A stretch of DNA of 64,000 nucleotides, taken from positions 1-64,000 of the forward strand of contig JBMOLF010000001.1 in assembly GCA_049325595.1 (NCBI GenBank). Direction: 5' to 3'. This document shows, one piece after another, positions 1 to 64,000 of this stretch. Both the position numbers and the translations under genes were made by a program. Positions within the stretch are counted from its first letter, which is position 1. Each line of letters begins with the position of its first letter. Source of the DNA: Candidatus Babelota bacterium (lineage in GTDB: Bacteria; Babelota; Babeliae; Babelales; Vermiphilaceae). The notes beneath the pieces were generated by a model, which saw only the letters and a list, made by a program, of their open reading frames with translations, did not search any database and was not told the DNA's origin.

Positions 1-37
1 TTTCTTCAAATTCTGTATCTTTAATTAAGTAATGCAT
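1..37 (-). CDS. 5' end of a gene running off the left edge (MHYLIKDTEFEE...), product unknown
   Basis: ATG at 37-35 preceded by GAAGGA Shine-Dalgarno on the minus strand; frame open to the window edge; only 12 codons visible. Confidence 0.4.
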   Translation of the reverse strand, partial: MHYLIKDTEFEE

Positions 38-145
38 TACAGCTTCCTTCTTGCTTTTTTTTGATTGTGATTAGAAGGAAGCTTACTTTTTTTTATAACT
101 TTTTTAAATTTCGTTCACAGAACCTAATTTCATTACCATCCTTTT

Positions 146-1039
146 TCAACTATTTGGTACTTGCTCAGTTACCACTTCAAATGAGGCTAAATATACAGCA
201 TCAGCAAATTCTTGTGCAGGAATAGTGGATGCTATACGATCTACACGCGCTGCTCTATTATCGATTGAAAATGAAAGTGGAAAAGTAGGATTAGTTAATG
301 AAACAGATATATGTTGCGGTCCACTTAATGAGGGCGTAACTAAAATATCGGGCGTAGTGACACTTGCCGTTACAAATCCATTTACTAGATTAGGAATAAT
401 TCTTAAAACATTTAATTGCAAACGTATTAACCCGGCAGTAGAAGGATCACCCGCAGGAATGATAAGATGAATTATTGAATTTATCTCATCATTGGTATTA
501 TCAGGCAAGACATAGTTAAAGGTAGCTTGACTTCCGATATTTAACGTATGAGTTATTAATGTTTCATTAGTTCCATATAGATTATTAAAAGTAAACACAG
601 GGGATGCTGCATTACCATTGGCAGTAGCCGCAGTAATCACGGTAGATTGCAAGAGCGAAGCAGTACCCGCAGCACCAGTTGAACCAACTGCTCCTCTATT
701 GCCCGTAAATCCCGTAAGCCCGGTACCTCCCATATTTCCGGCAGGACCAGTAAAACCGGTAAAACCCGTTGCTCCTTGTGGACCAGTATTGCCAGTTGCA
801 CCCGTTTCACCTTGTGCACCTGTTGCTCCTTGCGGGCCAAAACCAGTTACACCGGTAGCTAAACCAGTTACAGAAAAATTAGGCAATTGCAATACACCAC
901 AAACAACAAGTTTTTGAGTAACTAGCGCATTACCACCAACTTTAAGAACATTGGTTTTTAGGTTTTTTTTGGTAGAACAATAATCGGCTCTGAGCAAAGA
1001 ACAGAGCAATAATAACAAAATACTATAATATTTTATCAT
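146..1039 (-). CDS. Secreted collagen-like protein (signal peptide, short Cys neck, ~20 Gly-X-Y triplets, beta-rich C-terminal domain)
   Basis: Hydrophobic N-terminus ending LRA; neck [29 protein letters not shown]... repeat; head unlike those of the array genes. Confidence 0.85.
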
Positions 1040-1125
1040 TTTTCATGCGTCCTCTTACTATAATTTTTGCTTTTTTAACCTAGAAAAAAACAAAAATACA
1101 ACGCAAGAAAATGATAAAATAAAAG

Positions 1126-1164
1126 ATTATCCTCATAGCTAAGTTTAATTGCTATAAGGATAAT
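1126..1164 (-). terminator. Intrinsic terminator after lysS
   Basis: 14-bp stem ATTATCCT(C/T)ATAGC...GCTATAAGGATAAT with one G-U pair, followed by a T-rich tract on the minus strand. Confidence 0.65.
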
Positions 1165-1167
1165 TTA

Positions 1168-2682
1168 TTAAGAAAGTTTCTTTAAAGTCGGAAATAAAAT
1201 AACATCTTTAATAGAACTACTATTAGTTAATAACATAGCAAGCCTATCAATACCAATACCAACACCTACAGCAGGAGGTAGGCCATATTCCAATGCAGTT
1301 ATAAATTCTGCATCGTAATGCATCGCTTCTGCATCCCCACCTGCATGTGCTTTAGCTTGTTGCTTAAAGCGGTCTGCTTGATCAAATGGATCGTTCAACT
1401 CATTAAATGCATTACTGATTTCCATGCCTGCTATAAATAATTCAAAGCGCGCTGCAAAGCGAGGATCTTCTGCATCTTTTTTTGCAAGCGGCGATACTTC
1501 AATAGGAAAATGTGTCACAAACGTTGGTTGTATCAATTTGTGCTCCACGAGTTCTTCAAACAAGGCATATACCTTTTCACTCCATGACGCACATTTGTTA
1601 GCGCATACAATTTTATGTTTTGTCAATGTTGCATCAATGGCATTTTCAGCTAAATCTGCATCACTAAGATTGCCATATTCACGCACCGCATCTAATAATT
1701 TGACCCGTCTAAATGGTTTATCAAAATCAAGTAATGTATCCCCAAAAGGAACCTGCGTTTGATTACATACTTCTTTTGCAACGGCTTGGAACATTTTTTC
1801 TACAAAATCCATTACCCAATGATAATCTTTATTGGCCGTATAAAACTCAAGCATAGTAAATTCAGGATTATGCCGCGTAGAAATACCTTCATTTCTAAAA
1901 TTACGATTAATTTCGTACACGCGATCAAAGCCACCAATTACTAGGCGCTTAAGATAAAGCTCAGGAGCAATACGCAGGTAAAAATCACTATCTAATGCAT
2001 TATGATGCGTAATAAATGGTTTTGCTGCCGCACCACCGGGAATTGGATGCAACATAGGAGTTTCTACTTCCATGTAGCCATGATTATCTAAAAAGCGTCG
2101 TAATGATCTAATTAATGCTGAACGTTTATAAAAACGCTCTCTGCTCTCTGGTGAACTAATTAAATCTAAATAACGCTGACGGTAAATAGTTTCGATATTG
2201 GTAAGTCCATGAAACTTTTCTGGTAGCGGATACAAACACTTACTCAGCAGTTCAATTTGCTTTACTGCAAGAGTAATTTCGCCCATTTTTGTTTTAAAAG
2301 AATGGCCCGAACACCAAATAATATCGCCAACATCATAAAACTTTTTAAATTGCTCATATTTTTCTTGTCCAATGTCATCTTGTCGAAGATAAATTTGAAC
2401 ACGGCCCACACTGTCCTGTATTACCGCAAATGATGCCTTACCATGATGACGCACTGTAATAATGCGGCCAACTATAGTATAATCGGGGGATTGCTGATCT
2501 TCTTTAAACTCTTTAACAATCTGATTAGTAGTACAGTTTACCTCTTTGGCAGCTGGCCATGGATCTAGGCCAAGTTCTTTCATGGCTTGTACTTTGTGTA
2601 CCCGAATAACATGTTCTTCAGGTACATGTGTCTCATGCAATGTTTCTAATGTCGGTGTTATAGTTTCGTTTTTATTTTTCAT
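1168..2682 (-). CDS. lysS: Lysine--tRNA ligase (class II)
   Basis: OB-fold anticodon domain, YRQRYLDLI, GGAAAKPF, YLRIAPELYLKRL, FRNEG..HNPEFTMLE, GIGIDRLAM. Confidence 0.98.
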   Translation of the reverse strand: MKNKNETITPTLETLHETHVPEEHVIRVHKVQAMKELGLDPWPAAKEVNCTTNQIVKEFKEDQQSPDYTIVGRIITVRHHGKASFAVIQDSVGRVQIYLRQDDIGQEKYEQFKKFYDVGDIIWCSGHSFKTKMGEITLAVKQIELLSKCLYPLPEKFHGLTNIETIYRQRYLDLISSPESRERFYKRSALIRSLRRFLDNHGYMEVETPMLHPIPGGAAAKPFITHHNALDSDFYLRIAPELYLKRLVIGGFDRVYEINRNFRNEGISTRHNPEFTMLEFYTANKDYHWVMDFVEKMFQAVAKEVCNQTQVPFGDTLLDFDKPFRRVKLLDAVREYGNLSDADLAENAIDATLTKHKIVCANKCASWSEKVYALFEELVEHKLIQPTFVTHFPIEVSPLAKKDAEDPRFAARFELFIAGMEISNAFNELNDPFDQADRFKQQAKAHAGGDAEAMHYDAEFITALEYGLPPAVGVGIGIDRLAMLLTNSSSIKDVILFPTLKKLS

Positions 2683-2751
2683 TGGTAACCAGACAAATGG
2701 GGTATAATGTTACACTTCAATTTTAAGTGTATCGCAGACTGGTGATTTTTT

Positions 2752-3372
2752 CTAGCAGCACGATTTGATCAATTGATCATAGAGATGCTGTACATAATCC
2801 CAATTCACCACCTGCCACCAAGCTGAAATGTAATCAGGGCGTCTATTTTGATATTTTAAATAATAAGCATGTTCCCACACATCAAGCCCCAGTATTGGCT
2901 GTAAATTGTATGAAATGGGGCAATCTTGGTTAGGGGTGGAAAGTATAGAAAGAGATTTATTTTTATCTAAACACAACCATGCCCAGCCACTACCAAATAC
3001 CTTTTTTGCTGTCCCATTAAATTGTTCTTGAAACATTTGGTAATTACCAAATGTTTTTTCTATTGCCCCCTTTAATGGGCCTGCTGGTTCTGCTCCATTA
3101 TTTTTCTTTAAGATCTGCCAAAAAAAAGTATGGTTATAATGACCGCCACCATTATTGCGCACTGCTTGGCGTATTGATTCAGGAAGTTCTGCCAGATGGG
3201 TAAGTAAATATTCAATTGATTTATCTTGTAACTCTCTATGATCTTTTAAAGCAGCATTTAAATTATCAACATAGGCTTGATGATGTTTATCGTGATGCAG
3301 CTGCATTGTTTGCGCATCAATATAAGGCTCCAGTGCATCATATGAATAAGGTAATGATGGAACAGTAAACAT
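2752..3372 (-). CDS. sodA: Superoxide dismutase, Mn-type signature
   Basis: HHDKHH, RNNGGGHYNH, FGSGWAWL, NQD, DVWEHAYY; NNGGG and NQD are Mn-SOD discriminating residues. Confidence 0.93.
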   Translation of the reverse strand: MFTVPSLPYSYDALEPYIDAQTMQLHHDKHHQAYVDNLNAALKDHRELQDKSIEYLLTHLAELPESIRQAVRNNGGGHYNHTFFWQILKKNNGAEPAGPLKGAIEKTFGNYQMFQEQFNGTAKKVFGSGWAWLCLDKNKSLSILSTPNQDCPISYNLQPILGLDVWEHAYYLKYQNRRPDYISAWWQVVNWDYVQHLYDQLIKSCC

Positions 3373-3701
3373 TAAGAAACTCCCTGCTTGATATTAGGTC
3401 GTGTTACATAAATTATTTCATCATCATAACACATTTGTAGCTGCTCGCGAGCAGCTTTTTCTTTATAAAAAGGATAGGTTTGCCAAAGATGAATTTCATT
3501 ACGGAATAATTCCACTTCATGTTTAATTAAGTCTATTGTTGCTTCTAATTGTTTTTTTTCTTGTAATAATGCAAGTCGAGCATGCATTCCATATTTTCCG
3601 TTAATTAAATAGCGAGCAAAAATAGTCATTTCAATACCTAGAAAAATATAAAACCAAATTTTTTTATTTTTTTTCAGTATTAACAGCATTATCTTTCTCA
3701 A
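3372..3701 (-). CDS. Septum formation initiator family protein (FtsB/DivIC-like)
   Basis: One N-terminal TM segment, GKYG, coiled coil, EKAAREQLQM...EIIY; true start may be a few codons downstream. Confidence 0.75.
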   Translation of the reverse strand: MRKIMLLILKKNKKIWFYIFLGIEMTIFARYLINGKYGMHARLALLQEKKQLEATIDLIKHEVELFRNEIHLWQTYPFYKEKAAREQLQMCYDDEIIYVTRPNIKQGVS

Positions 3702-4566
3702 TATCTCTATGTCGTATTAAAAAATCAACCGATGAAACACTAAGACGACCTATTTTTTCAACAAGTGCAACAGATCGGTGTCTACCACCGGTACAACCAA
3801 TAGCAATCGTCAAAAAGCTCCGTCCCTCTTGATATGATTTTTCAATAGAATATTGTAAAAAATCAATACATTTACTGATATATTCATTTACCAACGGCTG
3901 AGTAAAAAGATACTCTTTGATAGCCTCATCTTTTCCCGAGAGCAATTTAAGTGTTGGTATAAAATACGGATTTGGCAATGCACGTACGTCAAATACAAAA
4001 TTACTTTCTGCTGGTATTCCGTATTTAAATCCAAAAGATAATAGGGTCACTACCATAGTGCGACGTTCTATACTAAACACTTCTTTAATAAGCTCGCGCA
4101 ATTGATGCACGGTAAAATGTGAGGTGTCTAAAATGCTATCCGCATTATCCATTAAAGGTCTTAACAAATAATATTCACGCTCTAAAGCATCTTCAAGATT
4201 ATGATGTTCTTGCGCCAGTGGATGATTGCGCCGGGTTTCATTAAAACGTTTTAATAAAATAGAGGGCGCAGCAATAAGAAATAATGTATGAATTTTTACC
4301 TCATCCATAAAAGAACTATTTTTTAATTGTTCAATTACCATAGATAAATTTTGAATATTTCGCGCATCAAGACCAATTGCTAAATGAGTATAATTTTTTG
4401 TTTGTTGCATCGTTTGTAAAAATGAGGAAAAAAGAACGGGGGGCAAATTATCGGTACAAAAATAACCAATATCTTCAAGTGCATGTAATGCCGTAGTTTT
4501 TCCCGCACCTGAATAACCAGTTACAATAATTACCGAACGAGTTTTAGTTATAGATTGCATAATCAC
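3664..4566 (-). CDS. rapZ: RNase adapter / P-loop ATPase RapZ (YvcJ)
   Basis: GYSGAGKT, DNLP, RFNETRRNHPL, SFGFKYG, DVRALPNP, IAIGCTGGRHRSV. Confidence 0.95.
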   Translation of the reverse strand: MIMQSITKTRSVIIVTGYSGAGKTTALHALEDIGYFCTDNLPPVLFSSFLQTMQQTKNYTHLAIGLDARNIQNLSMVIEQLKNSSFMDEVKIHTLFLIAAPSILLKRFNETRRNHPLAQEHHNLEDALEREYYLLRPLMDNADSILDTSHFTVHQLRELIKEVFSIERRTMVVTLLSFGFKYGIPAESNFVFDVRALPNPYFIPTLKLLSGKDEAIKEYLFTQPLVNEYISKCIDFLQYSIEKSYQEGRSFLTIAIGCTGGRHRSVALVEKIGRLSVSSVDFLIRHRDIEKDNAVNTEKK

Positions 4567-4692
4567 TCCTAACAGAGCGCGTTATCTGATTCTTCGATAT
4601 TAATTTCCATAGAATCTTCACTTTTAATTTTAGCTCCCATTATTCTTTTTTGTACATTACTTATTCTTTTTTTGAAAATCATGGGAGTATTT

Positions 4693-6159
4693 ATGAAAAT
4701 GCCTACAAAATTAATAACGTTATTTTTAGCACTATTTACCATAAATGGTATTTTTGTACTATACGCTGATCAGCCCACTAATAAAGAACAATCGTTTGAT
4801 GAGCTCGTTTATAATTGGTCTCGGAGCTATGCAGAGGTATTAAATCTGGTAAATCAAAAACATTATAAAGTTGCCAATGCCGAACAATGCTTTATTAAAT
4901 CAATTAATGAATTTGCAAATACCATTGATCCGCATTCCAATTTTTTAGATCCAAAAACGTATAAAGCCATGCTTGAATCAACAAGTGGCGAATTTTTTGG
5001 CATTGGTATTGTCATTGACAATAGTCGCGGCACCAAAGATAAATTTTTGTTGGTGGTTGAAACGATTCCAGATGGTCCGGCTGATAAAGCGGGGGTAAAA
5101 CAATTTGATAAAATCATTGAAATCGATGGCAAAAGCTTAGAGGGCATGAGCACCGAAGAAGCAACATCGAAATTAAAGGGTCCTCGCAACAGTAAAGTAA
5201 ATGTAAAAGTATTACGTGAAGGACAACAAGATCTTCTATCCTACGACATCACGCGCGATGTAATCAAAGAACCAAATTCACTCTGTTTTTACTTGCCTGA
5301 ACATGATGTGTATTATTTATCATTGAGTATGTTTAGCGAAAATTCAGCAAAACAACTTGAACAGTTATTACGTAAATCACAGCAAAAAAAATATAAAGCT
5401 CTCGTACTTGATCTTCGCAATAACTCAGGTGGATTATTAACTTCTGTAATTGATATTGCCGGACTCTTTTTAGAAAAGGGTAGCTTAGTAGTAACTACCA
5501 AAAATAAAGAAGGCAAAGAAACCGAGCGCTACACCACCAAACGCAATCCGGTAGCACCTAAAGATATATCGTTATTTATTCTTATAAACAATTTCACAGC
5601 CTCAGCTGCTGAAATTTTAGCTGGATGCTTAAAAATACATGCAGAATCTGCAGATAAAAAAAATAATCGCAACGTTTTTGTTGTTGGTACTAATAGTTTT
5701 GGCAAAGGATCAGTACAAGAAGTTATTCCACTCAGCAATAACTGTGCGCTAAAACTAACCACCTCACTTTATTTTTTGCCTCAAGATATTTCAATTCAAG
5801 GTATCGGAATTGTTCCTGATTTTGTGATCGAACGTCGCATGCCTCCTACTGAACAACAAATTTGGTTTACTAAAAATTATGGCAGCGAACAAGCATTGCC
5901 CAACTATATTAAAATAAATGATACAGCCGCTGAGGAAAAAAAATCTGAAACTTCTCTTAAAGAAAAAAGTTGGGCCGAAAGAACTAAAGCATTACTTGAA
6001 CAAGACAATCAACTCAGAGAGACCATTACCCTGGTAAATTTATTTGATTTACTTAAAAAGTGTCAACCTAATTCAGTTGCTACCCGCAAACAAGCTGTCG
6101 ATAAATTAAAATCATTATTTGTTACGGGAAACCTTCAACTTGTTGAGGTAAAAGAATGA
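4693..6159 (+). CDS. S41A C-terminal processing protease (CtpA/Prc family) with PDZ domain
   Basis: Signal peptide; GIGI PDZ motif; LDLRNNSGGL; catalytic TASAAE Ser and SFGKGSVQ Lys; start chosen from GGAG RBS before ATG 4693. Confidence 0.93.
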   Translation: MKMPTKLITLFLALFTINGIFVLYADQPTNKEQSFDELVYNWSRSYAEVLNLVNQKHYKVANAEQCFIKSINEFANTIDPHSNFLDPKTYKAMLESTSGEFFGIGIVIDNSRGTKDKFLLVVETIPDGPADKAGVKQFDKIIEIDGKSLEGMSTEEATSKLKGPRNSKVNVKVLREGQQDLLSYDITRDVIKEPNSLCFYLPEHDVYYLSLSMFSENSAKQLEQLLRKSQQKKYKALVLDLRNNSGGLLTSVIDIAGLFLEKGSLVVTTKNKEGKETERYTTKRNPVAPKDISLFILINNFTASAAEILAGCLKIHAESADKKNNRNVFVVGTNSFGKGSVQEVIPLSNNCALKLTTSLYFLPQDISIQGIGIVPDFVIERRMPPTEQQIWFTKNYGSEQALPNYIKINDTAAEEKKSETSLKEKSWAERTKALLEQDNQLRETITLVNLFDLLKKCQPNSVATRKQAVDKLKSLFVTGNLQLVEVKE

Positions 6160-7430
6160 TTACTCCAACACCTCAAGTTTTTTGGTATACAAAACTTCCG
6201 GCTGCGCGTGTTTTACGCGATACAATTAATACCCACATCTTAATAATAGGCGGCGGCATGGCAGGGCTTGTTGCGGCGCATAGTTTTGTATCGCGTGGTA
6301 AAAAAGTAACACTTATTGAAAAAAATTATTGCGGTGGTGGTGCTTCAGGTAAAAGTTCGGGGTTTATTACTCCTGATTCAGAAGTTAATTTAGCACATAT
6401 GATTGATTTGTATGGAAAGGCTCACGCAAAGAAAGTATGGGACATGGGCACGCGCGGTGTGGAACTTATTCGTGAGCTTATCGCTAAATTTAATTTAGAT
6501 TGCGACTATCAAATTCAAGATAATTGTGTTGCCGCTAATAGCCATGCTGCTTTTAAAAAAATACAAGAAGAGCACGAAGGTCGTATTACCATGGGATTTG
6601 AAAGTCGCTTATTTGATTCATCGACCGTGAGCACTATCATTGGCAGCGATGATTACTACGGTGCAGTGCTCTATAACGGCACCTTTGGCATCAATGGCTA
6701 CAAGTTTTGCCAAGAACTTAAAATGCAGTTAGGTAAGATGGGTGTTGATGTTTACGAAGAAACACCCGCAACCTCAATTGCTCCACATGAAGTCACCACA
6801 CCCGAAGGAGTAATCAATGCTGAGCAGATTATAATTTGCGCCGATCGTTATACACCTGATATTGGTCTTTTATCTGATGAGATCTTTCACGCACAAACTT
6901 TTTTAACGATATCTGCACCTTTGACCGACCAGCAGATTAAACAGGTTTTCCCATCGGGTAATATTATGGTGTGCGATAGCGATTTGATTTTTAATTATTT
7001 CCGCGCCACACCTGATAACCGTATTATGCTCGGGGGCGCTTCGTTATTTAATACCTTTGATTACAAAGAAAATTTCCATCCATATGGTGTAATAAAAAAA
7101 CTCAATCGTTACTGGCAGCGCAAATTCCCACATGTGCCATTAACAATCGAATATCAATGGCCGGGACTTATTGGCGTAAGCAAAGACATAATACCTATTG
7201 CCGGCAAAGATAAACATCATGATTCAATTTATTACATTGCCGGGTGTGCTGGTTTGCCTTGGGCTGCTGCACTTGGTGAGTATAGCGCAGAATCACTGCT
7301 TGAAGGCAGACGAGATTATGATGATTATTTTAGCCCCTATCGCAAGTGGTCGCTGCCTCGAATGATACAAAAAATTGTAGGCAAAAAAATTACTTTTGCT
7401 ATAAGCAATTCTCGTACATTACTTCGATAA
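6156..7430 (+). CDS. FAD-dependent oxidoreductase (DadA/PuuB-like, D-amino acid oxidase family)
   Basis: IIGGGMAG dinucleotide motif, GASGKSSG, YQWPG; ATGA overlap with the protease gene. Confidence 0.85.
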   Translation: MITPTPQVFWYTKLPAARVLRDTINTHILIIGGGMAGLVAAHSFVSRGKKVTLIEKNYCGGGASGKSSGFITPDSEVNLAHMIDLYGKAHAKKVWDMGTRGVELIRELIAKFNLDCDYQIQDNCVAANSHAAFKKIQEEHEGRITMGFESRLFDSSTVSTIIGSDDYYGAVLYNGTFGINGYKFCQELKMQLGKMGVDVYEETPATSIAPHEVTTPEGVINAEQIIICADRYTPDIGLLSDEIFHAQTFLTISAPLTDQQIKQVFPSGNIMVCDSDLIFNYFRATPDNRIMLGGASLFNTFDYKENFHPYGVIKKLNRYWQRKFPHVPLTIEYQWPGLIGVSKDIIPIAGKDKHHDSIYYIAGCAGLPWAAALGEYSAESLLEGRRDYDDYFSPYRKWSLPRMIQKIVGKKITFAISNSRTLLR

Positions 7431-7490
7431 GAGTATAAATAGTGAAGGGCACAACAGCACCTCATCATTATATTTACTACCATGATCTGC

Positions 7491-7659
7491 TTCCCGTATT
7501 TAAGACAAGAATAATCTAAGCACGAACTTGACGTTGCGTTGTTGGTGATTCATTAGTTACTCCTGCATCAAATTGTCCGCAATCAATAACTAAACCACAC
7601 ACAGCAAGTCTATTTGCACCGCAGTGCATTTGTTTTGCGTAGATTCCGGGGTAAGAAAA
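7491..7659 (-). pseudogene. Decayed fragment of a C-type collagen head-domain gene
   Basis: Minus-strand translation FSYPGIY...GQFDAGVTNESPTTQRQVRA*IILVLN matches GVY...[26 protein letters not shown] of 7713..8939; AVQIDLL in another frame matches CVQVALL; has an in-frame stop and frameshift(s). Confidence 0.75.
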
Positions 7660-7676
7660 AATAAAAGAAAGATATG

Positions 7677-7705
7677 GTGAGCACCTGTTATAAACAAGTG
7701 CTCAC
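7677..7705 (-). terminator. Intrinsic terminator closing collagen cassette T1
   Basis: GTGAGCAC...GTGCTCAC stem just after the 7713 stop, followed by a T-rich run on the minus strand. Confidence 0.75.
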
Positions 7706-7712
7706 GGTAGCC

Positions 7713-8939
7713 TTACGCAAGTCTACGTATGGTAAATGAAGCATTAGTAGCAAATACGTTGGGACTTGGATTAATTTGATTTAAAAAATTACTAGGGCTA
7801 TTGAAAAAAACATGTATTTCTAGTTCTATAACATCAGATGCTGCAACCTGAAGAATTACTTGCCCATTAACTTGTCTGCGCAATGTTGGCGACTCATTGG
7901 ATAATCCTGCTCCATATTGCCCGCCCTCAACGGCAGCACCATTTCGCAACAGTGCAACTTGCACACAAGGGTTTAAAGGCACCGAAGCACCAAAATTGGT
8001 AATACCTGTTACTGAGTAATTTATTTCGTACACACCAGCTTCTGAAAATGATATTGGGGATGTAAAAATGATATGCCCTATATTAAGCAATGGGCCGTTT
8101 GTTGAATAAACAATCTCTTGTCCCCATTGTGCTGTGGTGGGTGTATTTTTATAAACATAACCAAAGGCACGGGTAATAAATGTCGATCCCGTAGCACCAG
8201 TAGCACCGGGAAGACCACGTGCTCCTTGAGCACCCGTAAAACCAGTTAATCCCGTTGTCCCATCTGGCCCCGTTGCTCCAGCTATACCAAGCGCGCCAAG
8301 TGCTCCTTGAGGACCTTCAAGCCCCGTAACACCCGTAACACCTTGTGGACCAGTATTACCAGTAAAACCTGTTGCTCCTTGAGCATCACTTTGCAATCCC
8401 GGATTACCGGTGAGTCCGGTTGCTCCTGTTAATCCAGTAACGATTCCTCGTGGATCACAGTTAGTAATCGATCCACAAATAGTTCCGCACACCAAAAGGT
8501 TATTCGCTATGACATTACCTTTGACAATTAAACAATCTAATGTTTTATTTTTTAGACATGCGCGCTGTTCCAGTGTTGCAACAACCGTATGGGATCGAAC
8601 AGAAAGATCATGTTTGTACTGCTCTAATATTAACATTGCATTAGCATCAAGACATATATCAGATGCCATTGCTAACGCAGCATCACAAGCTTTAGCTGCT
8701 AATTCCAAGGGAACCAGATTGTAATCATACGAAAAAGCTACGCGTAATCCATCAAGAGCTGACTCGCGCTGCGGATCATTTTTTTGAATAACCAGTTGCT
8801 CAATAATCTCTTTTACGCGCTCAGGTACAAATACATATTCTTGATCACTTTGCACATGATTATCAGAAAATTTACCGTATGAATGGGGTGTATTCCATAA
8901 GCTTAATAGCAAAACAAATATAAGACATTTTTTTAACAT
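7713..8939 (-). CDS. Collagen-like protein, C-type chain of cassette T1 (~27 triplets, BclA/C1q-like head)
   Basis: Signal peptide, acidic helical N-domain, Cys neck, 5 triplets + SDAQ break + 22 triplets, head with GVYEINY, ends SFTIRRLA. Confidence 0.9.
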
Positions 8940-8955
8940 GATTATCCTTAAAATC

Positions 8956-10170
8956 TTATGTCAATCTTCTAATCATTAAAGAATAAGCTGTTCCAATTTG
9001 ATCACCGCCCATAGAATTAAGCACTGATAAATTAGTTGTTCCCAAATTTATCAGCTCAACCGTTGCCCCTGCTGGTATTGAGATAATAGCCTCGCCGTAA
9101 TCTTGGGCATTGGCAGACGCCTGAGCAAATATCGATGTTTGATCTACTACGCCGTTTACCCGTATACCAAATACACTTGGCGCCATTCCTTGAACTATGT
9201 AGCTAATTTTGTATAATCCCGCATTGGCAACCGTAATTGAAGTGCCACCGCCATTCAGCGTTACACCTGGAGTAACAGCAGGCAACGCACCCTGAAAAGC
9301 TGCTGGACTATTAGCAAGAATGGTACCCGAAACACCTGAGGCCGCTCCGGTTGTGTAAAAATAACCATATGAAGCTGCTGCTCCTAATAAAGGACCGCTG
9401 TTTCCTGAAAAGCCGGTAAGAGTATTGTTCGCTCCGGTATTGCCCGTTGCACCAAGTGCTCCGATTGAACCAGTAGGGCCAGTAAATCCGGTAAAGCCGT
9501 TAGGTCCTGTATTACCCGTCGAACCTGTATTTCCTTGAGCGCCGGTATTACCCGTAAAACCAGTAAAACCCGTAAGCCCTGTAAAACCAGTATCACCAGT
9601 CGGACCATTAAGTCCTGTTGGCCCTTGATTACCGGTCGCACCATTGGGGCCTATCAGGCCACCACTGGTTGCAGCTGAAGATGAGGGAACAGTTATTGAT
9701 CCATTAACAAATAGATTGCCACAGATATTTAATATGTTGGTAATTAATTGAGAAAATACTTTTGGCTTTTTGCGAATAGCATCATATTGGATATGAACTG
9801 CTGCTTCTTCATTTTTTATGAGCACAGAAAAATTCTTTAAGGACAACACATGCTCATCAATCTCATCGAGGTCTAAATATGCGTGAATTTCTTCAAATGC
9901 TTTTTTTGCAAGATCAAGCGGATATAGTGTGTTGCCAGCATTAAGCCACTGCAATAACTGCCTGCTATGAGTTCCAAAAGCGCACTTTTGTTGCAAAACA
10001 GACAGAGAATTACGTATGTAAGACGGAATATGCACATAAGCATCATCTTTGTGTGCCATAATTAGTTGTTGATCATCATTACTCAGATCAACAAGCTCTA
10101 TCATATGGGTATTGGCATATATACTGCTTACACTTACCATTACAATTAATAGAAATCTTTTTAGTATCAT
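8956..10170 (-). CDS. Collagen-like protein, B-type chain of cassette T1 (~29 triplets)
   Basis: Signal peptide, neck [11 protein letters not shown], 26 triplets + NTLT + 3 triplets, head with GLYKISY and QDYGEA, ends SLMIRRLT. Confidence 0.9.
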
Positions 10171-10179
10171 ATACGCACC

Positions 10180-11343
10180 TTATGCAAATTGTCGTATTAA
10201 AATAGCAGCACTTATATTGGTCACTGCAGGATTTGGCCCTGCTTGAGGATTAAGAGTTATAATAGTTGGTGTTGCAATCTCTGGCGTCGTCTCATTGCGT
10301 AAAGTAATAACATCACCCGCGTTAAGTTGAATAATAACTGACCCATTATTTTGCTTTGAAACGCTACCCGAGAAATAGCGCGAACCGGCAATAAAGGTAC
10401 TGTTTTGATACAAGGCAAGCTGATTAATCTGGGCACTATTGACATTGTAGGTAATTTCGTACGTACCTGTTCTTTGAATCACAATATCAGTGGAACCCGG
10501 ATTGTGTAAAATGCCGACTAGCACTGCATTGGTATCAAACGGAATTGCTGTAGATCCAGTAAACCCTGAGCCACCACTAATACTCGTAGCACCGCTACTG
10601 TAAATATAAGCAAGTGCTTGGTCTGCTTCGCCAATACCAGTAGCACCTTGTGGGCCCGTAAATCCGGTTAAACCTGTAATACCATTAGCGCCGGTATTGC
10701 CGGTATTACCTTTATTACCTTGAGCTCCCGTAAATCCAGTAAATCCCGGATCTCCCGTTATACCCTGTGGACCAGTATTTCCAGTTGCACCTTGCAATCC
10801 GCGCGCGCCGGCAGCTCCTTGATTACCGGTAAAGCCCGTAATGCCCGGATCTCCGGTAGCACCTGTAGGTCCCGTTGCACCTCTAGGTCCGACACCTGGA
10901 TCACACACAATGTTGGGGGCATTACAACAAACAGTTAAGTTCCCACAAATAAGTACATCTTTTTTAACACATACCTTGTTAAAGCGTTTGCATTGTTTTT
11001 TTACCTCTGTTGCGCTTAAAACAATATCAGCATTATTATGTGCAATTTGTTCTTGATAGTGTGCAACCGCTACTAGGTCTGCTTCACTACAGCTATTCAT
11101 ATCATGTACCGCAGCAGAAAATAATTGGCTAGGTACAACATTTTTTTCTTCTTCAATACTTTGGCTTAATGCTTTTAATGCTATTGATTGATCATTTGCA
11201 TCAGCCTGCTTTTTGATGATATGCTTAATTTCATCAGTTAAAATAACATACTGAGTCTCGGGTTTATCGGAATAAAACGTTAAATCAGCTCTAGCGCAAT
11301 AACTTATTGCGATAAGCATGATTACAAATAATTGGTAGATCAT
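10180..11343 (-). CDS. Collagen-like protein, A-type chain of cassette T1 (~28-29 triplets)
   Basis: Signal peptide, neck [17 protein letters not shown], uninterrupted collagen, head with GTYEITY and LNAGDVITLRN, ends ILIRQFA. Confidence 0.9.
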   Translation of the reverse strand: MIYQLFVIMLIAISYCARADLTFYSDKPETQYVILTDEIKHIIKKQADANDQSIALKALSQSIEEEKNVVPSQLFSAAVHDMNSCSEADLVAVAHYQEQIAHNNADIVLSATEVKKQCKRFNKVCVKKDVLICGNLTVCCNAPNIVCDPGVGPRGATGPTGATGDPGITGFTGNQGAAGARGLQGATGNTGPQGITGDPGFTGFTGAQGNKGNTGNTGANGITGLTGFTGPQGATGIGEADQALAYIYSSGATSISGGSGFTGSTAIPFDTNAVLVGILHNPGSTDIVIQRTGTYEITYNVNSAQINQLALYQNSTFIAGSRYFSGSVSKQNNGSVIIQLNAGDVITLRNETTPEIATPTIITLNPQAGPNPAVTNISAAILIRQFA

Positions 11344-11486
11344 TACTTCTCCCTTTTAATTATTAAATATTAATCCAGTCACACACAAAAATCAGTTCGG
11401 TATGGTTGCTATAGAAGCAACTGCCATTGAGCTCAAACATTAACCATAAAAAATGTTACGGATTTCATGTAATTATTCTTTACTAC

Positions 11487-12404
11487 TTATGCAATTTGTC
11501 TTATCAAGATTGATGCATTAATACTGTCTGCATCAAACCCGGCAGGTGGCGTTACTAAGTCAATATTATTAGCACCCGTACGAGCCGCTAAATTAATAAT
11601 ATCACCTGCATTAAGTTGAAGAATACCTTGTCCTCTAATTTGTAAGGGGGTACTAGGGCTATCAAAAAAACCTACACCACCACTTGTTCTAATTGCAATC
11701 ACTTCATAGGTAATTTCATATAATCCCGTATTATTCACCGTAATATCTATATCATTTACGGAATGAGTAATATTTTGTAATATGCCATTACTATTAAAAC
11801 TCACAAAACTTACGGCTGTTTGTGCAGCCGTATTATAAATATACGCATAACTCAATGCAACACCCGGTTCACCAGTAGCACCAGGAGCACCGGCAGCGCC
11901 AAGAGGACCCGTATTACCAGTAAATCCTGTTAGCCCCGTGATGCCAGTTTGCCCGGTAGCGCCAGTGTCTCCGGTAGCTCCTGGAGCGCAAGCTGACCCT
12001 TGGCAATTCAATCCATTAATAAATGCGCTATTGCAAACTAACAAATCACCACCAATGACCATATTATTTTTTACACAGAGTCGATTAAATATTTTATTTT
12101 TTTTGTGCGCACGCGCTACATCACAAACTATTTCCGGATCATGATTAAGCAGTGCATGGTAATAGGTAGCAACAACACTCATTTCATCGTGAGTAAGTAT
12201 TGTATGTTTATCTAACTCAGCAACACGTTGCACACAAGAATGTGAACAGCATGATGAATAATTTTCTATAATATGACAAATTGGCTCAACAGATGCATAA
12301 TAATCTATTGTTTGATTATGATCATGGGCAAAAAAATTAATACACCATATACTTAGAACAGCACATACGCTATTCATAAGTATTAGTTTTCTATTCTGCT
12401 GCAT
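11487..12404 (-). CDS. Orphan A-type collagen-like protein, shortened (~14 triplets)
   Basis: Neck [20 protein letters not shown]-type ending ASILIRQIA; N-domain, stalk and head all shorter than in paralogs. Confidence 0.85.
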   Translation of the reverse strand: MQQNRKLILMNSVCAVLSIWCINFFAHDHNQTIDYYASVEPICHIIENYSSCCSHSCVQRVAELDKHTILTHDEMSVVATYYHALLNHDPEIVCDVARAHKKNKIFNRLCVKNNMVIGGDLLVCNSAFINGLNCQGSACAPGATGDTGATGQTGITGLTGFTGNTGPLGAAGAPGATGEPGVALSYAYIYNTAAQTAVSFVSFNSNGILQNITHSVNDIDITVNNTGLYEITYEVIAIRTSGGVGFFDSPSTPLQIRGQGILQLNAGDIINLAARTGANNIDLVTPPAGFDADSINASILIRQIA

Positions 12405-12529
12405 ATACTTCTCCTTTTTACATGATAATACAGAGGAATGTTACCTATACTTCATACAAAAAAAGTAAGGTATTACGCAAAGGTTTAGAATCGCAGCAAA
12501 ACGAAAAAATCGTCGACTAGATAAGTGAA

Positions 12530-12557
12530 AAAAGCCGAAAATTTCTTTTCGGCTTTT
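12530..12557 (-). terminator. Intrinsic terminator closing collagen cassette T2
   Basis: AAAAGCCGAAAA...TTTTCGGCTTTT perfect stem 12 nt after the 12570 stop. Confidence 0.8.
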
Positions 12558-12569
12558 ATAATTTAAAAA

Positions 12570-13772
<1,203 letters not shown>

Positions 13773-14963
13773 TTAACTTGCAATACGTCTTATGAGCAAT
13801 GCAGCAGATGTTCCTATATTAGCGCCTCCCATGCTACCACTTAATCGAGCTTGCGCTTGAGCCGTAAAAATATTTACCAATGACACCGTGGTATTTGGAA
13901 CTGTTACCGTTAAAATTCCTTGTCCATACGCTTGCGAAAAATTATTGGGATTTCCGAAATTAAAGCTGGTATCCTGGACTCCATTTACAAATAAACTCCA
14001 GCGCGATGCACCTAATATATTGGTTGAAATAAAAGTAATTTCATAGGTGCCAGTATTTGCAATAGTAACTACCCCACCTGCTACCGACAATCCCACGGGA
14101 ACTGTAGGAATTGAATCGGCAAAAGGAACTGGACTACCTAATGGCACTACAACTCCTGTTCCACCGGTTATTAAAAACATAGCATAAGCTAATGGACTTA
14201 ATGGCGCCCCGTCTGGACCCGTTGCTCCCGTATTGCCCGTGGCGCCAGCAGAACCCACAACAGAAGGGCCTCTTGCTCCCGTTGGCCCAGTAAAACCGGT
14301 AAAACCAGTTGACCCCGTATTGCCGGTATTACCTGACGCACCTAATGCACCAAAAGCTCCTTGAGGTCCAGTAAAACCAGTAAACCCGGTGTCTCCGGTG
14401 TTACCGGTATTTCCAAGAGGACCTGTTGCTCCTTGCGCCCCGCGAGAGCCAGTTGGCCCAGTAACACCAGTTATTGGATCGAGTGAAGCCGTAACGTTAG
14501 CACAAATAAGACCTCCTACACAAAGATTGCCACAAATTTTAAGATTATTCGCACAGAGTTGGCAATACACTTTACATTTTTTCTTAGGAGTATAGTCGTT
14601 GTTTTTTTCAGAGATTACTGTAGTGTAAAATTGCTGAATGCAATCTTTGTATGGGCAATCTTGGGCACTCAAGAATTCACTAAATTTTAATACCGATTCA
14701 ATACCTAATCTAACCAATTCTACATTAACATAGTTATTTTTTTCTAATGCAGCACATAATTGCTGAAAATCATTGTCTACTAATAGCGCACATGTTCCAC
14801 GATTTAGAGCTTGTAAGCCCTCTTTAACACATTCAGGAAGACATATTTTAATAACTTGTTCTTCTGTTTGTGTTAATTCATTTTCTAAAACATCTGCTTG
14901 TAGTGGAAGGTATGGCAAGCATGCCAATATACCTATCATATATAAGTTTATACTCTTTTTCAT
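13773..14963 (-). CDS. Collagen-like protein, B-type chain of cassette T2 (~29 triplets)
   Basis: Neck [26 protein letters not shown], 23 + VV + 6 triplets, AYAMF, YGQG, ends ALLIRRIAS. Confidence 0.9.
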
Positions 14964-14974
14964 ACCAGTCCTTT

Positions 14975-16186
<1,212 letters not shown>

Positions 16187-16411
16187 TACTAACTCCTTAT
16201 TAAAAATAGAACGAATTATTTATTTTTTACAAAAAATATTAGTGTTAAATCAATACAACTGAAAAATAGACTCTCTCACAATTTCATTATTCTTGCTGAA
16301 CAAGCAAATAAAATAAAAGGACGACATTCAACACCGAGTACATTGATTATTCTCAGATGACCATTCAAGATCTAAAAAAATTACTTGTTTTCTCACAACA
16401 AAAAAACAAAC

Positions 16412-16435
16412 TCCCCCGAGTAAAACTCAGGGGGA
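16412..16435 (-). terminator. Intrinsic terminator closing collagen cassette T3
   Basis: TCCCCCGAGT...ACTCAGGGGGA GC-rich stem followed by a T-run on the minus strand. Confidence 0.75.
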
Positions 16436-16457
16436 AAATTTGAATATCAAAAATAGG

Positions 16458-17777
<1,320 letters not shown>

Positions 17778-17787
17778 GTATTTCTCC

Positions 17788-19152
<1,365 letters not shown>

Positions 19153-19163
19153 GAGCTACCCTT

Positions 19164-20534
19164 TTACCCAATTTGACGTACAATTATTGATGCGGCTACA
19201 TTTTGATTATCAGTACTTGTCGCAAATCCTGTTGAGCTTACTACAATTGAAACTCCAGAAGCATTCACACATCGAATCGTAAGTACATCTCCTGCATTTG
19301 CAGAAAAAACTACCCTACCAGTAACCGATGCCGGTGTCTTAAACCCAGTAATAAAATAAAGAGTTGCTCCTGGTATTAAACTTCCATTAAGAGCAGCCGT
19401 AAATCGAGATGTAGTAGCTGTTCTAATAGTATACAAAACCTCATAGGTACCGGTAGTTGAAATCTCAATATTAGTACTTCCCGGTGCGTGAGTAATACCA
19501 CTTATTGGTCCATTAGTAGTAAATGGAACTGAAGCACTATCAGCTAAAGTAGTTGGATCACCTCCTGTCACGCTCGTTGTTCCACTAAAATAAGCGTATA
19601 AAAATGCTGCATCGCCAGCTGCAAGACCTGCTGCACCAGAATTTCCAGTAAAACCGGTAAAACCCGTAAAGCCAGTCGGACCTGTATTGCCGGTGGCACC
19701 CAATGCACCGAGCGCCCCCCGAGCGCCTATAGGACCCGTAAAGCCGGTGAATCCGCTCGGGCCGGTGTTGCCTGTAGCGCCCAATGCACCGACATTTCCT
19801 TGCGGGCCGGTAAAGCCGGTAGAGCCTGTGTCACCGGTAAAACCCGTGTTACCCGTATTACCCATCGCTCCTGCTGCACCCTGCGGACCGGTAAAACCGG
19901 TAAAGCCCGTTGGGCCCGTAGGTCCAGTAAAGCCAGTCTCGCCAAGCGCGCCTAAAGCGCCCAATGCACCTTGTGGACCGGTAAAACCGGTAAAACCTGT
20001 ATCACCTGCGGCTCCTGTTGCACCTGTTTGGCCTGAACCTCCTATAGCACTGCATGGCTGGGTAATGTTTGGATCCGGGCAAATAGTGCCGCATACAATT
20101 AAGTTGCCCCCAATACGTGCATTCCCACAAACAAAAAGTTCATTAAATGTTTTGCACCGTTTACGCACGGTATCTTCGTCGCAGACAACGCAATCATCTA
20201 AATTAATTAGTTGTTCATAATAGGCATTAACAATATTTAAATCTTGTTGATCTAAAGACAATGCACGCAATTCTTGCGCTGCACATATCATTAACTCAAG
20301 TGGCATATATTCTAGAGTGTGATCAGCGCAGGCTGCTGCCAATGCCACTAATCCTGGGGTATCTTGCATTAATGATGGATCAATTTTGGTACCAATTGAT
20401 CTAATAGGAAAAGTTTTAGCATAATGTTGATTGGGATTGTTACTGGTAAAGGTAATCTGATTTTCTGCTCTTATTATCAAAGAAAATAGTAGCAATAGAA
20501 AAACAGAATTTCGTCTCCATGAGACTATATTCAT
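19164..20534 (-). CDS. Collagen-like protein, A-type chain of cassette T3 (~47 triplets)
   Basis: Neck [29 protein letters not shown], 47 uninterrupted triplets, ends IIVRQIG. Confidence 0.9.
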   Translation of the reverse strand: MNIVSWRRNSVFLLLLFSLIIRAENQITFTSNNPNQHYAKTFPIRSIGTKIDPSLMQDTPGLVALAAACADHTLEYMPLELMICAAQELRALSLDQQDLNIVNAYYEQLINLDDCVVCDEDTVRKRCKTFNELFVCGNARIGGNLIVCGTICPDPNITQPCSAIGGSGQTGATGAAGDTGFTGFTGPQGALGALGALGETGFTGPTGPTGFTGFTGPQGAAGAMGNTGNTGFTGDTGSTGFTGPQGNVGALGATGNTGPSGFTGFTGPIGARGALGALGATGNTGPTGFTGFTGFTGNSGAAGLAAGDAAFLYAYFSGTTSVTGGDPTTLADSASVPFTTNGPISGITHAPGSTNIEISTTGTYEVLYTIRTATTSRFTAALNGSLIPGATLYFITGFKTPASVTGRVVFSANAGDVLTIRCVNASGVSIVVSSTGFATSTDNQNVAASIIVRQIG

Positions 20535-20591
20535 TACCGACTCCTTTTTTTAGGTTGATTATTTTTTGCTTCAGAACGTTTGATCTTTGAA

Positions 20592-20620
20592 AGACTAGAA
20601 ATTTTTTTTTGAAAAATCAA
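20592..20620 (-). promoter_or_regulatory. Putative sigma70 promoter for cassette T3
   Basis: TTGATT-17 nt-TAGTCT on the minus strand, ~57 nt upstream of the 20534 start. Confidence 0.5.
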
Positions 20621-20635
20621 AAATAGTTAAAATAG

Positions 20636-20668
20636 AAAAACACCACCAAAAATATTGATGGTGTTTTT
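20636..20668 (-). terminator. Intrinsic terminator closing collagen cassette T4
   Basis: AAAAACACCA...TGGTGTTTTT stem flanked by A/T runs. Confidence 0.65.
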
Positions 20669-20796
20669 AGAAAATTTAAAATAAAGTTAAATCCCACTTT
20701 GAATCACAAAATTGCACTACCTTTTTGCGTAGGTAATAGCTTTCGGTCTGCTTTCTCCGTTTTTATAATTTCTTTAAAAACAATGCTATCGTAATA

Positions 20797-21960
20797 TCAT
20801 AATAACTTTCTCACATAAAGACTGGCAGTAACTGAACCGGGAAATTCAGCAGCATGTTGCAACGTTAAGGTATTAGTTATTGTGCCGGTGTTATTTAATA
20901 ATCGTACTGAGTCACCAGCATTTACAACGGCTATAAATTGACCATTCATGGGACGAGATCTGGTAGTTGCAAGTGTAGAACTTCCCGCTCCGTAGGTAGC
21001 AGCATTAAAAAGAGAATTAGATGAATCAATTGCTCGTATTTGAATTTCATTACTTGATGATGAACCAGTTTTAAACCCATTTACTTGGTAGGTAATTTCA
21101 TAAATACCATCAGACAAAAAAATAATGCTATCAGAGGTAACGGCCATATTTACTACTAATCCTACCGTTGCTAATGGTATGGTGCTTGCAAAAGGAACAA
21201 CACTCTGGTCGGTACTATAAATATAAGCATATGCTTCACTACCACCTGCTGGTCCGGTATTACCCGTTGGGCCTTGTTGACCAACAGCGCCTTGCATACC
21301 GGTAAAACCGGTAAATCCTGTAAAGCCGGTTGGCCCTGTATTACCTATGGCGCCAAGTGCACCTCGCGAACCTTGTGCACCGGTATTGCCGCTATTACCA
21401 GTTTGTCCTGTCTGTCCTATTGCTCCAGAAAAACCAGTAGGACCTTGTGCTTGTTCTTGCAAACCAGCATTGCCGGTAAGACCAGTCTGACCAGTAAAAC
21501 CAGTTAGCCCTGTTAAGGTGCTTATGCAATTTCCCGCAAATGTTCCCTGTATACTACCTTGCACTATTAAATTATTCACACGCACTGATTCAGTAACACA
21601 CAAATTATTAATCACTTTAGGTCTTGATCGCACTTGGTTTGCAATCATTTTTTTTATACTTATTATTTGTGACTCAATCTGCTCATGTAAATGCATATGA
21701 TTTAAATGATTCATTTCAAGATATGTTTGCATTTCAATTAATGCATTTAATACTAGCACGCTTGAAAGTTCTTGATACCCATCCAATTGCGCATACTTTA
21801 CTACTTGTATGGCTGGCGACACATTAGTTTGGGGAATTAAGTGGGTCACTTGTTGAATTAACTCACTCATCTCACCAGACAAACTTACCAGACATTCATG
21901 AGCGTTAAGCACAGTATTAATAGCACAAAATAGAACGAAAATAGTTTTATTAATTTTCAT
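20797..21960 (-). CDS. Collagen-like protein, C-type chain of cassette T4 (~29 triplets)
   Basis: Neck [21 protein letters not shown], 6 + EQAQ + 23 triplets, ends SLYVRKLL. Confidence 0.9.
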
Positions 21961-21972
21961 ATTTTCTCCATT

Positions 21973-23112
21973 TCAAGCAATACGTTTAATTAATAGCGAT
22001 GCAGAAGTCGTAATATCTTGCCCTCCTAAATTGCCAAGCAAATCTGCATCAGTGTTGGGGTTGGCATTAATTAATGAAATCGTGGTATTTGCAGGAACGG
22101 TTATTATGGCATGACCATAGCCTTGACCAAAATTACCAGCTAGGCCAGGCAAGCTGGGGTCATACAACACACCATTAATTGCCAATCCAAAAATATCTTC
22201 TGAGGTAACTATATGTACCACTTCATAGGTTCCCGTATTAAGAATGGTAATATTACTGCCAGAAAACGACATTCCAATGGGAATATCAGGAATAGAACCA
22301 GCAAATATTACTGATGTGTTATTTCCCGTTAAAGAAACGTTGCCCGTAACGTAGAACATACCAAAAGCAGGCTCAAGATTTATTCCTGCAGGACCGGTAG
22401 CGCCAGTTACCGTGTTAGTAGGACCTGTAGAACCAATATTACCCACCGCTCCGATAGCACCTTGGGCACCGGTAAATCCGGTAAAACCAGTAGGTCCTGT
22501 TGCACCAGTAGCTCCTGTTTGGCCAGAATTTCCTTGCGCACCTTGATTACCCGTATACCCAGTAAAACCGGTTTGTCCGGTAGGACCAGTATTACCCAGT
22601 GGGCCAGTTGCACCCTGAGCACCTTGTGTACCCTGTTCACCGCGGACACCTTGTTGCGGGTCGATTCGAAGATGAGAAGCACAAATAATTCCTTTAACAC
22701 ACACATTGCCACATATTTTGAGCGTATTTGCACACAATGTGTCATATGTTTTATTTTTTATTTTTTTCTTGCTACTCGATTCATCTAACTTTAAATTGTG
22801 CAAATAGTGCTTCATGCGTAATTTTAATGGCCAATCTTGTTCAGAAATAAATTCATCATATGTAAAAATTGATTCAAGCGCATTAATGAGCAACTGTTTG
22901 TTTATCCATTTTTTTTGCGCAAGCATATTGCATAGTTCTTCAAAAGTTTGATCAACCAACATAATGCGTGAGTTTCTCTTGAGATCAACCACTCCTGTCC
23001 GAACCCAATCAGGCACAAAAACTTTTTGTGTTTCATCATGCGTTATCGCACACATTTTTGAAGCAGTACCTACGGTTATAAACAATAAAATAAATAAAAT
23101 AAAATATTTCAT
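21973..23112 (-). CDS. Collagen-like protein, B-type chain of cassette T4 (~29 triplets)
   Basis: Start reassigned to MKYFILF (AGGAG RBS, removes overlap); neck [20 protein letters not shown], 26 + NTVT + 3 triplets, ends SLLIKRIA. Confidence 0.9.
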
Positions 23113-23120
23113 TCTCGCTC

Positions 23121-24335
23121 CTAATCTAATTGCCGAATAATAAGTGTGGCTGCCGGATTCACCCAAATGGGTGGAGTATTTCTGCGCGTTTGAGAAATTA
23201 CATAGGTTTCGTTATTGGAATTTACGTTGCGAATGGTAACAACATCACCAGCTTGTGCGTTGAAAATTACCTGTCCATTAACAAAAGGAAAATTAAATGT
23301 ATCAAGACCAGAGTTGTATAACCCACCACCAAGTAATGTGTCGTTTACATAAACCCCAAATTGAATTGGCGCAACATTAAGAAATGCTGAAACGCGATAC
23401 AATACCTCATAACGACCAGGGTTAACAATAGTAACCTGCGAACTTCCTATGGTATAATTAACTGATTGTATTGCTTCAGATGTGCCAAATGGAATAGGCG
23501 CTCCAAGTAACACTCCCGTAGGCCCTGAAACCGAAATAACACCTGTCGCGATTAAAAAAGCATACGCTCTTAATGATGCGGGTATTCCTTGTGCACCACT
23601 ATTTCCCGTAAAACCAGTAAAACCTGTCTGACCGGTTGGTCCAGTAAAACCTGTTGCTCCTGCAGCTCCAACAGCACCTTGTGGTCCAGTAAATCCCGTA
23701 AAGCCGGTGTTCCCATCTGCTCCCGTAAACCCAGAGTCTCCGGTAGTACCTTGCAAACCAAGACCACCGGTATTTCCAGTAAAACCGCTAAAACCCGTTT
23801 GCCCCGTTACACCGGTTGTACCGGTATTTCCCGTGGCACCTTGGGGACCAAAACAAGAAATTTCCGGATCTGGGCACATGGTATTACACACCACCAAATT
23901 ACCACCAATACATGCATTACCTTTGACACATAATGTGTTAAATTTTTTACCATTACCACGTAGAAAATTTTCTGCAAAAACAACATCTTCATTATGTGTA
24001 AGAAGCTGCTGGTAATATTCTTTTATGAGTTGGTAGCTACTCGTATCTGGTGGCAAGAGCATTAACAGTTCGTGTAATGCGCAAATCATTATTTCAAGCG
24101 GCACATACTCAACTTCATTGTTTTCTGTACTATGTGCGATTGCTTTGAGCCCACTATTATTGGCTCGTAGATCGGCAGATAAGGTATCAATTATTTGTTT
24201 AACCGGTTGGATAATAGCAGCATATAATTGATGATCATGATTGTTTTCAAAAACAATTTTTTCATCAGGTTGTGTATAAACATGATAGGGAACAATGAGC
24301 ATTAGCATAAGCATAATGCCAAAACCTTGCTTCAT
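23121..24335 (-). CDS. Collagen-like protein, A-type chain of cassette T4 (~30 triplets)
   Basis: Neck [28 protein letters not shown], 30 uninterrupted triplets, ends LIIRQLD. Confidence 0.9.
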
Positions 24336-24380
24336 ATAAAACTCCTTTTTTGTGTTTTCATAATATATTTGTTAATCAGT

Positions 24381-24457
24381 AGCTTAAAAAAAGAGATGCT
24401 GAAAAACCAAGTATAACCGTGCTAAATAGTTGCAATTTTTCTGTTGATGCATATAAT
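24381..24457. promoter_or_regulatory. Back-to-back putative sigma70 promoters between the collagen array and the glycosyltransferase cluster
   Basis: Plus strand TTGCAA-16-TATAAT (24430-24457); minus strand TTGGTT-18-TAAGCT (24410-24381). Confidence 0.5.
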
Positions 24458-24491
24458 CCACAAAAAAACTATTCAAAAAAGGGAACACTCA

Positions 24492-26264
24492 ATGAAGCAT
24501 CTATTTAAACATCTTATCTATTTGTGTACTTTTATTTTTTATCCATTTTTACTCTATGCAACTCACAAATCATTTGTAGTAATTATTCCCTCATATAACA
24601 ACATTCAATGGTGTGAGCAAAACTTACGTTCGGTGTTTGGACAAGAATACGACAATTATCGCGTAATATATGTCAACGATTGTTCTGATGATGGCACTAA
24701 AGAACGAGTTGAACAGTTGGTTGACCAACTTGGTCAAAAACATAGATTCATGATGATCAATAACACCACACGCCGAGGCGCCATGGCAAATTGGTTCATG
24801 GCCGTATGGTTGTGCGAACCACACGAAGTGGTGGTAAGTTTAGATGGTGATGATTGGTTTGCGCATGAGCGTGTGCTTACCTATTTAGATTCTGTATATC
24901 AAGATCCTGAGGTATGGATGACCTATGGACAATTTATTATCCACAACAACAATCAAATTGGCTGGTGTAGACAAGTTTCTTCAGAAACCATTGAGAAAAA
25001 TCAATTTCGTGACGATGCCTGGGTTACTTCTCATTTAAGAACTTTTTATGCAGGTCTTTTTCATGGCATCCCCAAAGAAGATTTCATGGTAAATGGCCAA
25101 TTTTATCAATCAGCTGCTGATCTTGCTATTATGTATCCGTTATTAGAAAGAGCCGGCAAACATAGTCGCTTTATTCCTGAAATTTTGTATGTGTATAATC
25201 GCATTAATCCAATAAATGATGAACGCGTAAATTATAATTTACAAACTAATCTTGGCATTTATATTCGCGCACAAAAAAGACACCAACCAATCGAGCGATT
25301 TGATGACGCTACCGAACAACGCACCATTTATATTCAAAAAGGATTGTGGGGTTGTTTGTTTGATATTAATTCTCATCACAATCGCGATAACTGTTTATAC
25401 CCTACTTATTTACTTCGCATTGAAATGGCAAAAAAAGGATACCGTTTAGTAGAAACAGATACTATTGTTGGTCATCATAACGCACATGCTATTGTTTGCT
25501 TTGATGTACCAATGGCAGAACTGGAGCGTTTACCAGAATATCCAACAGAAAAATTATATTTGTTTTTGTGGGAACCACCATCAGTTTCACCTCATAATTA
25601 CAATCAAGCTTTCCATTATCCATTTGCTAAAGTTGCTACCTGGATGGATGAATTGGTAGATGGTAAAAAATACCATAAAATGTATTACCCGGTTCGCAAT
25701 GAAGTTATTAAAGATGTTGTTCCTTTTGAACAAAAAAAATTGGCAACCATGATTGCCTTTAATAAAAATTCAGGCCATCCTCGACAACTCTATGGCCAAC
25801 GTGCAGAGCTCGTAAATTTTTTTGAGCACTATCATCAAGAAGATTTTGATATTTACGGCAACTGGTGGCCACAGCATTACAAAACTTATAAAGGAACGGT
25901 AAAGAGCAAAGTAGATACGCTAAAACATTATAAATTTGTATTTGCCTACGAAAACATCGAGGGCATATCAGGTTATGTTACTGAAAAAATGTTTGATGTG
26001 TTTTGGGCTGGAGCTGTTCCCGTGTATTGGGGCGCAGACAATATTGAACAATATGTTCCTAAAAATTGTTTTATTGATCGGAGAGATTTTGCCGATAACG
26101 AACAATTGTATCAGCATCTTAAAAACATGAGCAAAGAAACCTATGAGCAATACCTTGTTAATATCAAAAATTATCTTGCATCATCTCAATCTACAATGTT
26201 TAGTCCACTCAATTTAAGCAACGTATTTAGCCAAATGGTTTTAAATGAACCATTATCAGCATAG
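24492..26264 (+). CDS. Bifunctional GT2 + GT10 (fucosyltransferase-like) fusion with signal peptide
   Basis: VIIPSYN, NDCSDD, LDGDDW (GT2); LWEPP, YKFVFAYEN, GYVTEK, PVYWGA (GT10); start moved to MKHLFK, downstream of the promoter. Confidence 0.88.
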   Translation: MKHLFKHLIYLCTFIFYPFLLYATHKSFVVIIPSYNNIQWCEQNLRSVFGQEYDNYRVIYVNDCSDDGTKERVEQLVDQLGQKHRFMMINNTTRRGAMANWFMAVWLCEPHEVVVSLDGDDWFAHERVLTYLDSVYQDPEVWMTYGQFIIHNNNQIGWCRQVSSETIEKNQFRDDAWVTSHLRTFYAGLFHGIPKEDFMVNGQFYQSAADLAIMYPLLERAGKHSRFIPEILYVYNRINPINDERVNYNLQTNLGIYIRAQKRHQPIERFDDATEQRTIYIQKGLWGCLFDINSHHNRDNCLYPTYLLRIEMAKKGYRLVETDTIVGHHNAHAIVCFDVPMAELERLPEYPTEKLYLFLWEPPSVSPHNYNQAFHYPFAKVATWMDELVDGKKYHKMYYPVRNEVIKDVVPFEQKKLATMIAFNKNSGHPRQLYGQRAELVNFFEHYHQEDFDIYGNWWPQHYKTYKGTVKSKVDTLKHYKFVFAYENIEGISGYVTEKMFDVFWAGAVPVYWGADNIEQYVPKNCFIDRRDFADNEQLYQHLKNMSKETYEQYLVNIKNYLASSQSTMFSPLNLSNVFSQMVLNEPLSA

Positions 26265-26271
26265 GAGTAAT

Positions 26272-27180
26272 ATGAAGAATTATGTCGCGTTGTTTTTGTT
26301 TGTGATAAGTTTTGTGCATGCACAAGAACCGTTACATTTTTGTACTGCCTCTGATAGTCGATATTTTAATTGTCTTATTAATTTAATTGGCTGTTTACAT
26401 AAACATAATTTTGATCAAATTGGCACCATTGCAGTATTTGATCTTGGTATGACGGCTGAGCAAAAAGAACACGTATCACGCATTGCCAAAGTAAGCATAC
26501 ATGACGTTGAAAAAGTACATCCCGATATTATCACCCCCATGCAAACTACGCATTGGGGAAAAATGGTACCTGGATGGTATGCATGGAAAGCAGTAATCAT
26601 TAAACAAGCGCTTGATATGGTAGATTGTGTGTTATACATCGATGCAGGAACGACTATTTACAAACCTCTTGATGATTTATTTAAGCACATTCGCCATGCT
26701 GGTTACTTTTTTCATAATGGCTCACCCTGGTGCATTCAACAAGAAACTACACAATATGTCATCAACAAATTTGATCTTGCAAGCTCTGAAAAAAAATGGT
26801 TATTAGATGAAGACATTAAAGGCCTCGAGGCTGGGTTTATGGGGCTAACAAGACGGGTATATGATTCTTTTGTAATGCCCGCATATCAATTGGCGCATGA
26901 TTTACGAAATTTTGCCGATGATGGTAGCTGCCGGGGTGGATTTGGCAATTGCCGCCATGATATTCCCATATTTTCTATGATCGCTCTTCTTAATGGATTA
27001 ACAATTTATCATCATTTTAAACAACCATGCCAAACCTTATGGCTCGATACTGATGAAGGAAAAATACCATTTCATATCGCGTGCAATCCACAAGATCGTA
27101 CATCACAAACGCATGTTTATTGCTCACGCATGGATGTATCGGGAATACAAGAAAATATACAAGCTATTCGCTTAAAATAA
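26272..27180 (+). CDS. Putative GT-A fold glycosyltransferase (DUF1647-like) with signal peptide
   Basis: AGGAG RBS before MKNYVALFLFVISFVHA; TASDSRYF, FDLG, YAWKAVII, LYIDAG, CRHD. Confidence 0.65.
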   Translation: MKNYVALFLFVISFVHAQEPLHFCTASDSRYFNCLINLIGCLHKHNFDQIGTIAVFDLGMTAEQKEHVSRIAKVSIHDVEKVHPDIITPMQTTHWGKMVPGWYAWKAVIIKQALDMVDCVLYIDAGTTIYKPLDDLFKHIRHAGYFFHNGSPWCIQQETTQYVINKFDLASSEKKWLLDEDIKGLEAGFMGLTRRVYDSFVMPAYQLAHDLRNFADDGSCRGGFGNCRHDIPIFSMIALLNGLTIYHHFKQPCQTLWLDTDEGKIPFHIACNPQDRTSQTHVYCSRMDVSGIQENIQAIRLK

Positions 27181-27197
27181 CCAATAAAGGAAATACT

Positions 27198-27854
27198 ATG
27201 AAACGCACTTTTTTATACACATTCTTAATTTCAGGATCGTTACACGCTTACGAGCCTAAAGCTCATGAACAGTGGTGGCATGCAAATTGTACTGAAAAAA
27301 TACCCTTATACAGACAGTGGTATGGCGATGCAGATATAAAAGAGCGTACTTTTATATGCAAATACCTTAAAGACAAGCAATATCAATCAATTCTTGATGT
27401 CGGCTGTAGTTTATGTTCTTTATTCTTTGCGATAAAAAAAGAAAAAGTTGCTATTGATTACACGGGACTTGAAGTAACAAAAGCTTTTGTTGATCGTGCT
27501 GCTAAGTTTGGTATTCCCGTAATATATGGCTCAGTAGAAGAATTGCCATGCCAAGATAATAGCTATGATTGTATTTACATGCGCCATGTACTTGAACACT
27601 TAGAATATTATGAAAAAGCTATTACTCACATGATTCGAGTAGCCAAAAAAGAGGTAATTATATCGTTCTTTAAACACCCTAACAACTGGATGCCTGACAC
27701 TATTGAATTGGTAAAAGTTGATTCCATGCCTTTGTACCATAATCAATATAATAAACTTAAGATTGATACGTTTGTAAAACAAAATCCTAAAGTTGCTTCA
27801 TTAAAATGGGATTATATTGGTAACGATTATGCATTATGCATAACTCTTAAGTAA
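27198..27854 (+). CDS. Class I SAM-dependent methyltransferase with signal peptide
   Basis: MKRTFLYTFLISGSLHA; ILDVGCS, ELPCQDNSYD, RHVLEH. Confidence 0.85.
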   Translation: MKRTFLYTFLISGSLHAYEPKAHEQWWHANCTEKIPLYRQWYGDADIKERTFICKYLKDKQYQSILDVGCSLCSLFFAIKKEKVAIDYTGLEVTKAFVDRAAKFGIPVIYGSVEELPCQDNSYDCIYMRHVLEHLEYYEKAITHMIRVAKKEVIISFFKHPNNWMPDTIELVKVDSMPLYHNQYNKLKIDTFVKQNPKVASLKWDYIGNDYALCITLK

Positions 27855-27861
27855 AAAACAT

Positions 27862-27887
27862 AAAAGCCGCTAATACTAGCGGCTTTT
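27862..27887. terminator. Bidirectional terminator between convergent genes
   Basis: AAAAGCCGCTA...TAGCGGCTTTT perfect stem. Confidence 0.85.
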
Positions 27888-27899
27888 TCTTTGGTAATT

Positions 27900-28634
27900 T
27901 TAGTTTTTAAAATAGCGATCAAACTCATCACACCAGCAACGTAACATTTCTTGTTCGGTTGCATCTACTAAACTTTCACGTAATAATTCTTTTGCTTGTG
28001 CAGCAAGCACTTGCCCGGCCATATCTTTTTTCTTTTTAGCACGCACAATAATATTTGGGCACAATTGCCATTGGGTGTATTCAAACGAAATATCTTCAAA
28101 ACCCACCGCTGAAAGTACATGTTTAAACTTTTGCGCATACCACCCATCCCAATGCACTGCCCAATGTGCTTCATGGGAGCCAAAAATATGGCGTAAAGTA
28201 CTTTGTTTTTGAACATACGAATAAGAATCATTCATAAGAATATGCATACTTCGCTCAAAATCTGGTGTTTCAATAATTAAATCACCGTCATTTTCAAGCC
28301 AGGTATGCCAATTACACAACAAAGCTAGAGCAACTGAACGACTAAAATGCTCAAACATATGATGTGATCTGATTTCTTTTATACTATTTGCCGGCAAATT
28401 AAGATGAGAAATGTCAGCATGTATATCGGCGGCAATCTGTTTTTGAACTGTCTGTTCTGATTGAGGATAATCAATATTTATATACCCATCAAACTTTATT
28501 TGACCACAGCCTAAGTGTAATTTTATAGGATGCGAGTAGGCGGTAATATCAAATGAATAGTGAGCAGAAGATTGATTAACAATACCAGTAGTAACGCACA
28601 GCAAAGTTATTAATAGAGGTATTAATGGTAACAT
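27900..28634 (-). CDS. SAM-dependent methyltransferase (type 11-like) with signal peptide
   Basis: KLHLGCG, GYINID, SHHMFEHF, LIIETPD. Confidence 0.85.
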   Translation of the reverse strand: MLPLIPLLITLLCVTTGIVNQSSAHYSFDITAYSHPIKLHLGCGQIKFDGYINIDYPQSEQTVQKQIAADIHADISHLNLPANSIKEIRSHHMFEHFSRSVALALLCNWHTWLENDGDLIIETPDFERSMHILMNDSYSYVQKQSTLRHIFGSHEAHWAVHWDGWYAQKFKHVLSAVGFEDISFEYTQWQLCPNIIVRAKKKKDMAGQVLAAQAKELLRESLVDATEQEMLRCWCDEFDRYFKN

Positions 28635-28646
28635 CTCATTTCCTTG

Positions 28647-29462
28647 TTAATTAAATAGGTTAGTAAGTCGTTGATAAGAAGGTTTTGCCAAAATTTTATG
28701 CATTAAACTCAATTGCAATTGGTGATCGATGCGATGATCGCTAATAGGATTTGCATTATTGTATATATACAAGATTTCATTAATAAAGCGATAACGATCA
28801 CCAGCCATTTCAATCATTGGTGCCATCATCGCTTTATCCCACGTCATCATTAAAAAGTTGCCATCATCATCACACAAATCTTTTTGAGCGATGCGTTTAA
28901 ATAAGCCCGCGTAAAATGTTCTTAAATGCGACATTGGTAAATTTTGAAATCGTCTAAAAGCATTATTTTTTACTACCCAAGACGGAAAATCTTCACAAAA
29001 TCCACGGTGCCCTGTTGGATATTCTTGATATTGGCCAAAAGTAAGCCACACATTATTATCTTGATAAACTTCATTTAAAAATGATAACACATAAGGATGT
29101 GACAACCAATCATCACCATCGAGTGTTAAAATAATTTCTTCATCACGACAACTGTGAATGGCATGATATAAGTTATATGTTGCACCATGACGTTGCTCAT
29201 TATTAATCAACGTCACCCTATGATTCATCTTATGGCTTGCAATACAATCTAAGACCAAGTGATAAGTTTTATCCGTGGAACAATCATTAATATAAATAAC
29301 ACGATAGTTAGTATAATTTTGTGCAAAAACAGAGGCTAAATTATTTTGGCACCATTGTGCATTGTTATAAGAAGGAATTACAATCACAAATGGTTTTTCT
29401 GATTTGTTGTTAGCCTGACATAAAAAAATAAATGATAATAAGATCATCCATAAATGCTTCAT
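28647..29462 (-). CDS. GT2 family glycosyltransferase with signal peptide
   Basis: VIPSYNN, INDCSTD, LDGDDW, SHLRTFYAGLF; paralog of the 24492 N-domain and of 32275. Confidence 0.9.
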   Translation of the reverse strand: MKHLWMILLSFIFLCQANNKSEKPFVIVIPSYNNAQWCQNNLASVFAQNYTNYRVIYINDCSTDKTYHLVLDCIASHKMNHRVTLINNEQRHGATYNLYHAIHSCRDEEIILTLDGDDWLSHPYVLSFLNEVYQDNNVWLTFGQYQEYPTGHRGFCEDFPSWVVKNNAFRRFQNLPMSHLRTFYAGLFKRIAQKDLCDDDGNFLMMTWDKAMMAPMIEMAGDRYRFINEILYIYNNANPISDHRIDHQLQLSLMHKILAKPSYQRLTNLFN

Positions 29463-29617
29463 ATTATTTCCTTTTTTTAATATTAAAATTTGTAATGGTT
29501 CTACTATGTATAGCGGCTAAAGTCAATTAATAGACCGATCATTTTCTTATTGTCTTTAATTCATTTTATTGGTAGAACACAAAAAACCATTTTTCGATTT
29601 TTTACAAGGAGTTTTTT

Positions 29618-30370
29618 ATGAGGCATCGTATTTTATTTAGTTTTATAATTCTTACTCTTTTAAACGTGTTCAACTTACAAGCCACCAAAAAATCAATTGG
29701 CTTATTAATTGTCGCTACGGGTAAATATATTCAATTTGTTCCACCATTAATTGAATCAGCACGCAAATATTTTTGTGTTGATCATACCATACATTACTAT
29801 GTATTTACCGATGGTACTATGAACACTGGCCAAGATACCACATTAATTTTCCAATCACGCTTAGGCTGGCCATATGATACCCTAAAACGTTTTTCTATGT
29901 ACGCTCAACACGCTAACCGCTATTGCCACCATGATTATTTATTTGCACTTGATGCTGATATGCAATTTGTTGATTATGTTGGTTCAGAAATATTATCTGA
30001 TCGGGTAGCAACATTACATCCTTGTTTGTTAAATCAACGCGGCACGTATGAAACACGTAATTGTTCAACAGCTTATGTTGCACCATACGAAGGTACCTAT
30101 TATTTTGCTGGTGGTTTTAATGGTGGGAGTACTACAGAATTTATTCGTATGGCCCAAACTATTACTGCTAACATAGAAAAAGATTTGGAGCATAATTTTA
30201 TAGCACTCTGGCACGATGAAAGCCATGTTAATCGGTACTATATTGATAACGAACCCACCTGTATTTTATCACCCGATTATTGTTATCCAGAAGGATGGGA
30301 TTTACCTTATCACCCGCGCCTGCTTGCCTTATTAAAAGATCATAAAACATTTCAACAAGGAGCTATATGA
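29618..30370 (+). CDS. GT6 family (ABO/alpha-1,3-Gal(NAc) transferase-like) glycosyltransferase with signal peptide
   Basis: IGLLIVATGKY, YYVFTD, LDAD (DxD), YYFAGGFNGG, WHDESHVNRY, LSPDYCY. Confidence 0.92.
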   Translation: MRHRILFSFIILTLLNVFNLQATKKSIGLLIVATGKYIQFVPPLIESARKYFCVDHTIHYYVFTDGTMNTGQDTTLIFQSRLGWPYDTLKRFSMYAQHANRYCHHDYLFALDADMQFVDYVGSEILSDRVATLHPCLLNQRGTYETRNCSTAYVAPYEGTYYFAGGFNGGSTTEFIRMAQTITANIEKDLEHNFIALWHDESHVNRYYIDNEPTCILSPDYCYPEGWDLPYHPRLLALLKDHKTFQQGAI

Positions 30371-31317
30371 AAAAGTTATTGTTAACTCTGGGTATTATAA
30401 GCGCACCATTAATCGCACAAAAAACTATTTATGTATATGCCCCCGGATGGGATATTGCCCAATACTTTGCGGCTGTTGGTGTAACCAAAGAATTTAATGC
30501 ATATGATATTACATTTAAACAAGTTTCTTCTGCACATGCTATTGCCCCGCATGAGCAAGCATTATTTTTTGATATCGATCCTGCAGCTCAATCTGCCTAT
30601 GCTGCGCTCTCTCCAGAAAATTGCATTTTATTTTTATGGGAACCGCCAACGGTAAAACCCCATAACTATGACAAGCGCTATCATAATTTTTTTAATAGGA
30701 TCTACACCTGGAATGATACGCTTGTTGATAAGATAAAATATTTTAAAGTACATTACCCGGTTCGTCATGATATGCGTCCTGCAAGTCGTACCTTTGCTCA
30801 AAAAAAACTGTGTGTCATGGTCGCTGCTAATAAACGGTCAAATCATGAGTTTGAATTATATACTCAACGCGCCGCAACAATACACTATTTTAATCAAAAT
30901 CATCCTGATGAATTTGATTTATATGGTTTTGATTGGCCGCATTCATTGCGCGTATATAAAGGAGTAATTAATGATAAACTTGAATGCGCAAGCGCGTATA
31001 AGTTTAGTATTGCTTATGAAAATTTAACAAACGTGCCGGGATATATTACCGAAAAAATATTTGATTGTTTTATATCAGGTTGTGTACCTATTTATTGGGG
31101 AGCGCCTAATATAACTGATTACATACCACAATCATGTTTTATTGATCGCAATAATTTTTCATCACAGGAAGAGTTGTATGAGTATATTTCAACTATGAGC
31201 GAAGAAACTCATCAAAAATATATTAAAGCAATTCAAGAATTTTTAATGAGTGACGCCGCTCATAAATTTAGCCCTCAATTTTTTGTTGAGCTACTTAAAT
31301 CAATCTATCTTACTTAA
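30367..31317 (+). CDS. GT10 family fucosyltransferase-like protein with signal peptide
   Basis: LWEPP, YKFSIAYEN, GYITEKIFD, VPIYWGA; ATGA overlap with the GT6 gene. Confidence 0.88.
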   Translation: MKKLLLTLGIISAPLIAQKTIYVYAPGWDIAQYFAAVGVTKEFNAYDITFKQVSSAHAIAPHEQALFFDIDPAAQSAYAALSPENCILFLWEPPTVKPHNYDKRYHNFFNRIYTWNDTLVDKIKYFKVHYPVRHDMRPASRTFAQKKLCVMVAANKRSNHEFELYTQRAATIHYFNQNHPDEFDLYGFDWPHSLRVYKGVINDKLECASAYKFSIAYENLTNVPGYITEKIFDCFISGCVPIYWGAPNITDYIPQSCFIDRNNFSSQEELYEYISTMSEETHQKYIKAIQEFLMSDAAHKFSPQFFVELLKSIYLT

Positions 31318-32179
31318 TTTCAGGAATATAGGCCATATGAGCAGATTTATTATCAACAAGGTATAACTTTTGCCAATCGATTTTTTTTCCTTGTTCAAAT
31401 AATGCAATCTGTTCATCTGGCTCAAGCATATTCATGTTGCGATTTGCCCCATCTCTTTGTACTTGGTTAAGAGGCAGGTTTACTATCTTTGATGCGTAAT
31501 AACAAAGACCAATTCGTTGCGATACCGCACCCGCACGCATTGACCATAATCCTTCAAGCGAATTAGGAGTATAATAAGGCATATCATTAAACACTGGTAT
31601 CACATCAGACTTACGATAAATGGTCATATCAACGGTATTTGGATACCCCCAATCATATTCACCACTCGCAATAGTCCAAGAATATACATCTGGAGCACAT
31701 TCATGCACTGGTGGCACGCGTTGTGGTTTATTCATGGTGTAGCAATAATCTAAATGCAAACCAAGTCGTAAATAAAAACCATACGCATTCATTTCTTGCA
31801 TTAAATCAATAGCATGATTCATATCAATAAAATCTTTGATAATAATGTCATCAACTGCAAAAACCACATAATCAGCACTTGATTCAATTAATGCACGATG
31901 AGTTAACAGTTTAAAATCTGCATGAGGATTAGATGACTGAGGCAAAAATTGTACATGTGGGAATTCTGATGCAATTTTGTTGTAGCATCGCTCTGCACGA
32001 TCAGTAGTAGTGCGGTAAATAACTTTAATGCGCGAAAGGCCGGTAATATAATGCTCAACCGATTCTAAAAGTGCTTGTATTTGTAATGGCCTATTAAATG
32101 AGAAAATAATAAGATCAATATGGTTATTGGCACTGGCTATAAAACTTATACATACCATAACTAAAGCAAATATACGCAT
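31310..32179 (-). CDS. Putative GT-A fold glycosyltransferase with signal peptide
   Basis: IFSFNRPLQ..ALLES, VFAVDD, FYLRLG, DWGYP; paralog of 34248; start at MRIFALV after AAGGA. Confidence 0.65.
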   Translation of the reverse strand: MRIFALVMVCISFIASANNHIDLIIFSFNRPLQIQALLESVEHYITGLSRIKVIYRTTTDRAERCYNKIASEFPHVQFLPQSSNPHADFKLLTHRALIESSADYVVFAVDDIIIKDFIDMNHAIDLMQEMNAYGFYLRLGLHLDYCYTMNKPQRVPPVHECAPDVYSWTIASGEYDWGYPNTVDMTIYRKSDVIPVFNDMPYYTPNSLEGLWSMRAGAVSQRIGLCYYASKIVNLPLNQVQRDGANRNMNMLEPDEQIALFEQGKKIDWQKLYLVDNKSAHMAYIPEIK

Positions 32180-32274
32180 ATTCATTCCTTTTTTTATTGA
32201 TGTAATGATTGGTTTATAAAATATTAAATTTTCATATACTAAGCAAATCAACCTCTTAAAAAAAGGACCGTTTA

Positions 32275-33084
32275 ATGAATCGATTCAAACTAAGTCTGCA
32301 TATTGCATGTATGTTATTTTTTACTCTATCTACTTATACTAAACATTTTGTAATAGTTATTCCCTCTTACAACAATAAAGAATGGTATCAAAAAAATCTT
32401 GATTCGGTTTTTATGCAACAACATACCGATTTTGAACTTGTCTATATTGCTGATTGTCCTACCGACGGAACTGACACTTTAGTTGAAAATTATTTTAAAG
32501 CAATTAACTCACCAATTAAAACTACCTTAATTAAAAATAAAGAACGGGTAGGAGCTCTTGCAAATTTATATAACACTATAGCGCAATGCGACCCGAGTCA
32601 CATAATTGTTACCCTTGATGGCGATGATTGGTTTCCTGATGAAAAAGTGTTAACCCACTTAAATCATATTTATTCCCACAACGAAGTGTGGATGACGTAT
32701 GGCCAATCGTTGCACCACCCATCAAATCGAATTGGTGGAGCGCGTCAAATTCCCAACGAGGTAATAGCACATAATTCATACCGCTCTTATGATTGGGTTG
32801 CAACTCATTTGCGAACATTTTACGCCGGATTGTTTCAACGTATTGCGGTAGAAGATTTAATGTATGAAGGAGAATTTTTTTCAGTCGCCTGGGACCTGGC
32901 TTTTATGTTTCCTATGCTAGAAATGGCCGGCATTCATAGCTATTACATTGATCGCATTATGTATGTGTATAACTGCAATAATCCTATAAGCGATTTTAGA
33001 ATTGCCGCACAAAAACAAGCGCAATATGATCGCTATATTAGAACAAAAAAACCGTATGAACCATTAGAATATTTGTTCAATTAA
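32275..33084 (+). CDS. GT2 family glycosyltransferase with signal peptide
   Basis: VIPSYNN, ADCPTD, LDGDDW, THLRTFYAGLF. Confidence 0.9.
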   Translation: MNRFKLSLHIACMLFFTLSTYTKHFVIVIPSYNNKEWYQKNLDSVFMQQHTDFELVYIADCPTDGTDTLVENYFKAINSPIKTTLIKNKERVGALANLYNTIAQCDPSHIIVTLDGDDWFPDEKVLTHLNHIYSHNEVWMTYGQSLHHPSNRIGGARQIPNEVIAHNSYRSYDWVATHLRTFYAGLFQRIAVEDLMYEGEFFSVAWDLAFMFPMLEMAGIHSYYIDRIMYVYNCNNPISDFRIAAQKQAQYDRYIRTKKPYEPLEYLFN

Positions 33085-33088
33085 ATTT

Positions 33089-33120
33089 AATAAGAGCTCG
33101 TCTAATCACGAGCTCTTATT
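33089..33120. terminator. Bidirectional terminator between convergent genes
   Basis: AATAAGAGCTCGT...ACGAGCTCTTATT 13-bp perfect stem with T-run. Confidence 0.85.
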
Positions 33121-33126
33121 TTTTTG

Positions 33127-34092
33127 CTATCTATGCGCAACAATTTCATAGGAAGGCATAACATGCAATGATACATGGTGTGGTTGGCAATATACCAATG
33201 GATACTGACTTCTTATGGCATCCATAACTAAGGTGTGCCCTACAAATTTAAAATTATCACCCCACCCATGTAGTTGGCCTGAAATATAGCAAAGAGGTGC
33301 TTGAAAGAATTTTTTATCAACAATCATTTGTTGCGTGTTACATGATGATTCAGATAACGCAAACGTAGAAATAAATAAATCTGCACTCAAAGAAATTTCT
33401 GGAACCATAAATACCGGAATCAAATGAATTGCACCTTTTTCAAAAGATTCTGGTATGCGATCGTGTAAAATTACTTCTACATCAGGCATGGTAGCTTTCA
33501 GGAAAAAATATTGCAACGCTAATAATTCCGGCAAATCAATAAGATATAGGGTTGTTTCAGGCATTATCTGCTTAAAAACACTGGCCAAATTACCATAGCC
33601 ACTACCTACTTCCACAATTGAATTTATCGATTCATTAGGCCAGTACTCTAAAACTTTTGCTGCATAATATAAATGGCCTAAACAGTTACTTGAACAATTA
33701 AATTCTTTACAACAACGATCAAGCCCTAAAAAGTCAGACTCGTGAAAAGCTGATAGTTTTTCTTTGGTTTTTGCACTAATGCAATCACGCAAGTATAACA
33801 TTTCATACGATTGTACCACACTTATTCCTTGGCGAACCATGGTATTCCAAATACAATAATGTCGAGTAAAAAAACGATCGGGGTTGCCCAGCAAAATAGT
33901 TTTTACTTCTTGTTTGGTACTCTTCCAAATATCGTGGCAATAGTTACTTTCATGTTGATCAAGACCGGTTGTATGTAAAAAATTACAAAGATTTTTATAT
34001 TTTTCTTGCATATCATACCACAGAGAATCAACATAATTAGTTTGAATTTTAGCTACAAAAAGCAGCAATAATAAACTGATCTGTTTTTTCAT
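33127..34092 (-). CDS. Putative sugar O-methyltransferase with signal peptide
   Basis: IVEVGSGYG, YLIDLPE, DLFISTFALSE; start at MKKQISLLLLLF after AAGGAG. Confidence 0.8.
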   Translation of the reverse strand: MKKQISLLLLLFVAKIQTNYVDSLWYDMQEKYKNLCNFLHTTGLDQHESNYCHDIWKSTKQEVKTILLGNPDRFFTRHYCIWNTMVRQGISVVQSYEMLYLRDCISAKTKEKLSAFHESDFLGLDRCCKEFNCSSNCLGHLYYAAKVLEYWPNESINSIVEVGSGYGNLASVFKQIMPETTLYLIDLPELLALQYFFLKATMPDVEVILHDRIPESFEKGAIHLIPVFMVPEISLSADLFISTFALSESSCNTQQMIVDKKFFQAPLCYISGQLHGWGDNFKFVGHTLVMDAIRSQYPLVYCQPHHVSLHVMPSYEIVAHR

Positions 34093-34247
34093 GACAAACT
34101 CCTTATTTGTGTTGATTAATTTGATGTGAACGAGTTTTACACAGTTGATTGATAATTGCAAAATATCTTTTATGATTTGCTTTTTTTATAAAGTTATGCA
34201 ACGGTATTAGCACCATTTCAAAACAACTTAAATCAAGGGGTTTTCTT

Positions 34248-35132
34248 ATGAAGCGCCAATTTTTACTCTCTTTGCTTTTTGTAAGCATAATGACATCGTG
34301 TCTTGCTCAAAAAGCAGATATGGTTATTTTTTCTTTTGACCGACCGTTACAACTCTACGCATTACTTGAATCGGTAGATACGTATGTAACAGGGCTGGAA
34401 ACGATTAATGTTATTTATCGTGCAAGTTCAGATGAATTTGCTTACGCATACGATTGTATACAGACTGATTTCCCACATGTAATATTTATAAAACAAGGTG
34501 CTAACCCTCGCCAAGATTTTAAGCCTCTTACTATACAGGCAGTAGAAAACACTCCTTCTCAATACATTATTTTTGCCGTCGACGACAATATCATAAAAGA
34601 TTACGTTGATTTAGAAGAATGTATCGAGTTGCTCAACCAAACAAATGCCTATGGATTTTACTTGCGACTCGGCTTAAATATATCCCATTGCTACACGCAA
34701 AACCAACCACAAATAATTCCCGCTCATCAACCAGTAAATAATGAAGTTTATGCATGGATATTCAAAGATGGTAGTTATGATTGGGGATACCCAAATACCG
34801 TTGATTTAACCTTATTTAAAAAAGAAGAAATTTTACCGACCATACGTACCTTATCATTTTATTCACCCAATGTATTTGAATGTGTATGGGCACAAAAAGC
34901 AGACGCTATTATGCAGCATATCGGTCTTTTTTTTGCTGAATCAAAAATTGTAAATCTACCACTTAATATGGTGCAAGAAGATTGGCATAATCGTAACCAA
35001 CAAGAACTTTTACCAGCTCAACAACTTGAGTTATTTTTCGCAGGTAAAAAAATAGATATTAAGCCTTTGTATAAAATTGCAAATCAATCACCCCATATGG
35101 AATATTGTCCTACCTTGATTGATCGTAATTAA
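34248..35132 (+). CDS. Putative GT-A fold glycosyltransferase with signal peptide
   Basis: IFSFDRPLQLYALLES, IFAVDD, FYLRLG, YDWGYPNTVD; close paralog of 31310. Confidence 0.65.
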   Translation: MKRQFLLSLLFVSIMTSCLAQKADMVIFSFDRPLQLYALLESVDTYVTGLETINVIYRASSDEFAYAYDCIQTDFPHVIFIKQGANPRQDFKPLTIQAVENTPSQYIIFAVDDNIIKDYVDLEECIELLNQTNAYGFYLRLGLNISHCYTQNQPQIIPAHQPVNNEVYAWIFKDGSYDWGYPNTVDLTLFKKEEILPTIRTLSFYSPNVFECVWAQKADAIMQHIGLFFAESKIVNLPLNMVQEDWHNRNQQELLPAQQLELFFAGKKIDIKPLYKIANQSPHMEYCPTLIDRN

Positions 35133-35956
35133 AAAAGTTCTTTATGCGGTAATTTAGGATTAAAATAAATTACCGCTGTAGAAACATTTGAAATAGTGTG
35201 AATAAAAAAATCGGTACGTGCTAAAATTAAAACTTCGATGAGAACTTCTCGCCCTGCTTGCGTTCTATTAGATTGCTCGGGATTATAATGAATGGGAAAT
35301 CCATTTGTTGATCGACCAGCCGCAAAAGAAATAACCGGTTTATTAAGTGCAGTTTTTGCGGCCTGTAAAATTTCTTCTTCGTCTGTTGCTACAAAATATT
35401 GGTCTGCATCATACCTATTAGTGCAATCAAAAATTGTTTGTAGAGGAACATGCGGACGTTCAGAATTTTTATCAGTCCGTCTGATATGAATACCAATAGT
35501 TTTTTTACCTTTTATATGCTGTTCATAATAATCATCTACAACTTTTAATATGGATTCATTTACGTATATCCACTTATTAATGAGCTCATTAATTTCTGCT
35601 CGTTGATGGCTACACGGTGGTATAGCGATCAAATTATGACCATCTTTATCAAAATAACTGTTGTGAACATAATCACCATTTTCATAATTCTGCTCAGAGA
35701 CTGGTTTAAAAAAACATGGCCATGCATTTGCATTATTTTTACATTCAACATCACGTTCATCAAAATACAATGAACTCTTATCCCAATATATCACCGGAAC
35801 TTTATTATTTTGCTCGCACCATATTAAATTATTAAGCGCACCAAAAAAAGATGAAAAAAAACCACACCCATGTTGACCAATCACAAACTTTTCATGTGTT
35901 TGAGCAATAAGAGATAAAGAACATATAAAACTAATTAATAAAAGTTTTTTTAACAT
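35129..35956 (-). CDS. NodZ/GT23-like (O-fucosyltransferase superfamily) fucosyltransferase with signal peptide
   Basis: GFFS, IGIHIRRTDK (GDP-Fuc motif I), FVATDE (motif II), SNVS (motif III). Confidence 0.85.
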   Translation of the reverse strand: MLKKLLLISFICSLSLIAQTHEKFVIGQHGCGFFSSFFGALNNLIWCEQNNKVPVIYWDKSSLYFDERDVECKNNANAWPCFFKPVSEQNYENGDYVHNSYFDKDGHNLIAIPPCSHQRAEINELINKWIYVNESILKVVDDYYEQHIKGKKTIGIHIRRTDKNSERPHVPLQTIFDCTNRYDADQYFVATDEEEILQAAKTALNKPVISFAAGRSTNGFPIHYNPEQSNRTQAGREVLIEVLILARTDFFIHTISNVSTAVIYFNPKLPHKELF

Positions 35957-36027
35957 ATATCCCCTTTTTTAACACCAAATGGATTAAAAAAGAGGATATA
36001 ATAATTACAAAACATAAGGCAATGTTA

Positions 36028-37005
36028 TTAATACAGGCATATAAGCGCAGGATTTACATATATTTTGTCATATCCTTTGCAAATCATTGATGCATGGAGT
36101 GTCGTATGCTCACATACAACGGGTAAATCATAACCACTATTCGGTATGAAAACTAATGGTAATGGTCTTTGATCACTATTGATAAGTAATGTATAAATGC
36201 GGTAATAAAGATGATTAGTCGCCATGTTCTTATTGAGTATCTGATCACTAAGATGTTCAAGATCTTTGGTAACATACCCACAATACCAACAATCTTTTAA
36301 TGCATTTCGTTTATACAATGCAATACCACCAAAAGCAGAATACACTTTTTGTAAAGGTAAGCTGGGTGCAAATGCAATTGGCTGCTCAAGGCGAATACGC
36401 CAAAATTCTTCACCCAATAATTCAGGACCAAGAGGAAATTGATCATCCCGATAAGCAAAACGATCGTAATGGTAATGATCACCATTTACGCCATTTGCCG
36501 CAATACAATCCCATTGCTCAGTACAATTGAATGATGCAATTACATCGTTTACCTGCCAACCTATCCTAAAATCAAGATCTGTCATTATAATATAGTTATA
36601 ATCCGCAAACAGATCGCTCATTGCTTGTTTGAGCACTTGATTGCGCGCATAGGCAATCAGTTCCATACGACACGGTGCTTTATCGCGCAAAGCATGGCTT
36701 TTGGTCCGATTACTTAACTGCTGGTCAGAAAGATATTCAGATATGATAGTTACTCTTGGATTTTTAATCATCCATGCGTTTAATACATCTAACGTGTTAT
36801 CAGTTGAATTGTTTTCATAAATGATAACCTGATAATCCTTAAAATAATCTCCTAATTGCTCAATCTTTTGCATCATATTTGGCAAACATGATGCAATATT
36901 TTTACCAACACCTAAAATTAATAGTTTTTCATTTTTTGGATTAATAGCTGCGTTCAGGTACCCAACAAAACAACCAAATATAAAAATAAATTTGAAATAG
37001 TTCAT
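36028..37005 (-). CDS. CAP59/CMT1-like (GT69-like) glycosyltransferase with signal peptide
   Basis: IYENNSTDNT, IAYARNQVL, TDLD, YDRFA, VYSAFGGIALY, CEH, NP; start at MNYFKF. Confidence 0.7.
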   Translation of the reverse strand: MNYFKFIFIFGCFVGYLNAAINPKNEKLLILGVGKNIASCLPNMMQKIEQLGDYFKDYQVIIYENNSTDNTLDVLNAWMIKNPRVTIISEYLSDQQLSNRTKSHALRDKAPCRMELIAYARNQVLKQAMSDLFADYNYIIMTDLDFRIGWQVNDVIASFNCTEQWDCIAANGVNGDHYHYDRFAYRDDQFPLGPELLGEEFWRIRLEQPIAFAPSLPLQKVYSAFGGIALYKRNALKDCWYCGYVTKDLEHLSDQILNKNMATNHLYYRIYTLLINSDQRPLPLVFIPNSGYDLPVVCEHTTLHASMICKGYDKIYVNPALICLY

Positions 37006-37006
37006 G

Positions 37007-37807
37007 TTAATCCTGTTGCGCATATTGTTTTAATTGCTCTAGAATGTAGGCTGCTTGCGCATGATTTTTGCACCCATGCAGCATGTAATAATGTATATCT
37101 GGTTGCGTATACCCATGCTCGTAAGGAATTCTATTTTCGCGCCATGCTTGTATGCTTTCAAAATATGGATCATAAACTGGCAGATATTGAGTCGCACCAT
37201 ATTTCCAAAGCAAAACATTTAATATAGTTTCATCAAAGTTTGGCGCCTTACGACCATATTTTAAGCATGCCTCGTACCATTCTTGTAAAAATGCTCGGCA
37301 AGTGTGTGAAAATAGAATATGCGCATGCACATACGGCATTGATTTATGGGTAACTCCCATTAACTTCATAATCTGATATTGATTTTCAGGATCTTTCGGA
37401 TGTAAAGGACATAGCGGATAGTCTTGTATGGTTTTACATACATCAAATAAGGTATCGACTCCTTTATTTAAAATATCATCTGCTTCGATATAGACCCCAT
37501 AATCCAGCCCTGATTCTAAAATAATACGCACTTTAATAAAAAAAATATGTACTTTGCTTAAATCAACATCAAGTCTACGTTTTATTAAACGAGGATATTG
37601 TGCCGTATCAAAAGGAATTTCGGCATTAATACCATACGCAATTACCGGTCGTGTTGAAAATTCATGTGCACTATCAAGGGTAACTTTAAGCAAATCAAAA
37701 TAATTACTGGTAGCAAAAGTAACAAAACCTTCGGATGGTTGTGTATGCGCATGCATATGCATACCAAGTACACATAAAATAATTACTATATATTTTTTCA
37801 TGTTCAC
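37007..37807 (-). CDS. Putative GT-A fold nucleotide-sugar transferase with signal peptide
   Basis: YIEADD, FLQEW, DETILNVLLW, LHGCK. Confidence 0.6.
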   Translation of the reverse strand: MNMKKYIVIILCVLGMHMHAHTQPSEGFVTFATSNYFDLLKVTLDSAHEFSTRPVIAYGINAEIPFDTAQYPRLIKRRLDVDLSKVHIFFIKVRIILESGLDYGVYIEADDILNKGVDTLFDVCKTIQDYPLCPLHPKDPENQYQIMKLMGVTHKSMPYVHAHILFSHTCRAFLQEWYEACLKYGRKAPNFDETILNVLLWKYGATQYLPVYDPYFESIQAWRENRIPYEHGYTQPDIHYYMLHGCKNHAQAAYILEQLKQYAQQD

Positions 37808-37816
37808 TCTTTCTGT

Positions 37817-38596
37817 TTATTCAATGCCTAATAAATGAACAAGCTCATTCAATTGCTGTTCATAGTAATCATAGGGACGCAACATATGGCAATCTGTGTA
37901 ATATCCTGATGATACTAATTGTGCATCATAACCCCACCATCCACGGTCGACACGTTTATCAACATGGTGACCGAGCTTTACTAATCGACCCGTTTGTGCA
38001 TGCCATCTATTGAGCGTATGATACAGTATTTGTTGATCAGTCGTCCAACCAAGTCCTAATGCATACCATTGTTTGATAATTTCAGGAATTTGATGTACTG
38101 AATCAACATTGAAAATCTCTTTAAATATGCTTCCTTTAGCAACATTGTAGCACATAGGATATTCGCACATATCTTGTCCTGCAAAAGCACCATCTTTGAA
38201 GGTAACAAAACAATCATCAGGAATATCTTTTACACTCTTTGCAAAATATTCTTTGCTTAAAGGAATCATATCCATATCAGAAATTATACATACTTCATCT
38301 TCAAAATAAGCCGGTGCTAATAACCGAATTACCTGCGCTTGAAAAGAAGTTGGAATACCTTCTATGGGTTCAAAACGAATTACCTCACCAAGAGTTTCAT
38401 CAACTACTACATTAGCTGGTGCAACCAAAAATAGAGTAGGTTGTACTCCTACTAGTTGTTTCCACGTTTTGGCAACAATCGGCCAAAATGGTAAATACAT
38501 AGGATTTGCATCAGATGCGATAATAACCCGGTCTATATGCAACGCTTGTATGCAAGGGGCTATTAACAATAGCCCCATAAATAATATGCTTTTCAT
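37817..38596 (-). CDS. Putative GT-A fold glycosyltransferase with signal peptide
   Basis: YLPFWP, AQVIRL, ISDMDM (DxD), WTTDQ, DCH..RP; cluster context. Confidence 0.55.
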   Translation of the reverse strand: MKSILFMGLLLIAPCIQALHIDRVIIASDANPMYLPFWPIVAKTWKQLVGVQPTLFLVAPANVVVDETLGEVIRFEPIEGIPTSFQAQVIRLLAPAYFEDEVCIISDMDMIPLSKEYFAKSVKDIPDDCFVTFKDGAFAGQDMCEYPMCYNVAKGSIFKEIFNVDSVHQIPEIIKQWYALGLGWTTDQQILYHTLNRWHAQTGRLVKLGHHVDKRVDRGWWGYDAQLVSSGYYTDCHMLRPYDYYEQQLNELVHLLGIE

Positions 38597-39312
38597 TACT
38601 TTTCACCTAATTGTAGTGGCGCATTGGCAAAATTAACGTATAAATCATCAAAGCCACCAAACTTGGTAATAAAGGTAAAACCTTTTGATTCCAATATTTT
38701 TTGTACATCAGTAGTGTTTTCATTATTCTCAACACTGATTACAAAAATAGGTATGTGATCAAAATCAATCGATTTAATAATATCAAGCTCAGAACCTTCT
38801 GTATCGATTGATAAATAATCAACACGCGTAATGCCATGCTCATCCATAGTTTTATTAAAGGTAATTACGGGTATATCAATGATGGTGTAATAGCTGCCTG
38901 GCGTTGTTGCTAAATACAAGTTCACCACTTTCCACCGATGTGGTTCTTCATCAAAAAATTTCTTGAGACCACTTAATTCTTCTAATTTTGCTATATCAAC
39001 AAATTGCATCATGCCTTCTGTTCCTGCCATGGCAGCTTGTATGCACGTACAATTACGTGCGGCTTTTAAATCAGCAAAAATTCGGGGAACTGGTTCGATG
39101 CATAACCCTTTCCAACCAAGCTCTTTTTCAAAAAAATAACTATTGCTAAAGCAAACACCATTATAAGCACCTATTTCAACAAACGTGCCGTTGCGCATAT
39201 TCTTAAAATAATGTTCATTCACGAACTTATCTTGGCCAACTTGGCTATAATATTCTGCAACACATGATGAAGCTATAAGCAATAAACTTATTACTATTTT
39301 TTTCATAGACAA
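38596..39312 (-). CDS. FkbM family methyltransferase with signal peptide
   Basis: YSQVGQD, FVEIGAYNG..SNS, GLCIEP, DYLSIDTEGSE. Confidence 0.92.
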   Translation of the reverse strand: MSMKKIVISLLLIASSCVAEYYSQVGQDKFVNEHYFKNMRNGTFVEIGAYNGVCFSNSYFFEKELGWKGLCIEPVPRIFADLKAARNCTCIQAAMAGTEGMMQFVDIAKLEELSGLKKFFDEEPHRWKVVNLYLATTPGSYYTIIDIPVITFNKTMDEHGITRVDYLSIDTEGSELDIIKSIDFDHIPIFVISVENNENTTDVQKILESKGFTFITKFGGFDDLYVNFANAPLQLGEK

Positions 39313-39318
39313 TCTTTC

Positions 39319-40611
39319 TTAAGCTGCAGCAGCCGCTATTTGTGTTTGCTGTTGAGCAATCAAGGATTTGCGATCTTCATAGAATTTAAGATTTTTCTTT
39401 AAATGTTCCATCTCTGGTCTATTTTCAAGTGCACAACGAACACCTTTTTCTCCCATGTCATATTCACCGATATACCAGGAAGAAATACCAACCACATCGT
39501 GACGCTCAAAATCATAAATGTTTTTATCTACAAACAATACATCACTAGTTGGATACGGTTGTTCACATGCACGGTGAGCAAAAAGATATGCCAGTGCATG
39601 CTCTCCTTTTGCCAAATAATGTTGAGCAATTTTTACCAATGGTTCTGTTCGGCATGATCTATAAGAATATGCTTTTAAATAATATTCAAGCGCTTTGGCC
39701 CAGGTATATTCGTCTTTTTCTTCTTTTTGCGCAAGCCATTCAGTAATTTGCGCTAAGCGATACCAGGTAACAAAATTCTCTTCGTACCAGCCAGGCAATG
39801 TGCTACGGTGTTTATAGTATTTATGTGCATTCTCAAGATCACCTAAACATGCATACGTTTGCGCAAGGTAAAATGTAGTACGCGGATCATTAGGGTGCTC
39901 ATTATGATATTTGAGTAATAAATCTAAATCACGTTTCCAACGAGCCATAGATTTATCGGCACCAGTTTTTGATGGCCGCAAATCAAAATATATTTCACCA
40001 GGCACACGATACGGAGTTCCTTCCATAATTGTTTCATGCACAACCCCACCAAAACGTAACTGGGCACTCTTGCGCAATAAACGTTGGGTATAAAAATCAA
40101 TGCTTGGATTCATGATACGCACTAAATAAGACGATTCTATAATATTATCTTTGTGCTCTTGGCAATAATCCATTAATGCCGGCATATTAACCATGTACCA
40201 CTCAGCATCGGGCATCATTAAAAACACTGCATTAGGGAATTTTTCTTCTGCAAGTTCTAGGCCTCTATTACGCGATGTTGCAAAATCAACAAAAGGTTCT
40301 TGAGCAATAGCTGCATTAGCAATACCATTTTCGGTAAAAAATTCTTCTGCTTTTTCAATTGTTTTATCAGTCGATCCCGTGTCGAATACAAAAAAACCAA
40401 GCGCACTTTTTTGTTCTTCACTTAATCCAACAATATATGATTCTAGGGTTGGTTTTATTACCGGTTCTTCGTCTTTGACCATAAGAACAACAACAAGCAT
40501 TAATTGATCGTACGATTTAAAACTATTCATAAATCGATTAGTTGCCCGTAATGTAAGCGGCACAAGGGCCAATAAGGTAATTAAAGACCAAATTCGTAAT
40601 AATATTTTCAT
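39319..40611 (-). CDS. GT2 glycosyltransferase with C-terminal TPRs (protein O-glycosyltransferase candidate), signal peptide
   Basis: MVKDEE, DTGSTD, DFATSRN, PDAEW, FGGVVHE, then PRTTFYLAQTY and further TPR-like helices. Confidence 0.85.
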   Translation of the reverse strand: MKILLRIWSLITLLALVPLTLRATNRFMNSFKSYDQLMLVVVLMVKDEEPVIKPTLESYIVGLSEEQKSALGFFVFDTGSTDKTIEKAEEFFTENGIANAAIAQEPFVDFATSRNRGLELAEEKFPNAVFLMMPDAEWYMVNMPALMDYCQEHKDNIIESSYLVRIMNPSIDFYTQRLLRKSAQLRFGGVVHETIMEGTPYRVPGEIYFDLRPSKTGADKSMARWKRDLDLLLKYHNEHPNDPRTTFYLAQTYACLGDLENAHKYYKHRSTLPGWYEENFVTWYRLAQITEWLAQKEEKDEYTWAKALEYYLKAYSYRSCRTEPLVKIAQHYLAKGEHALAYLFAHRACEQPYPTSDVLFVDKNIYDFERHDVVGISSWYIGEYDMGEKGVRCALENRPEMEHLKKNLKFYEDRKSLIAQQQTQIAAAAA

Positions 40612-40632
40612 CTTCTACTTTCCTTTTTTTTG

Positions 40633-41406
40633 TTATTCGTAATATGCGTAAATATCTCCCCACAGCAAATTGCCAATTTTGGGCAACTGTTGACTTCGTA
40701 GATCTTGTAATGTTGTTAATAACTCAGATGCTGATAGCCAGACAGAACTTACAAATTCAGTACTTTCTGCTATTACAAAATTAAATTTGGTATACCCCAG
40801 TTTTTGCAATCGTTCTAAACAGTTACGACTGTTATGCTCAGTTTCGCAGGCATACTCAAAAGAAATAAGTTGAATAGGATAAGATAATCCTTTAAGAACT
40901 TCATACTCAAAGTTTTCTACATCGATTTTGCAAAATACCGGCGTGCCATGTTTTTGTATCATATGATCTAATGTTGCAATGGGCACTTGAATAACTGTAT
41001 CCCACTTAAAACTGCCACAGCTACCATCAGAAAAGCGCGATTGCTCAATCCACTCACGTGAAAATGTTGAAAGGGTATCAGCATCGCACTGATAAAAAGG
41101 TAATACTCCTTCTTTTTCACCAATGGCAAGAGGCTCAAGCAAAATATGATCATTATTATTAAATCTATTTTTTAGATACCTTTGTAAATGTGGCTGCGGT
41201 TCAAAACAGACAACACGTGCACCTAAACTTGTCAACGATGCTGCTTTTTTCCCTTGGTGTGCACCAATATCAAATACAAGGTCACCGGTTTTAATAAATG
41301 GCTTTAAAAACTCAGAATATCCTATTGGATCAAATTGATCTTTGATGGTGTATGAAAAAATTATTGATGTGCTAAATAGTAAAATCCAAAGATATGATTG
41401 CTTCAT
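40633..41406 (-). CDS. FkbM family methyltransferase with signal peptide
   Basis: VFDIGAHQG, VVCFEPQP, TLD, KIDVENFEYEVLKG. Confidence 0.92.
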   Translation of the reverse strand: MKQSYLWILLFSTSIIFSYTIKDQFDPIGYSEFLKPFIKTGDLVFDIGAHQGKKAASLTSLGARVVCFEPQPHLQRYLKNRFNNNDHILLEPLAIGEKEGVLPFYQCDADTLSTFSREWIEQSRFSDGSCGSFKWDTVIQVPIATLDHMIQKHGTPVFCKIDVENFEYEVLKGLSYPIQLISFEYACETEHNSRNCLERLQKLGYTKFNFVIAESTEFVSSVWLSASELLTTLQDLRSQQLPKIGNLLWGDIYAYYE

Positions 41407-41438
41407 TACACTCCTTTGTATCTCAATTTTTGAAGATG

Positions 41439-41467
41439 ACCTTACTATGATTTAATGCAAAGGTCAA
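41439..41467 (-). promoter_or_regulatory. Putative sigma70 promoter for the 41406->36028 GT/MTase operon
   Basis: TTGACC-17 nt-TAAGGT. Confidence 0.5.
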
Positions 41468-41472
41468 TTTAT

Positions 41473-43374
41473 CTAAAGTACTCGTCGTATTACTACTCCT
41501 GCTGCCGGCTGGCTCGCATTGTAAGTAGTAACTTGATATACAGAACAATTATCTTTATTCACACGAGCTTGTATCATAAAACTTGTACCTACCGAAGCAT
41601 TAATAAAAAATGTTTTTGTTAGGGGCATTGTAACATTATTAACTGGATCAGCGGTAAAGTTACCAATAGCCATACTAGTTAGATATGCCGTACTATCAAC
41701 AACTGCTTGTACTGCAGCGGTAGTTACACCGCTAGGTCCTAGCAAAAAATTTACCCAATAGGTAACTTCATAAAGCCCTGCCAATGTACAGGTAAATTGA
41801 GTAGCACCACTCAATGTTGTTGCTGTCCACCCATTGGGCGTCAATGCAGCTGAACTCATAACAATTCCTGTCCATGAGTTATTTGGTAATGTCGATGAAC
41901 TAATGCGATAATTACTTAAATATCCTTGCGGAGAACTATCAAATGTTCCGGTATTTCCTTGTGGACCAGTAGCTCCTGTGTTGCCAATTAGTCCCTCTGG
42001 ACCAGTTGCACCAGTAAAGCCAGCTGGGCCCGTGTTGCCGGTTGCTCCTTGTGGTCCTGTTGCACCGGTATTTCCCGTTGCACCTATAGATCCAGTATTA
42101 CCAATTGGTCCGGTAGATCCAGTAGTATTTGAAATAGTAACTATGCCAGCAATACCACCTGCACCAAAACTCGCATCAAAACTACCATCAGAATTTAATT
42201 GCGTGAGCATAATAAATGATGATGAGCCTGCATTAGCTATCCCTGCGGTAATAATATTTCCGTTAGTGTTAATTCTTAATGCTTGTGCTTGATTTGAAAT
42301 AGCAAGATTAGTAGTTACTATGCCATTCATTCCAAAAGAGGTATCAATCGCTCCCGCAGAGGTATACCGTACTACTGTCGTTTGTGTTGGATCTCCACCA
42401 TTCACTGATCCACCACCAACAACAATAGATCCGTCTGTTTGCAAGGCACCACAAAAACCAAATGCTTGCGTATTAATGTTCGTTGTTACAATACCATTAG
42501 TACCAAAAGTAGCATCAAGCGCGCCAGCAGGAGTAAATCGGGCCATTGATATAACAGAAAATCCATCTAATATTGATGATCCAATTAAAACAGGTTTGCC
42601 ATCAGATTGCACCAAAACTTTTTGTGCAGTATCAGAACCAGTAATATTCGCTATGCTTACACCACCAGTTCCAAAAGTGGCATCAAGAACTCCTGTTGAA
42701 AGATAGCGCGCTACAAAAAAATTTTGTTGCAAACCAGTAGTAACTGATCCGCCTACCACTATGGTACCATCACCCGGTAAAGCAAGTGAAAATAATGCAA
42801 TGCCATCATCTTGGGTAATAGTGGTAATACCATTAGTCCCAAAGCTATTATCAAGAACTCCTTCACTGGAATATCGCGCAACAAATCCATAATTTGTATT
42901 GGTTATTATTGCCGATCCTGCAATAACAATTGAATCATCAGGTTGAATAGCAAGCGCATATGCAGAGGCTGCAGAACCTAACGTAGTTTCTACAATACCA
43001 CCAGAGCCAAAGGTAGTATCTAAGTCACCAGAGCTTAAATAACGAGCAACTATAATAATATACTGATCATTCATTGTTGCGGTACCGGCAATTATAATTT
43101 TTCCCGTTGATTGTAGTCGCACACTATACACTTTAGCATTTGAACCAATTGAAAGTTGCGCAACTCCTTGAACGCCAAATGAACTATCTAAAGCTCCTGA
43201 TGAAAGATATTGAGCAAGCACTGATTGAGTATTTGAATATCCTGCCGTTAACAAAGATCCATTTGATTGTATAACAAAACTTCGAGCAACGCCATTTAAA
43301 GGTCCACTGCTCGAATTAATCGATAAAGTAATTAGTAGTAATGATATTAGCATCTTACATAAAATTTGCTTCAT
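41473..43374 (-). CDS. Secreted delta-60 repeat (7-blade beta-propeller) + collagen (~20 triplets) + C1q/BclA-like head
   Basis: Seven Q.DG.I...G ... ARY...G.LD.TFG repeats; GXT stalk; head with GLYEVTY, ends VVIRRVL. Confidence 0.88.
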
Positions 43375-43451
43375 GCTTTCTATGCTCCCCTATAAATAAA
43401 TTAATTCTTTAATCATAAAAAAATAGCGCGGCAAAAATACTGCGCTCTAAT

Positions 43452-46136
43452 TTAGAATAACTCTATTTGCACTACCGTATTTGCCGTTGCAGAGCCAGCT
43501 CCACGAACTACTTTCACTGAAATAGAATCACCTGGATTAAATGCTACTGAGACTGAGTTGTTAATGGCTGAGGTATTAGTACCACTTAAAGAAACCGATA
43601 ATACAGTATCAACACCATTTTTTCTTACGGTAAAGGTGTCGGTATTACCAACGCCTGGCGCAGTAACAGCACGTACATCAATAGATTTTACCAAAACTTT
43701 TTGTGATACACGTATAAATGCCTCTGTAGCATTGGGAGATGTTGTACCTGGCCACATAAAATTAGTTCCAGCCGGCAATGCCCCTTGATCGGCAAATAAT
43801 ATAAGAGCAGGTTGCGTTACCGTGCCAAAACCTAACCCATTTGCATTGTTATTAATCAAATTAGCCGAACCTAATGACAAAGTCCCATTTGTTTGCGAAA
43901 TATCTGCGCCATCACCAGCTACTGATACGAGTCGACCAGTCAATTGAGCACCAGTGCCTATGGTCTCAATACCAATATAACCGGAGTTACCGGTAATACC
44001 CGTTAATCCTCTAACCAAAATATTTACATCTCGAATGTTAAATGAACTATTTTCTACCAGAACTCCTCTTTTTGGACCAGTTCCAGCCGATAATACTTTA
44101 ATAGTCGTCGTACGCACATTGGTAGCTTCTTCTGGGCTAATGCCTGTGGCTGCGATACAATGTATACCATAAACGGCTGAACTACCGGTCGGTGATGCCG
44201 TTGAGTTGTCTACGGTAACATTAACCGTATTAATTCGCGCATCGAGATTTGTTCTTCCAGGGAATACTATTCCGCGTATTTGCTGATGCTGATTAGATTG
44301 CAAGAGAATTGATATATCTTGCAGTCGGGTGTCAGTGCCCATGGTTACTAAATCCGTTGGTCCGGTGACTCCGGTAAGAAAAATATTGGTATTGAGTAAA
44401 GATAATCCACGCAATGAAACCCCATCTTTAATAGTTACAATTTCTGGATAGTTACCCGGGAAAACCCACACAACCGTACCTGGCAATGCAGCATTCATCG
44501 CAGCGTTAATAGTTTTAAACGGAGGGCCGTTCAATTGGCCAGTGCTATCGTTACCATAAATCTGGTCAACCCGCGCTACATTACCAAAAGCTTGTGTTCC
44601 AGTAGCTGGAGCAGGACCAGTAGCACCGGTGTTACCTTGTATCCCTTGTGGCCCCGTTGCACCAGTATTACCCTGTGATCCTTGGGGACCTGTTGCGCCT
44701 GTGTTACCAGTTAGTCCCTCTGGGCCAGTATTCCCTGTATTACCCGTAGTTCCTTGAGCTCCTTGTGGGCCAGTCGCTCCTGTATTACCAGTATTCCCCA
44801 TTGCACCAGTTGGTCCGGTAAAACCAGTATTACCTCCCGGACCAGTAAAACCTGTTGATCCCTGAAATCCTGTGTTTCCTGTTGGTCCTGTTGGATTAGG
44901 TTGTATACAACTTGCAATGCCTCCAAAGCCAAAAGCTTGGTCAAACGTTCCATCAGCTAAATATCGTACAAGAGTAAAATAAACAATACCATTAATTTCT
45001 GCATAACCACCTATGACAATTTTGCCATCAGGTTGTAAAACTATTGATCTTGATTCAGAGTTATCCCCTACCGATGTTTCTTTTATACCATCGATTCCAA
45101 AGGTCATATCAAGAGCTCCATTAGATGCATACCGAACAGTAGCCATGTATAATTGGCTTGCCAAACTTGATGCATTACCAGTTACTACAATATTGGTATC
45201 TGGCTGAATTAACATGCTAAGACCAAAAGATCCCTTGGCAATAGGAGTGGTTACAATACCTCCCGTACCAAAACCACCATCTAGGTTCCCCGCTGAAGTA
45301 TATCGCACCAAAGATATTGTATTTAACTCATTAATAAGTGAAGTCCCCGTAACTACTATGTTACCATCAGCTTGAATAACCAAAGAATGTGCAATATCTG
45401 TAGAACTTATGGATGTAGTAACAATACCTCCTGATCCAAAGGTGCCATCAAGAATACCTCCTGTTGTATATCTCGCTACTGCAAATTTTGTTGTAATATC
45501 ATTGATGGTAAAACCTGCAACGACTATGCTTCCATCAGATTGTAATGCTACCGCATTAGCACCGGTAAAGGTATCAATTCCCGTCGTAACAATACCTCCA
45601 CTACCAAATGTAATATCAAGAACACCTAAAGAGCTATATCGAGCAAGAATAATCTCAGTACCATTATTGCGAGCAACTGTACCTGCAATAACAATTTTAT
45701 TATCTGGTTGTACAACAATCGCACTTGCTACACACCCATCATCTACTGGCGTGGTTACAATGCCACCAGTACCAAAGGTTACATCCAAAACACCAGCGAT
45801 TGTATACCGAGCAAGAACAATCTGAGGAACTCCTGAAATAATAGCCTGCCCAGCAATTATAATGCTCCCATCAGATTGCAATGCACATCCATATGATACA
45901 GCTATTGATCCTACCGTGGTATCTACAACGCCATTTGTACCAAATGAACTATCTAATGAACCATTACTCGTATAACGCACCGTTCGTAACTGGTTATTAT
46001 TAAAACCGGTTGCCACAATTTTGTTGTCAGATTGAAGCACAATACCATTAATAATCCCCTGAGGCGTACTGCAAGGCCTACTACATGTAGCAATAACACA
46101 TAACAATAATCCAAGATAATTTATAAGTTGCTTCAT
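43452..46136 (-). CDS. Secreted delta-60 propeller + collagen (~31 triplets) + pectin-lyase-like beta-helix and C-terminal beta domain
   Basis: Seven delta-60 repeats; after the stalk, [11 protein letters not shown]...PFKTINAAM...[14 protein letters not shown] typical of right-handed beta-helix N-caps. Confidence 0.82.
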
Positions 46137-46150
46137 TATCTATTCCTTTT

Positions 46151-48448
46151 TTAAATCTTAGTTATCGTAATAGAAATACTTGGGCCAGTTAATCCTGTTG
46201 GAGCTGCATCAAAATTATTTCCTGCTCTCAGTCGCACCGCTGCTGCATTTGCCGCAAATCTAAATCTCAGTATTTGAGCTATACCGCTGCAATTTAAGAT
46301 AAAACTTTTCGATATGGGTAAAACTTGATTAGTAGTATTTAAATCAATTGAGCTTTCACTGCCATTTACTAAATTATCATTTAATGTTGCTCTAAAAGCT
46401 GTTGTCATTGTAGCGCCAGCTATTTTTTCAACTTCTGCATCATATTGAACTAAATATAAGCCTGTTACGCTGTTAACAAACGATGCTGTTCCAACTGTAT
46501 GAGACCATCCATTAATTTGTTGATTGATATTAAATAGAATATCTTGATAGGTATTTGCAAGCGCAATCGCTTGGTTGGTTGTATCAAATGAAAATACATA
46601 ATTTGCTGCTGGAGGTATAACTCCCGTATTACCCTGCGGACCAGTATTACCAGTTGCCCCCTGTGGACCAGTATTACCGGTATTGCCAGTTGATCCTGTT
46701 GCACCAGTTGGCCCCGTAGAACCTGTACTACCTTGTGGTCCTGTATTACCCGTAGCACCACTATTACCTTGAATACCCTGGGGACCAGTTGCACCTGTAG
46801 CACCGGTTGGCCCTAAGTCACCTTGGGCGCCGGTATTACCAGTGCTACCGGTTATACCTTGTATTCCTTGTGGACCTGTTGCTCCAGTAAATCCAGTATT
46901 TCCTTGAGGACCGGTATTTCCTGTAGATCCTTGAATTCCCTGCGCACCGGTAGCTCCCGTATTGCCAGTAGAGCCGGTGGCACCCACTGTTCCTTGTGGA
47001 CCAGTTGCTCCTGTATTACCAGTATTTCCCATCGCACCAGTTGCTCCGGTAAAACCAGTAAAGCCGGTATTTCCCGTTGCCCCTGTCATACCATTATTTC
47101 CAGTGGGACCAGTATTTCCTGTAGTGCCTTGCACACCTTGGGGACCCGTATTACCAGTAGTACCTTGAATACCCTGTGGGCCAGTATTTCCAGTAGTTCC
47201 AGTTGTACCTGTGTCTCCCTGAGGCCCCGTGTTGCCTTGTGGACCCGTATTGCCTTGGGGGCCGGTATCACCAGTAGCACCCGTACTACCTGGGTCACCA
47301 GTCACACCTGTATTTCCTTGAGGACCAGTATTACCCTGAGACCCGGTTTGGCCAGTATTGCCTGTTGAGCCTTGTGGACCGGTATTTCCTGTCACTGAGG
47401 GCCCGGTATTACCCTGTGGGCCTGTGTTACCTTGTGCTCCGGTTTGGCCCGTATTACCGGTAGTTCCTTGTAATCCAGTTATTGATGGTCCGGTATTGCC
47501 TTGAGGGCCAGTATTACCCTGCAACCCTTGTGGACCGGTGTTACCTGTTGCTCCCGTATTTCCTGGATTTCCTGTTGCACCGGTATTACCTTGCGGACCT
47601 GTATTGCCTGGATCTCCTGTAGCACCCGTATTTCCCGTGCTCCCTTGTGGTCCGGTGTTTCCGGTAACTGATGGTCCAGTATTACCTTGAGCGCCTGTAT
47701 TACCGGTCGCACCAGTAGAACCGGTAGTTCCTGTTGGTCCACCTTCGGGTCCTTGTGGGCCAGTATTACCTTGTGGGCCCGTTGCACCGGTGTTACCTTG
47801 CCCACCACCTCCGCCTCCCGTGCAAATACATTGAAGACCCGGATTGATGATTTTACCGCATACGAGTAAATCTCCTCCTATACGCACATTGTGGCGGACA
47901 CACAAGTTATTAAAAACTTTTACTGCTTTTCTATGAAGTAGTTGATCATTTTCATCATTATTGTAATGATTACCAACAAATCTACCATCCTCATCAAACT
48001 GCGCATAAAAACTATGTTCTTGGTCGGCAAAAACACCAATTGATATCATGCGCTCATTATCAATAAAACAATCAAAATTATTGATTGTCGCATCAACAAT
48101 CACACATCTAGTTAGTCCGTTTTCGCCAAATTTTTCATCAATTTCTCCGGCAACATAACGAATTAAGAAAATATGGGTATCAAGACCTTCTTGTCTAACT
48201 CCCGTTAACAAACAGGCATCATTACCAATTTCAACTACTCCCCAAGAGGCAAAATCAAACAAAAAAGGAGTTTTAATAATACGTGTAGTTGTCAGTTGAT
48301 TATTATCATTGTCATTTAAGATAAGTTTAATAGTAAGATACTCATCATCTTCACACAAAATAGAATCTGCTAATGTTTTTTGATGAGATAAAAATAATAA
48401 AGAGAAAATAACTATAAGTTTTTCAAAGCAATTTTTTGACCACATCAT
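46151..48448 (-). CDS. Long secreted collagen-like protein (~130 triplets) with C1q/BclA-like head
   Basis: Signal peptide, acidic N-domain, neck [20 protein letters not shown], ~390 aa GNT/GPQ/GAT stalk (47800-46620), head ends SITITKI. Confidence 0.9.
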
Positions 48449-48490
48449 AACTACTCTTTTTTTAAAATTATTAGTACTACTCTATGATGA

Positions 48491-48518
48491 AATCTATTAA
48501 AAAAGAAAAAATGGTCAA
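48491..48518 (-). promoter_or_regulatory. Putative sigma70 promoter for the 48448 gene
   Basis: TTGACC-16 nt-TAGATT. Confidence 0.45.
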
Positions 48519-48548
48519 AAAAAATTTTATGAAAAAATACAGTAAAAA

Positions 48549-48570
48549 AGGCCACCATGTAAGATGGCCT
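48549..48570 (-). terminator. Possible intrinsic terminator after the 48585 gene
   Basis: AGGCCA...TGGCCT stem followed by a T-run on the minus strand. Confidence 0.5.
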
Positions 48571-48584
48571 CTTGTAAGATAAGA

Positions 48585-50441
48585 TTATAATTTAGAAATA
48601 GTTATTGTTGCACTTGGACGCGTTGTTCCTGATCCATTATTAGCAGTAATTTGGTTATTAGTTGTTGTTCCCGTAAACTGCAAAACTATCTGATCAGAAG
48701 CTACACAATTTACTAAAAATGATTGATGTACCGGCAACAATTGTCCAAGTAATGCGCCTAAAGTAATAGATGTTTGACTTCCCGGAATTTCCGCGCCATT
48801 TAATAATGCCCGAGCTGATATGGTAGAAGCAAGCGCAACAACTGATGTATTATTAGCTAATAAACGATACTCAACTAAATAAGTACCATCAGCAGGACAG
48901 GTAAATGTTGCTGTACCACCGGTGTGAGTCCAACTATTAATTATTTGATTGGTTCCAAAGGTAATGTTTTGAAAACTATTTGCTATTGTCACTGATTGAT
49001 TAGTAGTATCATAAGCAAACACATAATTAGCTGCGGTTGCTATTGGACCTGTATTACCCGTAGTTCCTTGAATACCTTGTGGGCCAGTATTACCTGTTGC
49101 ACCTTGTGCACCTACTGGACCCTGATCACCCGTGTTACCAGTAAATCCTTGTGGGCCAGTATTGCCCGTAGGGCCAGTATTTCCGGTGCAACAGCTGGGT
49201 CTTTGTATGGGACCTGCTATGCCATCAACACCAAATGATTGGTCAAGCGATCCATCTAATAAATAACGTGCTAAGGTAAAATAAATGATCCCATTAAATT
49301 GTGAATAACCAGCAACCACTAATTTAGTATCTGGTTGTTGTACAATAGTCCGCGCACCAGCATTATCACCAATACTCGTAATTACGACACCGGTTGAATT
49401 AAAACTGGTATCAATAGTTCCATTTGTTAAATAACGTGCCGTAGTAAATTTTTCAATACTAGCAAAACTTACCGTACTCCCTGTTGCGGTAATAGCACCA
49501 TCAGCTTGCACTAAAACACCCAAACTAAATGATCCATTTTCTTCGGTGGTTGTTACAATACCACCAGTTCCAAAACCAGTATCAAGTACACCGCTTGAGG
49601 TGTAACGAGCCACCGTTATACTTGTTGTAGTCGACGAAGAATAACCTGAAGCTACAATGCTGCCATCAGATTGAATTGCAATTGATCTGACTATATCTGA
49701 TCCAGTAATGGTAGTTGTTACATAACCATTTCCTGATCCAAAGGTTGCCGTATCTAATGCACCGCTTGTTGTATAACGAGCAATGGTAAAATTAGTACCA
49801 CTTCCATTAACCGATAATCCTCCCACTACAATTTTGCCATCTGATTGTAATGCAATACTATAGGCAGCAGATGATGAATCTATAAGCGTAGTAACAATAC
49901 CGCCCGTACCAAATGTACCATCGAGCGTTCCGGTTGAATCATAGCGTGCAACAACAATATTAGGTGTGCCGCTGATTACCGCAACACCCGCAATCACAAT
50001 ATTACCATCTGGTTGTATGACAACTGCATTAGCTGTTGCACCGTCACCTATTGAGGTAGTAACAATACCACTAGTACCAAAAGTGCCATCAAGCACACCA
50101 CTACTATCATAACGCGCTAATGCTATTTGAACATCCGAAGGTACTCCATATCCTGAAACAACGATATTTCCATCAGATTGTATTGCTACACCCGATGCTT
50201 GCGATGAACTACCAATTAAGGTTGAAACAAATCCTCCTGTTCCAAAGGTTTCATCTAACGATCCATCTGCATTATAGCGAGCAGTTTGAAAGGTTGAAGC
50301 AGAGTTATCAAATCCAGTTGCAACTATTTTGGCGTCACTTTGTAATGCTATTGAATTAATTTGACCATCAACGGCGCCATTAATATGCCACACACATAAA
50401 TTGGTTAATAATAATATTAAGATTTTACTTTTTTTGATCAT
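48585..50441 (-). CDS. Secreted delta-60 propeller + collagen (~16 triplets) + C1q/BclA-like head
   Basis: Seven delta-60 repeats; CC before the stalk; head [13 protein letters not shown]...ATITISKL. Confidence 0.88.
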
Positions 50442-50572
50442 GTTACTCCTCTAAAAATGAGGTCTTTCTATATAAAAAAATTAATTTCATTGCATATATT
50501 TTGTTAATTCATTAATACCTCCTCTTTTAAAAAAGGCCTCATAATAAAAACAAAAAAAATCAGATTGTTTTT

Positions 50573-51181
50573 TTAGGAATCTATAGGTGTGATAGTTATA
50601 AATGCCGATGGAATCGTTATAGCAGAGACAGTCGCAATATTTGAATTACTTGTTTTAAATTGAATATTTATAATCTGATTTTTTTTAGCGTGCAATATAA
50701 AAGTTTGTCCCATAGGAAAAGTCGTTATATTTGATTGATTAAAAGTTACTTGATATAAACAACGGCTTTCAACTATTTCTTGGCCATCTAAGGCAAGCTG
50801 TGATAGTAATTGTTCAGATATTTTTGAGCTAGATGTAAATCCAATGGTTAAGGAGTATGTCACCAAATAATAGCCCGTCTGAGGAACTTTAAAATTTCCA
50901 TCGGTACGTATCCATCCATTATAAACGCCATCTTTATCAAACAAGATATTTTGAAAAGTATTTGGGACACTAATATTTTGGCTCGTGGTACTATAAGAAT
51001 TTATATAATTTTTAGGATGATTATTATTTTTATGAAACTGTTGACTATTTCTCTTCCAATTATTATATACCACCTTTGTTGTCAGAGAATTATTATCACT
51101 CAGCTGGCACCGTAAAGAGCTACACATAATAGTAGCTAACAAGAAAGGCATTATATAGAACAATCGGTTAGTAGGTTTCAT
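50573..51181 (-). CDS. Secreted stand-alone C1q/BclA-like head domain without collagen
   Basis: Signal peptide; NYINSYSTTSQ..PNTFQNILF..NGW..GYYLVTY...SAFITITP aligns to the heads of 46151 and 48585. Confidence 0.8.
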   Translation of the reverse strand: MKPTNRLFYIMPFLLATIMCSSLRCQLSDNNSLTTKVVYNNWKRNSQQFHKNNNHPKNYINSYSTTSQNISVPNTFQNILFDKDGVYNGWIRTDGNFKVPQTGYYLVTYSLTIGFTSSSKISEQLLSQLALDGQEIVESRCLYQVTFNQSNITTFPMGQTFILHAKKNQIINIQFKTSNSNIATVSAITIPSAFITITPIDS

Positions 51182-51363
51182 ATTTTTCTCCTTGAAAAAA
51201 ATTAAACACTAAGCCGACCTTACTTTATCGATTTACATAAAATCAATATCCTATATTTCTTATTGTACTAATACCCAATTTATAATTGATTATTAGATCC
51301 TATTAAGACAATCTAAGATTTAGTCAATTATCATATGTTATCACTCTATTTGCATAGCACCAA

Positions 51364-52806
51364 TCATGTTACCCGAGTTATAGTAATTGCAGCACTTATT
51401 CCTGTGCCAAGCGAAACATCGGTTATGGACACCAATGAAAATGCTGTTGTACTGTCGGTAGCAAATTGAACACTAAATTGATCACCCGCAGTAGCTAAAT
51501 AAAGAAAACTTTGTGCATTAAGACGCCCATAGTTAATAGCACCAACCGGACGTAAAGTCCCCGCATTAGTATAGCTTCCTGCTATAGGCGAACCATTAAC
51601 AATTACACGAGTAAAAACATTACCCGGAGTATTAGTATTAAAACTAAAATTAAGCACATAACTTATTTTATAAAGTCCTGTTGCTGGACATACAAAAGTT
51701 GTATTGTTATTTGTTTTTGTCCAACCATTTGGTGCAATACTATTAAGCGGAAAAAATATGGTAACCCAGGTAGATTGAGCAACGGTATTTTGACCAGAAA
51801 AAGAATATGAGCTCAAATAATTTGCCGTTGTTGGAGCAGCACCCGTATTGCCCGTCAAACCTTGGGGGCCTATGGCTCCTGTACTTCCCTGCAAACCTTG
51901 TGGACCAGTAATACTCATTCCTGTTGCTCCGGTTGAGCCCTGAGGGCCAACATTACCTGCTTCTCCATTATTTCCGGTAAAACCAGTAGCCCCTATTAGC
52001 CCGGTATTACCAGTAAAACCCGTAAAACCTATTGGTCCTGCATTTGCCTGTGCTCCGATAGCGCCATCAGTTCCCGTAAAGCCTTGAGGCCCTGTATTGC
52101 CGGTGAATCCAGTAAAACCAGTGGCTCCTGTTAAGCCTGTATCACCGGTAGCACCTTGTTGACCAATAATACCAGCAAGTAATTGAAACCCTTGTGCCCC
52201 GATTGCTCCTTGTTGCCCATTATTTCCGGTAAAACCAGTAACACCCGTAGTACCTTGATCACCTTGCATTCCGGTAGCACCAGTCACACCCGTAGCGCCA
52301 GTTGCACCTGGTAAACCATCTGGACCCGTATTGCCAGTAATACCAGTAACGCCCTGAGCACCTAGTGCACCATTATTTCCTGTTAATCCTCTTTCACCTG
52401 GTGCGCCAGTAAATCCTGTAGTACCTGTTACACCTTGTACGCCAGATATTCCCATAGCACCGAAAGTTCCGGTACTTCCTTGTGGACCTATAGCCCCCGT
52501 GTTTCCCGTAGGACCGGTTTGGTTATTTAGTTCTCCAGGCACACCAGTTGGTCCTTGCGGCCCCGTGTTACCTACCACACACTCACAACCTGACTGGTAA
52601 CACGCTTTGGGTATTATTATTCTTCCACATACAACTAAGTCTCCACCAATTTTCATGCACTGCTTAACAATCAAATTGCTATATGTTTTTAAAATTTTTT
52701 TAACAATATTATTAGATATTTCATTTTCAGCTAATGTCGTGTTAATTAATAAAAAATAACCGGCATACACACAAAAATTTAAGCTCTTTGATAACCACAA
52801 TTTCAT
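51364..52806 (-). CDS. Secreted collagen-like protein (~78 triplets, several breaks) lacking the large N-domain
   Basis: Signal peptide followed almost directly by neck YSNLIVKQCMKIGGDLVVCG; head ANYLSSYS...AAITITRVT. Confidence 0.9.
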   Translation of the reverse strand: MKLWLSKSLNFCVYAGYFLLINTTLAENEISNNIVKKILKTYSNLIVKQCMKIGGDLVVCGRIIIPKACYQSGCECVVGNTGPQGPTGVPGELNNQTGPTGNTGAIGPQGSTGTFGAMGISGVQGVTGTTGFTGAPGERGLTGNNGALGAQGVTGITGNTGPDGLPGATGATGVTGATGMQGDQGTTGVTGFTGNNGQQGAIGAQGFQLLAGIIGQQGATGDTGLTGATGFTGFTGNTGPQGFTGTDGAIGAQANAGPIGFTGFTGNTGLIGATGFTGNNGEAGNVGPQGSTGATGMSITGPQGLQGSTGAIGPQGLTGNTGAAPTTANYLSSYSFSGQNTVAQSTWVTIFFPLNSIAPNGWTKTNNNTTFVCPATGLYKISYVLNFSFNTNTPGNVFTRVIVNGSPIAGSYTNAGTLRPVGAINYGRLNAQSFLYLATAGDQFSVQFATDSTTAFSLVSITDVSLGTGISAAITITRVT

Positions 52807-52808
52807 AA

Positions 52809-54611
52809 TTAAGCTACCCTTCTAATGGTATATGAAGCACCAAGAGCTGTACCCAATCCGGCTGCAGTGAGCACACGTATATATACCGAATTGGCATTGG
52901 TTGCACCAAATTGAAGCTGAAAAAAATCATTCACTGCTGCAGAAACAATAAAGGTTTGCGTTAAGAGATTGGTAAGGGTACCAGAATTTGAACCATTCCA
53001 AGAAACAGCTACCACGCTTCCCGGAACGATCGTCGTTCCATTTTGCAATACACGAGAAAATGCTGTTTGACTGGTAGTAGATATCGGTGCACCAACTGTT
53101 ATTGTGTAAGTCATTTCATAAATACCTGCTTGATTACAAATAAAGGTATCTGCAGTTTTTGTCCAACCTGCTGGCACAACCGCATTTAATTCAAATTGAA
53201 CACCTGTGTAAGCATTTTGCGGAGCGGTAGCAGATGTTTGCGAATAAGAACTAACATAATTTGCCGGTTCTAGAGCAGTTCCAGTGGGACCTGTATTACC
53301 AACAGAACCCGTAGCACCGGTGTTACCGGTAGTACCTTGAATCCCTGTGTTACCCGTTGCTCCTTGTGGACCAGTATTTCCCGTTTGTCCCTGTAACCCC
53401 GTTGGCCCGGTAAAGCCGGTAGAACCTCTCTCGCCTTGGGGGCCAGTAGCTCCCGTTGCACCAATATTTCCTTGTGGACCGGTAAAACCGGTAAAACCCG
53501 TTGGCCCGGTAAAGCCAGTAACTCCTTGTTGACCAGTAAAACCAGTTGACCCCTGAGCTCCAGCGGCACCAGCTGCTCCAGCTGGTCCTTGTGGCCCGGT
53601 AAAACCTGTATTGCCCGTAGCTCCCGTAAATCCAGTTGGCCCAGTAAACCCCGTCGCTCCGGTAAAGCCAGTGGCGCCTATCGGCCCGGTATTTCCTTGA
53701 ATACCAGTAAAACCCGTAGCTCCTTGTGCTCCTAATGAACCGGTATTTCCTTGAATACCTTGCAGGCCTTCTGCACCAGTGGCGCCTTGTGCACCTTGCA
53801 AGCCTGTTGGTCCAGTATTACCGGTTGCTCCTGGATCACCTTGAACTCCGGTAGCACCGGCTGGTCCGGTAGCTCCTTGTAGACCAGTAGCACCCTGAAG
53901 TCCGGTTGGTCCGGTGTTTCCGGTATTACCTTGCGGCCCTGGGTTGCCGGTAGTTCCCGTTATGCTAAAACCTGCTGGACCGGTGTTTCCTTGTGGACCA
54001 GTTGCACCGGTGATTCCAATAGCACAATCAGTTTGACTAGGCTGTGCTAATAAATTTTGATTAATAATGCGCCCACACACTATTAAATCACCACAAATTT
54101 TTACCTTATTGCGCACACACAAATTATTTAAAATTTTGAGCGCTTTATAACGGTCTATTACTGAATCATACTTATAATGGTTTTGTAGCCATTTTCCGTT
54201 GTTATCAAATTCGACATATATACATTGTTCGTGATCAGCAATGAATTCAATTTTTATGGTATTATCTATCAAGCAACCTTGGTAATTAAGATCTGTATGT
54301 GGTATTAAGCAAAAGGCAATACCATGTTCACCAAAACTCGAATCGATTATTCTTTGGTTATATTTGATTAACGTAATATGAGCATCAGATTCTCGTTGCT
54401 CTATTCCAATTAATAAATAGGTATCATTATCTATGTTGATAATTTTCCATAGAGTGTTATCTATACTAAAAGGTGTTTTTATATTCTCTTTATCTTCTGT
54501 TTTTATAACGACAAAACCATCACAGTTATCAATCGTAGGAGAAGAAATAACACAATCATTTAGGCCCAATAAAACAAATAATAGTATCTTTTTTAACTTC
54601 ATTACAAACAC
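52809..54611 (-). CDS. Secreted collagen-like protein (~82 triplets)
   Basis: N-domain homologous to 46151; neck [20 protein letters not shown]; head ANYVSSYS...SYTIRRVA. Confidence 0.9.
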
Positions 54612-54630
54612 TCATCTCTTTTTTAAAAAA

Positions 54631-55167
54631 TTATCGCTCTATTTGTGTTGCACAGGGCGTTACATTGCATACCGGATCGTTAATTATTTTTCCACATACA
54701 ATTAAATCACCACCAACACGCATACAGCGTCTAATATTTAATTGATCAAACGTACGAGTGATGGGATTTGCATATTCAAAGCAACTGCGGAACGCAATAT
54801 CTATAACTTCTTGAACCCTGAGATTGTCATTATTATCAAATACCAACCCAACAATGCTTGAGCCATTTTTAAAATAGCCAATAAAAAGGTCGTTATTTGG
54901 AAGTAATTCCCATAACAAAAGATCGATAATATATGGTGCTTTAAAACATATTAGATCATTATATTCTTGTACATCACTAATGTTTGGGCGATTTTTTTTA
55001 AACATGAAATAAGAATGATCAGCACCAGGAGCCACAATGCAATACAATGACTGATTGCTTGGCAATGCTATAGTATGCTTAATAACTTCTGTTTGTATAA
55101 AATTAATGAAAAAAGAAAGCATGCATAAGTACACACTTTTTATGAGGCTTTTTTGCTTCATTGCCAT
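54631..55167 (-). CDS. Secreted protein with N-domain and Cys neck but no collagen or head
   Basis: Signal peptide; FDQLNIRRCMRVGGDLIVCGKIIN matches the necks of 51364/52809; stops where the stalk would begin. Confidence 0.75.
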   Translation of the reverse strand: MAMKQKSLIKSVYLCMLSFFINFIQTEVIKHTIALPSNQSLYCIVAPGADHSYFMFKKNRPNISDVQEYNDLICFKAPYIIDLLLWELLPNNDLFIGYFKNGSSIVGLVFDNNDNLRVQEVIDIAFRSCFEYANPITRTFDQLNIRRCMRVGGDLIVCGKIINDPVCNVTPCATQIER

Positions 55168-55327
55168 CCCCTACTTTTTAATATGCTTAATAGGGAACTT
55201 AACACGGGATGCTCAAAAATCAACCCTCAACTGATTTTTTTAGGAATACAAAATCAGCATATCTTATTAAATAATTGAACCGCCATTTTGGTAGAAAAAA
55301 TAAATAGGTTTCTATTTTTTTTAGCAA

Positions 55328-55353
55328 GGGATGATGCTTTTTGCATCACCCCC
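55328..55353 (-). terminator. Hairpin immediately after the 55360 stop
   Basis: GGG.TGATGC-TTTTT-GCATCA.CCC stem. Confidence 0.5.
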
Positions 55354-55359
55354 CATTCA

Positions 55360-56760
55360 TTATGCTACACGTCTAATAAGAAAACTTGTCGCTTTACCAA
55401 CATTAGTAAATGTTGTAGTAGGTACAAATAAGGTCGTAGCTTCGTTCGCATTTGCTTGCACGACTAATGTTGTTCCAACCGTGCAATTTACCAAAAGAGT
55501 ATTTGATTGTAATATACCGAGATTATTAGCACTACCTGCAAAATAATTACCCGTGCTGTATGATGCGGTAGGAGCTGAGCCGTTAACTAAAAGACGAAGT
55601 CCTATACTAATATCATTACCTGCACCGCCAAGGTTAAAATATCCCGAATAGGAAACTTCATAAAGTCCTGCAAGTTGGCAAGTAAAGGTAATATTATCGG
55701 CTGTTGTCCAACCATTATTAGCAATATTAGCTGAAGGATAAGAAAGACTTGTCCAGGTATTAGCTGGTATGTTAATTGTTAGCGCTGCTGTATTATATCT
55801 ATCAATATATCCCTGCGGGGAATCTAATGAACCGGTATTGCCTTGTGGACCTTGAGGGCCAGTATTACCCGTTGATCCTTGTATACCTTGAGGCCCTGTT
55901 GCTCCTGTAGCACCCGGTAATCCCTGTGGACCAGTATTACCCGTTGATCCTTGCAATCCTTGAGCGCCGGTATTTCCTGTAGCACCCATTAATCCTTGTG
56001 GCCCCGTGTTACCTGTTGTACCTATGCCAGTATTCCCTTGTGGACCAGTGTTACCTTGTGGTCCTGTTGCACCTGTTGAACCCAAAACACTTAACCCACT
56101 AGCACTAATTGGTGAACCGTTAATTTCTGTCACAAAAATACTAGTAGCATTAATTGTTTGGGCATTAATAATATTGCTGTTGAGAATATTATTATTAATA
56201 ACATTAATATTAGCAATATCACTGTTAATGCTGGTGGCATTAATAATTTGTGAGTTAATTATTTGCGAATTAAGAGTAATAATATTAGCAGTATTTGCAT
56301 TCAAATTATTTGTGGTAACACTGTCAGCGGTAACTTGGCCACGCACCACAACATCACCACCAACACGTATTGAATTTCTTACACAAAGGGAATCGATAAT
56401 TTTACAACCACGAGTTCCTATATATTGAGCATCTATTACATTTGAACCTGAATTAAGATCGCTTTCATATTCTTCCAGCGCTTTTGCAATCTCATTATAG
56501 GTTTTTTGATCGCACCCCTGCATAGAGCTGAGTAAATCTACGGCGTCTTTTACTGTTTTTTTTGCATTTTCAATGGGCATACATGAATCACATTCAAGAT
56601 TTAACACTTGCTGTTGTAGTTCCGGTGCCATACCATACAATTTTTTTAATGCGTCAACAAGGTAGGGTGTAATAACCGCATAAGGCATTTTGCTGCTTGC
56701 AGAGACATTATTCATTAGCGCTAATAACAATAACAATAAATATTTTTTTGGTCGCTTCAT
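55360..56760 (-). CDS. Secreted collagen-like protein with extended Asn/Ile pentad-repeat neck (~28 triplets)
   Basis: Helical N-domain, [17 protein letters not shown], xxIIN pentads, GXT stalk, head ends SFLIRRVA. Confidence 0.9.
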
Positions 56761-56869
56761 TGTTCTCCCCTTTTAAAAGTAAGCTTTAGGTTAGAATAAA
56801 AAAAAATAATCGCCTCGATCAATGGTTAAAAAACTATTCAACATCAATTAAATGTGCAATTAACCTTAT

Positions 56870-58165
56870 TCAATGAGTAGATGACACTAAATCAAACGGT
56901 AATAGTTTTTTTGCTTTTTCAAATCTATTTAGCAAATCTTGTTTGTCTTGTGCACCCAGATGAATAAGTCCATAGCGATAGCTTTTGCCATCTTGTAATA
57001 CGTCAGACAATAACATTCCTGGTTTTACATCTGCATAAAAACGTGCATCAGGAAATTGTCTAAAAAAATGAGCAATCTGATCTTGGGTAGGAACTTGTAA
57101 AACTTTTTTGTTTTCAAAGGTGCGTAAAACACAACTTGCAGCTATTGCGTGGTTTCCCTTCTTTCTAAAAATAACTGGTTTTTTGCCAAGTGCGATATCA
57201 AGCATCAACTGATAGGTATTAAAACCATCAACTTTTTCGTATAAATCAGCAAACTGGGCTGCCATGCGTGGATTAATTTCAATAATACCTATTTTGTCAG
57301 TTTCGGGATTATACATAAACTCGATATTGAACATACAGTTATCTAAATGCATAGCTTTAACAATTGTTAAAGCTATTTCTCCCATTCGATTTTGTACTGC
57401 TTGTGGCAATGATGAAGGATATTCAAATCGCGCAAAAGATATGGTGCCAGGAAACATAATTGAATCAACAATGCCAACAATCTCGATTTGCCCCTGATAA
57501 CAATACCCCTCAAGCGTTACTTGGACCCCTGAAAGATATTCTTCCACCATAACTGCACAGCTATCAATTTCACTTCCGCCAAATGTTTTTAAAAACCAAT
57601 TAAAATGCGAAAGAAAATGGGATGGTAATAATGCTTGTCTTAACATTTCTTGTAATTGCTGGTAATTCGTAGCTTTATTAGCACCCACTGAATAATAAGA
57701 TTTTACCGGTTTTACAAAAACTGGATACGAAAATCGAGCACCATCAGCAGCTTGAATTGAATCAAGATCGTTAAACAAAGTGAATTTTGGAGTTGCATGT
57801 GGCACATATTTTTCTTGAATTAACCGAGCATTGTATTTGTGCTGGCATTGGAGCAATGCCGCCGGACGAGCTCCAACCAAATTACAATAATGCCCTACAA
57901 TGCTTGCATAGATCGAACCAGGATAATCGTCCGTGCTCACAATACCATTAACATTGTTCGATCTTGCAAGCAATAATAAAGAATCAATTATCTGCGAGGG
58001 ATTTGTTGCAACAAAATCATCCACAACACCATTTGCAAGAATGCGCTCAAATGAATCAACTTTATAATCATGAAACAGAATGTGGTAATTATCTTTGGTT
58101 GATAACTTAGATAACTCAACCCGATCACGAATAGATGGACAAATAACAAAAATGGTATGCTTCAT
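56870..58165 (-). CDS. ATP-grasp domain protein (amino-acid ligase-like)
   Basis: QHK, YPVFVKP, MVEEYLSG, FNIEF, IIEINPRM; start at MKHT after GGGGAG. Confidence 0.85.
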   Translation of the reverse strand: MKHTIFVICPSIRDRVELSKLSTKDNYHILFHDYKVDSFERILANGVVDDFVATNPSQIIDSLLLLARSNNVNGIVSTDDYPGSIYASIVGHYCNLVGARPAALLQCQHKYNARLIQEKYVPHATPKFTLFNDLDSIQAADGARFSYPVFVKPVKSYYSVGANKATNYQQLQEMLRQALLPSHFLSHFNWFLKTFGGSEIDSCAVMVEEYLSGVQVTLEGYCYQGQIEIVGIVDSIMFPGTISFARFEYPSSLPQAVQNRMGEIALTIVKAMHLDNCMFNIEFMYNPETDKIGIIEINPRMAAQFADLYEKVDGFNTYQLMLDIALGKKPVIFRKKGNHAIAASCVLRTFENKKVLQVPTQDQIAHFFRQFPDARFYADVKPGMLLSDVLQDGKSYRYGLIHLGAQDKQDLLNRFEKAKKLLPFDLVSSTH

Positions 58166-58239
58166 CGACTCCCCTATCTTGTTATAGATAGGGTAATCAG
58201 ATTGCATACCAAATTAATAGAGTTCTAAACAGAAGATAA

Positions 58240-60084
58240 TTATTCGACCGTTACTGATTTTGCCAAGTTACGTGGTTTATCAATTGGTCGTCCTAACTCT
58301 TTGGCAACTTGATACACGAAAAATTGCATTAACCCAGTCATGGCAAGCGGTGCTAACAATGATTTTGTTTTAGGAAATAAAAATATCGTATCGGCTAATT
58401 CAATTAACTCACGTTGCCCTTCAAATGCAAATAATACGATGTGGCCACCACGCGCTTTTATTTCTTGTGCATTGGCAACAAGTTTCTGATAAATAAGTGC
58501 ATCAAGATGCGAGAATAAGAAGATTGGTGTTTGATCATCGATTAACGCAAGAGGACCGTGCTTTAATTCACCTGCCGGATACGTTTGCGCAAAAATATAA
58601 GAAATTTCTTTCAATTTAAGCGCAGCTTCTTGTGCTAATGGATAACTTACATGTCTGCCCAAAAAAATTGCTTTTTTAAAGTGCGCATATTTTGGTGCAT
58701 CTTCTTGTGCAATACGCGTTTTATAATTTTCTATACTATTTTCAAGTAATTCTGCCGCTACTAATAAATCTTCTTGCGCACTGACCAATTGCTGATGATT
58801 AATAATACCTTTATGGTATGCAATAAAATGCGCAAACCAATATAATGCTGCAACTTGTGTTGAAAATGCTTTAGTAGACGCAACAGCAATTTCATGACCA
58901 GCTTGCGTAAGCAAAAAACCACCTGCTTCGCGTACCATCGTGCTTGAAGCAACATTGGTCAATGCAATAGTTTTCATATTCATTGATTCAATCAAACGCA
59001 ATGCCTCAAGCGTATCGGCTGTTTCACCTGATTGAGAAATCATAACATACAATGATTTAGGCTCTGAGAAAAAATGATTATAACGAAACTCTGAAGCTAA
59101 ATGTACGGTGGTTGGCAGCATACAAACTTGTTCAAAGAAAAATTTAGCAATCAGGCCTGCATGCCACGAAGTACCGCATCCTACTAAATGCACACGCTCT
59201 ATTTCTTTAAGCTCTTGTACAGTAAGTCCTAAATGATCAAAAATAGCATCTTCAAGTTCATGCAAAAAACGTACGGTTGAATAAATTGCATTTTTTTGCT
59301 CATAAATTTCTTTGAGCATGTAGTGCTCATAACCCATTTTTTGGCTGCTTTGCCAATTTACTTTTATTTCCTGCACGTGAGGAACTAATGGTTTACCGGT
59401 AAAATCATAGAGCTCGATGATATCTTTTTTTACTAAAGCAAAACTTTCATCGGGCAAAAATATTACTTTATTAGTTTTGTCTGCAAATGCGAGCACGTCT
59501 GATGCAATAAACATCTCACCATCGCCAATACCAATACATAGTGGTGAACGACGACGCACCACTACAAGGGTGTCTGATTTTTGCTGTGCCAATGCCAAGA
59601 ATGCATATGCACCATCAAGTCTGTTTACCAAGTCAGTTACCGCTGCCTTAAAAGTATTGTGTGAAATAAGAAGCGATTCAAAAAGATGGGCTATAGTTTC
59701 GGTGTCAGTCTGTGAATGAAAAACATGACCAGATTCTTGCAGCTGCTCACGTAATTCGTGATGATTTTCAATAATACCGTTATGAACAATTGATATGGTT
59801 TTTTGACAATCAAATTGGGGATGAGCATTTTCGGTTGATGGCACCCCATGGGTAGACCATCGTGTATGACCGATTCCCAAAAAACCATCTATCGGATGTT
59901 GACTAAATTGAGAAGTTAAATTTTCAAGTCTTCCTATGGCCTTTGCATAAAGAAGCTGATTGTCTTGAGAGCTTAAACAGGCAAACCCTGCCGAATCATA
60001 CCCTCGATATTCTAAGCGACTAAGGCCTTCCATAACGAAAGGCCTACTATTATTCTTACCAACATACCCAATGACACTACACAT
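58240..60084 (-). CDS. glmS: Glutamine--fructose-6-phosphate aminotransferase
   Basis: N-terminal Cys, RLEYRGYDSAG, GHTRWSTHG, SQSGETADT, VASTKAF, GELKHGP, PRNLAKSVTVE. Confidence 0.98.
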   Translation of the reverse strand: MCSVIGYVGKNNSRPFVMEGLSRLEYRGYDSAGFACLSSQDNQLLYAKAIGRLENLTSQFSQHPIDGFLGIGHTRWSTHGVPSTENAHPQFDCQKTISIVHNGIIENHHELREQLQESGHVFHSQTDTETIAHLFESLLISHNTFKAAVTDLVNRLDGAYAFLALAQQKSDTLVVVRRRSPLCIGIGDGEMFIASDVLAFADKTNKVIFLPDESFALVKKDIIELYDFTGKPLVPHVQEIKVNWQSSQKMGYEHYMLKEIYEQKNAIYSTVRFLHELEDAIFDHLGLTVQELKEIERVHLVGCGTSWHAGLIAKFFFEQVCMLPTTVHLASEFRYNHFFSEPKSLYVMISQSGETADTLEALRLIESMNMKTIALTNVASSTMVREAGGFLLTQAGHEIAVASTKAFSTQVAALYWFAHFIAYHKGIINHQQLVSAQEDLLVAAELLENSIENYKTRIAQEDAPKYAHFKKAIFLGRHVSYPLAQEAALKLKEISYIFAQTYPAGELKHGPLALIDDQTPIFLFSHLDALIYQKLVANAQEIKARGGHIVLFAFEGQRELIELADTIFLFPKTKSLLAPLAMTGLMQFFVYQVAKELGRPIDKPRNLAKSVTVE

Positions 60085-60151
60085 CTACCTATTCCTATTG
60101 TATGAGTAGCTTACTATCACGCAAAGTAGGTTTGTTGATAGTTCAAAAGGA

Positions 60152-60595
60152 TTAACGTTTTACGAATTGGAACTTACGACGAGCGCCTTTTTGTCCGTAT
60201 TTTTTACGTTCTTTGCGGCGAGAATCAACGGTGAGGAAGTCATACTCACGCAATTGAGATCTGATAGACTCATCTTGTGCTAACAATGCACGAGCGGTTC
60301 CCAATTTAACTGCGTCTGCTTGAGCGCGCAATCCGCCACCTTCAACATTAACGTCTACGTCAAATGCTGAACCGATTGGCAATAAGCGGAAAGGAGCTGA
60401 AGCTTCTAAGCGAGTTTCTTCGGTATCAAAATAGTTACTATAATCTTTTCCATTTACTACTATTTTGCCACTTCCAGCTCTGAGCCAAACACGGGCAATA
60501 GCAGTTTTTCTGCGACCAACGCCATGTCCTACTGGAGCAGTTTTGATAGAAGCAGCTTTAGCTTTTGGCGCCTTATTTGTTGTTGTTTTTTTCAT
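60152..60595 (-). CDS. rpsI: 30S ribosomal protein S9
   Basis: GRRKTAIARV, GGGLRAQADA, ERKKYGQKGARRKFQFVKR. Confidence 0.98.
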   Translation of the reverse strand: MKKTTTNKAPKAKAASIKTAPVGHGVGRRKTAIARVWLRAGSGKIVVNGKDYSNYFDTEETRLEASAPFRLLPIGSAFDVDVNVEGGGLRAQADAVKLGTARALLAQDESIRSQLREYDFLTVDSRRKERKKYGQKGARRKFQFVKR

Positions 60596-60657
60596 ACGTG
60601 TAAACCTAAAAAAACTTGTTTGTGATAATAAGCTACAATATTAAATATTTTATATTT

Positions 60658-60686
60658 AGGATAATCTGCAGGTGAGAAAAAGTCAA
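60658..60686 (-). promoter_or_regulatory. Putative sigma70 promoter for rpsI
   Basis: TTGACT-17 nt-TATCCT. Confidence 0.55.
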
Positions 60687-60709
60687 AATTGACTACTATA
60701 TTTTTGAAC

Positions 60710-60785
<76 letters not shown>

Positions 60786-60908
60786 ACTAGCTGCAGTTAT
60801 TGTATCAGATTAAATAAAAAAAGCCATGGCTTATTATCAAAAAATAGCAATAATGGATCCCATCGAGAATATTTGTTTCAATCTGAATATATAGCGCTAT
60901 GCGACAGG

Positions 60909-61286
60909 TCAAATTGAAGAATGTCCCCCTTCTTCAAACAACTCTTGGCACGATAAACAACGGGTAGCATTAGGGTAAAGCTTTAATCGCTTCTCTGAAA
61001 TGGGATTTTGGCAATCCACACAAATCCCATACGTGCCTTCTTCAATCATCTTAAGTGCATTTACCAGGCGATGATATTCTTCAATACGAGAATCTTGCAA
61101 CGAATTGCGTAAACTTTCCATAGTTGATGCCAATGCTTGGTCACCCGGATCTTGCACCTGATCATCAGAAAACTTTTCGGTGTATAATGTTTGTAGTTCT
61201 TGCTCTAATTCCATTTTACGTTCTAAGAGCTGTTTTTTTATTGCAGACAAGTCAAATTGCGTCGACTTTTTTTTTGCTTCAGCCAC
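60909..61286 (-). CDS. TraR/DksA C4-type zinc finger protein
   Basis: DPGDQA coiled-coil tip, YGICVDC...KRL..YP.ATRCLSCQ. Confidence 0.9.
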   Translation of the reverse strand: MAEAKKKSTQFDLSAIKKQLLERKMELEQELQTLYTEKFSDDQVQDPGDQALASTMESLRNSLQDSRIEEYHRLVNALKMIEEGTYGICVDCQNPISEKRLKLYPNATRCLSCQELFEEGGHSSI

Positions 61287-61788
61287 TATGGTGCTTCCTT
61301 TTTTGTTTAAAAAATTGTTTTAACAATAATGCCGCGTTTTCAGCATTAACACCCTTTATTATTGCAAGAGTGTCTCTATGGTATAGCGAAACTTGCCCGG
61401 TATTGTCAAGGTGGTACCCAAAAAGAGGCGATTCGGCACCATAGACAACTCCCGCACAGCGACTTAACTTAATACTATTTAAACACATAGCACAGGGCTG
61501 CAAAGTAACGTATACCCAACACCCTTGCAGTCGCCAATCTCCAATTTTTTTTCCTGCTTGTGTAATCGCTCTTAATTCTGCATGCGCTGTTTGAGTACAC
61601 ATTTTTTCTACCAAATTGTAGCCACGACCAATAATTTTTCCCTCATTATTTACTATAATCGCTCCAATTGGCACCTCATCATATTCCGCTGCTTTTCGCG
61701 CTAGTTTCAATGCCTGCTCCATATACCAACTATCTTTTTCTTGACCAAAAGGAGAATAGCTTTTGTGCATGCTCGACATTTTTTCCAT
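61279..61788 (-). CDS. tadA: tRNA adenosine deaminase
   Basis: EVPIGA, TAHAE, YVTLQPCAMC, LLKQFF. Confidence 0.9.
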   Translation of the reverse strand: MEKMSSMHKSYSPFGQEKDSWYMEQALKLARKAAEYDEVPIGAIIVNNEGKIIGRGYNLVEKMCTQTAHAELRAITQAGKKIGDWRLQGCWVYVTLQPCAMCLNSIKLSRCAGVVYGAESPLFGYHLDNTGQVSLYHRDTLAIIKGVNAENAALLLKQFFKQKRKHHSG

Positions 61789-61978
61789 TCCGTAAAAAGA
61801 TGTAATTTATTGTATTGACTAACCTTAACGTATTGAATATTGCAAAACCTAGATCATAATCGTTATAAACAATGCTGCAGACATTGGTAAATTAATAGAA
61901 AAAAATACGATTTCTTATATACTAAATATAATAATTTTTACGTAAATATTTGAGCGGTCACCAAAGCACCAAACATAA

Positions 61979-64000
<2,022 letters not shown>

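Follow-up and report, generated by a model that had tools for sequence, protein, structure and literature searches.

Layout of the collagen-gene array

The window, the whole 64,000-nt stretch of Candidatus Babelota DNA analysed here (contig JBMOLF010000001.1, positions 1 to 64,000), carries 13 minus-strand ORFs with Gly-X-Y runs between positions 7713 and 24335. Twelve of them form four A-B-C operons, T1–T4, and the thirteenth is a solo gene, S. A glycosyltransferase island adjoins the array. The features are:

24444..41406, no strand assigned: glycosylation island, ~17 kb, with a GT2-GT10 fusion, three GT2 genes, GT6, GT10, and FkbM and other methyltransferases
23121..24335, minus: A4, first gene of T4, 404 aa; signal peptide, helical N domain, Cys-rich neck, 90-aa collagen, BclA_C-like head
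21973..23112, minus: B4, second gene of T4, 379 aa from ATG 23112 (TTG ORF reaches 23166); 91-aa collagen, 4-residue break close to the head
20797..21960, minus: C4, third gene of T4, 387 aa; 91-aa collagen, 4-residue xxAQ break close to the N end
20636..20668, minus: terminator-like hairpin 3' of C4
19164..20534, minus: A3, first gene of T3, 456 aa; 141-aa collagen
17788..19152, minus: B3, second gene of T3, 454 aa; 145-aa collagen
16458..17777, minus: C3, third gene of T3, 439 aa; 142-aa collagen
16413..16433, minus: terminator-like hairpin and U tract 3' of C3
14975..16186, minus: A2, first gene of T2, 403 aa; 89-aa collagen
13773..14963, minus: B2, second gene of T2, 396 aa; 89-aa collagen
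12570..13760, minus: C2, third gene of T2, 396 aa; 90-aa collagen
~12530..12557, minus: intrinsic-terminator hairpin 3' of C2, 12-bp stem and U tract, found by folding
11487..12404, minus: S, solo gene, 305 aa; 42-aa collagen, chimera
10180..11343, minus: A1, first gene of T1, 387 aa; 87-aa collagen
8956..10170, minus: B1, second gene of T1, 404 aa; 91-aa collagen
7713..8939, minus: C1, third gene of T1, 408 aa; 85-aa collagen
7677..7705, minus: terminator-like hairpin 3' of C1, 13 pairs

All 13 array proteins matched the Pfam Collagen family (PF01391) at 33–75 bits, above the cut-off of 27.2 (E 5e-8 to 3e-21), and the ORFs and Pfam thus agree with the 13 collagen genes, 12 in four triplets, of the initial annotation. 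That count holds for the array; the window as a whole contains 21 collagen-like ORFs, with one further ORF at 146–1039 and seven at 41473–56760. Re-measurement returned the same spacing as first reported (8–16 nt within triplets, 143–271 nt between units), the individual gaps being 16 and 9 nt in T1, 12 and 11 in T2, 10 and 11 in T3, and 12 and 8 in T4, with the units separated by 143, 165, 271 and 262 nt across the array. The 8-nt gap in T4 requires that B4 start at ATG 23112, which has a GGAG just upstream, since the alternative TTG at 23166 would overlap A4.

Each gap inside a cassette holds a Shine-Dalgarno-like GGAG or AGGA, and a ribosome-binding site precedes each of the 12 cassette genes. 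By consensus scan and folding, a terminator-like hairpin lies 3' of the third gene in all four cassettes, as originally described; the one after C2 was missed by the scan and recovered by folding (z −3.6). Within cassettes, terminators occur after the third gene only, and folding gave no hairpin in the S–A1 gap (z 0.19). This predicted layout, with a Shine-Dalgarno site in every gap and a terminator last, fits equimolar co-expression. The solo gene S resembles a position-1 gene in its N domain and neck; its collagen end and head are like those of a position-3 gene whose cassette survives intact in a congeneric genome, G001. The head of S is ~24 residues short.

Stalk, neck and head domains

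The 12 cassette chains carry 27–47 Gly-X-Y triplets each, and S carries 14. Threonine occupies the Y position in 249 of 413 triplets, giving Thr-rich Gly-X-Thr stalks in which only 1–6% of residues are charged, so that the helix itself would give little chain selection. The stalks are interrupted in a class-specific manner and at different levels, near the N end in the C class and near the head in the B class. Of the 12 cassette chains, 11 have a cysteine 2–12 residues N-terminal of the helix, and in B1 the distance is 21 residues; the cysteine counts of these chains gave no consistent pairing scheme, and Pfam returned no match for the N domains or the Cys-rich neck. The Thr-rich composition of the stalks and the adjacent GT2, GT6, GT10 and methyltransferase genes fit O-glycosylation, probably by the enzymes of the island.

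A profile built from the 13 array heads was searched against PDB structures and matched the C-terminal domain (CTD) of F-BclA (9h38, E 1.2e-15), single-chain C1q (5hkj, E 2.2e-5), BclA (2z5w, E 2.3e-4) and the collagen X NC1 domain (E 1.3e-3). In Pfam, BclA_C (PF18573, cut-off 38 bits) was reached by three of the 13 proteins (A1, 48.1; B1, 38.5; A3, 38.0) and approached by six at 18–31 bits, with no match in C2, C3, C4 or B4; for Pfam C1q, A1 alone scored, at 16.2 bits, below the cut-off of 23.7. By sequence, the heads are BclA_C/C1q-type jelly rolls, a fold assignment that comes mainly from the profile search, and those of the A, B and C classes are mutually homologous. The likeness to C1q claimed at the outset therefore stands for the fold and for the way the genes are arranged, with the Pfam C1q match falling below its cut-off.

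The T2 heads (A2 225–403, B2 225–396 and C2 215–396, with C2 as the partner) were modelled as a complex, alongside controls containing unrelated proteins. The model scored 0.86, against 0.52 for the best of three controls, and passed; 116 of 157 solved complexes attained the mark, as did 2 of 215 mismatched pairs. The runs agreed on at least 96% of contacts, with a partner pLDDT of at least 86. This predicted complex may owe its pass to likeness to the solved BclA and C1q trimers.

Unlike heads are also joined within single chains elsewhere in the family. Among 152 matched proteins, 105 had one head, 42 three, 4 two and 1 eight, and the heads within a three-head chain are mostly 22–52% identical. 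Multi-head chains thus mostly carry three unlike heads, which makes an unlike-head trimer a recurrent natural solution. One natural three-head chain was modelled with a pLDDT of 86.7 and a pTM of 0.87; its top PDB matches were engineered single-chain trimers (E 4e-17 to 5e-12), but overall they superposed poorly (TM-score 0.22–0.32, rmsd ~22 Å), which leaves the arrangement of the domains tentative.

Gene classes, triplet lineages and stalk lengths

The class motifs first noted (for example L.I.GN..V.G in B, and NNL.V.G.I.G and xxAQ in C) are present in the class alignments. In trees of the window genes alone, all four B genes form one clade (heads, 100/99) and C2–C4 group together (97–100); A2–A4 group on N domains (87/90) and on full length (90/96), with grouping in the head tree limited to A2 and A3 (88/85). 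These trees do not settle the placement of A1, C1 and S. Extended trees added six cassettes from the congeneric genome to the four of the window. Position 2 then formed one clade in 10 of 10 cassettes on heads (100/98) and on N domains (97/83), and position 3 did so in 8 of 10 on heads (96/87) and 9 of 10 on N domains (97/96). Position-1 genes never formed one resolved clade, yet were never nested inside the B or C clades. The expectation of A, B and C clades was accordingly borne out for B and mostly for C, and not for A as a single clade. The main-array trees give class clades rather than cassette clades, which shows that the array spread by duplication of whole triplets as units.

The proposed survey of related genomes did turn up conserved organisation, with tight triplets also in G001, G009 (another genus) and G029. 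Defining a tight group by gaps of at most 35 nt, we counted 48 groups, of which 15 were triplets, four were pairs and none was larger; a later search added one triplet. Two of the four pairs are G001 triplets with a broken first gene and, with the chimera S, make cassette birth and death visible. Solo genes comprise S and one C1-like gene in G001. In a tree of 48 heads from 16 triplets, the heads group into several triplet lineages, which argues that triplets arose repeatedly and independently.

Collagen lengths are closely matched within cassettes and vary from one cassette to another. In the window, the A/B/C values are 87/91/85 in T1, 89/89/90 in T2, 141/145/142 in T3 and 90/91/91 in T4. 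Other triplets of the source genome measure 39/33/35 and 54/54/54, and a seventh, divided between contig ends, ~60/57/57. Those of G001 measure 60/57/57, 74/81/75, 108/99/100, 88/89/89, 144/145/137 and 91/89/87; its seventh reads 81/63/88, where 63 is an under-measure and the runs give 85. In G009, the values are 522/521/509 and 294/299/292. Matching was thus seen in 11 further tight triplets, which belong to the source genome or to two other genera and range in size from 33/35/39 to 509/521/522. The twelfth beyond the window, in G029, is unmatched as measured (82/143/137), as are loose groups in other genera (G013, 501/214/120; G017, 265/82/93). When B and C genes were shuffled among cassettes, the observed tightness was equalled in 6 of 576 arrangements in the window, 6 of 518,400 for six cassettes of the source genome and 0 of 200,000 in G001, figures that overstate the case because related cassettes are not independent.

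Cassette mates are diverged, with 26–46% identity in heads and 22–61% in N domains (22–41% in 13 of 15 triplets; 30–50% and 40–61% in the other two). The longest run of identical DNA shared by two collagen parts has a mean length of 14.5 nt for cassette mates and 15.4 nt for unrelated pairs, and the ~18 extra triplets of T3-type chains fall at different alignment positions in A, B and C. Shared-DNA and identity comparisons found no recent gene conversion between mates. Judged from these comparisons, the length match does not stem from recent duplication or conversion.

Chain assembly and relation to known collagens

We favour the reading in which each cassette encodes one ABC heterotrimer, a 1:1:1 BclA/C1q-like 'lollipop' fibre, and assign it a probability of roughly 0.55. 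Length matching, the repeated origin of triplets, the absence of fours and the passed complex model argue for it; the proposal of the initial annotation is the best reading of these observations, all of them indirect. Counted against it are the low stalk charge, the solo genes, the loose unmatched groups, the G029 triplet and the off-level, class-specific breaks, which homotrimers accommodate more simply. The solved or modelled relatives (BclA, the F-BclA CTD and a Pcl7 model), all homotrimers, are counted against it too.

Were the chains to assemble as AAA, BBB and CCC, the operon would co-express three fibres whose equal stalks present their heads at one surface-layer height. Class-specific interruptions would then align, and precedent points the same way: every characterised relative is homotrimeric, an AF3 study of C. 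difficile BclA1-3 predicted no heterotrimers among the paralogues, and a review treats prokaryotic collagens generally as homotrimers, naming defined heterotrimers as an obstacle in recombinant collagen work (PMC8968730). However, one genome holds cassettes of ~35, 54, 57, 90 and 142 residues, each matched internally, so that there is no single layer height to match. Homotrimers also leave unaccounted for the tight groups that come as threes and never fours, the repeated origin of triplets and the decayed look of cassettes missing a member, and we consider them the less likely reading.

Promiscuous mixing within or between cassettes (AAB, ABC, ACC and so on), yielding combinatorial tip diversity, seems to us improbable. 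It draws on the homology of heads across classes, on a control in which C2 still scored 0.52 against B2 after chain 1 was replaced, and on the combinatorial assembly suggested for Pasteuria PCLs (PMC7743900); the common ~90-residue stalks of T1, T2 and T4 would make cross-cassette mixing sterically possible. Against this, a fixed partner set is suggested by the conserved order, the three conserved classes over 10 cassettes and the tight coupling within each operon. Most doubtful is a store of variants serving antigenic or phase variation, in which few cassettes would be on at once and the triplet would be no more than a unit of duplication. Duplication of cassettes as units, their birth and death, and the description of Pasteuria triplets as diversity hot spots all suit such a store, but every cassette has its own upstream region, Shine-Dalgarno sites and terminator, and length matching and the number three are left unaccounted for. 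A store would be compatible with heterotrimers rather than opposed to them.

For the ABC heterotrimer, we infer the following assembly. The A, B and C products would be exported and combined 1:1:1 into one fibre, the three differing C-terminal jelly-roll heads choosing one another and nucleating the trimer. The Gly-X-Thr stalk would zip from the heads over ~25 nm in T1, T2 and T4 and ~40 nm in T3, and would probably be O-glycosylated by the adjoining island. The far end would be closed by the conserved Cys-rich neck and small helical N domains, which would probably also fasten the fibre to the cell envelope. Multiple cassettes would supply a repertoire of fibres, varied in tip and length, for host contact by a protist-dependent bacterium.

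The initial annotation did not know of such a heterotrimer described in bacteria, a statement that the collagen-gene triplets of Pasteuria ramosa qualify. These are sets of three collagen-like genes, one per sequence group, that keep a fixed order on one strand and have spread by triplet duplication (PMC13233619; bioRxiv 10.1101/2025.03.22.644704). Groups 1-2-3 go back to McElroy et al. 2011, as cited in those two and in bioRxiv 10.1101/2024.02.09.579640 and PMC10329263, and heterotrimers are raised as a possibility in PMC7743900. The triplets are stated to govern host attachment, with their form unexplained and the role of the triplet as such given as unknown (PMC10329263), and the organisation is said to seem unique to the species (PMC13233619). 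The present locus shows otherwise: it places the triplet architecture, which thus has a precedent, in another lineage far removed from Pasteuria. By published descriptions, the two systems share one strand, a fixed order with one gene per group, many triplets per genome through whole-triplet duplication, Thr-rich stalks, a BclA-like C-terminal domain (Pcl7, PMC7743900) and obligate parasitism of the organism. They differ in phylum (Dependentiae here, Bacillota there), in the lack of a known endospore or exosporium here, and in origin, several times here and, as described, from one ancestor for PCL triplets. Endospore formation is not known in Dependentiae.

BclA and F-BclA, which form the exosporium nap and the tip fibrillum of endospore appendages, share an N-terminal anchor part, a Gly-X-Thr stalk, a C-terminal TNF/C1q-like jelly roll and glycosyltransferase genes close by (PMC12357932). 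They are single-gene homotrimers with an exosporium leader, whereas here three diverged chains per operon have a Sec-type signal peptide and Cys-rich neck. Complement C1q, considered together with the NC1 domains of collagens VIII and X, shares the collagen stalk with a gC1q-type C-terminal head, three clustered paralogous genes, a cysteine N-terminal to the helix and interruptions not common to all chains. Unlike C1q, the present chains are bacterial and Thr-rich without a hydroxyproline system, their heterotrimer is only a candidate, and a hexamer-of-trimers bouquet is unsupported. The natural relatives with three unlike heads, which are encoded outside the window and lack collagen, may resemble engineered single-chain trimers (C1q, 5hkj/5hzf; adiponectin, 4dou; APRIL-BAFF-BAFF, 4zch).

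These results suggest that bacteria, like animals, may be able to make mixed three-chain collagens. We hold it an even chance that the whole proposition is right, namely that these are the first natural prokaryote heterotrimeric collagens, with co-evolving C1q/BclA-like heads selecting chains, a three-gene length register, and repeated origin in Dependentiae from single genes, independent of or long before the Pasteuria triplets. If true, they would offer compact natural chain-selection domains, a natural set of mutually orthogonal ABC modules and a simple bacterial model of register control, and would give the P. ramosa triplets a mechanistic meaning. Surface fibres, plausibly serving host contact, appear to be a large investment for this small amoeba-associated Dependentiae bacterium, whose 1.29-Mb genome has ~30 collagen-like genes as well as the 17-kb glycosylation island.

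The collagen array and its chains

The collagen array encodes 13 ORFs of 305–456 residues, each with a Pfam Collagen match and each built from five parts: a hydrophobic, signal-like N terminus, a non-collagen N region of ~140–170 residues, a neck of alternating hydrophobic residues with cysteine in most chains, a Gly-X-Y stalk and a head of ~122–155 residues. Twelve of the genes form four groups of three (T1–T4, with genes A, B and C in order, A2 being the A gene of T2), separated by 8–16 nt within a group and by 143–271 nt between units. A GGAG/AGGA ribosome-binding site occupies every short gap, which is why we place the start of B4 at the ATG at 23112. A terminator-like hairpin lies 3' of the third gene in all four cassettes, three being found by scan and that of C2 by folding; folding gave no terminator between A1 and the solo gene S. 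The cassette feature is thus real and clear, in agreement with the initial annotation, with the correction that the window holds 21 collagen-like ORFs and not 13. The source genome measures 1.29 Mb in 24 contigs.

Features of the window
7713–24335, minus strand: main array of 13 collagen genes, comprising cassettes T1–T4 and S
11487–12404, minus strand: S, solo collagen gene between T1 and T2
24444–41406: 17-kb island of glycosylation genes between two collagen arrays, with a 606-residue GT2-GT10 fusion, three more GT2, GT6, GT10, two FkbM-type and other methyltransferases, and several ORFs lacking a Pfam match
41473–56760: second array, seven collagen-like genes of different build, three of which (41473, 43452, 48585) carry a DUF5122 beta-propeller N-terminal to the collagen
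50573–51181: 202-residue ORF lacking collagen repeats, with a weak match to the BclA_C/C1q head
146–1039: first gene of a short-type triplet divided between two contig ends, genes 2 and 3 lying at the end of another contig (G000:C23:36463-38401); its counterpart is intact in the congeneric genome G001

A profile built from the 13 heads hits 9h38, described as the solved C-terminal domain of B. thuringiensis F-BclA (PMC12357932), at E 1.2e-15, with further matches to adiponectin, single-chain C1q, BclA and collagen X NC1; only three of the 13 proteins reach the Pfam BclA_C cut-off. Named relatives of the B2 head comprise only two proteins, labelled 'Candidatus Dependentiae bacterium Noda2021' at NCBI, and scanning metagenomes for the B2 and B3 heads returned no match. 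The head-profile search of five sequence sets, which is not an inventory, gave few candidates.

In the stalk, threonine occupies Y in 249 of 413 triplets and X is mainly Ala, Phe, Pro or Asn, while charged residues, at 1–6%, are nearly absent. Across the 13 genes, phenylalanine is unusually frequent at X, filling this position in 68 of 413 collagen triplets, most of them Gly-Phe-Thr. Pfam gives nothing for the N domain at E ≤ 0.1, and an ESM Atlas search with that of A2 gave no usable match on features and structural TM values of at most 0.36. The A2 monomer model is poor (mean pLDDT 48.9), with a helical N domain at about residues 40–120, a moderately confident head, and the neck and stalk unmodelled, and is too poor for a fold search. 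Cysteine parity was dropped as a sign of interchain disulfides, the counts being inconsistent between cassettes, as was the motif GxxGA(L/I)GA(L/V)G as a register marker, its positions varying between chains.

Position classes and cassette turnover

Across window heads and N domains, identity is 27–51% within a position class and 12–33% between classes; pairs involving S fall at 34–36%. Trees of the window genes recover a B clade on heads (100/99) and a C2–C4 clade (97–100), and group A2–A4 on N domains (87/90) and full length (90/96), heads joining only A2 and A3 (88/85); A1, C1 and S are unplaced. With six intact cassettes from G001 added, making ten in total, position 2 forms a single clade in 10/10 cassettes on both heads (100/98) and N domains (97/83), and position 3 in 8/10 (96/87) and 9/10 (97/96), respectively. 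Position 1 forms no single clade in any tree, yet never falls inside the other two. Within the main array, the expectation of class clades rather than cassette clades held for position 2 and largely for position 3. The class clades indicate that the main array grew by duplication of whole A-B-C cassettes.

The N domain and neck of S align to the position-1 gene of an intact G001 cassette, the neck being nearly identical, and its collagen end and head align to the position-3 gene of that same cassette. S is thus a position-1/position-3 chimera, with collagen reduced to 42 residues and ~24 head residues absent, and is probably what is left of a fifth cassette after recombination between collagen repeats collapsed it. 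The G001 array (G001:C1:681554-713398, L013–L015) is larger, with six intact cassettes, and a seventh triplet lies ~10 kb upstream (669184–671934). In two further G001 cassettes the first gene is truncated or missing, and one C1-like gene stands alone; this mixture of intact, broken and solo genes points to ongoing cassette birth and decay.

Matched collagen lengths and groups of three

The collagen span is alike within each cassette and unlike between cassettes. The survey of related genomes proposed in the initial annotation found tight triplets in G001 (seven), in G009 from another genus (two) and in G029 from another family (one).

Collagen spans in residues, in gene order
T1: 87/91/85; clean triplets 29/29/27
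T2: 89/89/90; clean triplets 29/29/28
T3: 141/145/142; clean triplets 47/47/46
T4: 90/91/91; clean triplets 30/29/29
Source genome, other tight triplets: 39/33/35; 54/54/54; contig-end split triplet, about 60/57/57
G001, seven tight triplets: 60/57/57, 74/81/75, 108/99/100, 88/89/89, 144/145/137, 81/63/88 (63 is an under-measure; runs give 85), 91/89/87
G001, two pairs with a broken first gene: 109/115; 142/143
G009, tight triplets: 522/521/509; 294/299/292
G029, tight triplet: 82/143/137, unmatched as measured

At least seven distinct length classes occur, each matched across three unlike genes. When B and C genes were shuffled among cassettes, the observed tightness was equalled in 6 of 576 arrangements in the window, 6 of 518,400 for six cassettes of the source genome and 0 of 200,000 in G001, figures that overstate the case because orthologous cassettes are not independent.

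Recent triplication as the source of matched lengths in the main array is ruled out by the class clades and by low identity between cassette mates outside the collagen: 26–46% for heads and 22–61% for N domains, the latter at 22–41% in 13 of 15 triplets and reaching 61% in the other two. Gene conversion is likewise ruled out, since the longest exact DNA shared between collagen-coding parts averages 14.5 nt within cassettes against 15.4 nt for unrelated pairs; the sole long stretch measures 57 nt and is shared by two genes of one class, C2 and C3. The ~18 additional triplets of the long T3-type chains fall at different places in the three class alignments, and therefore reflect three separate length changes with the same final total. 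A pair in the second array (51364–52806 and 52809–54602, 2 nt apart) is likewise matched in collagen span (246 and 248 residues) and could represent a two-gene form of the length-matching rule.

Defining a tight group by gaps of ≤ 35 nt, we counted 15 triplets, four pairs, 29 single genes and nothing larger among 48 groups, in a sample that targeted B2 matches and so is no unbiased census; further sampling contributed another triplet and three more single genes. Several triplet lineages (short-type, C1:65897-68626, two of G009 and one of G029) group by lineage and not by position in the head tree, indicating that triplets originated several times.

Among 152 matched, distant relatives of the head, 105 proteins carry one head, 42 three, four two and one eight, in a sample (top 150 by score) that favours multi-head proteins. 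The three-head proteins (P0006–P0144) are natural chains lacking collagen, each with three unlike BclA_C/C1q-like heads, mostly 22–52% identical to one another; some look like eukaryotic proteins in having a mucin-like stalk and membrane anchor, and others are Lys- and Asn-rich. One was modelled confidently (pLDDT 86.7, pTM 0.87). The top-ranking PDB entries for this model are engineered single-chain trimers (C1q, adiponectin and APRIL-BAFF), with poor global superposition, and each of its domains superposes on the F-BclA C-terminal domain at TM 0.91–0.94.

One shared helix or three

A single triple helix shared by the three chains of a cassette, with the heads selecting partners, is the most economical reading of the tight three-gene operons, the three conserved classes, the repeated emergence of threes and the three-way length matching, and we give it a probability of about 0.55. 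The N domains would anchor such a fibre, the neck would lock it via disulfides, the neighbouring glycosylation island may glycosylate it, and the fibres may act in host contact. We modelled the A2 (225–403), B2 (225–396) and C2 (215–396) heads together from class alignments, with C2 as partner. The complex scored 0.86 against 0.52 for the best of three controls, with at least 96% of contacts shared between runs and partner pLDDT of at least 86. Of 157 solved complexes, 116 attain this mark, as do 2 of 215 mismatched pairs; these counts are only a rough guide for a three-chain complex built from custom alignments. Since solved BclA and C1q trimers exist, the pass may reflect mere likeness to them, and the model, which covers ABC, is silent on ABC versus homotrimers.

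The main rival, that each cassette encodes three length-matched homotrimers, agrees with all characterised relatives and with collagen interruptions that are class-specific and unaligned; it accounts neither for length matching inside cassettes that range from ~35 to 142 residues within a single genome nor for the absence of groups larger than three, and we consider it rather unlikely. Promiscuous mixing of chains strikes us as improbable, and an array serving as a store of variants as very improbable. We regard the heterotrimer hypothesis as plausible and amenable to direct test.

Triplet architecture itself has a precedent, so the suggestion that such an arrangement of heterotrimeric chains is undescribed in bacteria calls for qualification. 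Pasteuria ramosa is reported to have 13 triplets of collagen-like genes, linked to host attachment (PMC13233619; bioRxiv 10.1101/2025.03.22.644704; bioRxiv 10.1101/2024.02.09.579640; PMC10329263), an organisation said in one of these accounts to be one that 'seems to be unique to P. ramosa' (PMC13233619). Heterotrimers there are raised only as a possibility (PMC7743900), and Pcl7 is described as modelled as a homotrimer. Our literature search found no publication on collagen-like genes of Dependentiae. The triplet architecture thus occurs a second time here, in a phylum far removed from that of P. ramosa. Length matching within cassettes and the recurrent emergence of triplets are new arguments in favour of heterotrimers.

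Follow-up and report, generated by a model that had tools for sequence, protein, structure and literature searches.

Tandem gene triads of a Dependentiae bacterium probably encode collagen-like surface fibres made of three different chains

Tandem triads of collagen-like genes in the genome of a Dependentiae bacterium probably encode fibres in which three different chains share one triple helix. The window, i.e. the whole stretch of 64,000 nucleotides that was analysed, comes from a member of the genus of strain Noda2021, a parasite of amoebae that is cultivable in amoebae (PMC8812299). An ORF parse of the whole window reveals, between 7713 and 24335, 13 genes for secreted collagen-like proteins, all on the minus strand, arranged as four operon-like A-B-C triads and one chimeric remnant (X; Table 1). 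We put at roughly two in three the probability that each triad encodes one ABC heterotrimeric surface fibre with a mixed triple helix and a C1q-like design, a reading drawn from gene order and from the covariation of stalk lengths and interruptions (breaks).

Chains of all three classes display the same anatomy: a small helical N-domain, a Cys-rich junction motif of beta type, a stalk rich in Gly-X-Thr and a BclA_C/C1q-like head. The A, B and C chains of one triad are full-length paralogues, and the triad genes encode chains of about 390-460 aa. All 13 genes exceed the cut-off of the collagen triple-helix repeat model (PF01391), with 14-47 Gly-X-Y triplets per gene. Spacers in the window measure 8-16 nt within triads vs 143-271 nt between units, and terminator-like hairpins are found 3' of three of the four C genes (T4C, T3C and T1C). 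Over the whole, a terminator consensus scan gave no enrichment (19 found vs 14.4±4.0 in shuffles) and a promoter scan no excess (47 sites vs 52.2±8.1 in shuffles). With the TTG listed as its start (23166), T4B overlaps T4A; the ATG at 23112, which provides a signal-peptide-like beginning and an 8-nt spacer, is the likely start. In T3C, the collagen domain can be extended upstream by two further triplets and one triplet in which Gly is replaced by Ala (APT). The N-domain of X is nearest that of gene 14 of the sister genome (class A, triad e) and its head is 70% identical to that of gene 16 of the same genome; X is probably a triad collapsed through recombination across the repeats. The neighbouring island of glycosyltransferases and methyltransferases is a candidate for the machinery that would glycosylate the Thr-rich stalks. 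Over 13247-16186 and 12570-13249, the window agrees without a differing letter or gap with an assembly made independently from run X1, possibly the source sample, and the T2B break is matched letter for letter by a 261-nt contig from another study (X4, depth ~2).

Table 1. Features of the collagen-like locus and of its surroundings, with positions in the window
Feature	Positions	Strand	Description
T4A, class A	23121..24335	-	signal peptide, ~160-aa N-domain, Cys-rich junction motif, 30 unbroken triplets, BclA_C-like head
T4B, class B	21973..23166	-	26 triplets, NTVT break (22405-22416), 3 triplets, head
T4C, class C	20797..21960	-	6 triplets, EQAQ break (21445-21456), 23 triplets, head
Terminator-like hairpin 3' of T4C	20636..20668	-	14-pair stem, in 262-nt spacer ahead of T3A
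T3A, class A	19164..20534	-	47 triplets, no break
T3B, class B	17788..19152	-	44 triplets, NLVT break (18253-18264), 3 triplets, head
T3C, class C	16458..17777	-	5 triplets, VLAQ break (17265-17276), 41 triplets, head
Terminator-like hairpin 3' of T3C	16413..16433	-	9 pairs, 6 GC
T2A, class A	14975..16186	-	23 triplets, GI (G1G-type) break (15479-15484), 6 triplets, head
T2B, class B	13773..14963	-	23 triplets, VV break (14256-14261), 6 triplets, head
T2C, class C	12570..13760	-	6 triplets, VLAQ (13233-13244), 8 triplets, LA (13155-13160), 14 triplets, head
X, single gene	11487..12404	-	305 aa, 14 triplets only
T1A, class A	10180..11343	-	29 unbroken triplets; BclA_C 48.1 bits
T1B, class B	8956..10170	-	26 triplets, NTLT break (9415-9426), 3 triplets, head
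T1C, class C	7713..8939	-	5 triplets, SDAQ break (8379-8390), 22 triplets, head
Terminator-like hairpin directly 3' of the T1C stop codon	7677..7705	-	13 pairs
Adjacent island	24444..41406	.	glycosyltransferases (GT2, GT6, GT10), FkbM and other methyltransferases

The sister genome (the Noda2021 record, G001) holds eight A-B-C triads of the same type, and every complete triad of the two genomes carries one chain per class in the order A-B-C. In a tree of 38 heads from both genomes, the B chains form a clade of 12 (SH-aLRT 98), besides a C-type group of 11 (87) and an A group of 12 (83). The classes are recognized as homologous by hhalign (98.3-99.4% for N-domains and 99.0-99.4% for heads, the C-head profile aligning to the A and B profiles at 99.4% and 99.0%). 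Judged from their sequences, the heads are of the BclA_C/C1q type and belong to three paralogue classes of old origin. The same groupings recur from one class tree to the next: T3 with genes 5-7 and 11-13 of G001, T2 with 8-10 and T1 with 17-19 and 21-23. Two A genes of the sister genome are split inside the repeats, and its gene 20 is an extra C copy.

Named database matches are all 'hypothetical protein' entries of Noda2021, and orthologous cassettes with this N-domain were found only in the two genomes, in addition to isolated metagenomic proteins. A scan of genome contigs returned the Noda2021 locus only; a metagenome pattern scan gave 182 pattern matches, none confirmed, and a metagenome search with protein P0002 gave 68 loci, dominated by collagen repeats, none of which matched the N-domain class HMMs. 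Triads with matched stalks are widespread in the family, since they are present in at least three other genera: G030 (244/245/248 and 275/278/279 residues), G029 (143/147/146, 198/202/206 and 111/114/113) and G009 (294/299/292 and 525/521/522).

Three of the 13 genes reach the 38-bit cut-off of BclA_C (PF18573): T1A (48.1), T1B (38.5) and T3A (38.0). Below it lie T4A (31.1), T2B (28.6), T2A (27.3), T3B (23.7), X (21.2) and T1C (18.3), and T4B, T4C, T3C and T2C have no BclA_C match at E <=0.1. The B-head profile matches BclA structures (PDB 1WCK and 3TWI) with E values of 5.8e-5 to 1e-3 and C1q C-chain structures with E values of 0.03-0.05. The gC1q domain model (PF00386) is not reached, the best match being that of T1A (E 0.013, 16.2 bits vs a cut-off of 23.7). 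These comparisons point to a relation to gC1q at the superfamily level only, via BclA_C. For the class A N-domain, AlphaFold predicts a confident helical core (residues ~33-128, pLDDT 83-97) and a disordered junction; Foldseek found nothing in the PDB at E <=0.001 for this model, the ESM Atlas gave no usable match for the N-domain, and NCBIfam returned only generic collagen adhesin models, far under their cut-offs.

A register-aware parse of the 13 ORFs places all ten breaks exactly where the original prediction had put them. Every C chain has a four-residue break after 5-6 triplets (SDAQ, VLAQ, VLAQ and EQAQ), and the B chains of T1, T3 and T4 have an N-x-x-T break (NTLT, NLVT and NTVT) exactly three triplets before the head. 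The repeat of the A chains runs without interruption (29 triplets in T1A, 47 in T3A and 30 in T4A), except in T2, where A (GI) and B (VV) both break after triplet 23, with six triplets following, and where C has an additional LA break. The T2A break parses equally as GIG/ST and is of the G1G type under both parses. T2B is devoid of the usual class B Thr break close to the head.

Two of these breaks are constant features of their class. The C break, xxA[QR] or a variant of equal length, occurs in 4/4 C chains of the genome holding the window, in 7/9 C-type chains of the sister genome and in the metagenomic proteins P0017, P0030, P0031 and P0036. The B break is a one-residue Thr insertion three triplets ahead of the head, the preceding Gly being often replaced; it lies 11-15 residues before the head anchor in 3/4 and 6/8 B chains of these genomes, respectively, and in metagenomic P0002, P0003, P0005, P0006 and P0052. 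Neither has a counterpart in partner chains. A mixed helix would therefore hold 'incommensurate' interruptions, since the A chains are unbroken, and this weighs against the heterotrimeric reading. Break lengths modulo 3 follow no consistent register rule across triads.

Other breaks are specific to a triad and lie at one stalk level in some of its chains, as in T2A/T2B and in G001 triads a, e, g and h. Thus, the three chains encoded by G001 genes 24-26 all have breaks ~37 and ~11-14 residues ahead of the head, with a further one at ~23 in two of the three; genes 15 and 16 both break after triplet 3, and breaks coincide between genes 1 and 3 and between genes 2 and 3. Whether break positions drift independently among partners was examined in the two genomes of the family and the isolated metagenomic proteins. 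The register-aware comparison with the G001 cassettes indicates that they do not: with a tolerance of 3 residues, chosen by the analyst like the anchors and the placement of gaps in the repeats, 10 triads display 13 coincident partner pairs vs 4.39±1.69 in shuffles (P ~5e-5). Triad h of the sister genome is the source of 7 of these 13 pairs; without it, the count is 6 vs 2.12±1.15 (P 0.002). On a coarser measure, 6/10 triads have at least one coincidence vs 3.39±1.16 (P 0.03). The coincidence becomes significant only once the sister genome is added, the four triads of the window alone giving one (T2 A/B) vs 0.25 expected (P ~0.25).

It is possible, at lower odds than the reading above, that the chains do co-assemble and that the breaks are tolerated scars, without any role in kinks or register: one break would loosen the helix locally, so that partner indels at this level become neutral. 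This would account for the heterogeneous sequences and lengths of breaks at a shared level (AST/SS/IN, GI/VV and SL/IT in different partners), for phases without simple balance, for the LA break of T2C, which resembles a small deletion within a common 15-residue motif, and for the variability of the B break among orthologues (T, VT, NLVT, SVQT and SLLVT). However, the B and C class breaks hold their positions in two species and in metagenomic relatives although the sequences diverge by 50-70%, and few parts of the stalk are as well conserved as the motifs flanking them, GNxG[SL]Q-xxAQ-GATG and T-GATGPTG.

Stalk lengths, measured from anchor to anchor with the same analyst-chosen anchors, are closely matched among partners. 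The A/B/C lengths are 111/113/113, 166/168/170, 112/113/115 and 108/115/111 in the genome holding the window, and 111/110/109, 104/111/109, 166/169/167, 112/110/108, 129/137/135 and 105/104/106 in the sister genome, i.e. a range of 2-8 residues within triads and of about 104-171 residues between triads. The summed within-triad ranges amount to 42 vs 342±50 with shuffled partners, and none of 20000 shuffles was as low, in a set of triads that are not independent, because they are related by duplication. These shuffles used the 10 triads, out of 12, whose A gene is intact; X and the additional C copy of the sister genome did not enter them. Furthermore, a single 24-residue gap separates each chain of T1 from its G001 orthologue, and the sequence contexts of these gaps are unrelated among the three chains. 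The proposal that coordinated partner breaks indicate co-assembly thus gains support from coincidences in excess of shuffled partners, from stalk lengths that change together and from this 24-residue shift of a whole triad.

Each gene might instead form its own homotrimer (A3, B3 and C3), the three being co-transcribed and displayed side by side, with equal lengths that keep the heads level or working as a set. BclA, which provides the nearest solved head, is generally known as a homotrimer, and class breaks of B and C unmatched in partners pose no problem to such an arrangement. We nevertheless regard it as unlikely. Indeed, it leaves unexplained the triad-specific breaks of unrelated sequence at the same level in different genes. 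The same holds for T2, whose changes in all three chains are lineage-specific, since its G001 orthologue (genes 8-10) keeps the ordinary break pattern. Moreover, the 1:1:1 organization, with one gene of each class, survived many triad duplications, and there is no common head height, because one genome combines triads of ~105, 135 and 167 residues.

At the DNA level, partner collagen regions are ~60-73% identical, the best match between genes (86% over 138 nt) joins two C genes of different triads, and DNA repeats give no sign of gene conversion between partners. Concerted evolution through gene conversion or unequal crossing-over of neighbouring repeats, rather than selection on a joint structure, is thus a very improbable source of the matched lengths and breaks: the repeats are recombination-prone (X looks like a collapsed triad and two G001 A genes are split in them) and the stalks differ in length by blocks of 8 triplets, but partners share no long and highly similar DNA, same-level breaks differ in sequence and flanks, collagen regions retain class-specific features and the 24-residue differences have unrelated contexts.

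In the preferred heterotrimeric reading, one chain of each class would contribute to a mixed triple helix that ends in a pseudo-threefold ABC head, and the fibre would stand on the cell surface, probably for attachment to the host. The C xxAQ break and the B Thr break would each put their own chain out of step by one residue, close to one stalk end, and triad-specific breaks that two or three partners have at the same level (e.g. T2 A/B) may act as local hinges, by analogy with C1q and collagen IV. From the genes we infer heterotrimer assembly, 1:1:1 stoichiometry, hinge and register effects of the breaks, surface location, glycosylation and adhesion. We lean slightly towards a fuller version, in which these would be genuine ABC heterotrimeric collagens of Dependentiae with a pseudo-threefold C1q/BclA-like head, one-residue insertions of B and C near both ends would fix the register, co-evolved breaks would be hinges and the three chains would set their Phe-bearing triplets in a regular staircase of ~9 residues; they would be the first natural bacterial heterotrimeric collagen, convergent with complement C1q.

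Aromatic residues of partners are not aligned at zero offset (14 vs 9.2±2.4, with no peak at lag 0), which lends the mixed helix no support. A lag-9 aromatic signal between partners was also noticed; it was picked after seeing the scan, and its P value is therefore inflated. Cysteine sums per triad mix even and odd values and depend on uncertain signal-peptide cleavage sites.

Complement C1q, whose A, B and C chains assemble as an ABC heterotrimer and whose stalk is bent by interruptions in some chains at one level, shares with these triads three paralogous chains whose genes are clustered and which combine a collagen stalk with a predicted jelly-roll-type head, and breaks of A and B at one level in T2. 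The sequence relation is however distant, the N-terminal domain is another one and assembly is deduced here from genes. C1q was an apt precedent for chain-specific kinks in the original prediction; mannose-binding lectin, also invoked there, was not, because it is a homotrimer according to general knowledge and its interruption is therefore not chain-specific. BclA, from the exosporium of Bacillus anthracis, is a glycosylated homotrimer encoded by a single gene, with an exosporium-targeting N-terminus. It resembles the present chains in its Gly-X-Thr-rich stalk and probably in its C1q/TNF-like C-terminal head, and glycosyltransferase genes lie beside the triads, but it differs from them by the absence of three diverged chains per unit, of a 150-aa N-domain without recognizable relatives and of class-specific interruptions.

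To our knowledge, mixed three-chain collagen fibres have so far been physically shown only in animals, and mixed-chain collagens with controlled register are, as far as we know, regarded as an animal speciality that is hard to engineer. A review treats bacterial collagen-like proteins as homotrimers (PMC8968730). In heterotrimeric animal collagens (e.g. type IV), whose terminal domains differ from those found here, an interruption at a given level may affect all or some chains and its lengths may differ; incommensurate interruptions have been proposed to kink the helix, their structural consequence being presented as unsettled in animal collagens too in the available text of the source (PMC11923368).

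The closest published analogue is provided by the Pasteuria ramosa PCL gene triplets (groups 1-3), which are likewise tandem, with one gene per group in fixed order and orientation, and multiplied by triplet duplication. Unlike Pasteuria, an endospore former of the Bacillota, the host here belongs to Dependentiae, and the likeness rests on gene organization, not on sequence. Polymorphisms of triplet PCLs associate with host attachment, and the available text of the same papers does not treat chain composition, stalk-length matching or interruptions and lacks the word 'heterotrimer' (two papers) or 'trimer' (the third) (PMC13233619; bioRxiv 10.1101/2025.03.22.644704 and 10.1101/2024.02.09.579640). 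Andras et al. (PMC7743900) raise PCL heterotrimers merely as a possibility.

If each gene forms its own homotrimer, the locus would hold an ordinary family of adhesin genes whose lengths are coordinated to an unusual degree. If the heterotrimeric reading is true, it would provide a bacterial three-chain self-sorting helix with natural variants in length and interruption pattern, a tractable system in which to study how chains are selected and kept in register and what incommensurate interruptions do to the structure, and a candidate scaffold on which heterotrimers could be designed. The same reading would hint at how the long-known gene triplets of Pasteuria work and would reveal the probable host-attachment fibres of a nearly unstudied phylum of intracellular parasites.

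The window (bacterial, G+C ~36%) comes from a genome of 1.29 Mb in 24 contigs (G000), and housekeeping genes flank its collagen region, where 13 collagen-like ORFs share the minus strand. Each of the 13 proteins has a hydrophobic, signal peptide-like N-terminus, an N-domain of ~140–170 residues, a Cys-rich junction (motif ..N.L.V.GN..I.GNL.V.G.I..), a Gly-X-Y stalk in which Gly-X-Thr is frequent and a C-terminal head of ~125–155 residues. Twelve of these genes form four triads, each in the order A-B-C and transcribed in the order T4, T3, T2, T1, with spacers of 8–16 nt within a group versus 143–271 nt between units. Terminator-like hairpins lie 3' of three of the four third genes but are weak support, since the scan overall was not enriched over shuffles. 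The thirteenth gene, X, stands alone and has only 14 triplets.

Coordinates of the collagen-like genes and associated features
Feature	Sequence	Positions	Strand	Remarks
Collagen-like ORFs, T1–T4 and X	window	7713–24335	-	13 ORFs
Gene X	window	11487–12404	-	lone gene
T2 parts matched by other runs	window	12990–16144		identical contigs of 151–261 nt, depth ~2–3
Junction motif of T3A (example)	window	20040–20140		residues ~129–165
Glycosyltransferase island	window	24444–41406		~17 kb directly upstream of the triads; GT2, GT6, GT10, FkbM/other methyltransferases; GT2+GT10 fusion of 606 aa; several ORFs without Pfam family
Other collagen-like genes	window	41473–56760	-	other architectures
Other collagen-like gene(s)	window	146–1039	-	other architectures
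Adjacent pair, first gene	window	52809–54611		stalk of 248 residues, BclA_C-type head
Adjacent pair, second gene	window	51364–52806		stalk of 246 residues, BclA_C-type head
Class A genes of sister genome G001	L002	11966–13386		frameshifted within or at start of repeats (triads b and f, with next row)
Class A genes of sister genome G001	L001	12930–14248		as above
Tandem C genes 19 and 20 of G001, triad f	L001	8873–11641		gene 20: STAT break level with NTLT break of B chain; gene 19: no such break
Second trio of G030	L079	3172–7963
Three tandem trios of G029	L076	4530–20002

The original prediction listed interruptions (breaks) of the Gly-X-Y triplets that are specific to each chain class, and a register parse of the ORFs found all of them at their described places. 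In T2, where A (GI) and B (VV) both break after triplet 23 and C has an extra LA, the genes were reproduced without a differing letter in an independent assembly of a public run, which may be the source sample, and the T2B break was matched exactly by a low-depth contig from a different study. Therefore, these breaks are not an assembly artefact. Three runs from other studies, one labelled soil, one bioreactor and one carrying no label, contain the short contigs identical to T2 parts, which is too little to name a habitat.

The sister genome G001, from the same genus, is a contig of 1,222,284 bases belonging to Candidatus Dependentiae bacterium Noda2021, an isolate multiplying in Vermamoeba (PMC8812299). 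It carries ~26 such genes within 35 kb, in eight triads, and its annotation labels them hypothetical proteins. In a maximum-likelihood tree of the 38 heads from G000 and G001, the B heads form a clade of 12 (SH-aLRT 98), the C heads a group of 11 (SH-aLRT 87) and the A heads a group of 12 (SH-aLRT 83). Outside the C group, X pairs with G001 gene 16 (SH-aLRT 99) and G001 gene 3 stands alone. Every complete triad holds one chain per class in the order A-B-C, and the three class subtrees mirror one another, which indicates duplication by whole triads. Since profile comparison finds both the heads (99.0–99.4%) and the N-domains (98.3–99.4%) of all three classes homologous, the chains are full-length ancient paralogues. 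The two frameshifted G001 A genes could be genuine pseudogenes or slippage variants, or their frameshifts could stem from long-read errors. Gene X has an N-domain closest to that of G001 gene 14 (42% over 132 residues) and a head 70% identical to that of gene 16; it seems to be a chimera, in which recombination between collagen repeats would have reduced a whole type 'e' A-B-C triad to a single gene.

By profile similarity, the heads are probable members of the BclA_C/C1q-like family. Across the 13 genes, Pfam BclA_C reaches its cut-off in three, falls below it in six and has no match in four; a B-head profile matches BclA crystal structures at E values of 5.8e-5 to 1e-3 and the C1q C chain at 0.03–0.05 only. 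As judged from the searches, the N-domain is without recognisable relatives. An Atlas search gave no usable match, and an AlphaFold model with a confident helical core had no Foldseek match at E ≤ 0.001. Among 1.84 billion representative proteins, just 40 matched at E ≤ 0.001 and 13 at ≤ 1e-10, and each of the ten checked by name is either a hypothetical protein of Noda2021 or a metagenome protein without a name. Among 61 genomes (G000 and 60 relatives), full-length matches occur in G000 and G001 only. The junction motif before each stalk matches repeat units in very large metagenomic proteins, one with phage tail-fibre and Peptidase_S74 domains and another with bactofilin repeats; there are hints that the junction is a beta-helical, trimer-forming element, and helix formation could start from it at the N-terminal side.

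Two of the breaks are constant within a class. The 4-residue break of class C, located in GNxG[SL]Q-xxAQ-GATG after 5–6 triplets, is present in all four G000 chains, in seven of the nine C-type chains of G001 and in the metagenomic proteins P0017, P0030, P0031 and P0036. It is absent from two basal C-type genes of G001 (3 and 16), and G001 genes 20 and 23 carry equal-length variants that have also lost the preceding Gly. The class B break, 11–15 residues before the head anchor, is found in 3/4 chains of G000, 6/8 of G001 and in P0002, P0003, P0005, P0006 and P0052. Among T3-type B orthologues, Gly-x-x-Thr before GATGPTG predominates (5/7); this form, with one inserted Thr, is probably ancestral, and the N-x-x-T of the window is the same insertion with Gly replaced by Asn. 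As both breaks are kept across G000, G001 and metagenomic proteins, they are conserved class characters and not noise. Neither has a counterpart in the partner chains.

The stalks of partner genes are matched in length. With anchors at the Leu of NL.V.G in the junction motif and at the head's first conserved aromatic residue, their lengths differ by 2–8 residues within a triad and range from 104 to 171 residues across triads. When B and C chains were permuted among 10 of 12 triads (excluding two G001 triads in which the A gene is split, and also X and gene 20, a surplus C copy), the summed within-triad ranges were 42 versus 342±50 shuffled, and none of 20000 shuffles was as low. Inheritance from matched ancestors does not by itself explain this matching: against its G001 orthologue (genes 17–19), every chain of T1 shows one gap of 24 residues. 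The A gene of this orthologue carries a frameshift at the very start of its repeats, and only one of its frames entered the comparison.

The coordination of break positions among partners, also part of the original prediction, holds when both genomes are pooled and is not significant in G000 alone (observed 1, shuffled 0.25, P 0.25). In G000 plus G001, there are 13 cases of partner breaks at most 3 residues apart in level, versus 4.39±1.69 shuffled (P ~5e-5), a count to be read with the triads being kin, anchors and tolerance being the analyst's choice and triad h giving 7 of the 13 pairs. The excess persists with N-anchored positions (10 versus 3.58±1.66, P 0.0006), in the seven short triads alone (11 versus 3.28±1.70, P 0.0002), without G001 triad h (6 versus 2.12±1.15, P 0.002) and when counting triads, of ten, with at least one coincidence (6 versus 3.39±1.16, P 0.03). 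The clearest case is G001 genes 24–26, which break at ~37–39 (A AST, B SS, C IN), ~22–23 (A SV, B IT, C none) and ~11–14 residues (A ATT, B SL, C IT) before the head anchor. In the T2 orthologue, G001 genes 8–10, A is unbroken, B has SVQT 3 triplets before the head and C has LLAQ only; each of the three T2 chains of the window has therefore departed from this ordinary pattern within its own lineage.

In other genera of the family, separate sets of three neighbouring collagen genes (trios) likewise have stalks of matched length. In G030, the first trio measures 244/245/248 residues, with heads mutually 37–38% identical only, and the second 275/278/279, with six break levels shared by the three chains. 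At two of these levels every chain carries a (G/A)PCCT motif, suggestive of disulfide knots that link the chains within the stalk. The G029 trios (143/147/146, 198/202/206 and 111/114/113 residues) have a different C-terminal domain of ~325 aa and, in seven of nine chains, a Cys-containing break (CT or CF) after 2–4 triplets. Those of G009 measure 294/299/292 and 525/521/522 residues. As the shared breaks of these trios could descend from a common ancestor, the trios are better evidence for coupled lengths than for coupled breaks. Within the window, three of the collagen-like genes with other architectures have a DUF5122 beta-propeller N-terminal part, and the adjacent pair, with its matched stalks and BclA_C-type heads, could be another co-assembling set.

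Gene conversion was rejected as the source of the matching, because partner collagen regions share only ~60–73% DNA identity in a repeat search of the whole region, the most similar stretch between two genes (86% over 138 nt) is shared by T2C and T3C, which are both class C but sit in different triads, and the breaks that partners share at a level have unrelated sequences.

Co-assembly of the A, B and C chains of a triad is given a probability of about 0.65, and any specific role of the breaks far less weight. The simplest account of strict gene sets with one chain per class, of stalk lengths that change together and of breaks that coincide yet are unrelated in sequence is a mixed triple helix of A, B and C. 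Homologous domains, distinct in each chain, would hold this helix in register at either end in the manner of C1q, whose architecture the triads would resemble. The breaks that are constant in one class and confined to a single chain would count as 'incommensurate' interruptions, sites for which a kinking of the helix has been suggested but not demonstrated in animal heterotrimers (PMC11923368, available text); sites at which interruptions coincide in two or three chains would offer natural hinges. With 0.29 nm per residue, predicted stalk lengths are ~26 nm in T1, T2 and T4 and ~41 nm in T3, and a bend would be predicted ~20–23 residues (~6 nm) away from the T2 head and none in T4. Phe/Tyr-bearing triplets of partners in all triads are not aligned but offset by ~9 residues (A to B, B to C), with 28 lag-9 pairs versus 16.3±2.8 in shuffled partners, for a lag picked after seeing the scan; with such an offset, the aromatic residues of a mixed helix would be evenly distributed over its length.

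The triads share the Pasteuria-type gene organisation, as described in the available text of PMC13233619, bioRxiv 10.1101/2025.03.22.644704 and 10.1101/2024.02.09.579640, where 'heterotrimer' is absent from the first two and 'trimer' from the third. The accessible part of PMC7743900 raises heterotrimers as a mere possibility. Literature searches on Dependentiae and collagen returned no paper on this subject, judged by title or abstract start, and those on bacterial collagen-like proteins showed no natural bacterial heterotrimer among the 20 of 24 matches listed. Compared with Pasteuria and C1q, the triads therefore add a new phylum and comparative evidence for co-assembly not found in print. 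By analogy with BclA and Pasteuria, the Thr-rich stalk may be glycosylated by the adjacent island, and the fibres may be displayed at the cell surface and serve in host attachment.

Follow-up and report, generated by a model that had tools for sequence, protein, structure and literature searches.

The segment 24492-41406 of the DNA analysed here (a window of 64,000 nt) is filled by 18 back-to-back ORFs encoding 13 glycosyltransferases (GTs) and 5 methyltransferases, and the presence of export signals on this whole set suggests that the bacterium makes sugar coats from host raw materials at a site beyond its cytoplasm. The reading we favour, with a probability of about 0.55, is that the enzymes work beyond the inner membrane, draw on host NDP-sugars, NADPH and SAM, and assemble a fucosylated, methylated O-glycan on the flanking collagen-like fibres. 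Our literature search found no paper describing such an export-tagged enzyme set.

The cluster and its genomic setting

The source is a 1.29-Mb Dependentiae genome, 95% complete. The bacterium is a diderm, and its relatives multiply in the cytoplasm of protists. Its GT6 is 77% identical to that of the Vermamoeba parasite Noda2021, an isolate in which one locus (L151) shows collagen genes followed by a GT cluster in the same order as here. Pfam names 13 of the 18 enzymes and fold or domain context covers the other 5, so that the preliminary description of the genes as glycosyl- or methyltransferases holds for all of them. The families comprise a GT2+GT10 fusion, GT2, GT6, GT10, CAP59/Anp1-like, GT2+TPR, FUT8/NodZ-like, FkbM, Methyltransf_11 and O-methyltransferase; several of the Pfam matches fall below the Pfam cut-offs. 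A leader was scored where, anywhere in the first 30 residues, the 9-residue Kyte-Doolittle mean reached 2.2 or more, which is a hydrophobicity criterion and makes export a prediction. The genes are as follows.

24492..26264, + strand: bifunctional GT2+GT10 (fucosyltransferase-type) enzyme, leader MKHLFKHLIYLCTFIFYPFLLYA (Pfam GT2 1.9e-17, GT10 3.1e-18; leader score 2.52; start with Shine-Dalgarno sequence); two separate ORFs in Noda2021
26272..27180, + strand: GT-A-fold glycosyltransferase, GT8/DUF1647-like, leader MKNYVALFLFVISFVHA (score 3.12; no Pfam match; TM 0.62-0.72 to GT8/DUF1647-type clusters in an ESM Atlas structure comparison)
27198..27854, + strand: SAM methyltransferase (Methyltransf_11, Pfam 8.8e-13), weak leader MKRTFLYTFLISGSLHA (score 1.61, below threshold; homologues in related loci pass in 4/7)
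27900..28634, - strand: methyltransferase-like protein, weak Methyltransf_11 (Pfam 3.6e-4; leader score 2.86; homologues pass in 8/10)
28647..29462, - strand: GT2 glycosyltransferase, leader MKHLWMILLSFIFLCQA (Pfam 7.7e-22; score 3.08; 73/83 best-matching homologues from related loci pass)
29618..30370, + strand: GT6 glycosyltransferase with DXD and leader, minimal-domain PaGT6 type (Pfam GT6 2.5e-49; D112-A-D114-M invariant in the homologue alignment)
30367..31317, + strand: GT10 fucosyltransferase-type enzyme, leader MKKLLLTLGIISAPLIA (Pfam 2.1e-15; score 2.48; 5/5 homologues pass)
31310..32179, - strand: GT-A-fold glycosyltransferase of a family without Pfam model (leader score 3.36; GT-A by the family model); paralogue of 34248-35132 (phmmer 2e-95); an alternative start lies at 32185
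32275..33084, + strand: GT2 glycosyltransferase with leader (Pfam 2.1e-17; score 2.58)
33127..34092, - strand: probable SAM methyltransferase, leader MKKQISLLLLLFVA (Pfam Methyltransf_2 0.0028, below cut-off; score 3.30)
34248..35132, + strand: GT-A-fold glycosyltransferase of a new family, D112 and D113 invariant (AF2 pLDDT 92.7 and Foldseek); the AF2 model of the family shared with 31310-32179 matches the SpsA, TarP and GnT-I GT-A folds (Foldseek PDB, E 5e-8, TM about 0.5)
35129..35956, - strand: fucosyltransferase-like, FUT8/NodZ superfamily, with leader (Pfam FUT8_N_cat 0.0066 and NodZ 0.0096, both below cut-off; score 2.68; 5/5 homologues pass)
36028..37005, - strand: GT-A enzyme with leader, CAP59/Anp1-like, resembling fungal Golgi mannosyltransferases (Pfam CAP59_mtransfer 4.9e-6, GT2 5.6e-6, Anp1 3.4e-4; score 2.94)
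37007..37801, - strand: glycosyltransferase-like domain with leader, family without Pfam model (assigned from domain fusions of homologues)
37817..38596, - strand: GT-A-fold, DXD-type glycosyltransferase of an undescribed family, leader MKSILFMGLLLIAPCIQA (AF2 pLDDT 94.3 and Foldseek; D107 and D109 invariant)
38596..39306, - strand: FkbM-family methyltransferase, leader MKKIVISLLLIASSCVA (Pfam Methyltransf_21 2.7e-20; score 3.34)
39319..40611, - strand: GT2-like domain plus TPR region, with leader (Pfam GT2 1.9e-4, TPR_14 0.0065; score 2.69); the GT2 was also recovered in the whole-genome search
40633..41406, - strand: FkbM-family methyltransferase with leader (Pfam Methyltransf_21 6.3e-17; score 2.40)

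The family of 37007..37801 has homologues in 322 representative clusters, with fusions to GT2, GT25, GT34 and methyltransferase domains; among homologues of 225-360 residues a leader or anchor is present in 31/84, and many of the leaderless ones start straight at the conserved core. For 37817..38596, the AF2 model matches GT6/GT8/GT31 folds (GTA/GTB, GT8 and B3GalT5; Foldseek E about 1e-6), and in the 120 homologues listed out of 202 no Pfam domain was found and a leader is present in 108. Pfam detected no wzx, wzy, initiating transferase or NDP-sugar gene in the 64-kb window, in agreement with the preliminary description, but the absence of nucleotide-sugar genes is confined to the window, and such genes exist elsewhere in the genome. 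The window also holds glmS (58240-60084), which lacks a leader.

N-terminal leaders and predicted topology

The leader rule is passed by 17 of the 18 cluster genes, and the exception (27198-27854) is borderline, which bears out the claim that nearly all of these genes carry export signals. A Shine-Dalgarno-like AGGA or GGAG at normal spacing lies 5' of each leader-bearing start chosen, so the corrected start sites are backed as well. Of the 16 genes measured, 15 have an uncharged run of 11-20 residues and 27900-28634 has one of 28; in most of the proteins the run is, judging by its length, too short for a stable transmembrane (TM) anchor. When the N side was compared with the 12 residues after the run, it was more positive in 16 rows, equal in 2 and less positive in none; two rows in which a later run had been picked were read by eye, and both were N-positive. 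The N side is positive in 17/18 proteins. This charge balance predicts an N-in, C-out topology, and none of the 18 proteins has a later TM segment. In some cluster proteins a Lys closely follows the probable cleavage site.

Internal 40-residue segments of the same 18 proteins pass the rule in only 0-1/18, and across the genome the pass counts among 639 proteins are 16-26 for internal segments (2.5-4%) versus 370 for N-termini. The leaderless internal controls are GlmS, GlmU, GalU, a GT2 (C10:50583-51356) and a GT4 (C10:66804-67937). Genome-wide, a leader without a later TM segment occurs in 536 of 1258 ORFs (43%), and about 44% of the Chromulinavorax proteome is given as carrying such leaders (PMC6561590). 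Given this background, their presence in nearly every cluster gene is less exceptional than had been assumed, and clustering of leaders alone is weak evidence; the cluster is one case of a phylum-wide habit already published for Dependentiae.

Conservation of the leaders and gain of signals by sugar-nucleotide enzymes

The GT6 leader is present in 118/120 homologues with divergent sequence: column entropy, 1.22 bits in the domain, rises to 3.10 bits in the leader. In 78 related loci the rule is passed by 72/79 GT6 proteins, 129/150 members of the GT2 family and 38/42 members of the family of 31310..32179 and 34248..35132. Judged from these alignments, the cluster leaders are real and under selection, their sequence drifting while the feature stays.

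Outside the window, a leader-bearing GMD-like protein, Fcl and GMD are encoded at C10:44918-48167, and RmlD-like and RmlB-like proteins with leaders at C9:73869-78084; a search of the genome for a GDP-fucose pathway thus finds both GMD and Fcl export-tagged. Of the best 120 GMD homologues, 29 have a leader of 17-35 residues and the other 91 start 7-15 residues before the Rossmann motif. Every homologue named from Firmicutes or Nitrospiraceae is among the leaderless 91. On a phylogeny of the catalytic domain alone, all 29 leader-bearing sequences fall on the same side of a single branch (support 96) and make up one clade among leaderless relatives, and the leader changes once on the tree versus 26.2 times in shuffles (0/500 as low). 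GMD, Fcl and the RmlB/D-like proteins are normally cytoplasmic enzymes whose leaders were gained in this lineage. Some related Dependentiae loci (L172, L180) hold a leaderless GMD or Fcl, and in related loci a leader is present in only 11/17 GMD and 11/18 RmlB-like ORFs, several of the failures being truncated ORFs.

Export machinery and proposed mechanism

Fcl is the NADPH-dependent reductase of the textbook GDP-fucose pathway. A Golgi imports NDP-sugars that were synthesised in the cytosol. The label Golgi-like is therefore a poor fit here, as GDP-fucose synthesis itself is export-tagged; tagging that includes Fcl points to a space sharing the metabolite pool of the host cytosol and not to a sealed lumen fed by dedicated transporters. 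The genome encodes the export machinery (SecY, SecD, SecF, YidC, Lgt, DsbD, SecA and signal peptidase I) and envelope and secretion parts (TamB, OmpH, OmpA, T2SS-C, two secretins, two T2SS-F platform proteins and two Omp85). Other leader-bearing proteins include four AAA ATPases, adenylate kinase, a DOT1-like methyltransferase, GNAT and many ankyrin and LRR proteins, all of which need cytosolic cofactors or eukaryotic targets. The published view of Dependentiae is that Sec-tagged proteins are sent into the host cytoplasm (PMC4378268, PMC6561590). Leader conservation, signal gain, the leaderless state of housekeeping sugar enzymes, topology and Sec machinery all agree with action outside the cytoplasm, as the preliminary description proposed, although its version needs three corrections: the phylum-wide leader background, the Golgi label, and the nucleotide-sugar genes outside the window.

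In the mechanism we propose, cleavable Sec-type signal peptides would take the 18 enzymes out of the bacterial cytoplasm, either into a periplasm that small metabolites of the host can enter or, after type II secretion, to the cell surface. Donors and cofactors would be host cytosolic UDP-sugars, GDP-mannose, NADPH and SAM, and exported GMD and Fcl would turn GDP-mannose into GDP-fucose on site. A fucosylated, O-methylated glycan could then be assembled stepwise, with GT6 probably adding a blood-group-A-like GalNAc-(Fuc)-Gal element; a GT6 of the PaGT6 type fits the co-encoded fucosyltransferase-type enzymes and GDP-fucose genes. Glycosylation of Thr at the Y position of Sec-exported collagen-like proteins would give the infectious cell a fibre coat. 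We infer export, compartment, donors, acceptor and glycan structure, the last two from family names.

Collagen-like neighbours

The candidate acceptors flank the cluster on both sides.

7713..24335, - strand: 13 leader-bearing collagen-like genes, candidate acceptors, with G-X-Thr repeats and BclA_C-like C-terminal domains (Pfam Collagen 13/13; BclA_C E<=1e-3 in 8)
41473..56760, - strand: 7 leader-bearing collagen-like genes, a BclA_C-only gene and a gene of unknown family (Pfam); DUF5122 beta-propellers in three of the collagen-like genes, and 8/9 genes pass the leader rule

Across all 21 collagen-like genes of the window, Thr occupies the Y position in 467 of 790 triplets (59%). These Thr-rich fibres are the most likely acceptor, as judged from repeat composition and gene neighbourhood. 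Collagen-like genes adjoin the GT6 island in 4 of 78 related loci and are absent from 74, so the role of collagen as acceptor may not be general.

Alternative explanations

That the enzymes are host-directed effectors, leaving by Sec export and then type II secretion or vesicle release and acting on host proteins or glycans in the host cytosol, is in our judgement unlikely. Toxins and effectors with glycosyltransferase activity that draw on host UDP-sugars are well known, secretins and T2SS parts are encoded here together with leader-bearing DOT1-like, AAA, ankyrin and LRR proteins, and the scarcity of collagen-like genes at related GT6 loci also speaks for such a role. According to PMC4378268, ankyrin proteins with Sec tags are believed to enter the host cytoplasm in this phylum, and no secretion system other than a T2SS is reported in Babela. 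The characterised GT6 relative, on the other hand, needs a fucosylated disaccharide acceptor (PMC3516806). Moreover, 13 GTs, 5 methyltransferases and NDP-sugar interconversion enzymes resemble stepwise glycan assembly more than a single-sugar modifier, and the cluster sits among 21 collagen-like genes with synteny in Noda2021.

A strictly Golgi-like, sealed periplasm, supplied with NDP-sugars and SAM by the cell's own inner-membrane transporters, appears quite improbable. Four EamA/DMT-family and two TLC transporters are encoded, the DMT superfamily includes the eukaryotic nucleotide-sugar transporters, and cytoplasmic GalU, GlmU and GlmS are present; the four EamA proteins could move the donors instead. 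Tagging GMD, Fcl and the RmlB/D-like enzymes would nevertheless be pointless if finished donors were exported, and NADPH would be required outside. GalU and GlmU are the only NTP_transferase proteins identified, with no further one for GDP-mannose or similar, and no metK was found in the 95%-complete genome, so that SAM must come from the host anyway. We give still less credence to the view that the N-terminal segments are uncleaved anchors on the cytoplasmic face, or an artefact of start sites or composition, and that glycosylation is ordinary and cytoplasmic. Membrane association is common among bacterial GTs, this AT-rich genome abounds in codons for Ile, Leu, Phe and Lys, one leader (27198-27854) is weak, and export of the 18 is predicted from hydrophobicity, charge and cleavage-site reading; however, internal segments rarely pass the rule, Shine-Dalgarno sites back the starts, the C flank is never the more positive one, and the housekeeping sugar enzymes are leaderless. 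Cytoplasmic glycosylation of Sec substrates would also have to precede translocation of the unfolded chains, and soluble GMD and Fcl need no anchor, yet the segment was gained once and kept.

Comparison with known systems

The favoured reading, extracytoplasmic assembly from host donors, shares with the eukaryotic Golgi the GT6, GT10, FUT8-like and Anp1/CAP59-like families and catalytic domains that follow an N-terminal hydrophobic segment and are predicted to face away from the cytoplasm. It differs in that the leaders are short and cleavable-looking, unlike Golgi type II anchors with stems, that NDP-sugar synthesis enzymes are export-tagged too, and that only generic EamA proteins, and no Golgi-type nucleotide-sugar transporter, were identified. 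PglB/PglL oligosaccharyltransferases with lipid-linked glycans are the known bacterial route by which Sec-exported proteins are glycosylated outside the cytoplasm. In contrast, neither Bac_transf nor a Wzy_C/PglL-type ligase was found in the 95%-complete genome, the 60 proteins with at least 4 later TM segments include no Wzx or GT-C and only one polyprenyl-phosphate transferase, of the MraY type, and the enzymes here are Leloir-type, needing soluble nucleotide sugars.

BclA-type collagen-like glycoproteins belong to the Bacillus exosporium, and amoeba-infecting giant viruses bear glycosylated collagen-like fibrils; in both, the fibres coat a particle taken up by phagocytes. The likeness lies in G-X-Thr repeats with a BclA_C-type C-terminus, encoded beside GTs and methyltransferases. 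The BclA and giant-virus enzymes are not known to carry export signals, since those fibres are assembled within the cytoplasm of the mother cell or host, whereas here both fibres and enzymes have Sec leaders.

In Chlamydia trachomatis, secreted glycogen enzymes, GlgA among them, use UDP-glucose of the host within the lumen of the inclusion (Gehre et al. 2016, PMC4829429). As is predicted here, normally cytoplasmic NDP-sugar enzymes leave an obligate intracellular bacterium and use the host pool. The chlamydial case, as described in that article, involves type 3 secretion, a vacuole, a glycogen homopolymer and UDP-glucose supplied via a co-opted host transporter; ours involves Sec-type leaders, 13 GTs plus 5 methyltransferases, NDP-sugar interconversion enzymes encoded outside the cluster, relatives living in the host cytoplasm, and a product that is likely a protein-linked hetero-glycan. 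PaGT6 of Parachlamydia acanthamoebae transfers GalNAc from UDP-GalNAc onto Fuc-alpha1,2-Gal, requires Mn or Mg, and thereby converts H-type acceptors to the blood-group-A structure (Thiyagarajan et al. 2012, PMC3516806). The gene at 29618-30370 resembles it in its DXD (DADM) and in a minimal catalytic domain without the C-terminal membrane-binding domain. PaGT6 was expressed as a soluble fusion (PMC3516806), while the Dependentiae GT6 has a leader, and the latter shares 47-58% identity with Chlamydiota-labelled homologues.

Genomic setting and content of the cluster

The window covers the first 64 kb of a 167-kb contig, in a genome of 1.286 Mb (24 contigs, 95% complete, 0.6% contamination). 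The GT6 proteins of this genome and of 'Candidatus Dependentiae bacterium Noda2021' share 77% identity, the other named matches being Dependentiae MAGs. Noda2021 is an isolate infecting Vermamoeba, which sits within the host cell amid mitochondria (PMC8812299). Since housekeeping genes (class II tRNA synthetase, sodA, rapZ, glmS, rpsI and gyrB) border the island on the same contig, the island is chromosomal. Two apparently cytoplasmic proteins mark its right edge:

56870-58165, minus strand, ATP-grasp enzyme
58240-60084, minus strand, glmS

The interval 24492-41406 is filled by 18 ORFs, and an AGGA/GGAG-type ribosome-binding site precedes each start that gives a hydrophobic N-terminus. The glycosyltransferases recognized by Pfam were one GT2+GT10 protein, three more GT2 proteins, a GT6, a GT10, a CAP59/Anp1-like GT-A and a GT2+TPR protein, with a weak FUT8/NodZ-like match; the methyltransferases were two FkbM proteins, one clear and one weak Methyltransf_11 and one weak O-methyltransferase. 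Five of the 18 genes had no Pfam match. PDB sequence searches with four single sequences (26272-27180, 34248-35132, 37007-37801 and 37817-38596) and two family profiles were uninformative, so fold searches were needed. For 26272-27180, the ESM Atlas gave a structural match to GT8/DUF1647-type clusters (TM 0.62-0.72). The AF2 model of the paralogues 31310-32179 and 34248-35132 (pLDDT 92.7), in whose family an Asp-Asp pair is invariant, resembled the GT-A enzymes SpsA, TarP, GnT-I and POMGnT1 (Foldseek E 5e-8, TM about 0.5). The protein of 37817-38596 (minus strand) belongs to a family of 202, with a Pfam domain in none of the 120 members listed; its AF2 model (pLDDT 94.3), a confident GT-A fold, matched GTA/GTB, GT8 and B3GalT5 in Foldseek at E about 1e-6, and D107 and D109 (DXD) are invariant. 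Judged by this model, the family of about 200 proteins, nearly always with a leader, looks like an undescribed glycosyltransferase family. Homologues of 37007-37801, whose family comprises 322 representative clusters, occur fused to GT2, GT25, GT34, Methyltransf_11, FkbM and Methyltransf_24 domains. 'Eighteen glycosyl- and methyltransferases', as the preliminary description put it, is a fair account: we count 13 glycosyltransferase and 5 methyltransferase genes, with several assignments below curated cut-offs. In Noda2021, the GT2-GT10 fusion (24492-26264 of the window) is represented by two ORFs of 330 and 250 residues (L151:4798-6578, in its GT6-bearing locus), the second without a leader; a frameshift, a sequencing error and a real split are all possible.

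Leaders of the cluster proteins

Leaders, that is, predicted Sec-type hydrophobic N-termini, were called by a rule of our own: somewhere in the first 30 residues, a stretch of 9 must reach a Kyte-Doolittle mean of at least 2.2. The Sec/signal peptidase I criteria were a positive n-region, a core of about 7-15 residues that is shorter than a TM helix, and small residues at -3/-1. The claim that nearly all of these enzymes carry export signals is borne out in terms of predicted leaders: 17 of the 18 proteins passed the rule, 27198-27854 scoring 1.61, and none had a later TM segment. Lys or Arg stands ahead of the hydrophobic run in 17 proteins and is absent from 27900-28634, where the uncharged run (polar c-region included) has 28 residues; this run has 11-20 residues in 15 of the 16 correctly parsed genes. 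The N-terminal flank exceeded the C-terminal one in positive charge in 16 rows, matched it in two and was never surpassed by it; in two of the 16, the script took a later run, and both are N-positive by eye. A candidate x-A cleavage-type site was seen by eye in 15 of the 18 proteins (e.g. VHA↓Q, CQA↓N, LIA↓Q and CVA↓E); the script assigned a permissible site to 17, though its choice was in some cases not the most plausible. The ATP-grasp enzyme at the island's edge scored 2.21, just over the rule, and probably has no leader.

An artefact of amino-acid composition was rejected. Internal 40-residue segments passed the rule in 0-1 of the 18 cluster proteins and, genome-wide, in 16-26 of 639 proteins, versus 370 of 639 for N-termini. 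These 639 are the proteins of at least 200 residues without a later TM segment; with 58% leader-like N-termini, the predicted secretome is extreme even for this phylum. A leader with no later TM segment was found in 536 of the 1258 ORFs of the genome (43%), and the score distribution was bimodal; SecA and some membrane-anchored enzymes passed the rule too, as false positives or anchors. That Dependentiae carry many signal peptides is already published, and the 44% rate given for Chromulinavorax in the available passages of PMC6561590 equals that found here. Given this genome-wide rate, what is special is the enzyme class involved, not the rate.

Conservation and gain of leaders

As to whether the predicted leaders are functional, three lines of sequence comparison say yes: conservation of the leader as a feature, its gain on cytoplasmic enzymes, and leaderless controls. 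For GT6, a leader was present in 118 of the 120 best homologues, the remaining two scoring 2.13 and 2.16. Column entropy was 3.10 bits in the GT6 leader versus 1.22 bits in the domain: the leader is retained as a feature although its sequence drifts. For 37817-38596, 108 of the 120 homologues listed have a leader.

Leaders were also present on enzymes of sugar-nucleotide synthesis encoded outside the window, on contigs C9 and C10 (L-numbers given beside C-coordinates denote stretches of the same genome):

C10:47064-48167, GMD, PF16363 3e-157, leader, 68-75% identity to named GMDs
C10:46037-47053, Fcl, Epimerase 1.2e-68, leader
C10:44918-46024 (L097:7028-8134), plus strand, more divergent GMD-like protein, PF16363 3e-99, leader, directly before Fcl and GMD
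C9:73869-74807, RmlD-like, leader
C9:76981-78084, RmlB-like, leader

GMD and Fcl carry GDP_Man_Dehyd and Epimerase domains with a Rossmann motif, and the divergent GMD-family protein may make a different 6-deoxyhexose. The GMD/Fcl and RmlD/RmlB-like genes adjoin further leader-bearing GT2, GT-D-fold and Methyltransf_24 proteins. Near a third glycan-enzyme cluster lies a leader-bearing FAD enzyme of the D-arabinono-1,4-lactone-oxidase type (C9:68129-69373, L093:8703-9947, plus strand).

Among the best 120 homologues of GMD (68-98% identity), 29, including the 12 closest, have a hydrophobic extension of 17-35 residues. The other 91 start 7-15 residues before the GxxGQDG motif and include every named GMD (Anaerocellum/Caldicellulosiruptor, Brevibacillus, Sporomusa, Nitrospiraceae and others). 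In a FastTree phylogeny of the catalytic domain alone, a single branch (support 96) separates the 29 leader-bearing proteins from the rest, giving one leader change versus a shuffled mean of 26.2, with none of 500 shuffles as low. By these comparisons, enzymes that are cytoplasmic everywhere else have gained leaders. Within the genome, GlmS, GlmU, GalU, a GT2 (C10:50583-51356) and a GT4 (C10:66804-67937) served as leaderless controls.

Collagen-like proteins and putative glycan

Twenty-one leader-bearing collagen-like genes (Pfam) lie on both sides of the cluster, 13 at 7713-24335, seven at 41473-56760 and one at 146-1039. BclA_C was matched at E<=1e-3 in 11 proteins (three above the 38-bit cut-off, one exactly 38.0), and Thr occupies Y in 467 of 790 G-X-Y triplets (59%); Thr at Y is the pattern of O-glycosylated BclA. 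At 41473-50441 (minus strand), three large proteins join a DUF5122 beta-propeller to a collagen stretch, one of them with a BclA_C end, and a fourth large protein (46151-48448, minus strand) has 131 G-X-Y triplets.

The GT6 catalytic domain (PF03414) scores 168.2 bits, above the Pfam cut-off of 25. All 36 sequences compared have D112 and D114, forming D-X-D in place of N-X-N, and the protein, of 250 residues, ends with the catalytic domain and has no C-terminal membrane-binding domain. It thus shares the DXD motif and minimal domain of PaGT6, features of the clade (PaGT6/cyanophage P-SSM2 type) defined in the accessible part of PMC3516806, where PaGT6 is described as transferring GalNAc from UDP-GalNAc to Fuc-alpha1,2-Gal acceptors with Mn or Mg. 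By analogy, and considering the two GT10 domains, the FUT8/NodZ-like enzyme, the GDP-fucose genes and the five methyltransferases, the product can reasonably be guessed to be a fucosylated, methylated, A-antigen-like glycan.

Glycosylation route and predicted site of action

In textbook bacterial glycosylation, Leloir enzymes are cytoplasmic and finished glycans cross the membrane on a lipid. A lipid-linked (OTase) route was rejected for this 95% complete genome, in which an initiating phosphoglycosyl transferase, a flippase and a ligase/PglL/GT-C belonging to such a route were not found. Searches of the 95% complete genome revealed no Bac_transf, no Wzy_C/PglL-type ligase and no metK. Among 60 proteins with at least four later TM segments (11 without a Pfam family), there was no Polysacc_synt and no PMT, the only polyprenyl-phosphate transferase was of the MraY type, and the only flippase was MurJ. 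The same 60 proteins included four EamA and two TLC transporters as well as SecY, SecD, SecF, YidC, Lgt and DsbD. SecA, signal peptidase I, TamB, OmpH, OmpA and a T2SS-C protein were found among the leader-bearing proteins scanned, and two secretins, two T2SS-F platform proteins and two Omp85 proteins are present. Since Sec substrates cross unfolded and no lipid-linked route was found, post-export glycosylation by exported Leloir enzymes would be the simplest logic.

Outside the window, 328 leader-bearing proteins have at least 200 residues, and 137 of these were scanned against Pfam. The 137 comprised, among others, four AAA ATPases, an adenylate kinase, a DOT1-like methyltransferase, a GNAT, an ADP-ribosylglycohydrolase and many ankyrin and LRR proteins, and many of them need cytosolic cofactors or eukaryotic targets. 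Three leader-bearing examples are:

C9:88666-89313 (L094:9894-10541), minus strand, adenylate kinase
C1:115955-118351 (L081:1-2397), minus strand, AAA ATPase
C10:55442-56122 (L097:17552-18232), minus strand, DOT1-like histone-type methyltransferase

Such ATP- or SAM-dependent enzymes would be senseless in a sealed periplasm, and Fcl is itself an NADPH-dependent reductase. That cofactor-dependent proteins and Fcl are leader-tagged argues that the predicted destination shares the small-molecule pool of the host cytosol. If the bacterium lies in host cytoplasm, a periplasm made permeable by porins would be one candidate site; the cell surface is another, and the host cytosol, reached by type II secretion, a third. 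The data cannot separate these three, and two conserved GT6 cysteines (C53 in 93%, C222 in 100%), considered as a pointer to an oxidising compartment, do not discriminate between periplasm and host cytosol. For Babela, the available passages of PMC4378268 report type II as the sole secretion system and signal peptides on 79 of 126 ankyrin proteins, for which secretion into the amoeba cytoplasm is proposed.

Collectively, we put at roughly 55% the probability that the cluster encodes a Sec-exported (by prediction), host-fed Leloir glycosylation line decorating the bacterium's own exported fibres. Leader-bearing proteins with eukaryotic targets would sit well with host-directed effectors; with the collagen-like genes on both sides of the cluster, we regard this explanation as unlikely. 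A sealed periplasm fed by bacterial transporters could draw on the EamA and TLC proteins, and is less probable again: because the enzymes of sugar-nucleotide synthesis are export-tagged too, a sealed, transporter-fed, Golgi-like lumen fits worse. The observation of the preliminary description is confirmed, and its interpretation is supported in part, as a Sec-tagged, host-fed line. Least probable of all is that there is no export; the weak leader of 27198-27854 would favour it, and the kept and gained leaders and the leaderless controls speak against it.

Beyond fibre decoration in this genome, we tentatively suggest, at somewhat lower confidence, that Dependentiae and environmental Chlamydiota moved a complete NDP-sugar-dependent glycosylation pathway out of the cytoplasm, using the host cytosol as metabolite pool and glycosylating Sec-exported collagen-like fibres without a lipid carrier, with a kit shared among parasites. 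The relocated pathway would comprise GDP-fucose and probably 6-deoxyhexose synthesis, more than 12 Leloir glycosyltransferases and sugar methyltransferases. With the host cytosol as donor pool, it would place a blood-group-A-like, fucosylated, methylated glycan on the fibres, and export-adapted genes (e.g. the single leader-bearing GMD clade) would circulate between such parasites as common equipment. By analogy, an experimental precedent for the principle is Chlamydia trachomatis, whose glycogen enzymes, according to the accessible part of PMC4829429, are sent into its vacuole by type 3 secretion and fed host UDP-glucose; enzymes of the Chlamydia GlgA type use type 3 secretion, whereas the leaders here are Sec-type. 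For Dependentiae and Chlamydiae, the literature searched held no account of Leloir glycosyltransferases, methyltransferases or GMD/Fcl bearing export tags, nor did the available passages of PMC6561590, PMC4378268 and PMC4776705; supplements (e.g. Babela Additional file 9), which lay outside the search, might list such proteins.

If this reading is true, obligate intracellular bacteria would have a third way, exporting soluble enzymes, an NADPH-consuming sugar-nucleotide reductase among them, and feeding them from host cytosolic pools. It would explain how a 1.3-Mb genome without a lipid-linked route (relatives lack LPS genes) dresses its surface, and would give a concrete function to part of the unexplained 40-plus percent Dependentiae 'secretome'. 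It would also tie collagen-like fibres and fucosylated, A-antigen-like glycans to amoebal uptake, paralleling giant-virus fibrils. The proposal is directly testable, since the close relative Noda2021 grows in Vermamoeba.

Related loci

GT6 relatives occur at 353 places in species-representative genomes. Of the best 78 loci, 19 are labelled Dependentiae/Babeliales/TM6, 26 Chlamydiota (Parachlamydiaceae, Simkaniaceae, Rhabdochlamydiaceae and others), 7 'Pseudomonadota' and 4 Verrucomicrobiota, while 22 have no label; 797 of the 1228 ORFs in these loci have a leader-like N-terminus. Leaders were found on GT6 (72/79), the GT2 family (129/150), the family of 31310-32179 and 34248-35132 (38/42), Fcl (12/13), GMD (11/17) and RmlB-like proteins (11/18), several of the failures being truncated ORFs; in two loci (L172 and L180), GMD or Fcl is genuinely leaderless. 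Within the phylum, GT6 was present in 55 of 201 sampled genomes, mostly in the family to which the window itself belongs (38/66).

The Noda2021 locus is fully syntenic, with collagen-like genes followed by the same glycosyltransferase order, and all its complete ORFs have a leader except the homologue of 27198-27854, which at 2.1 falls just below the rule. In a Simkaniaceae locus (L182), a 1025-residue collagen-like gene adjoins GT6-GT2. Collagen adjacency as a general rule was rejected, since no more than 4 of the 78 loci contain a collagen-like gene; the collagen-like proteins are kept as the likely candidate acceptor in this genome and Noda2021 only.

Eleven of the loci lie in MAGs labelled Pseudomonadota or Verrucomicrobiota (L154, L159, L169, L186, L202, L204 and L227; L167, L189, L193 and L195) and resemble Dependentiae/Chlamydiota islands with leader-bearing Fcl-GMD-GT2-GT6, which may reflect wrong labels or island transfer.
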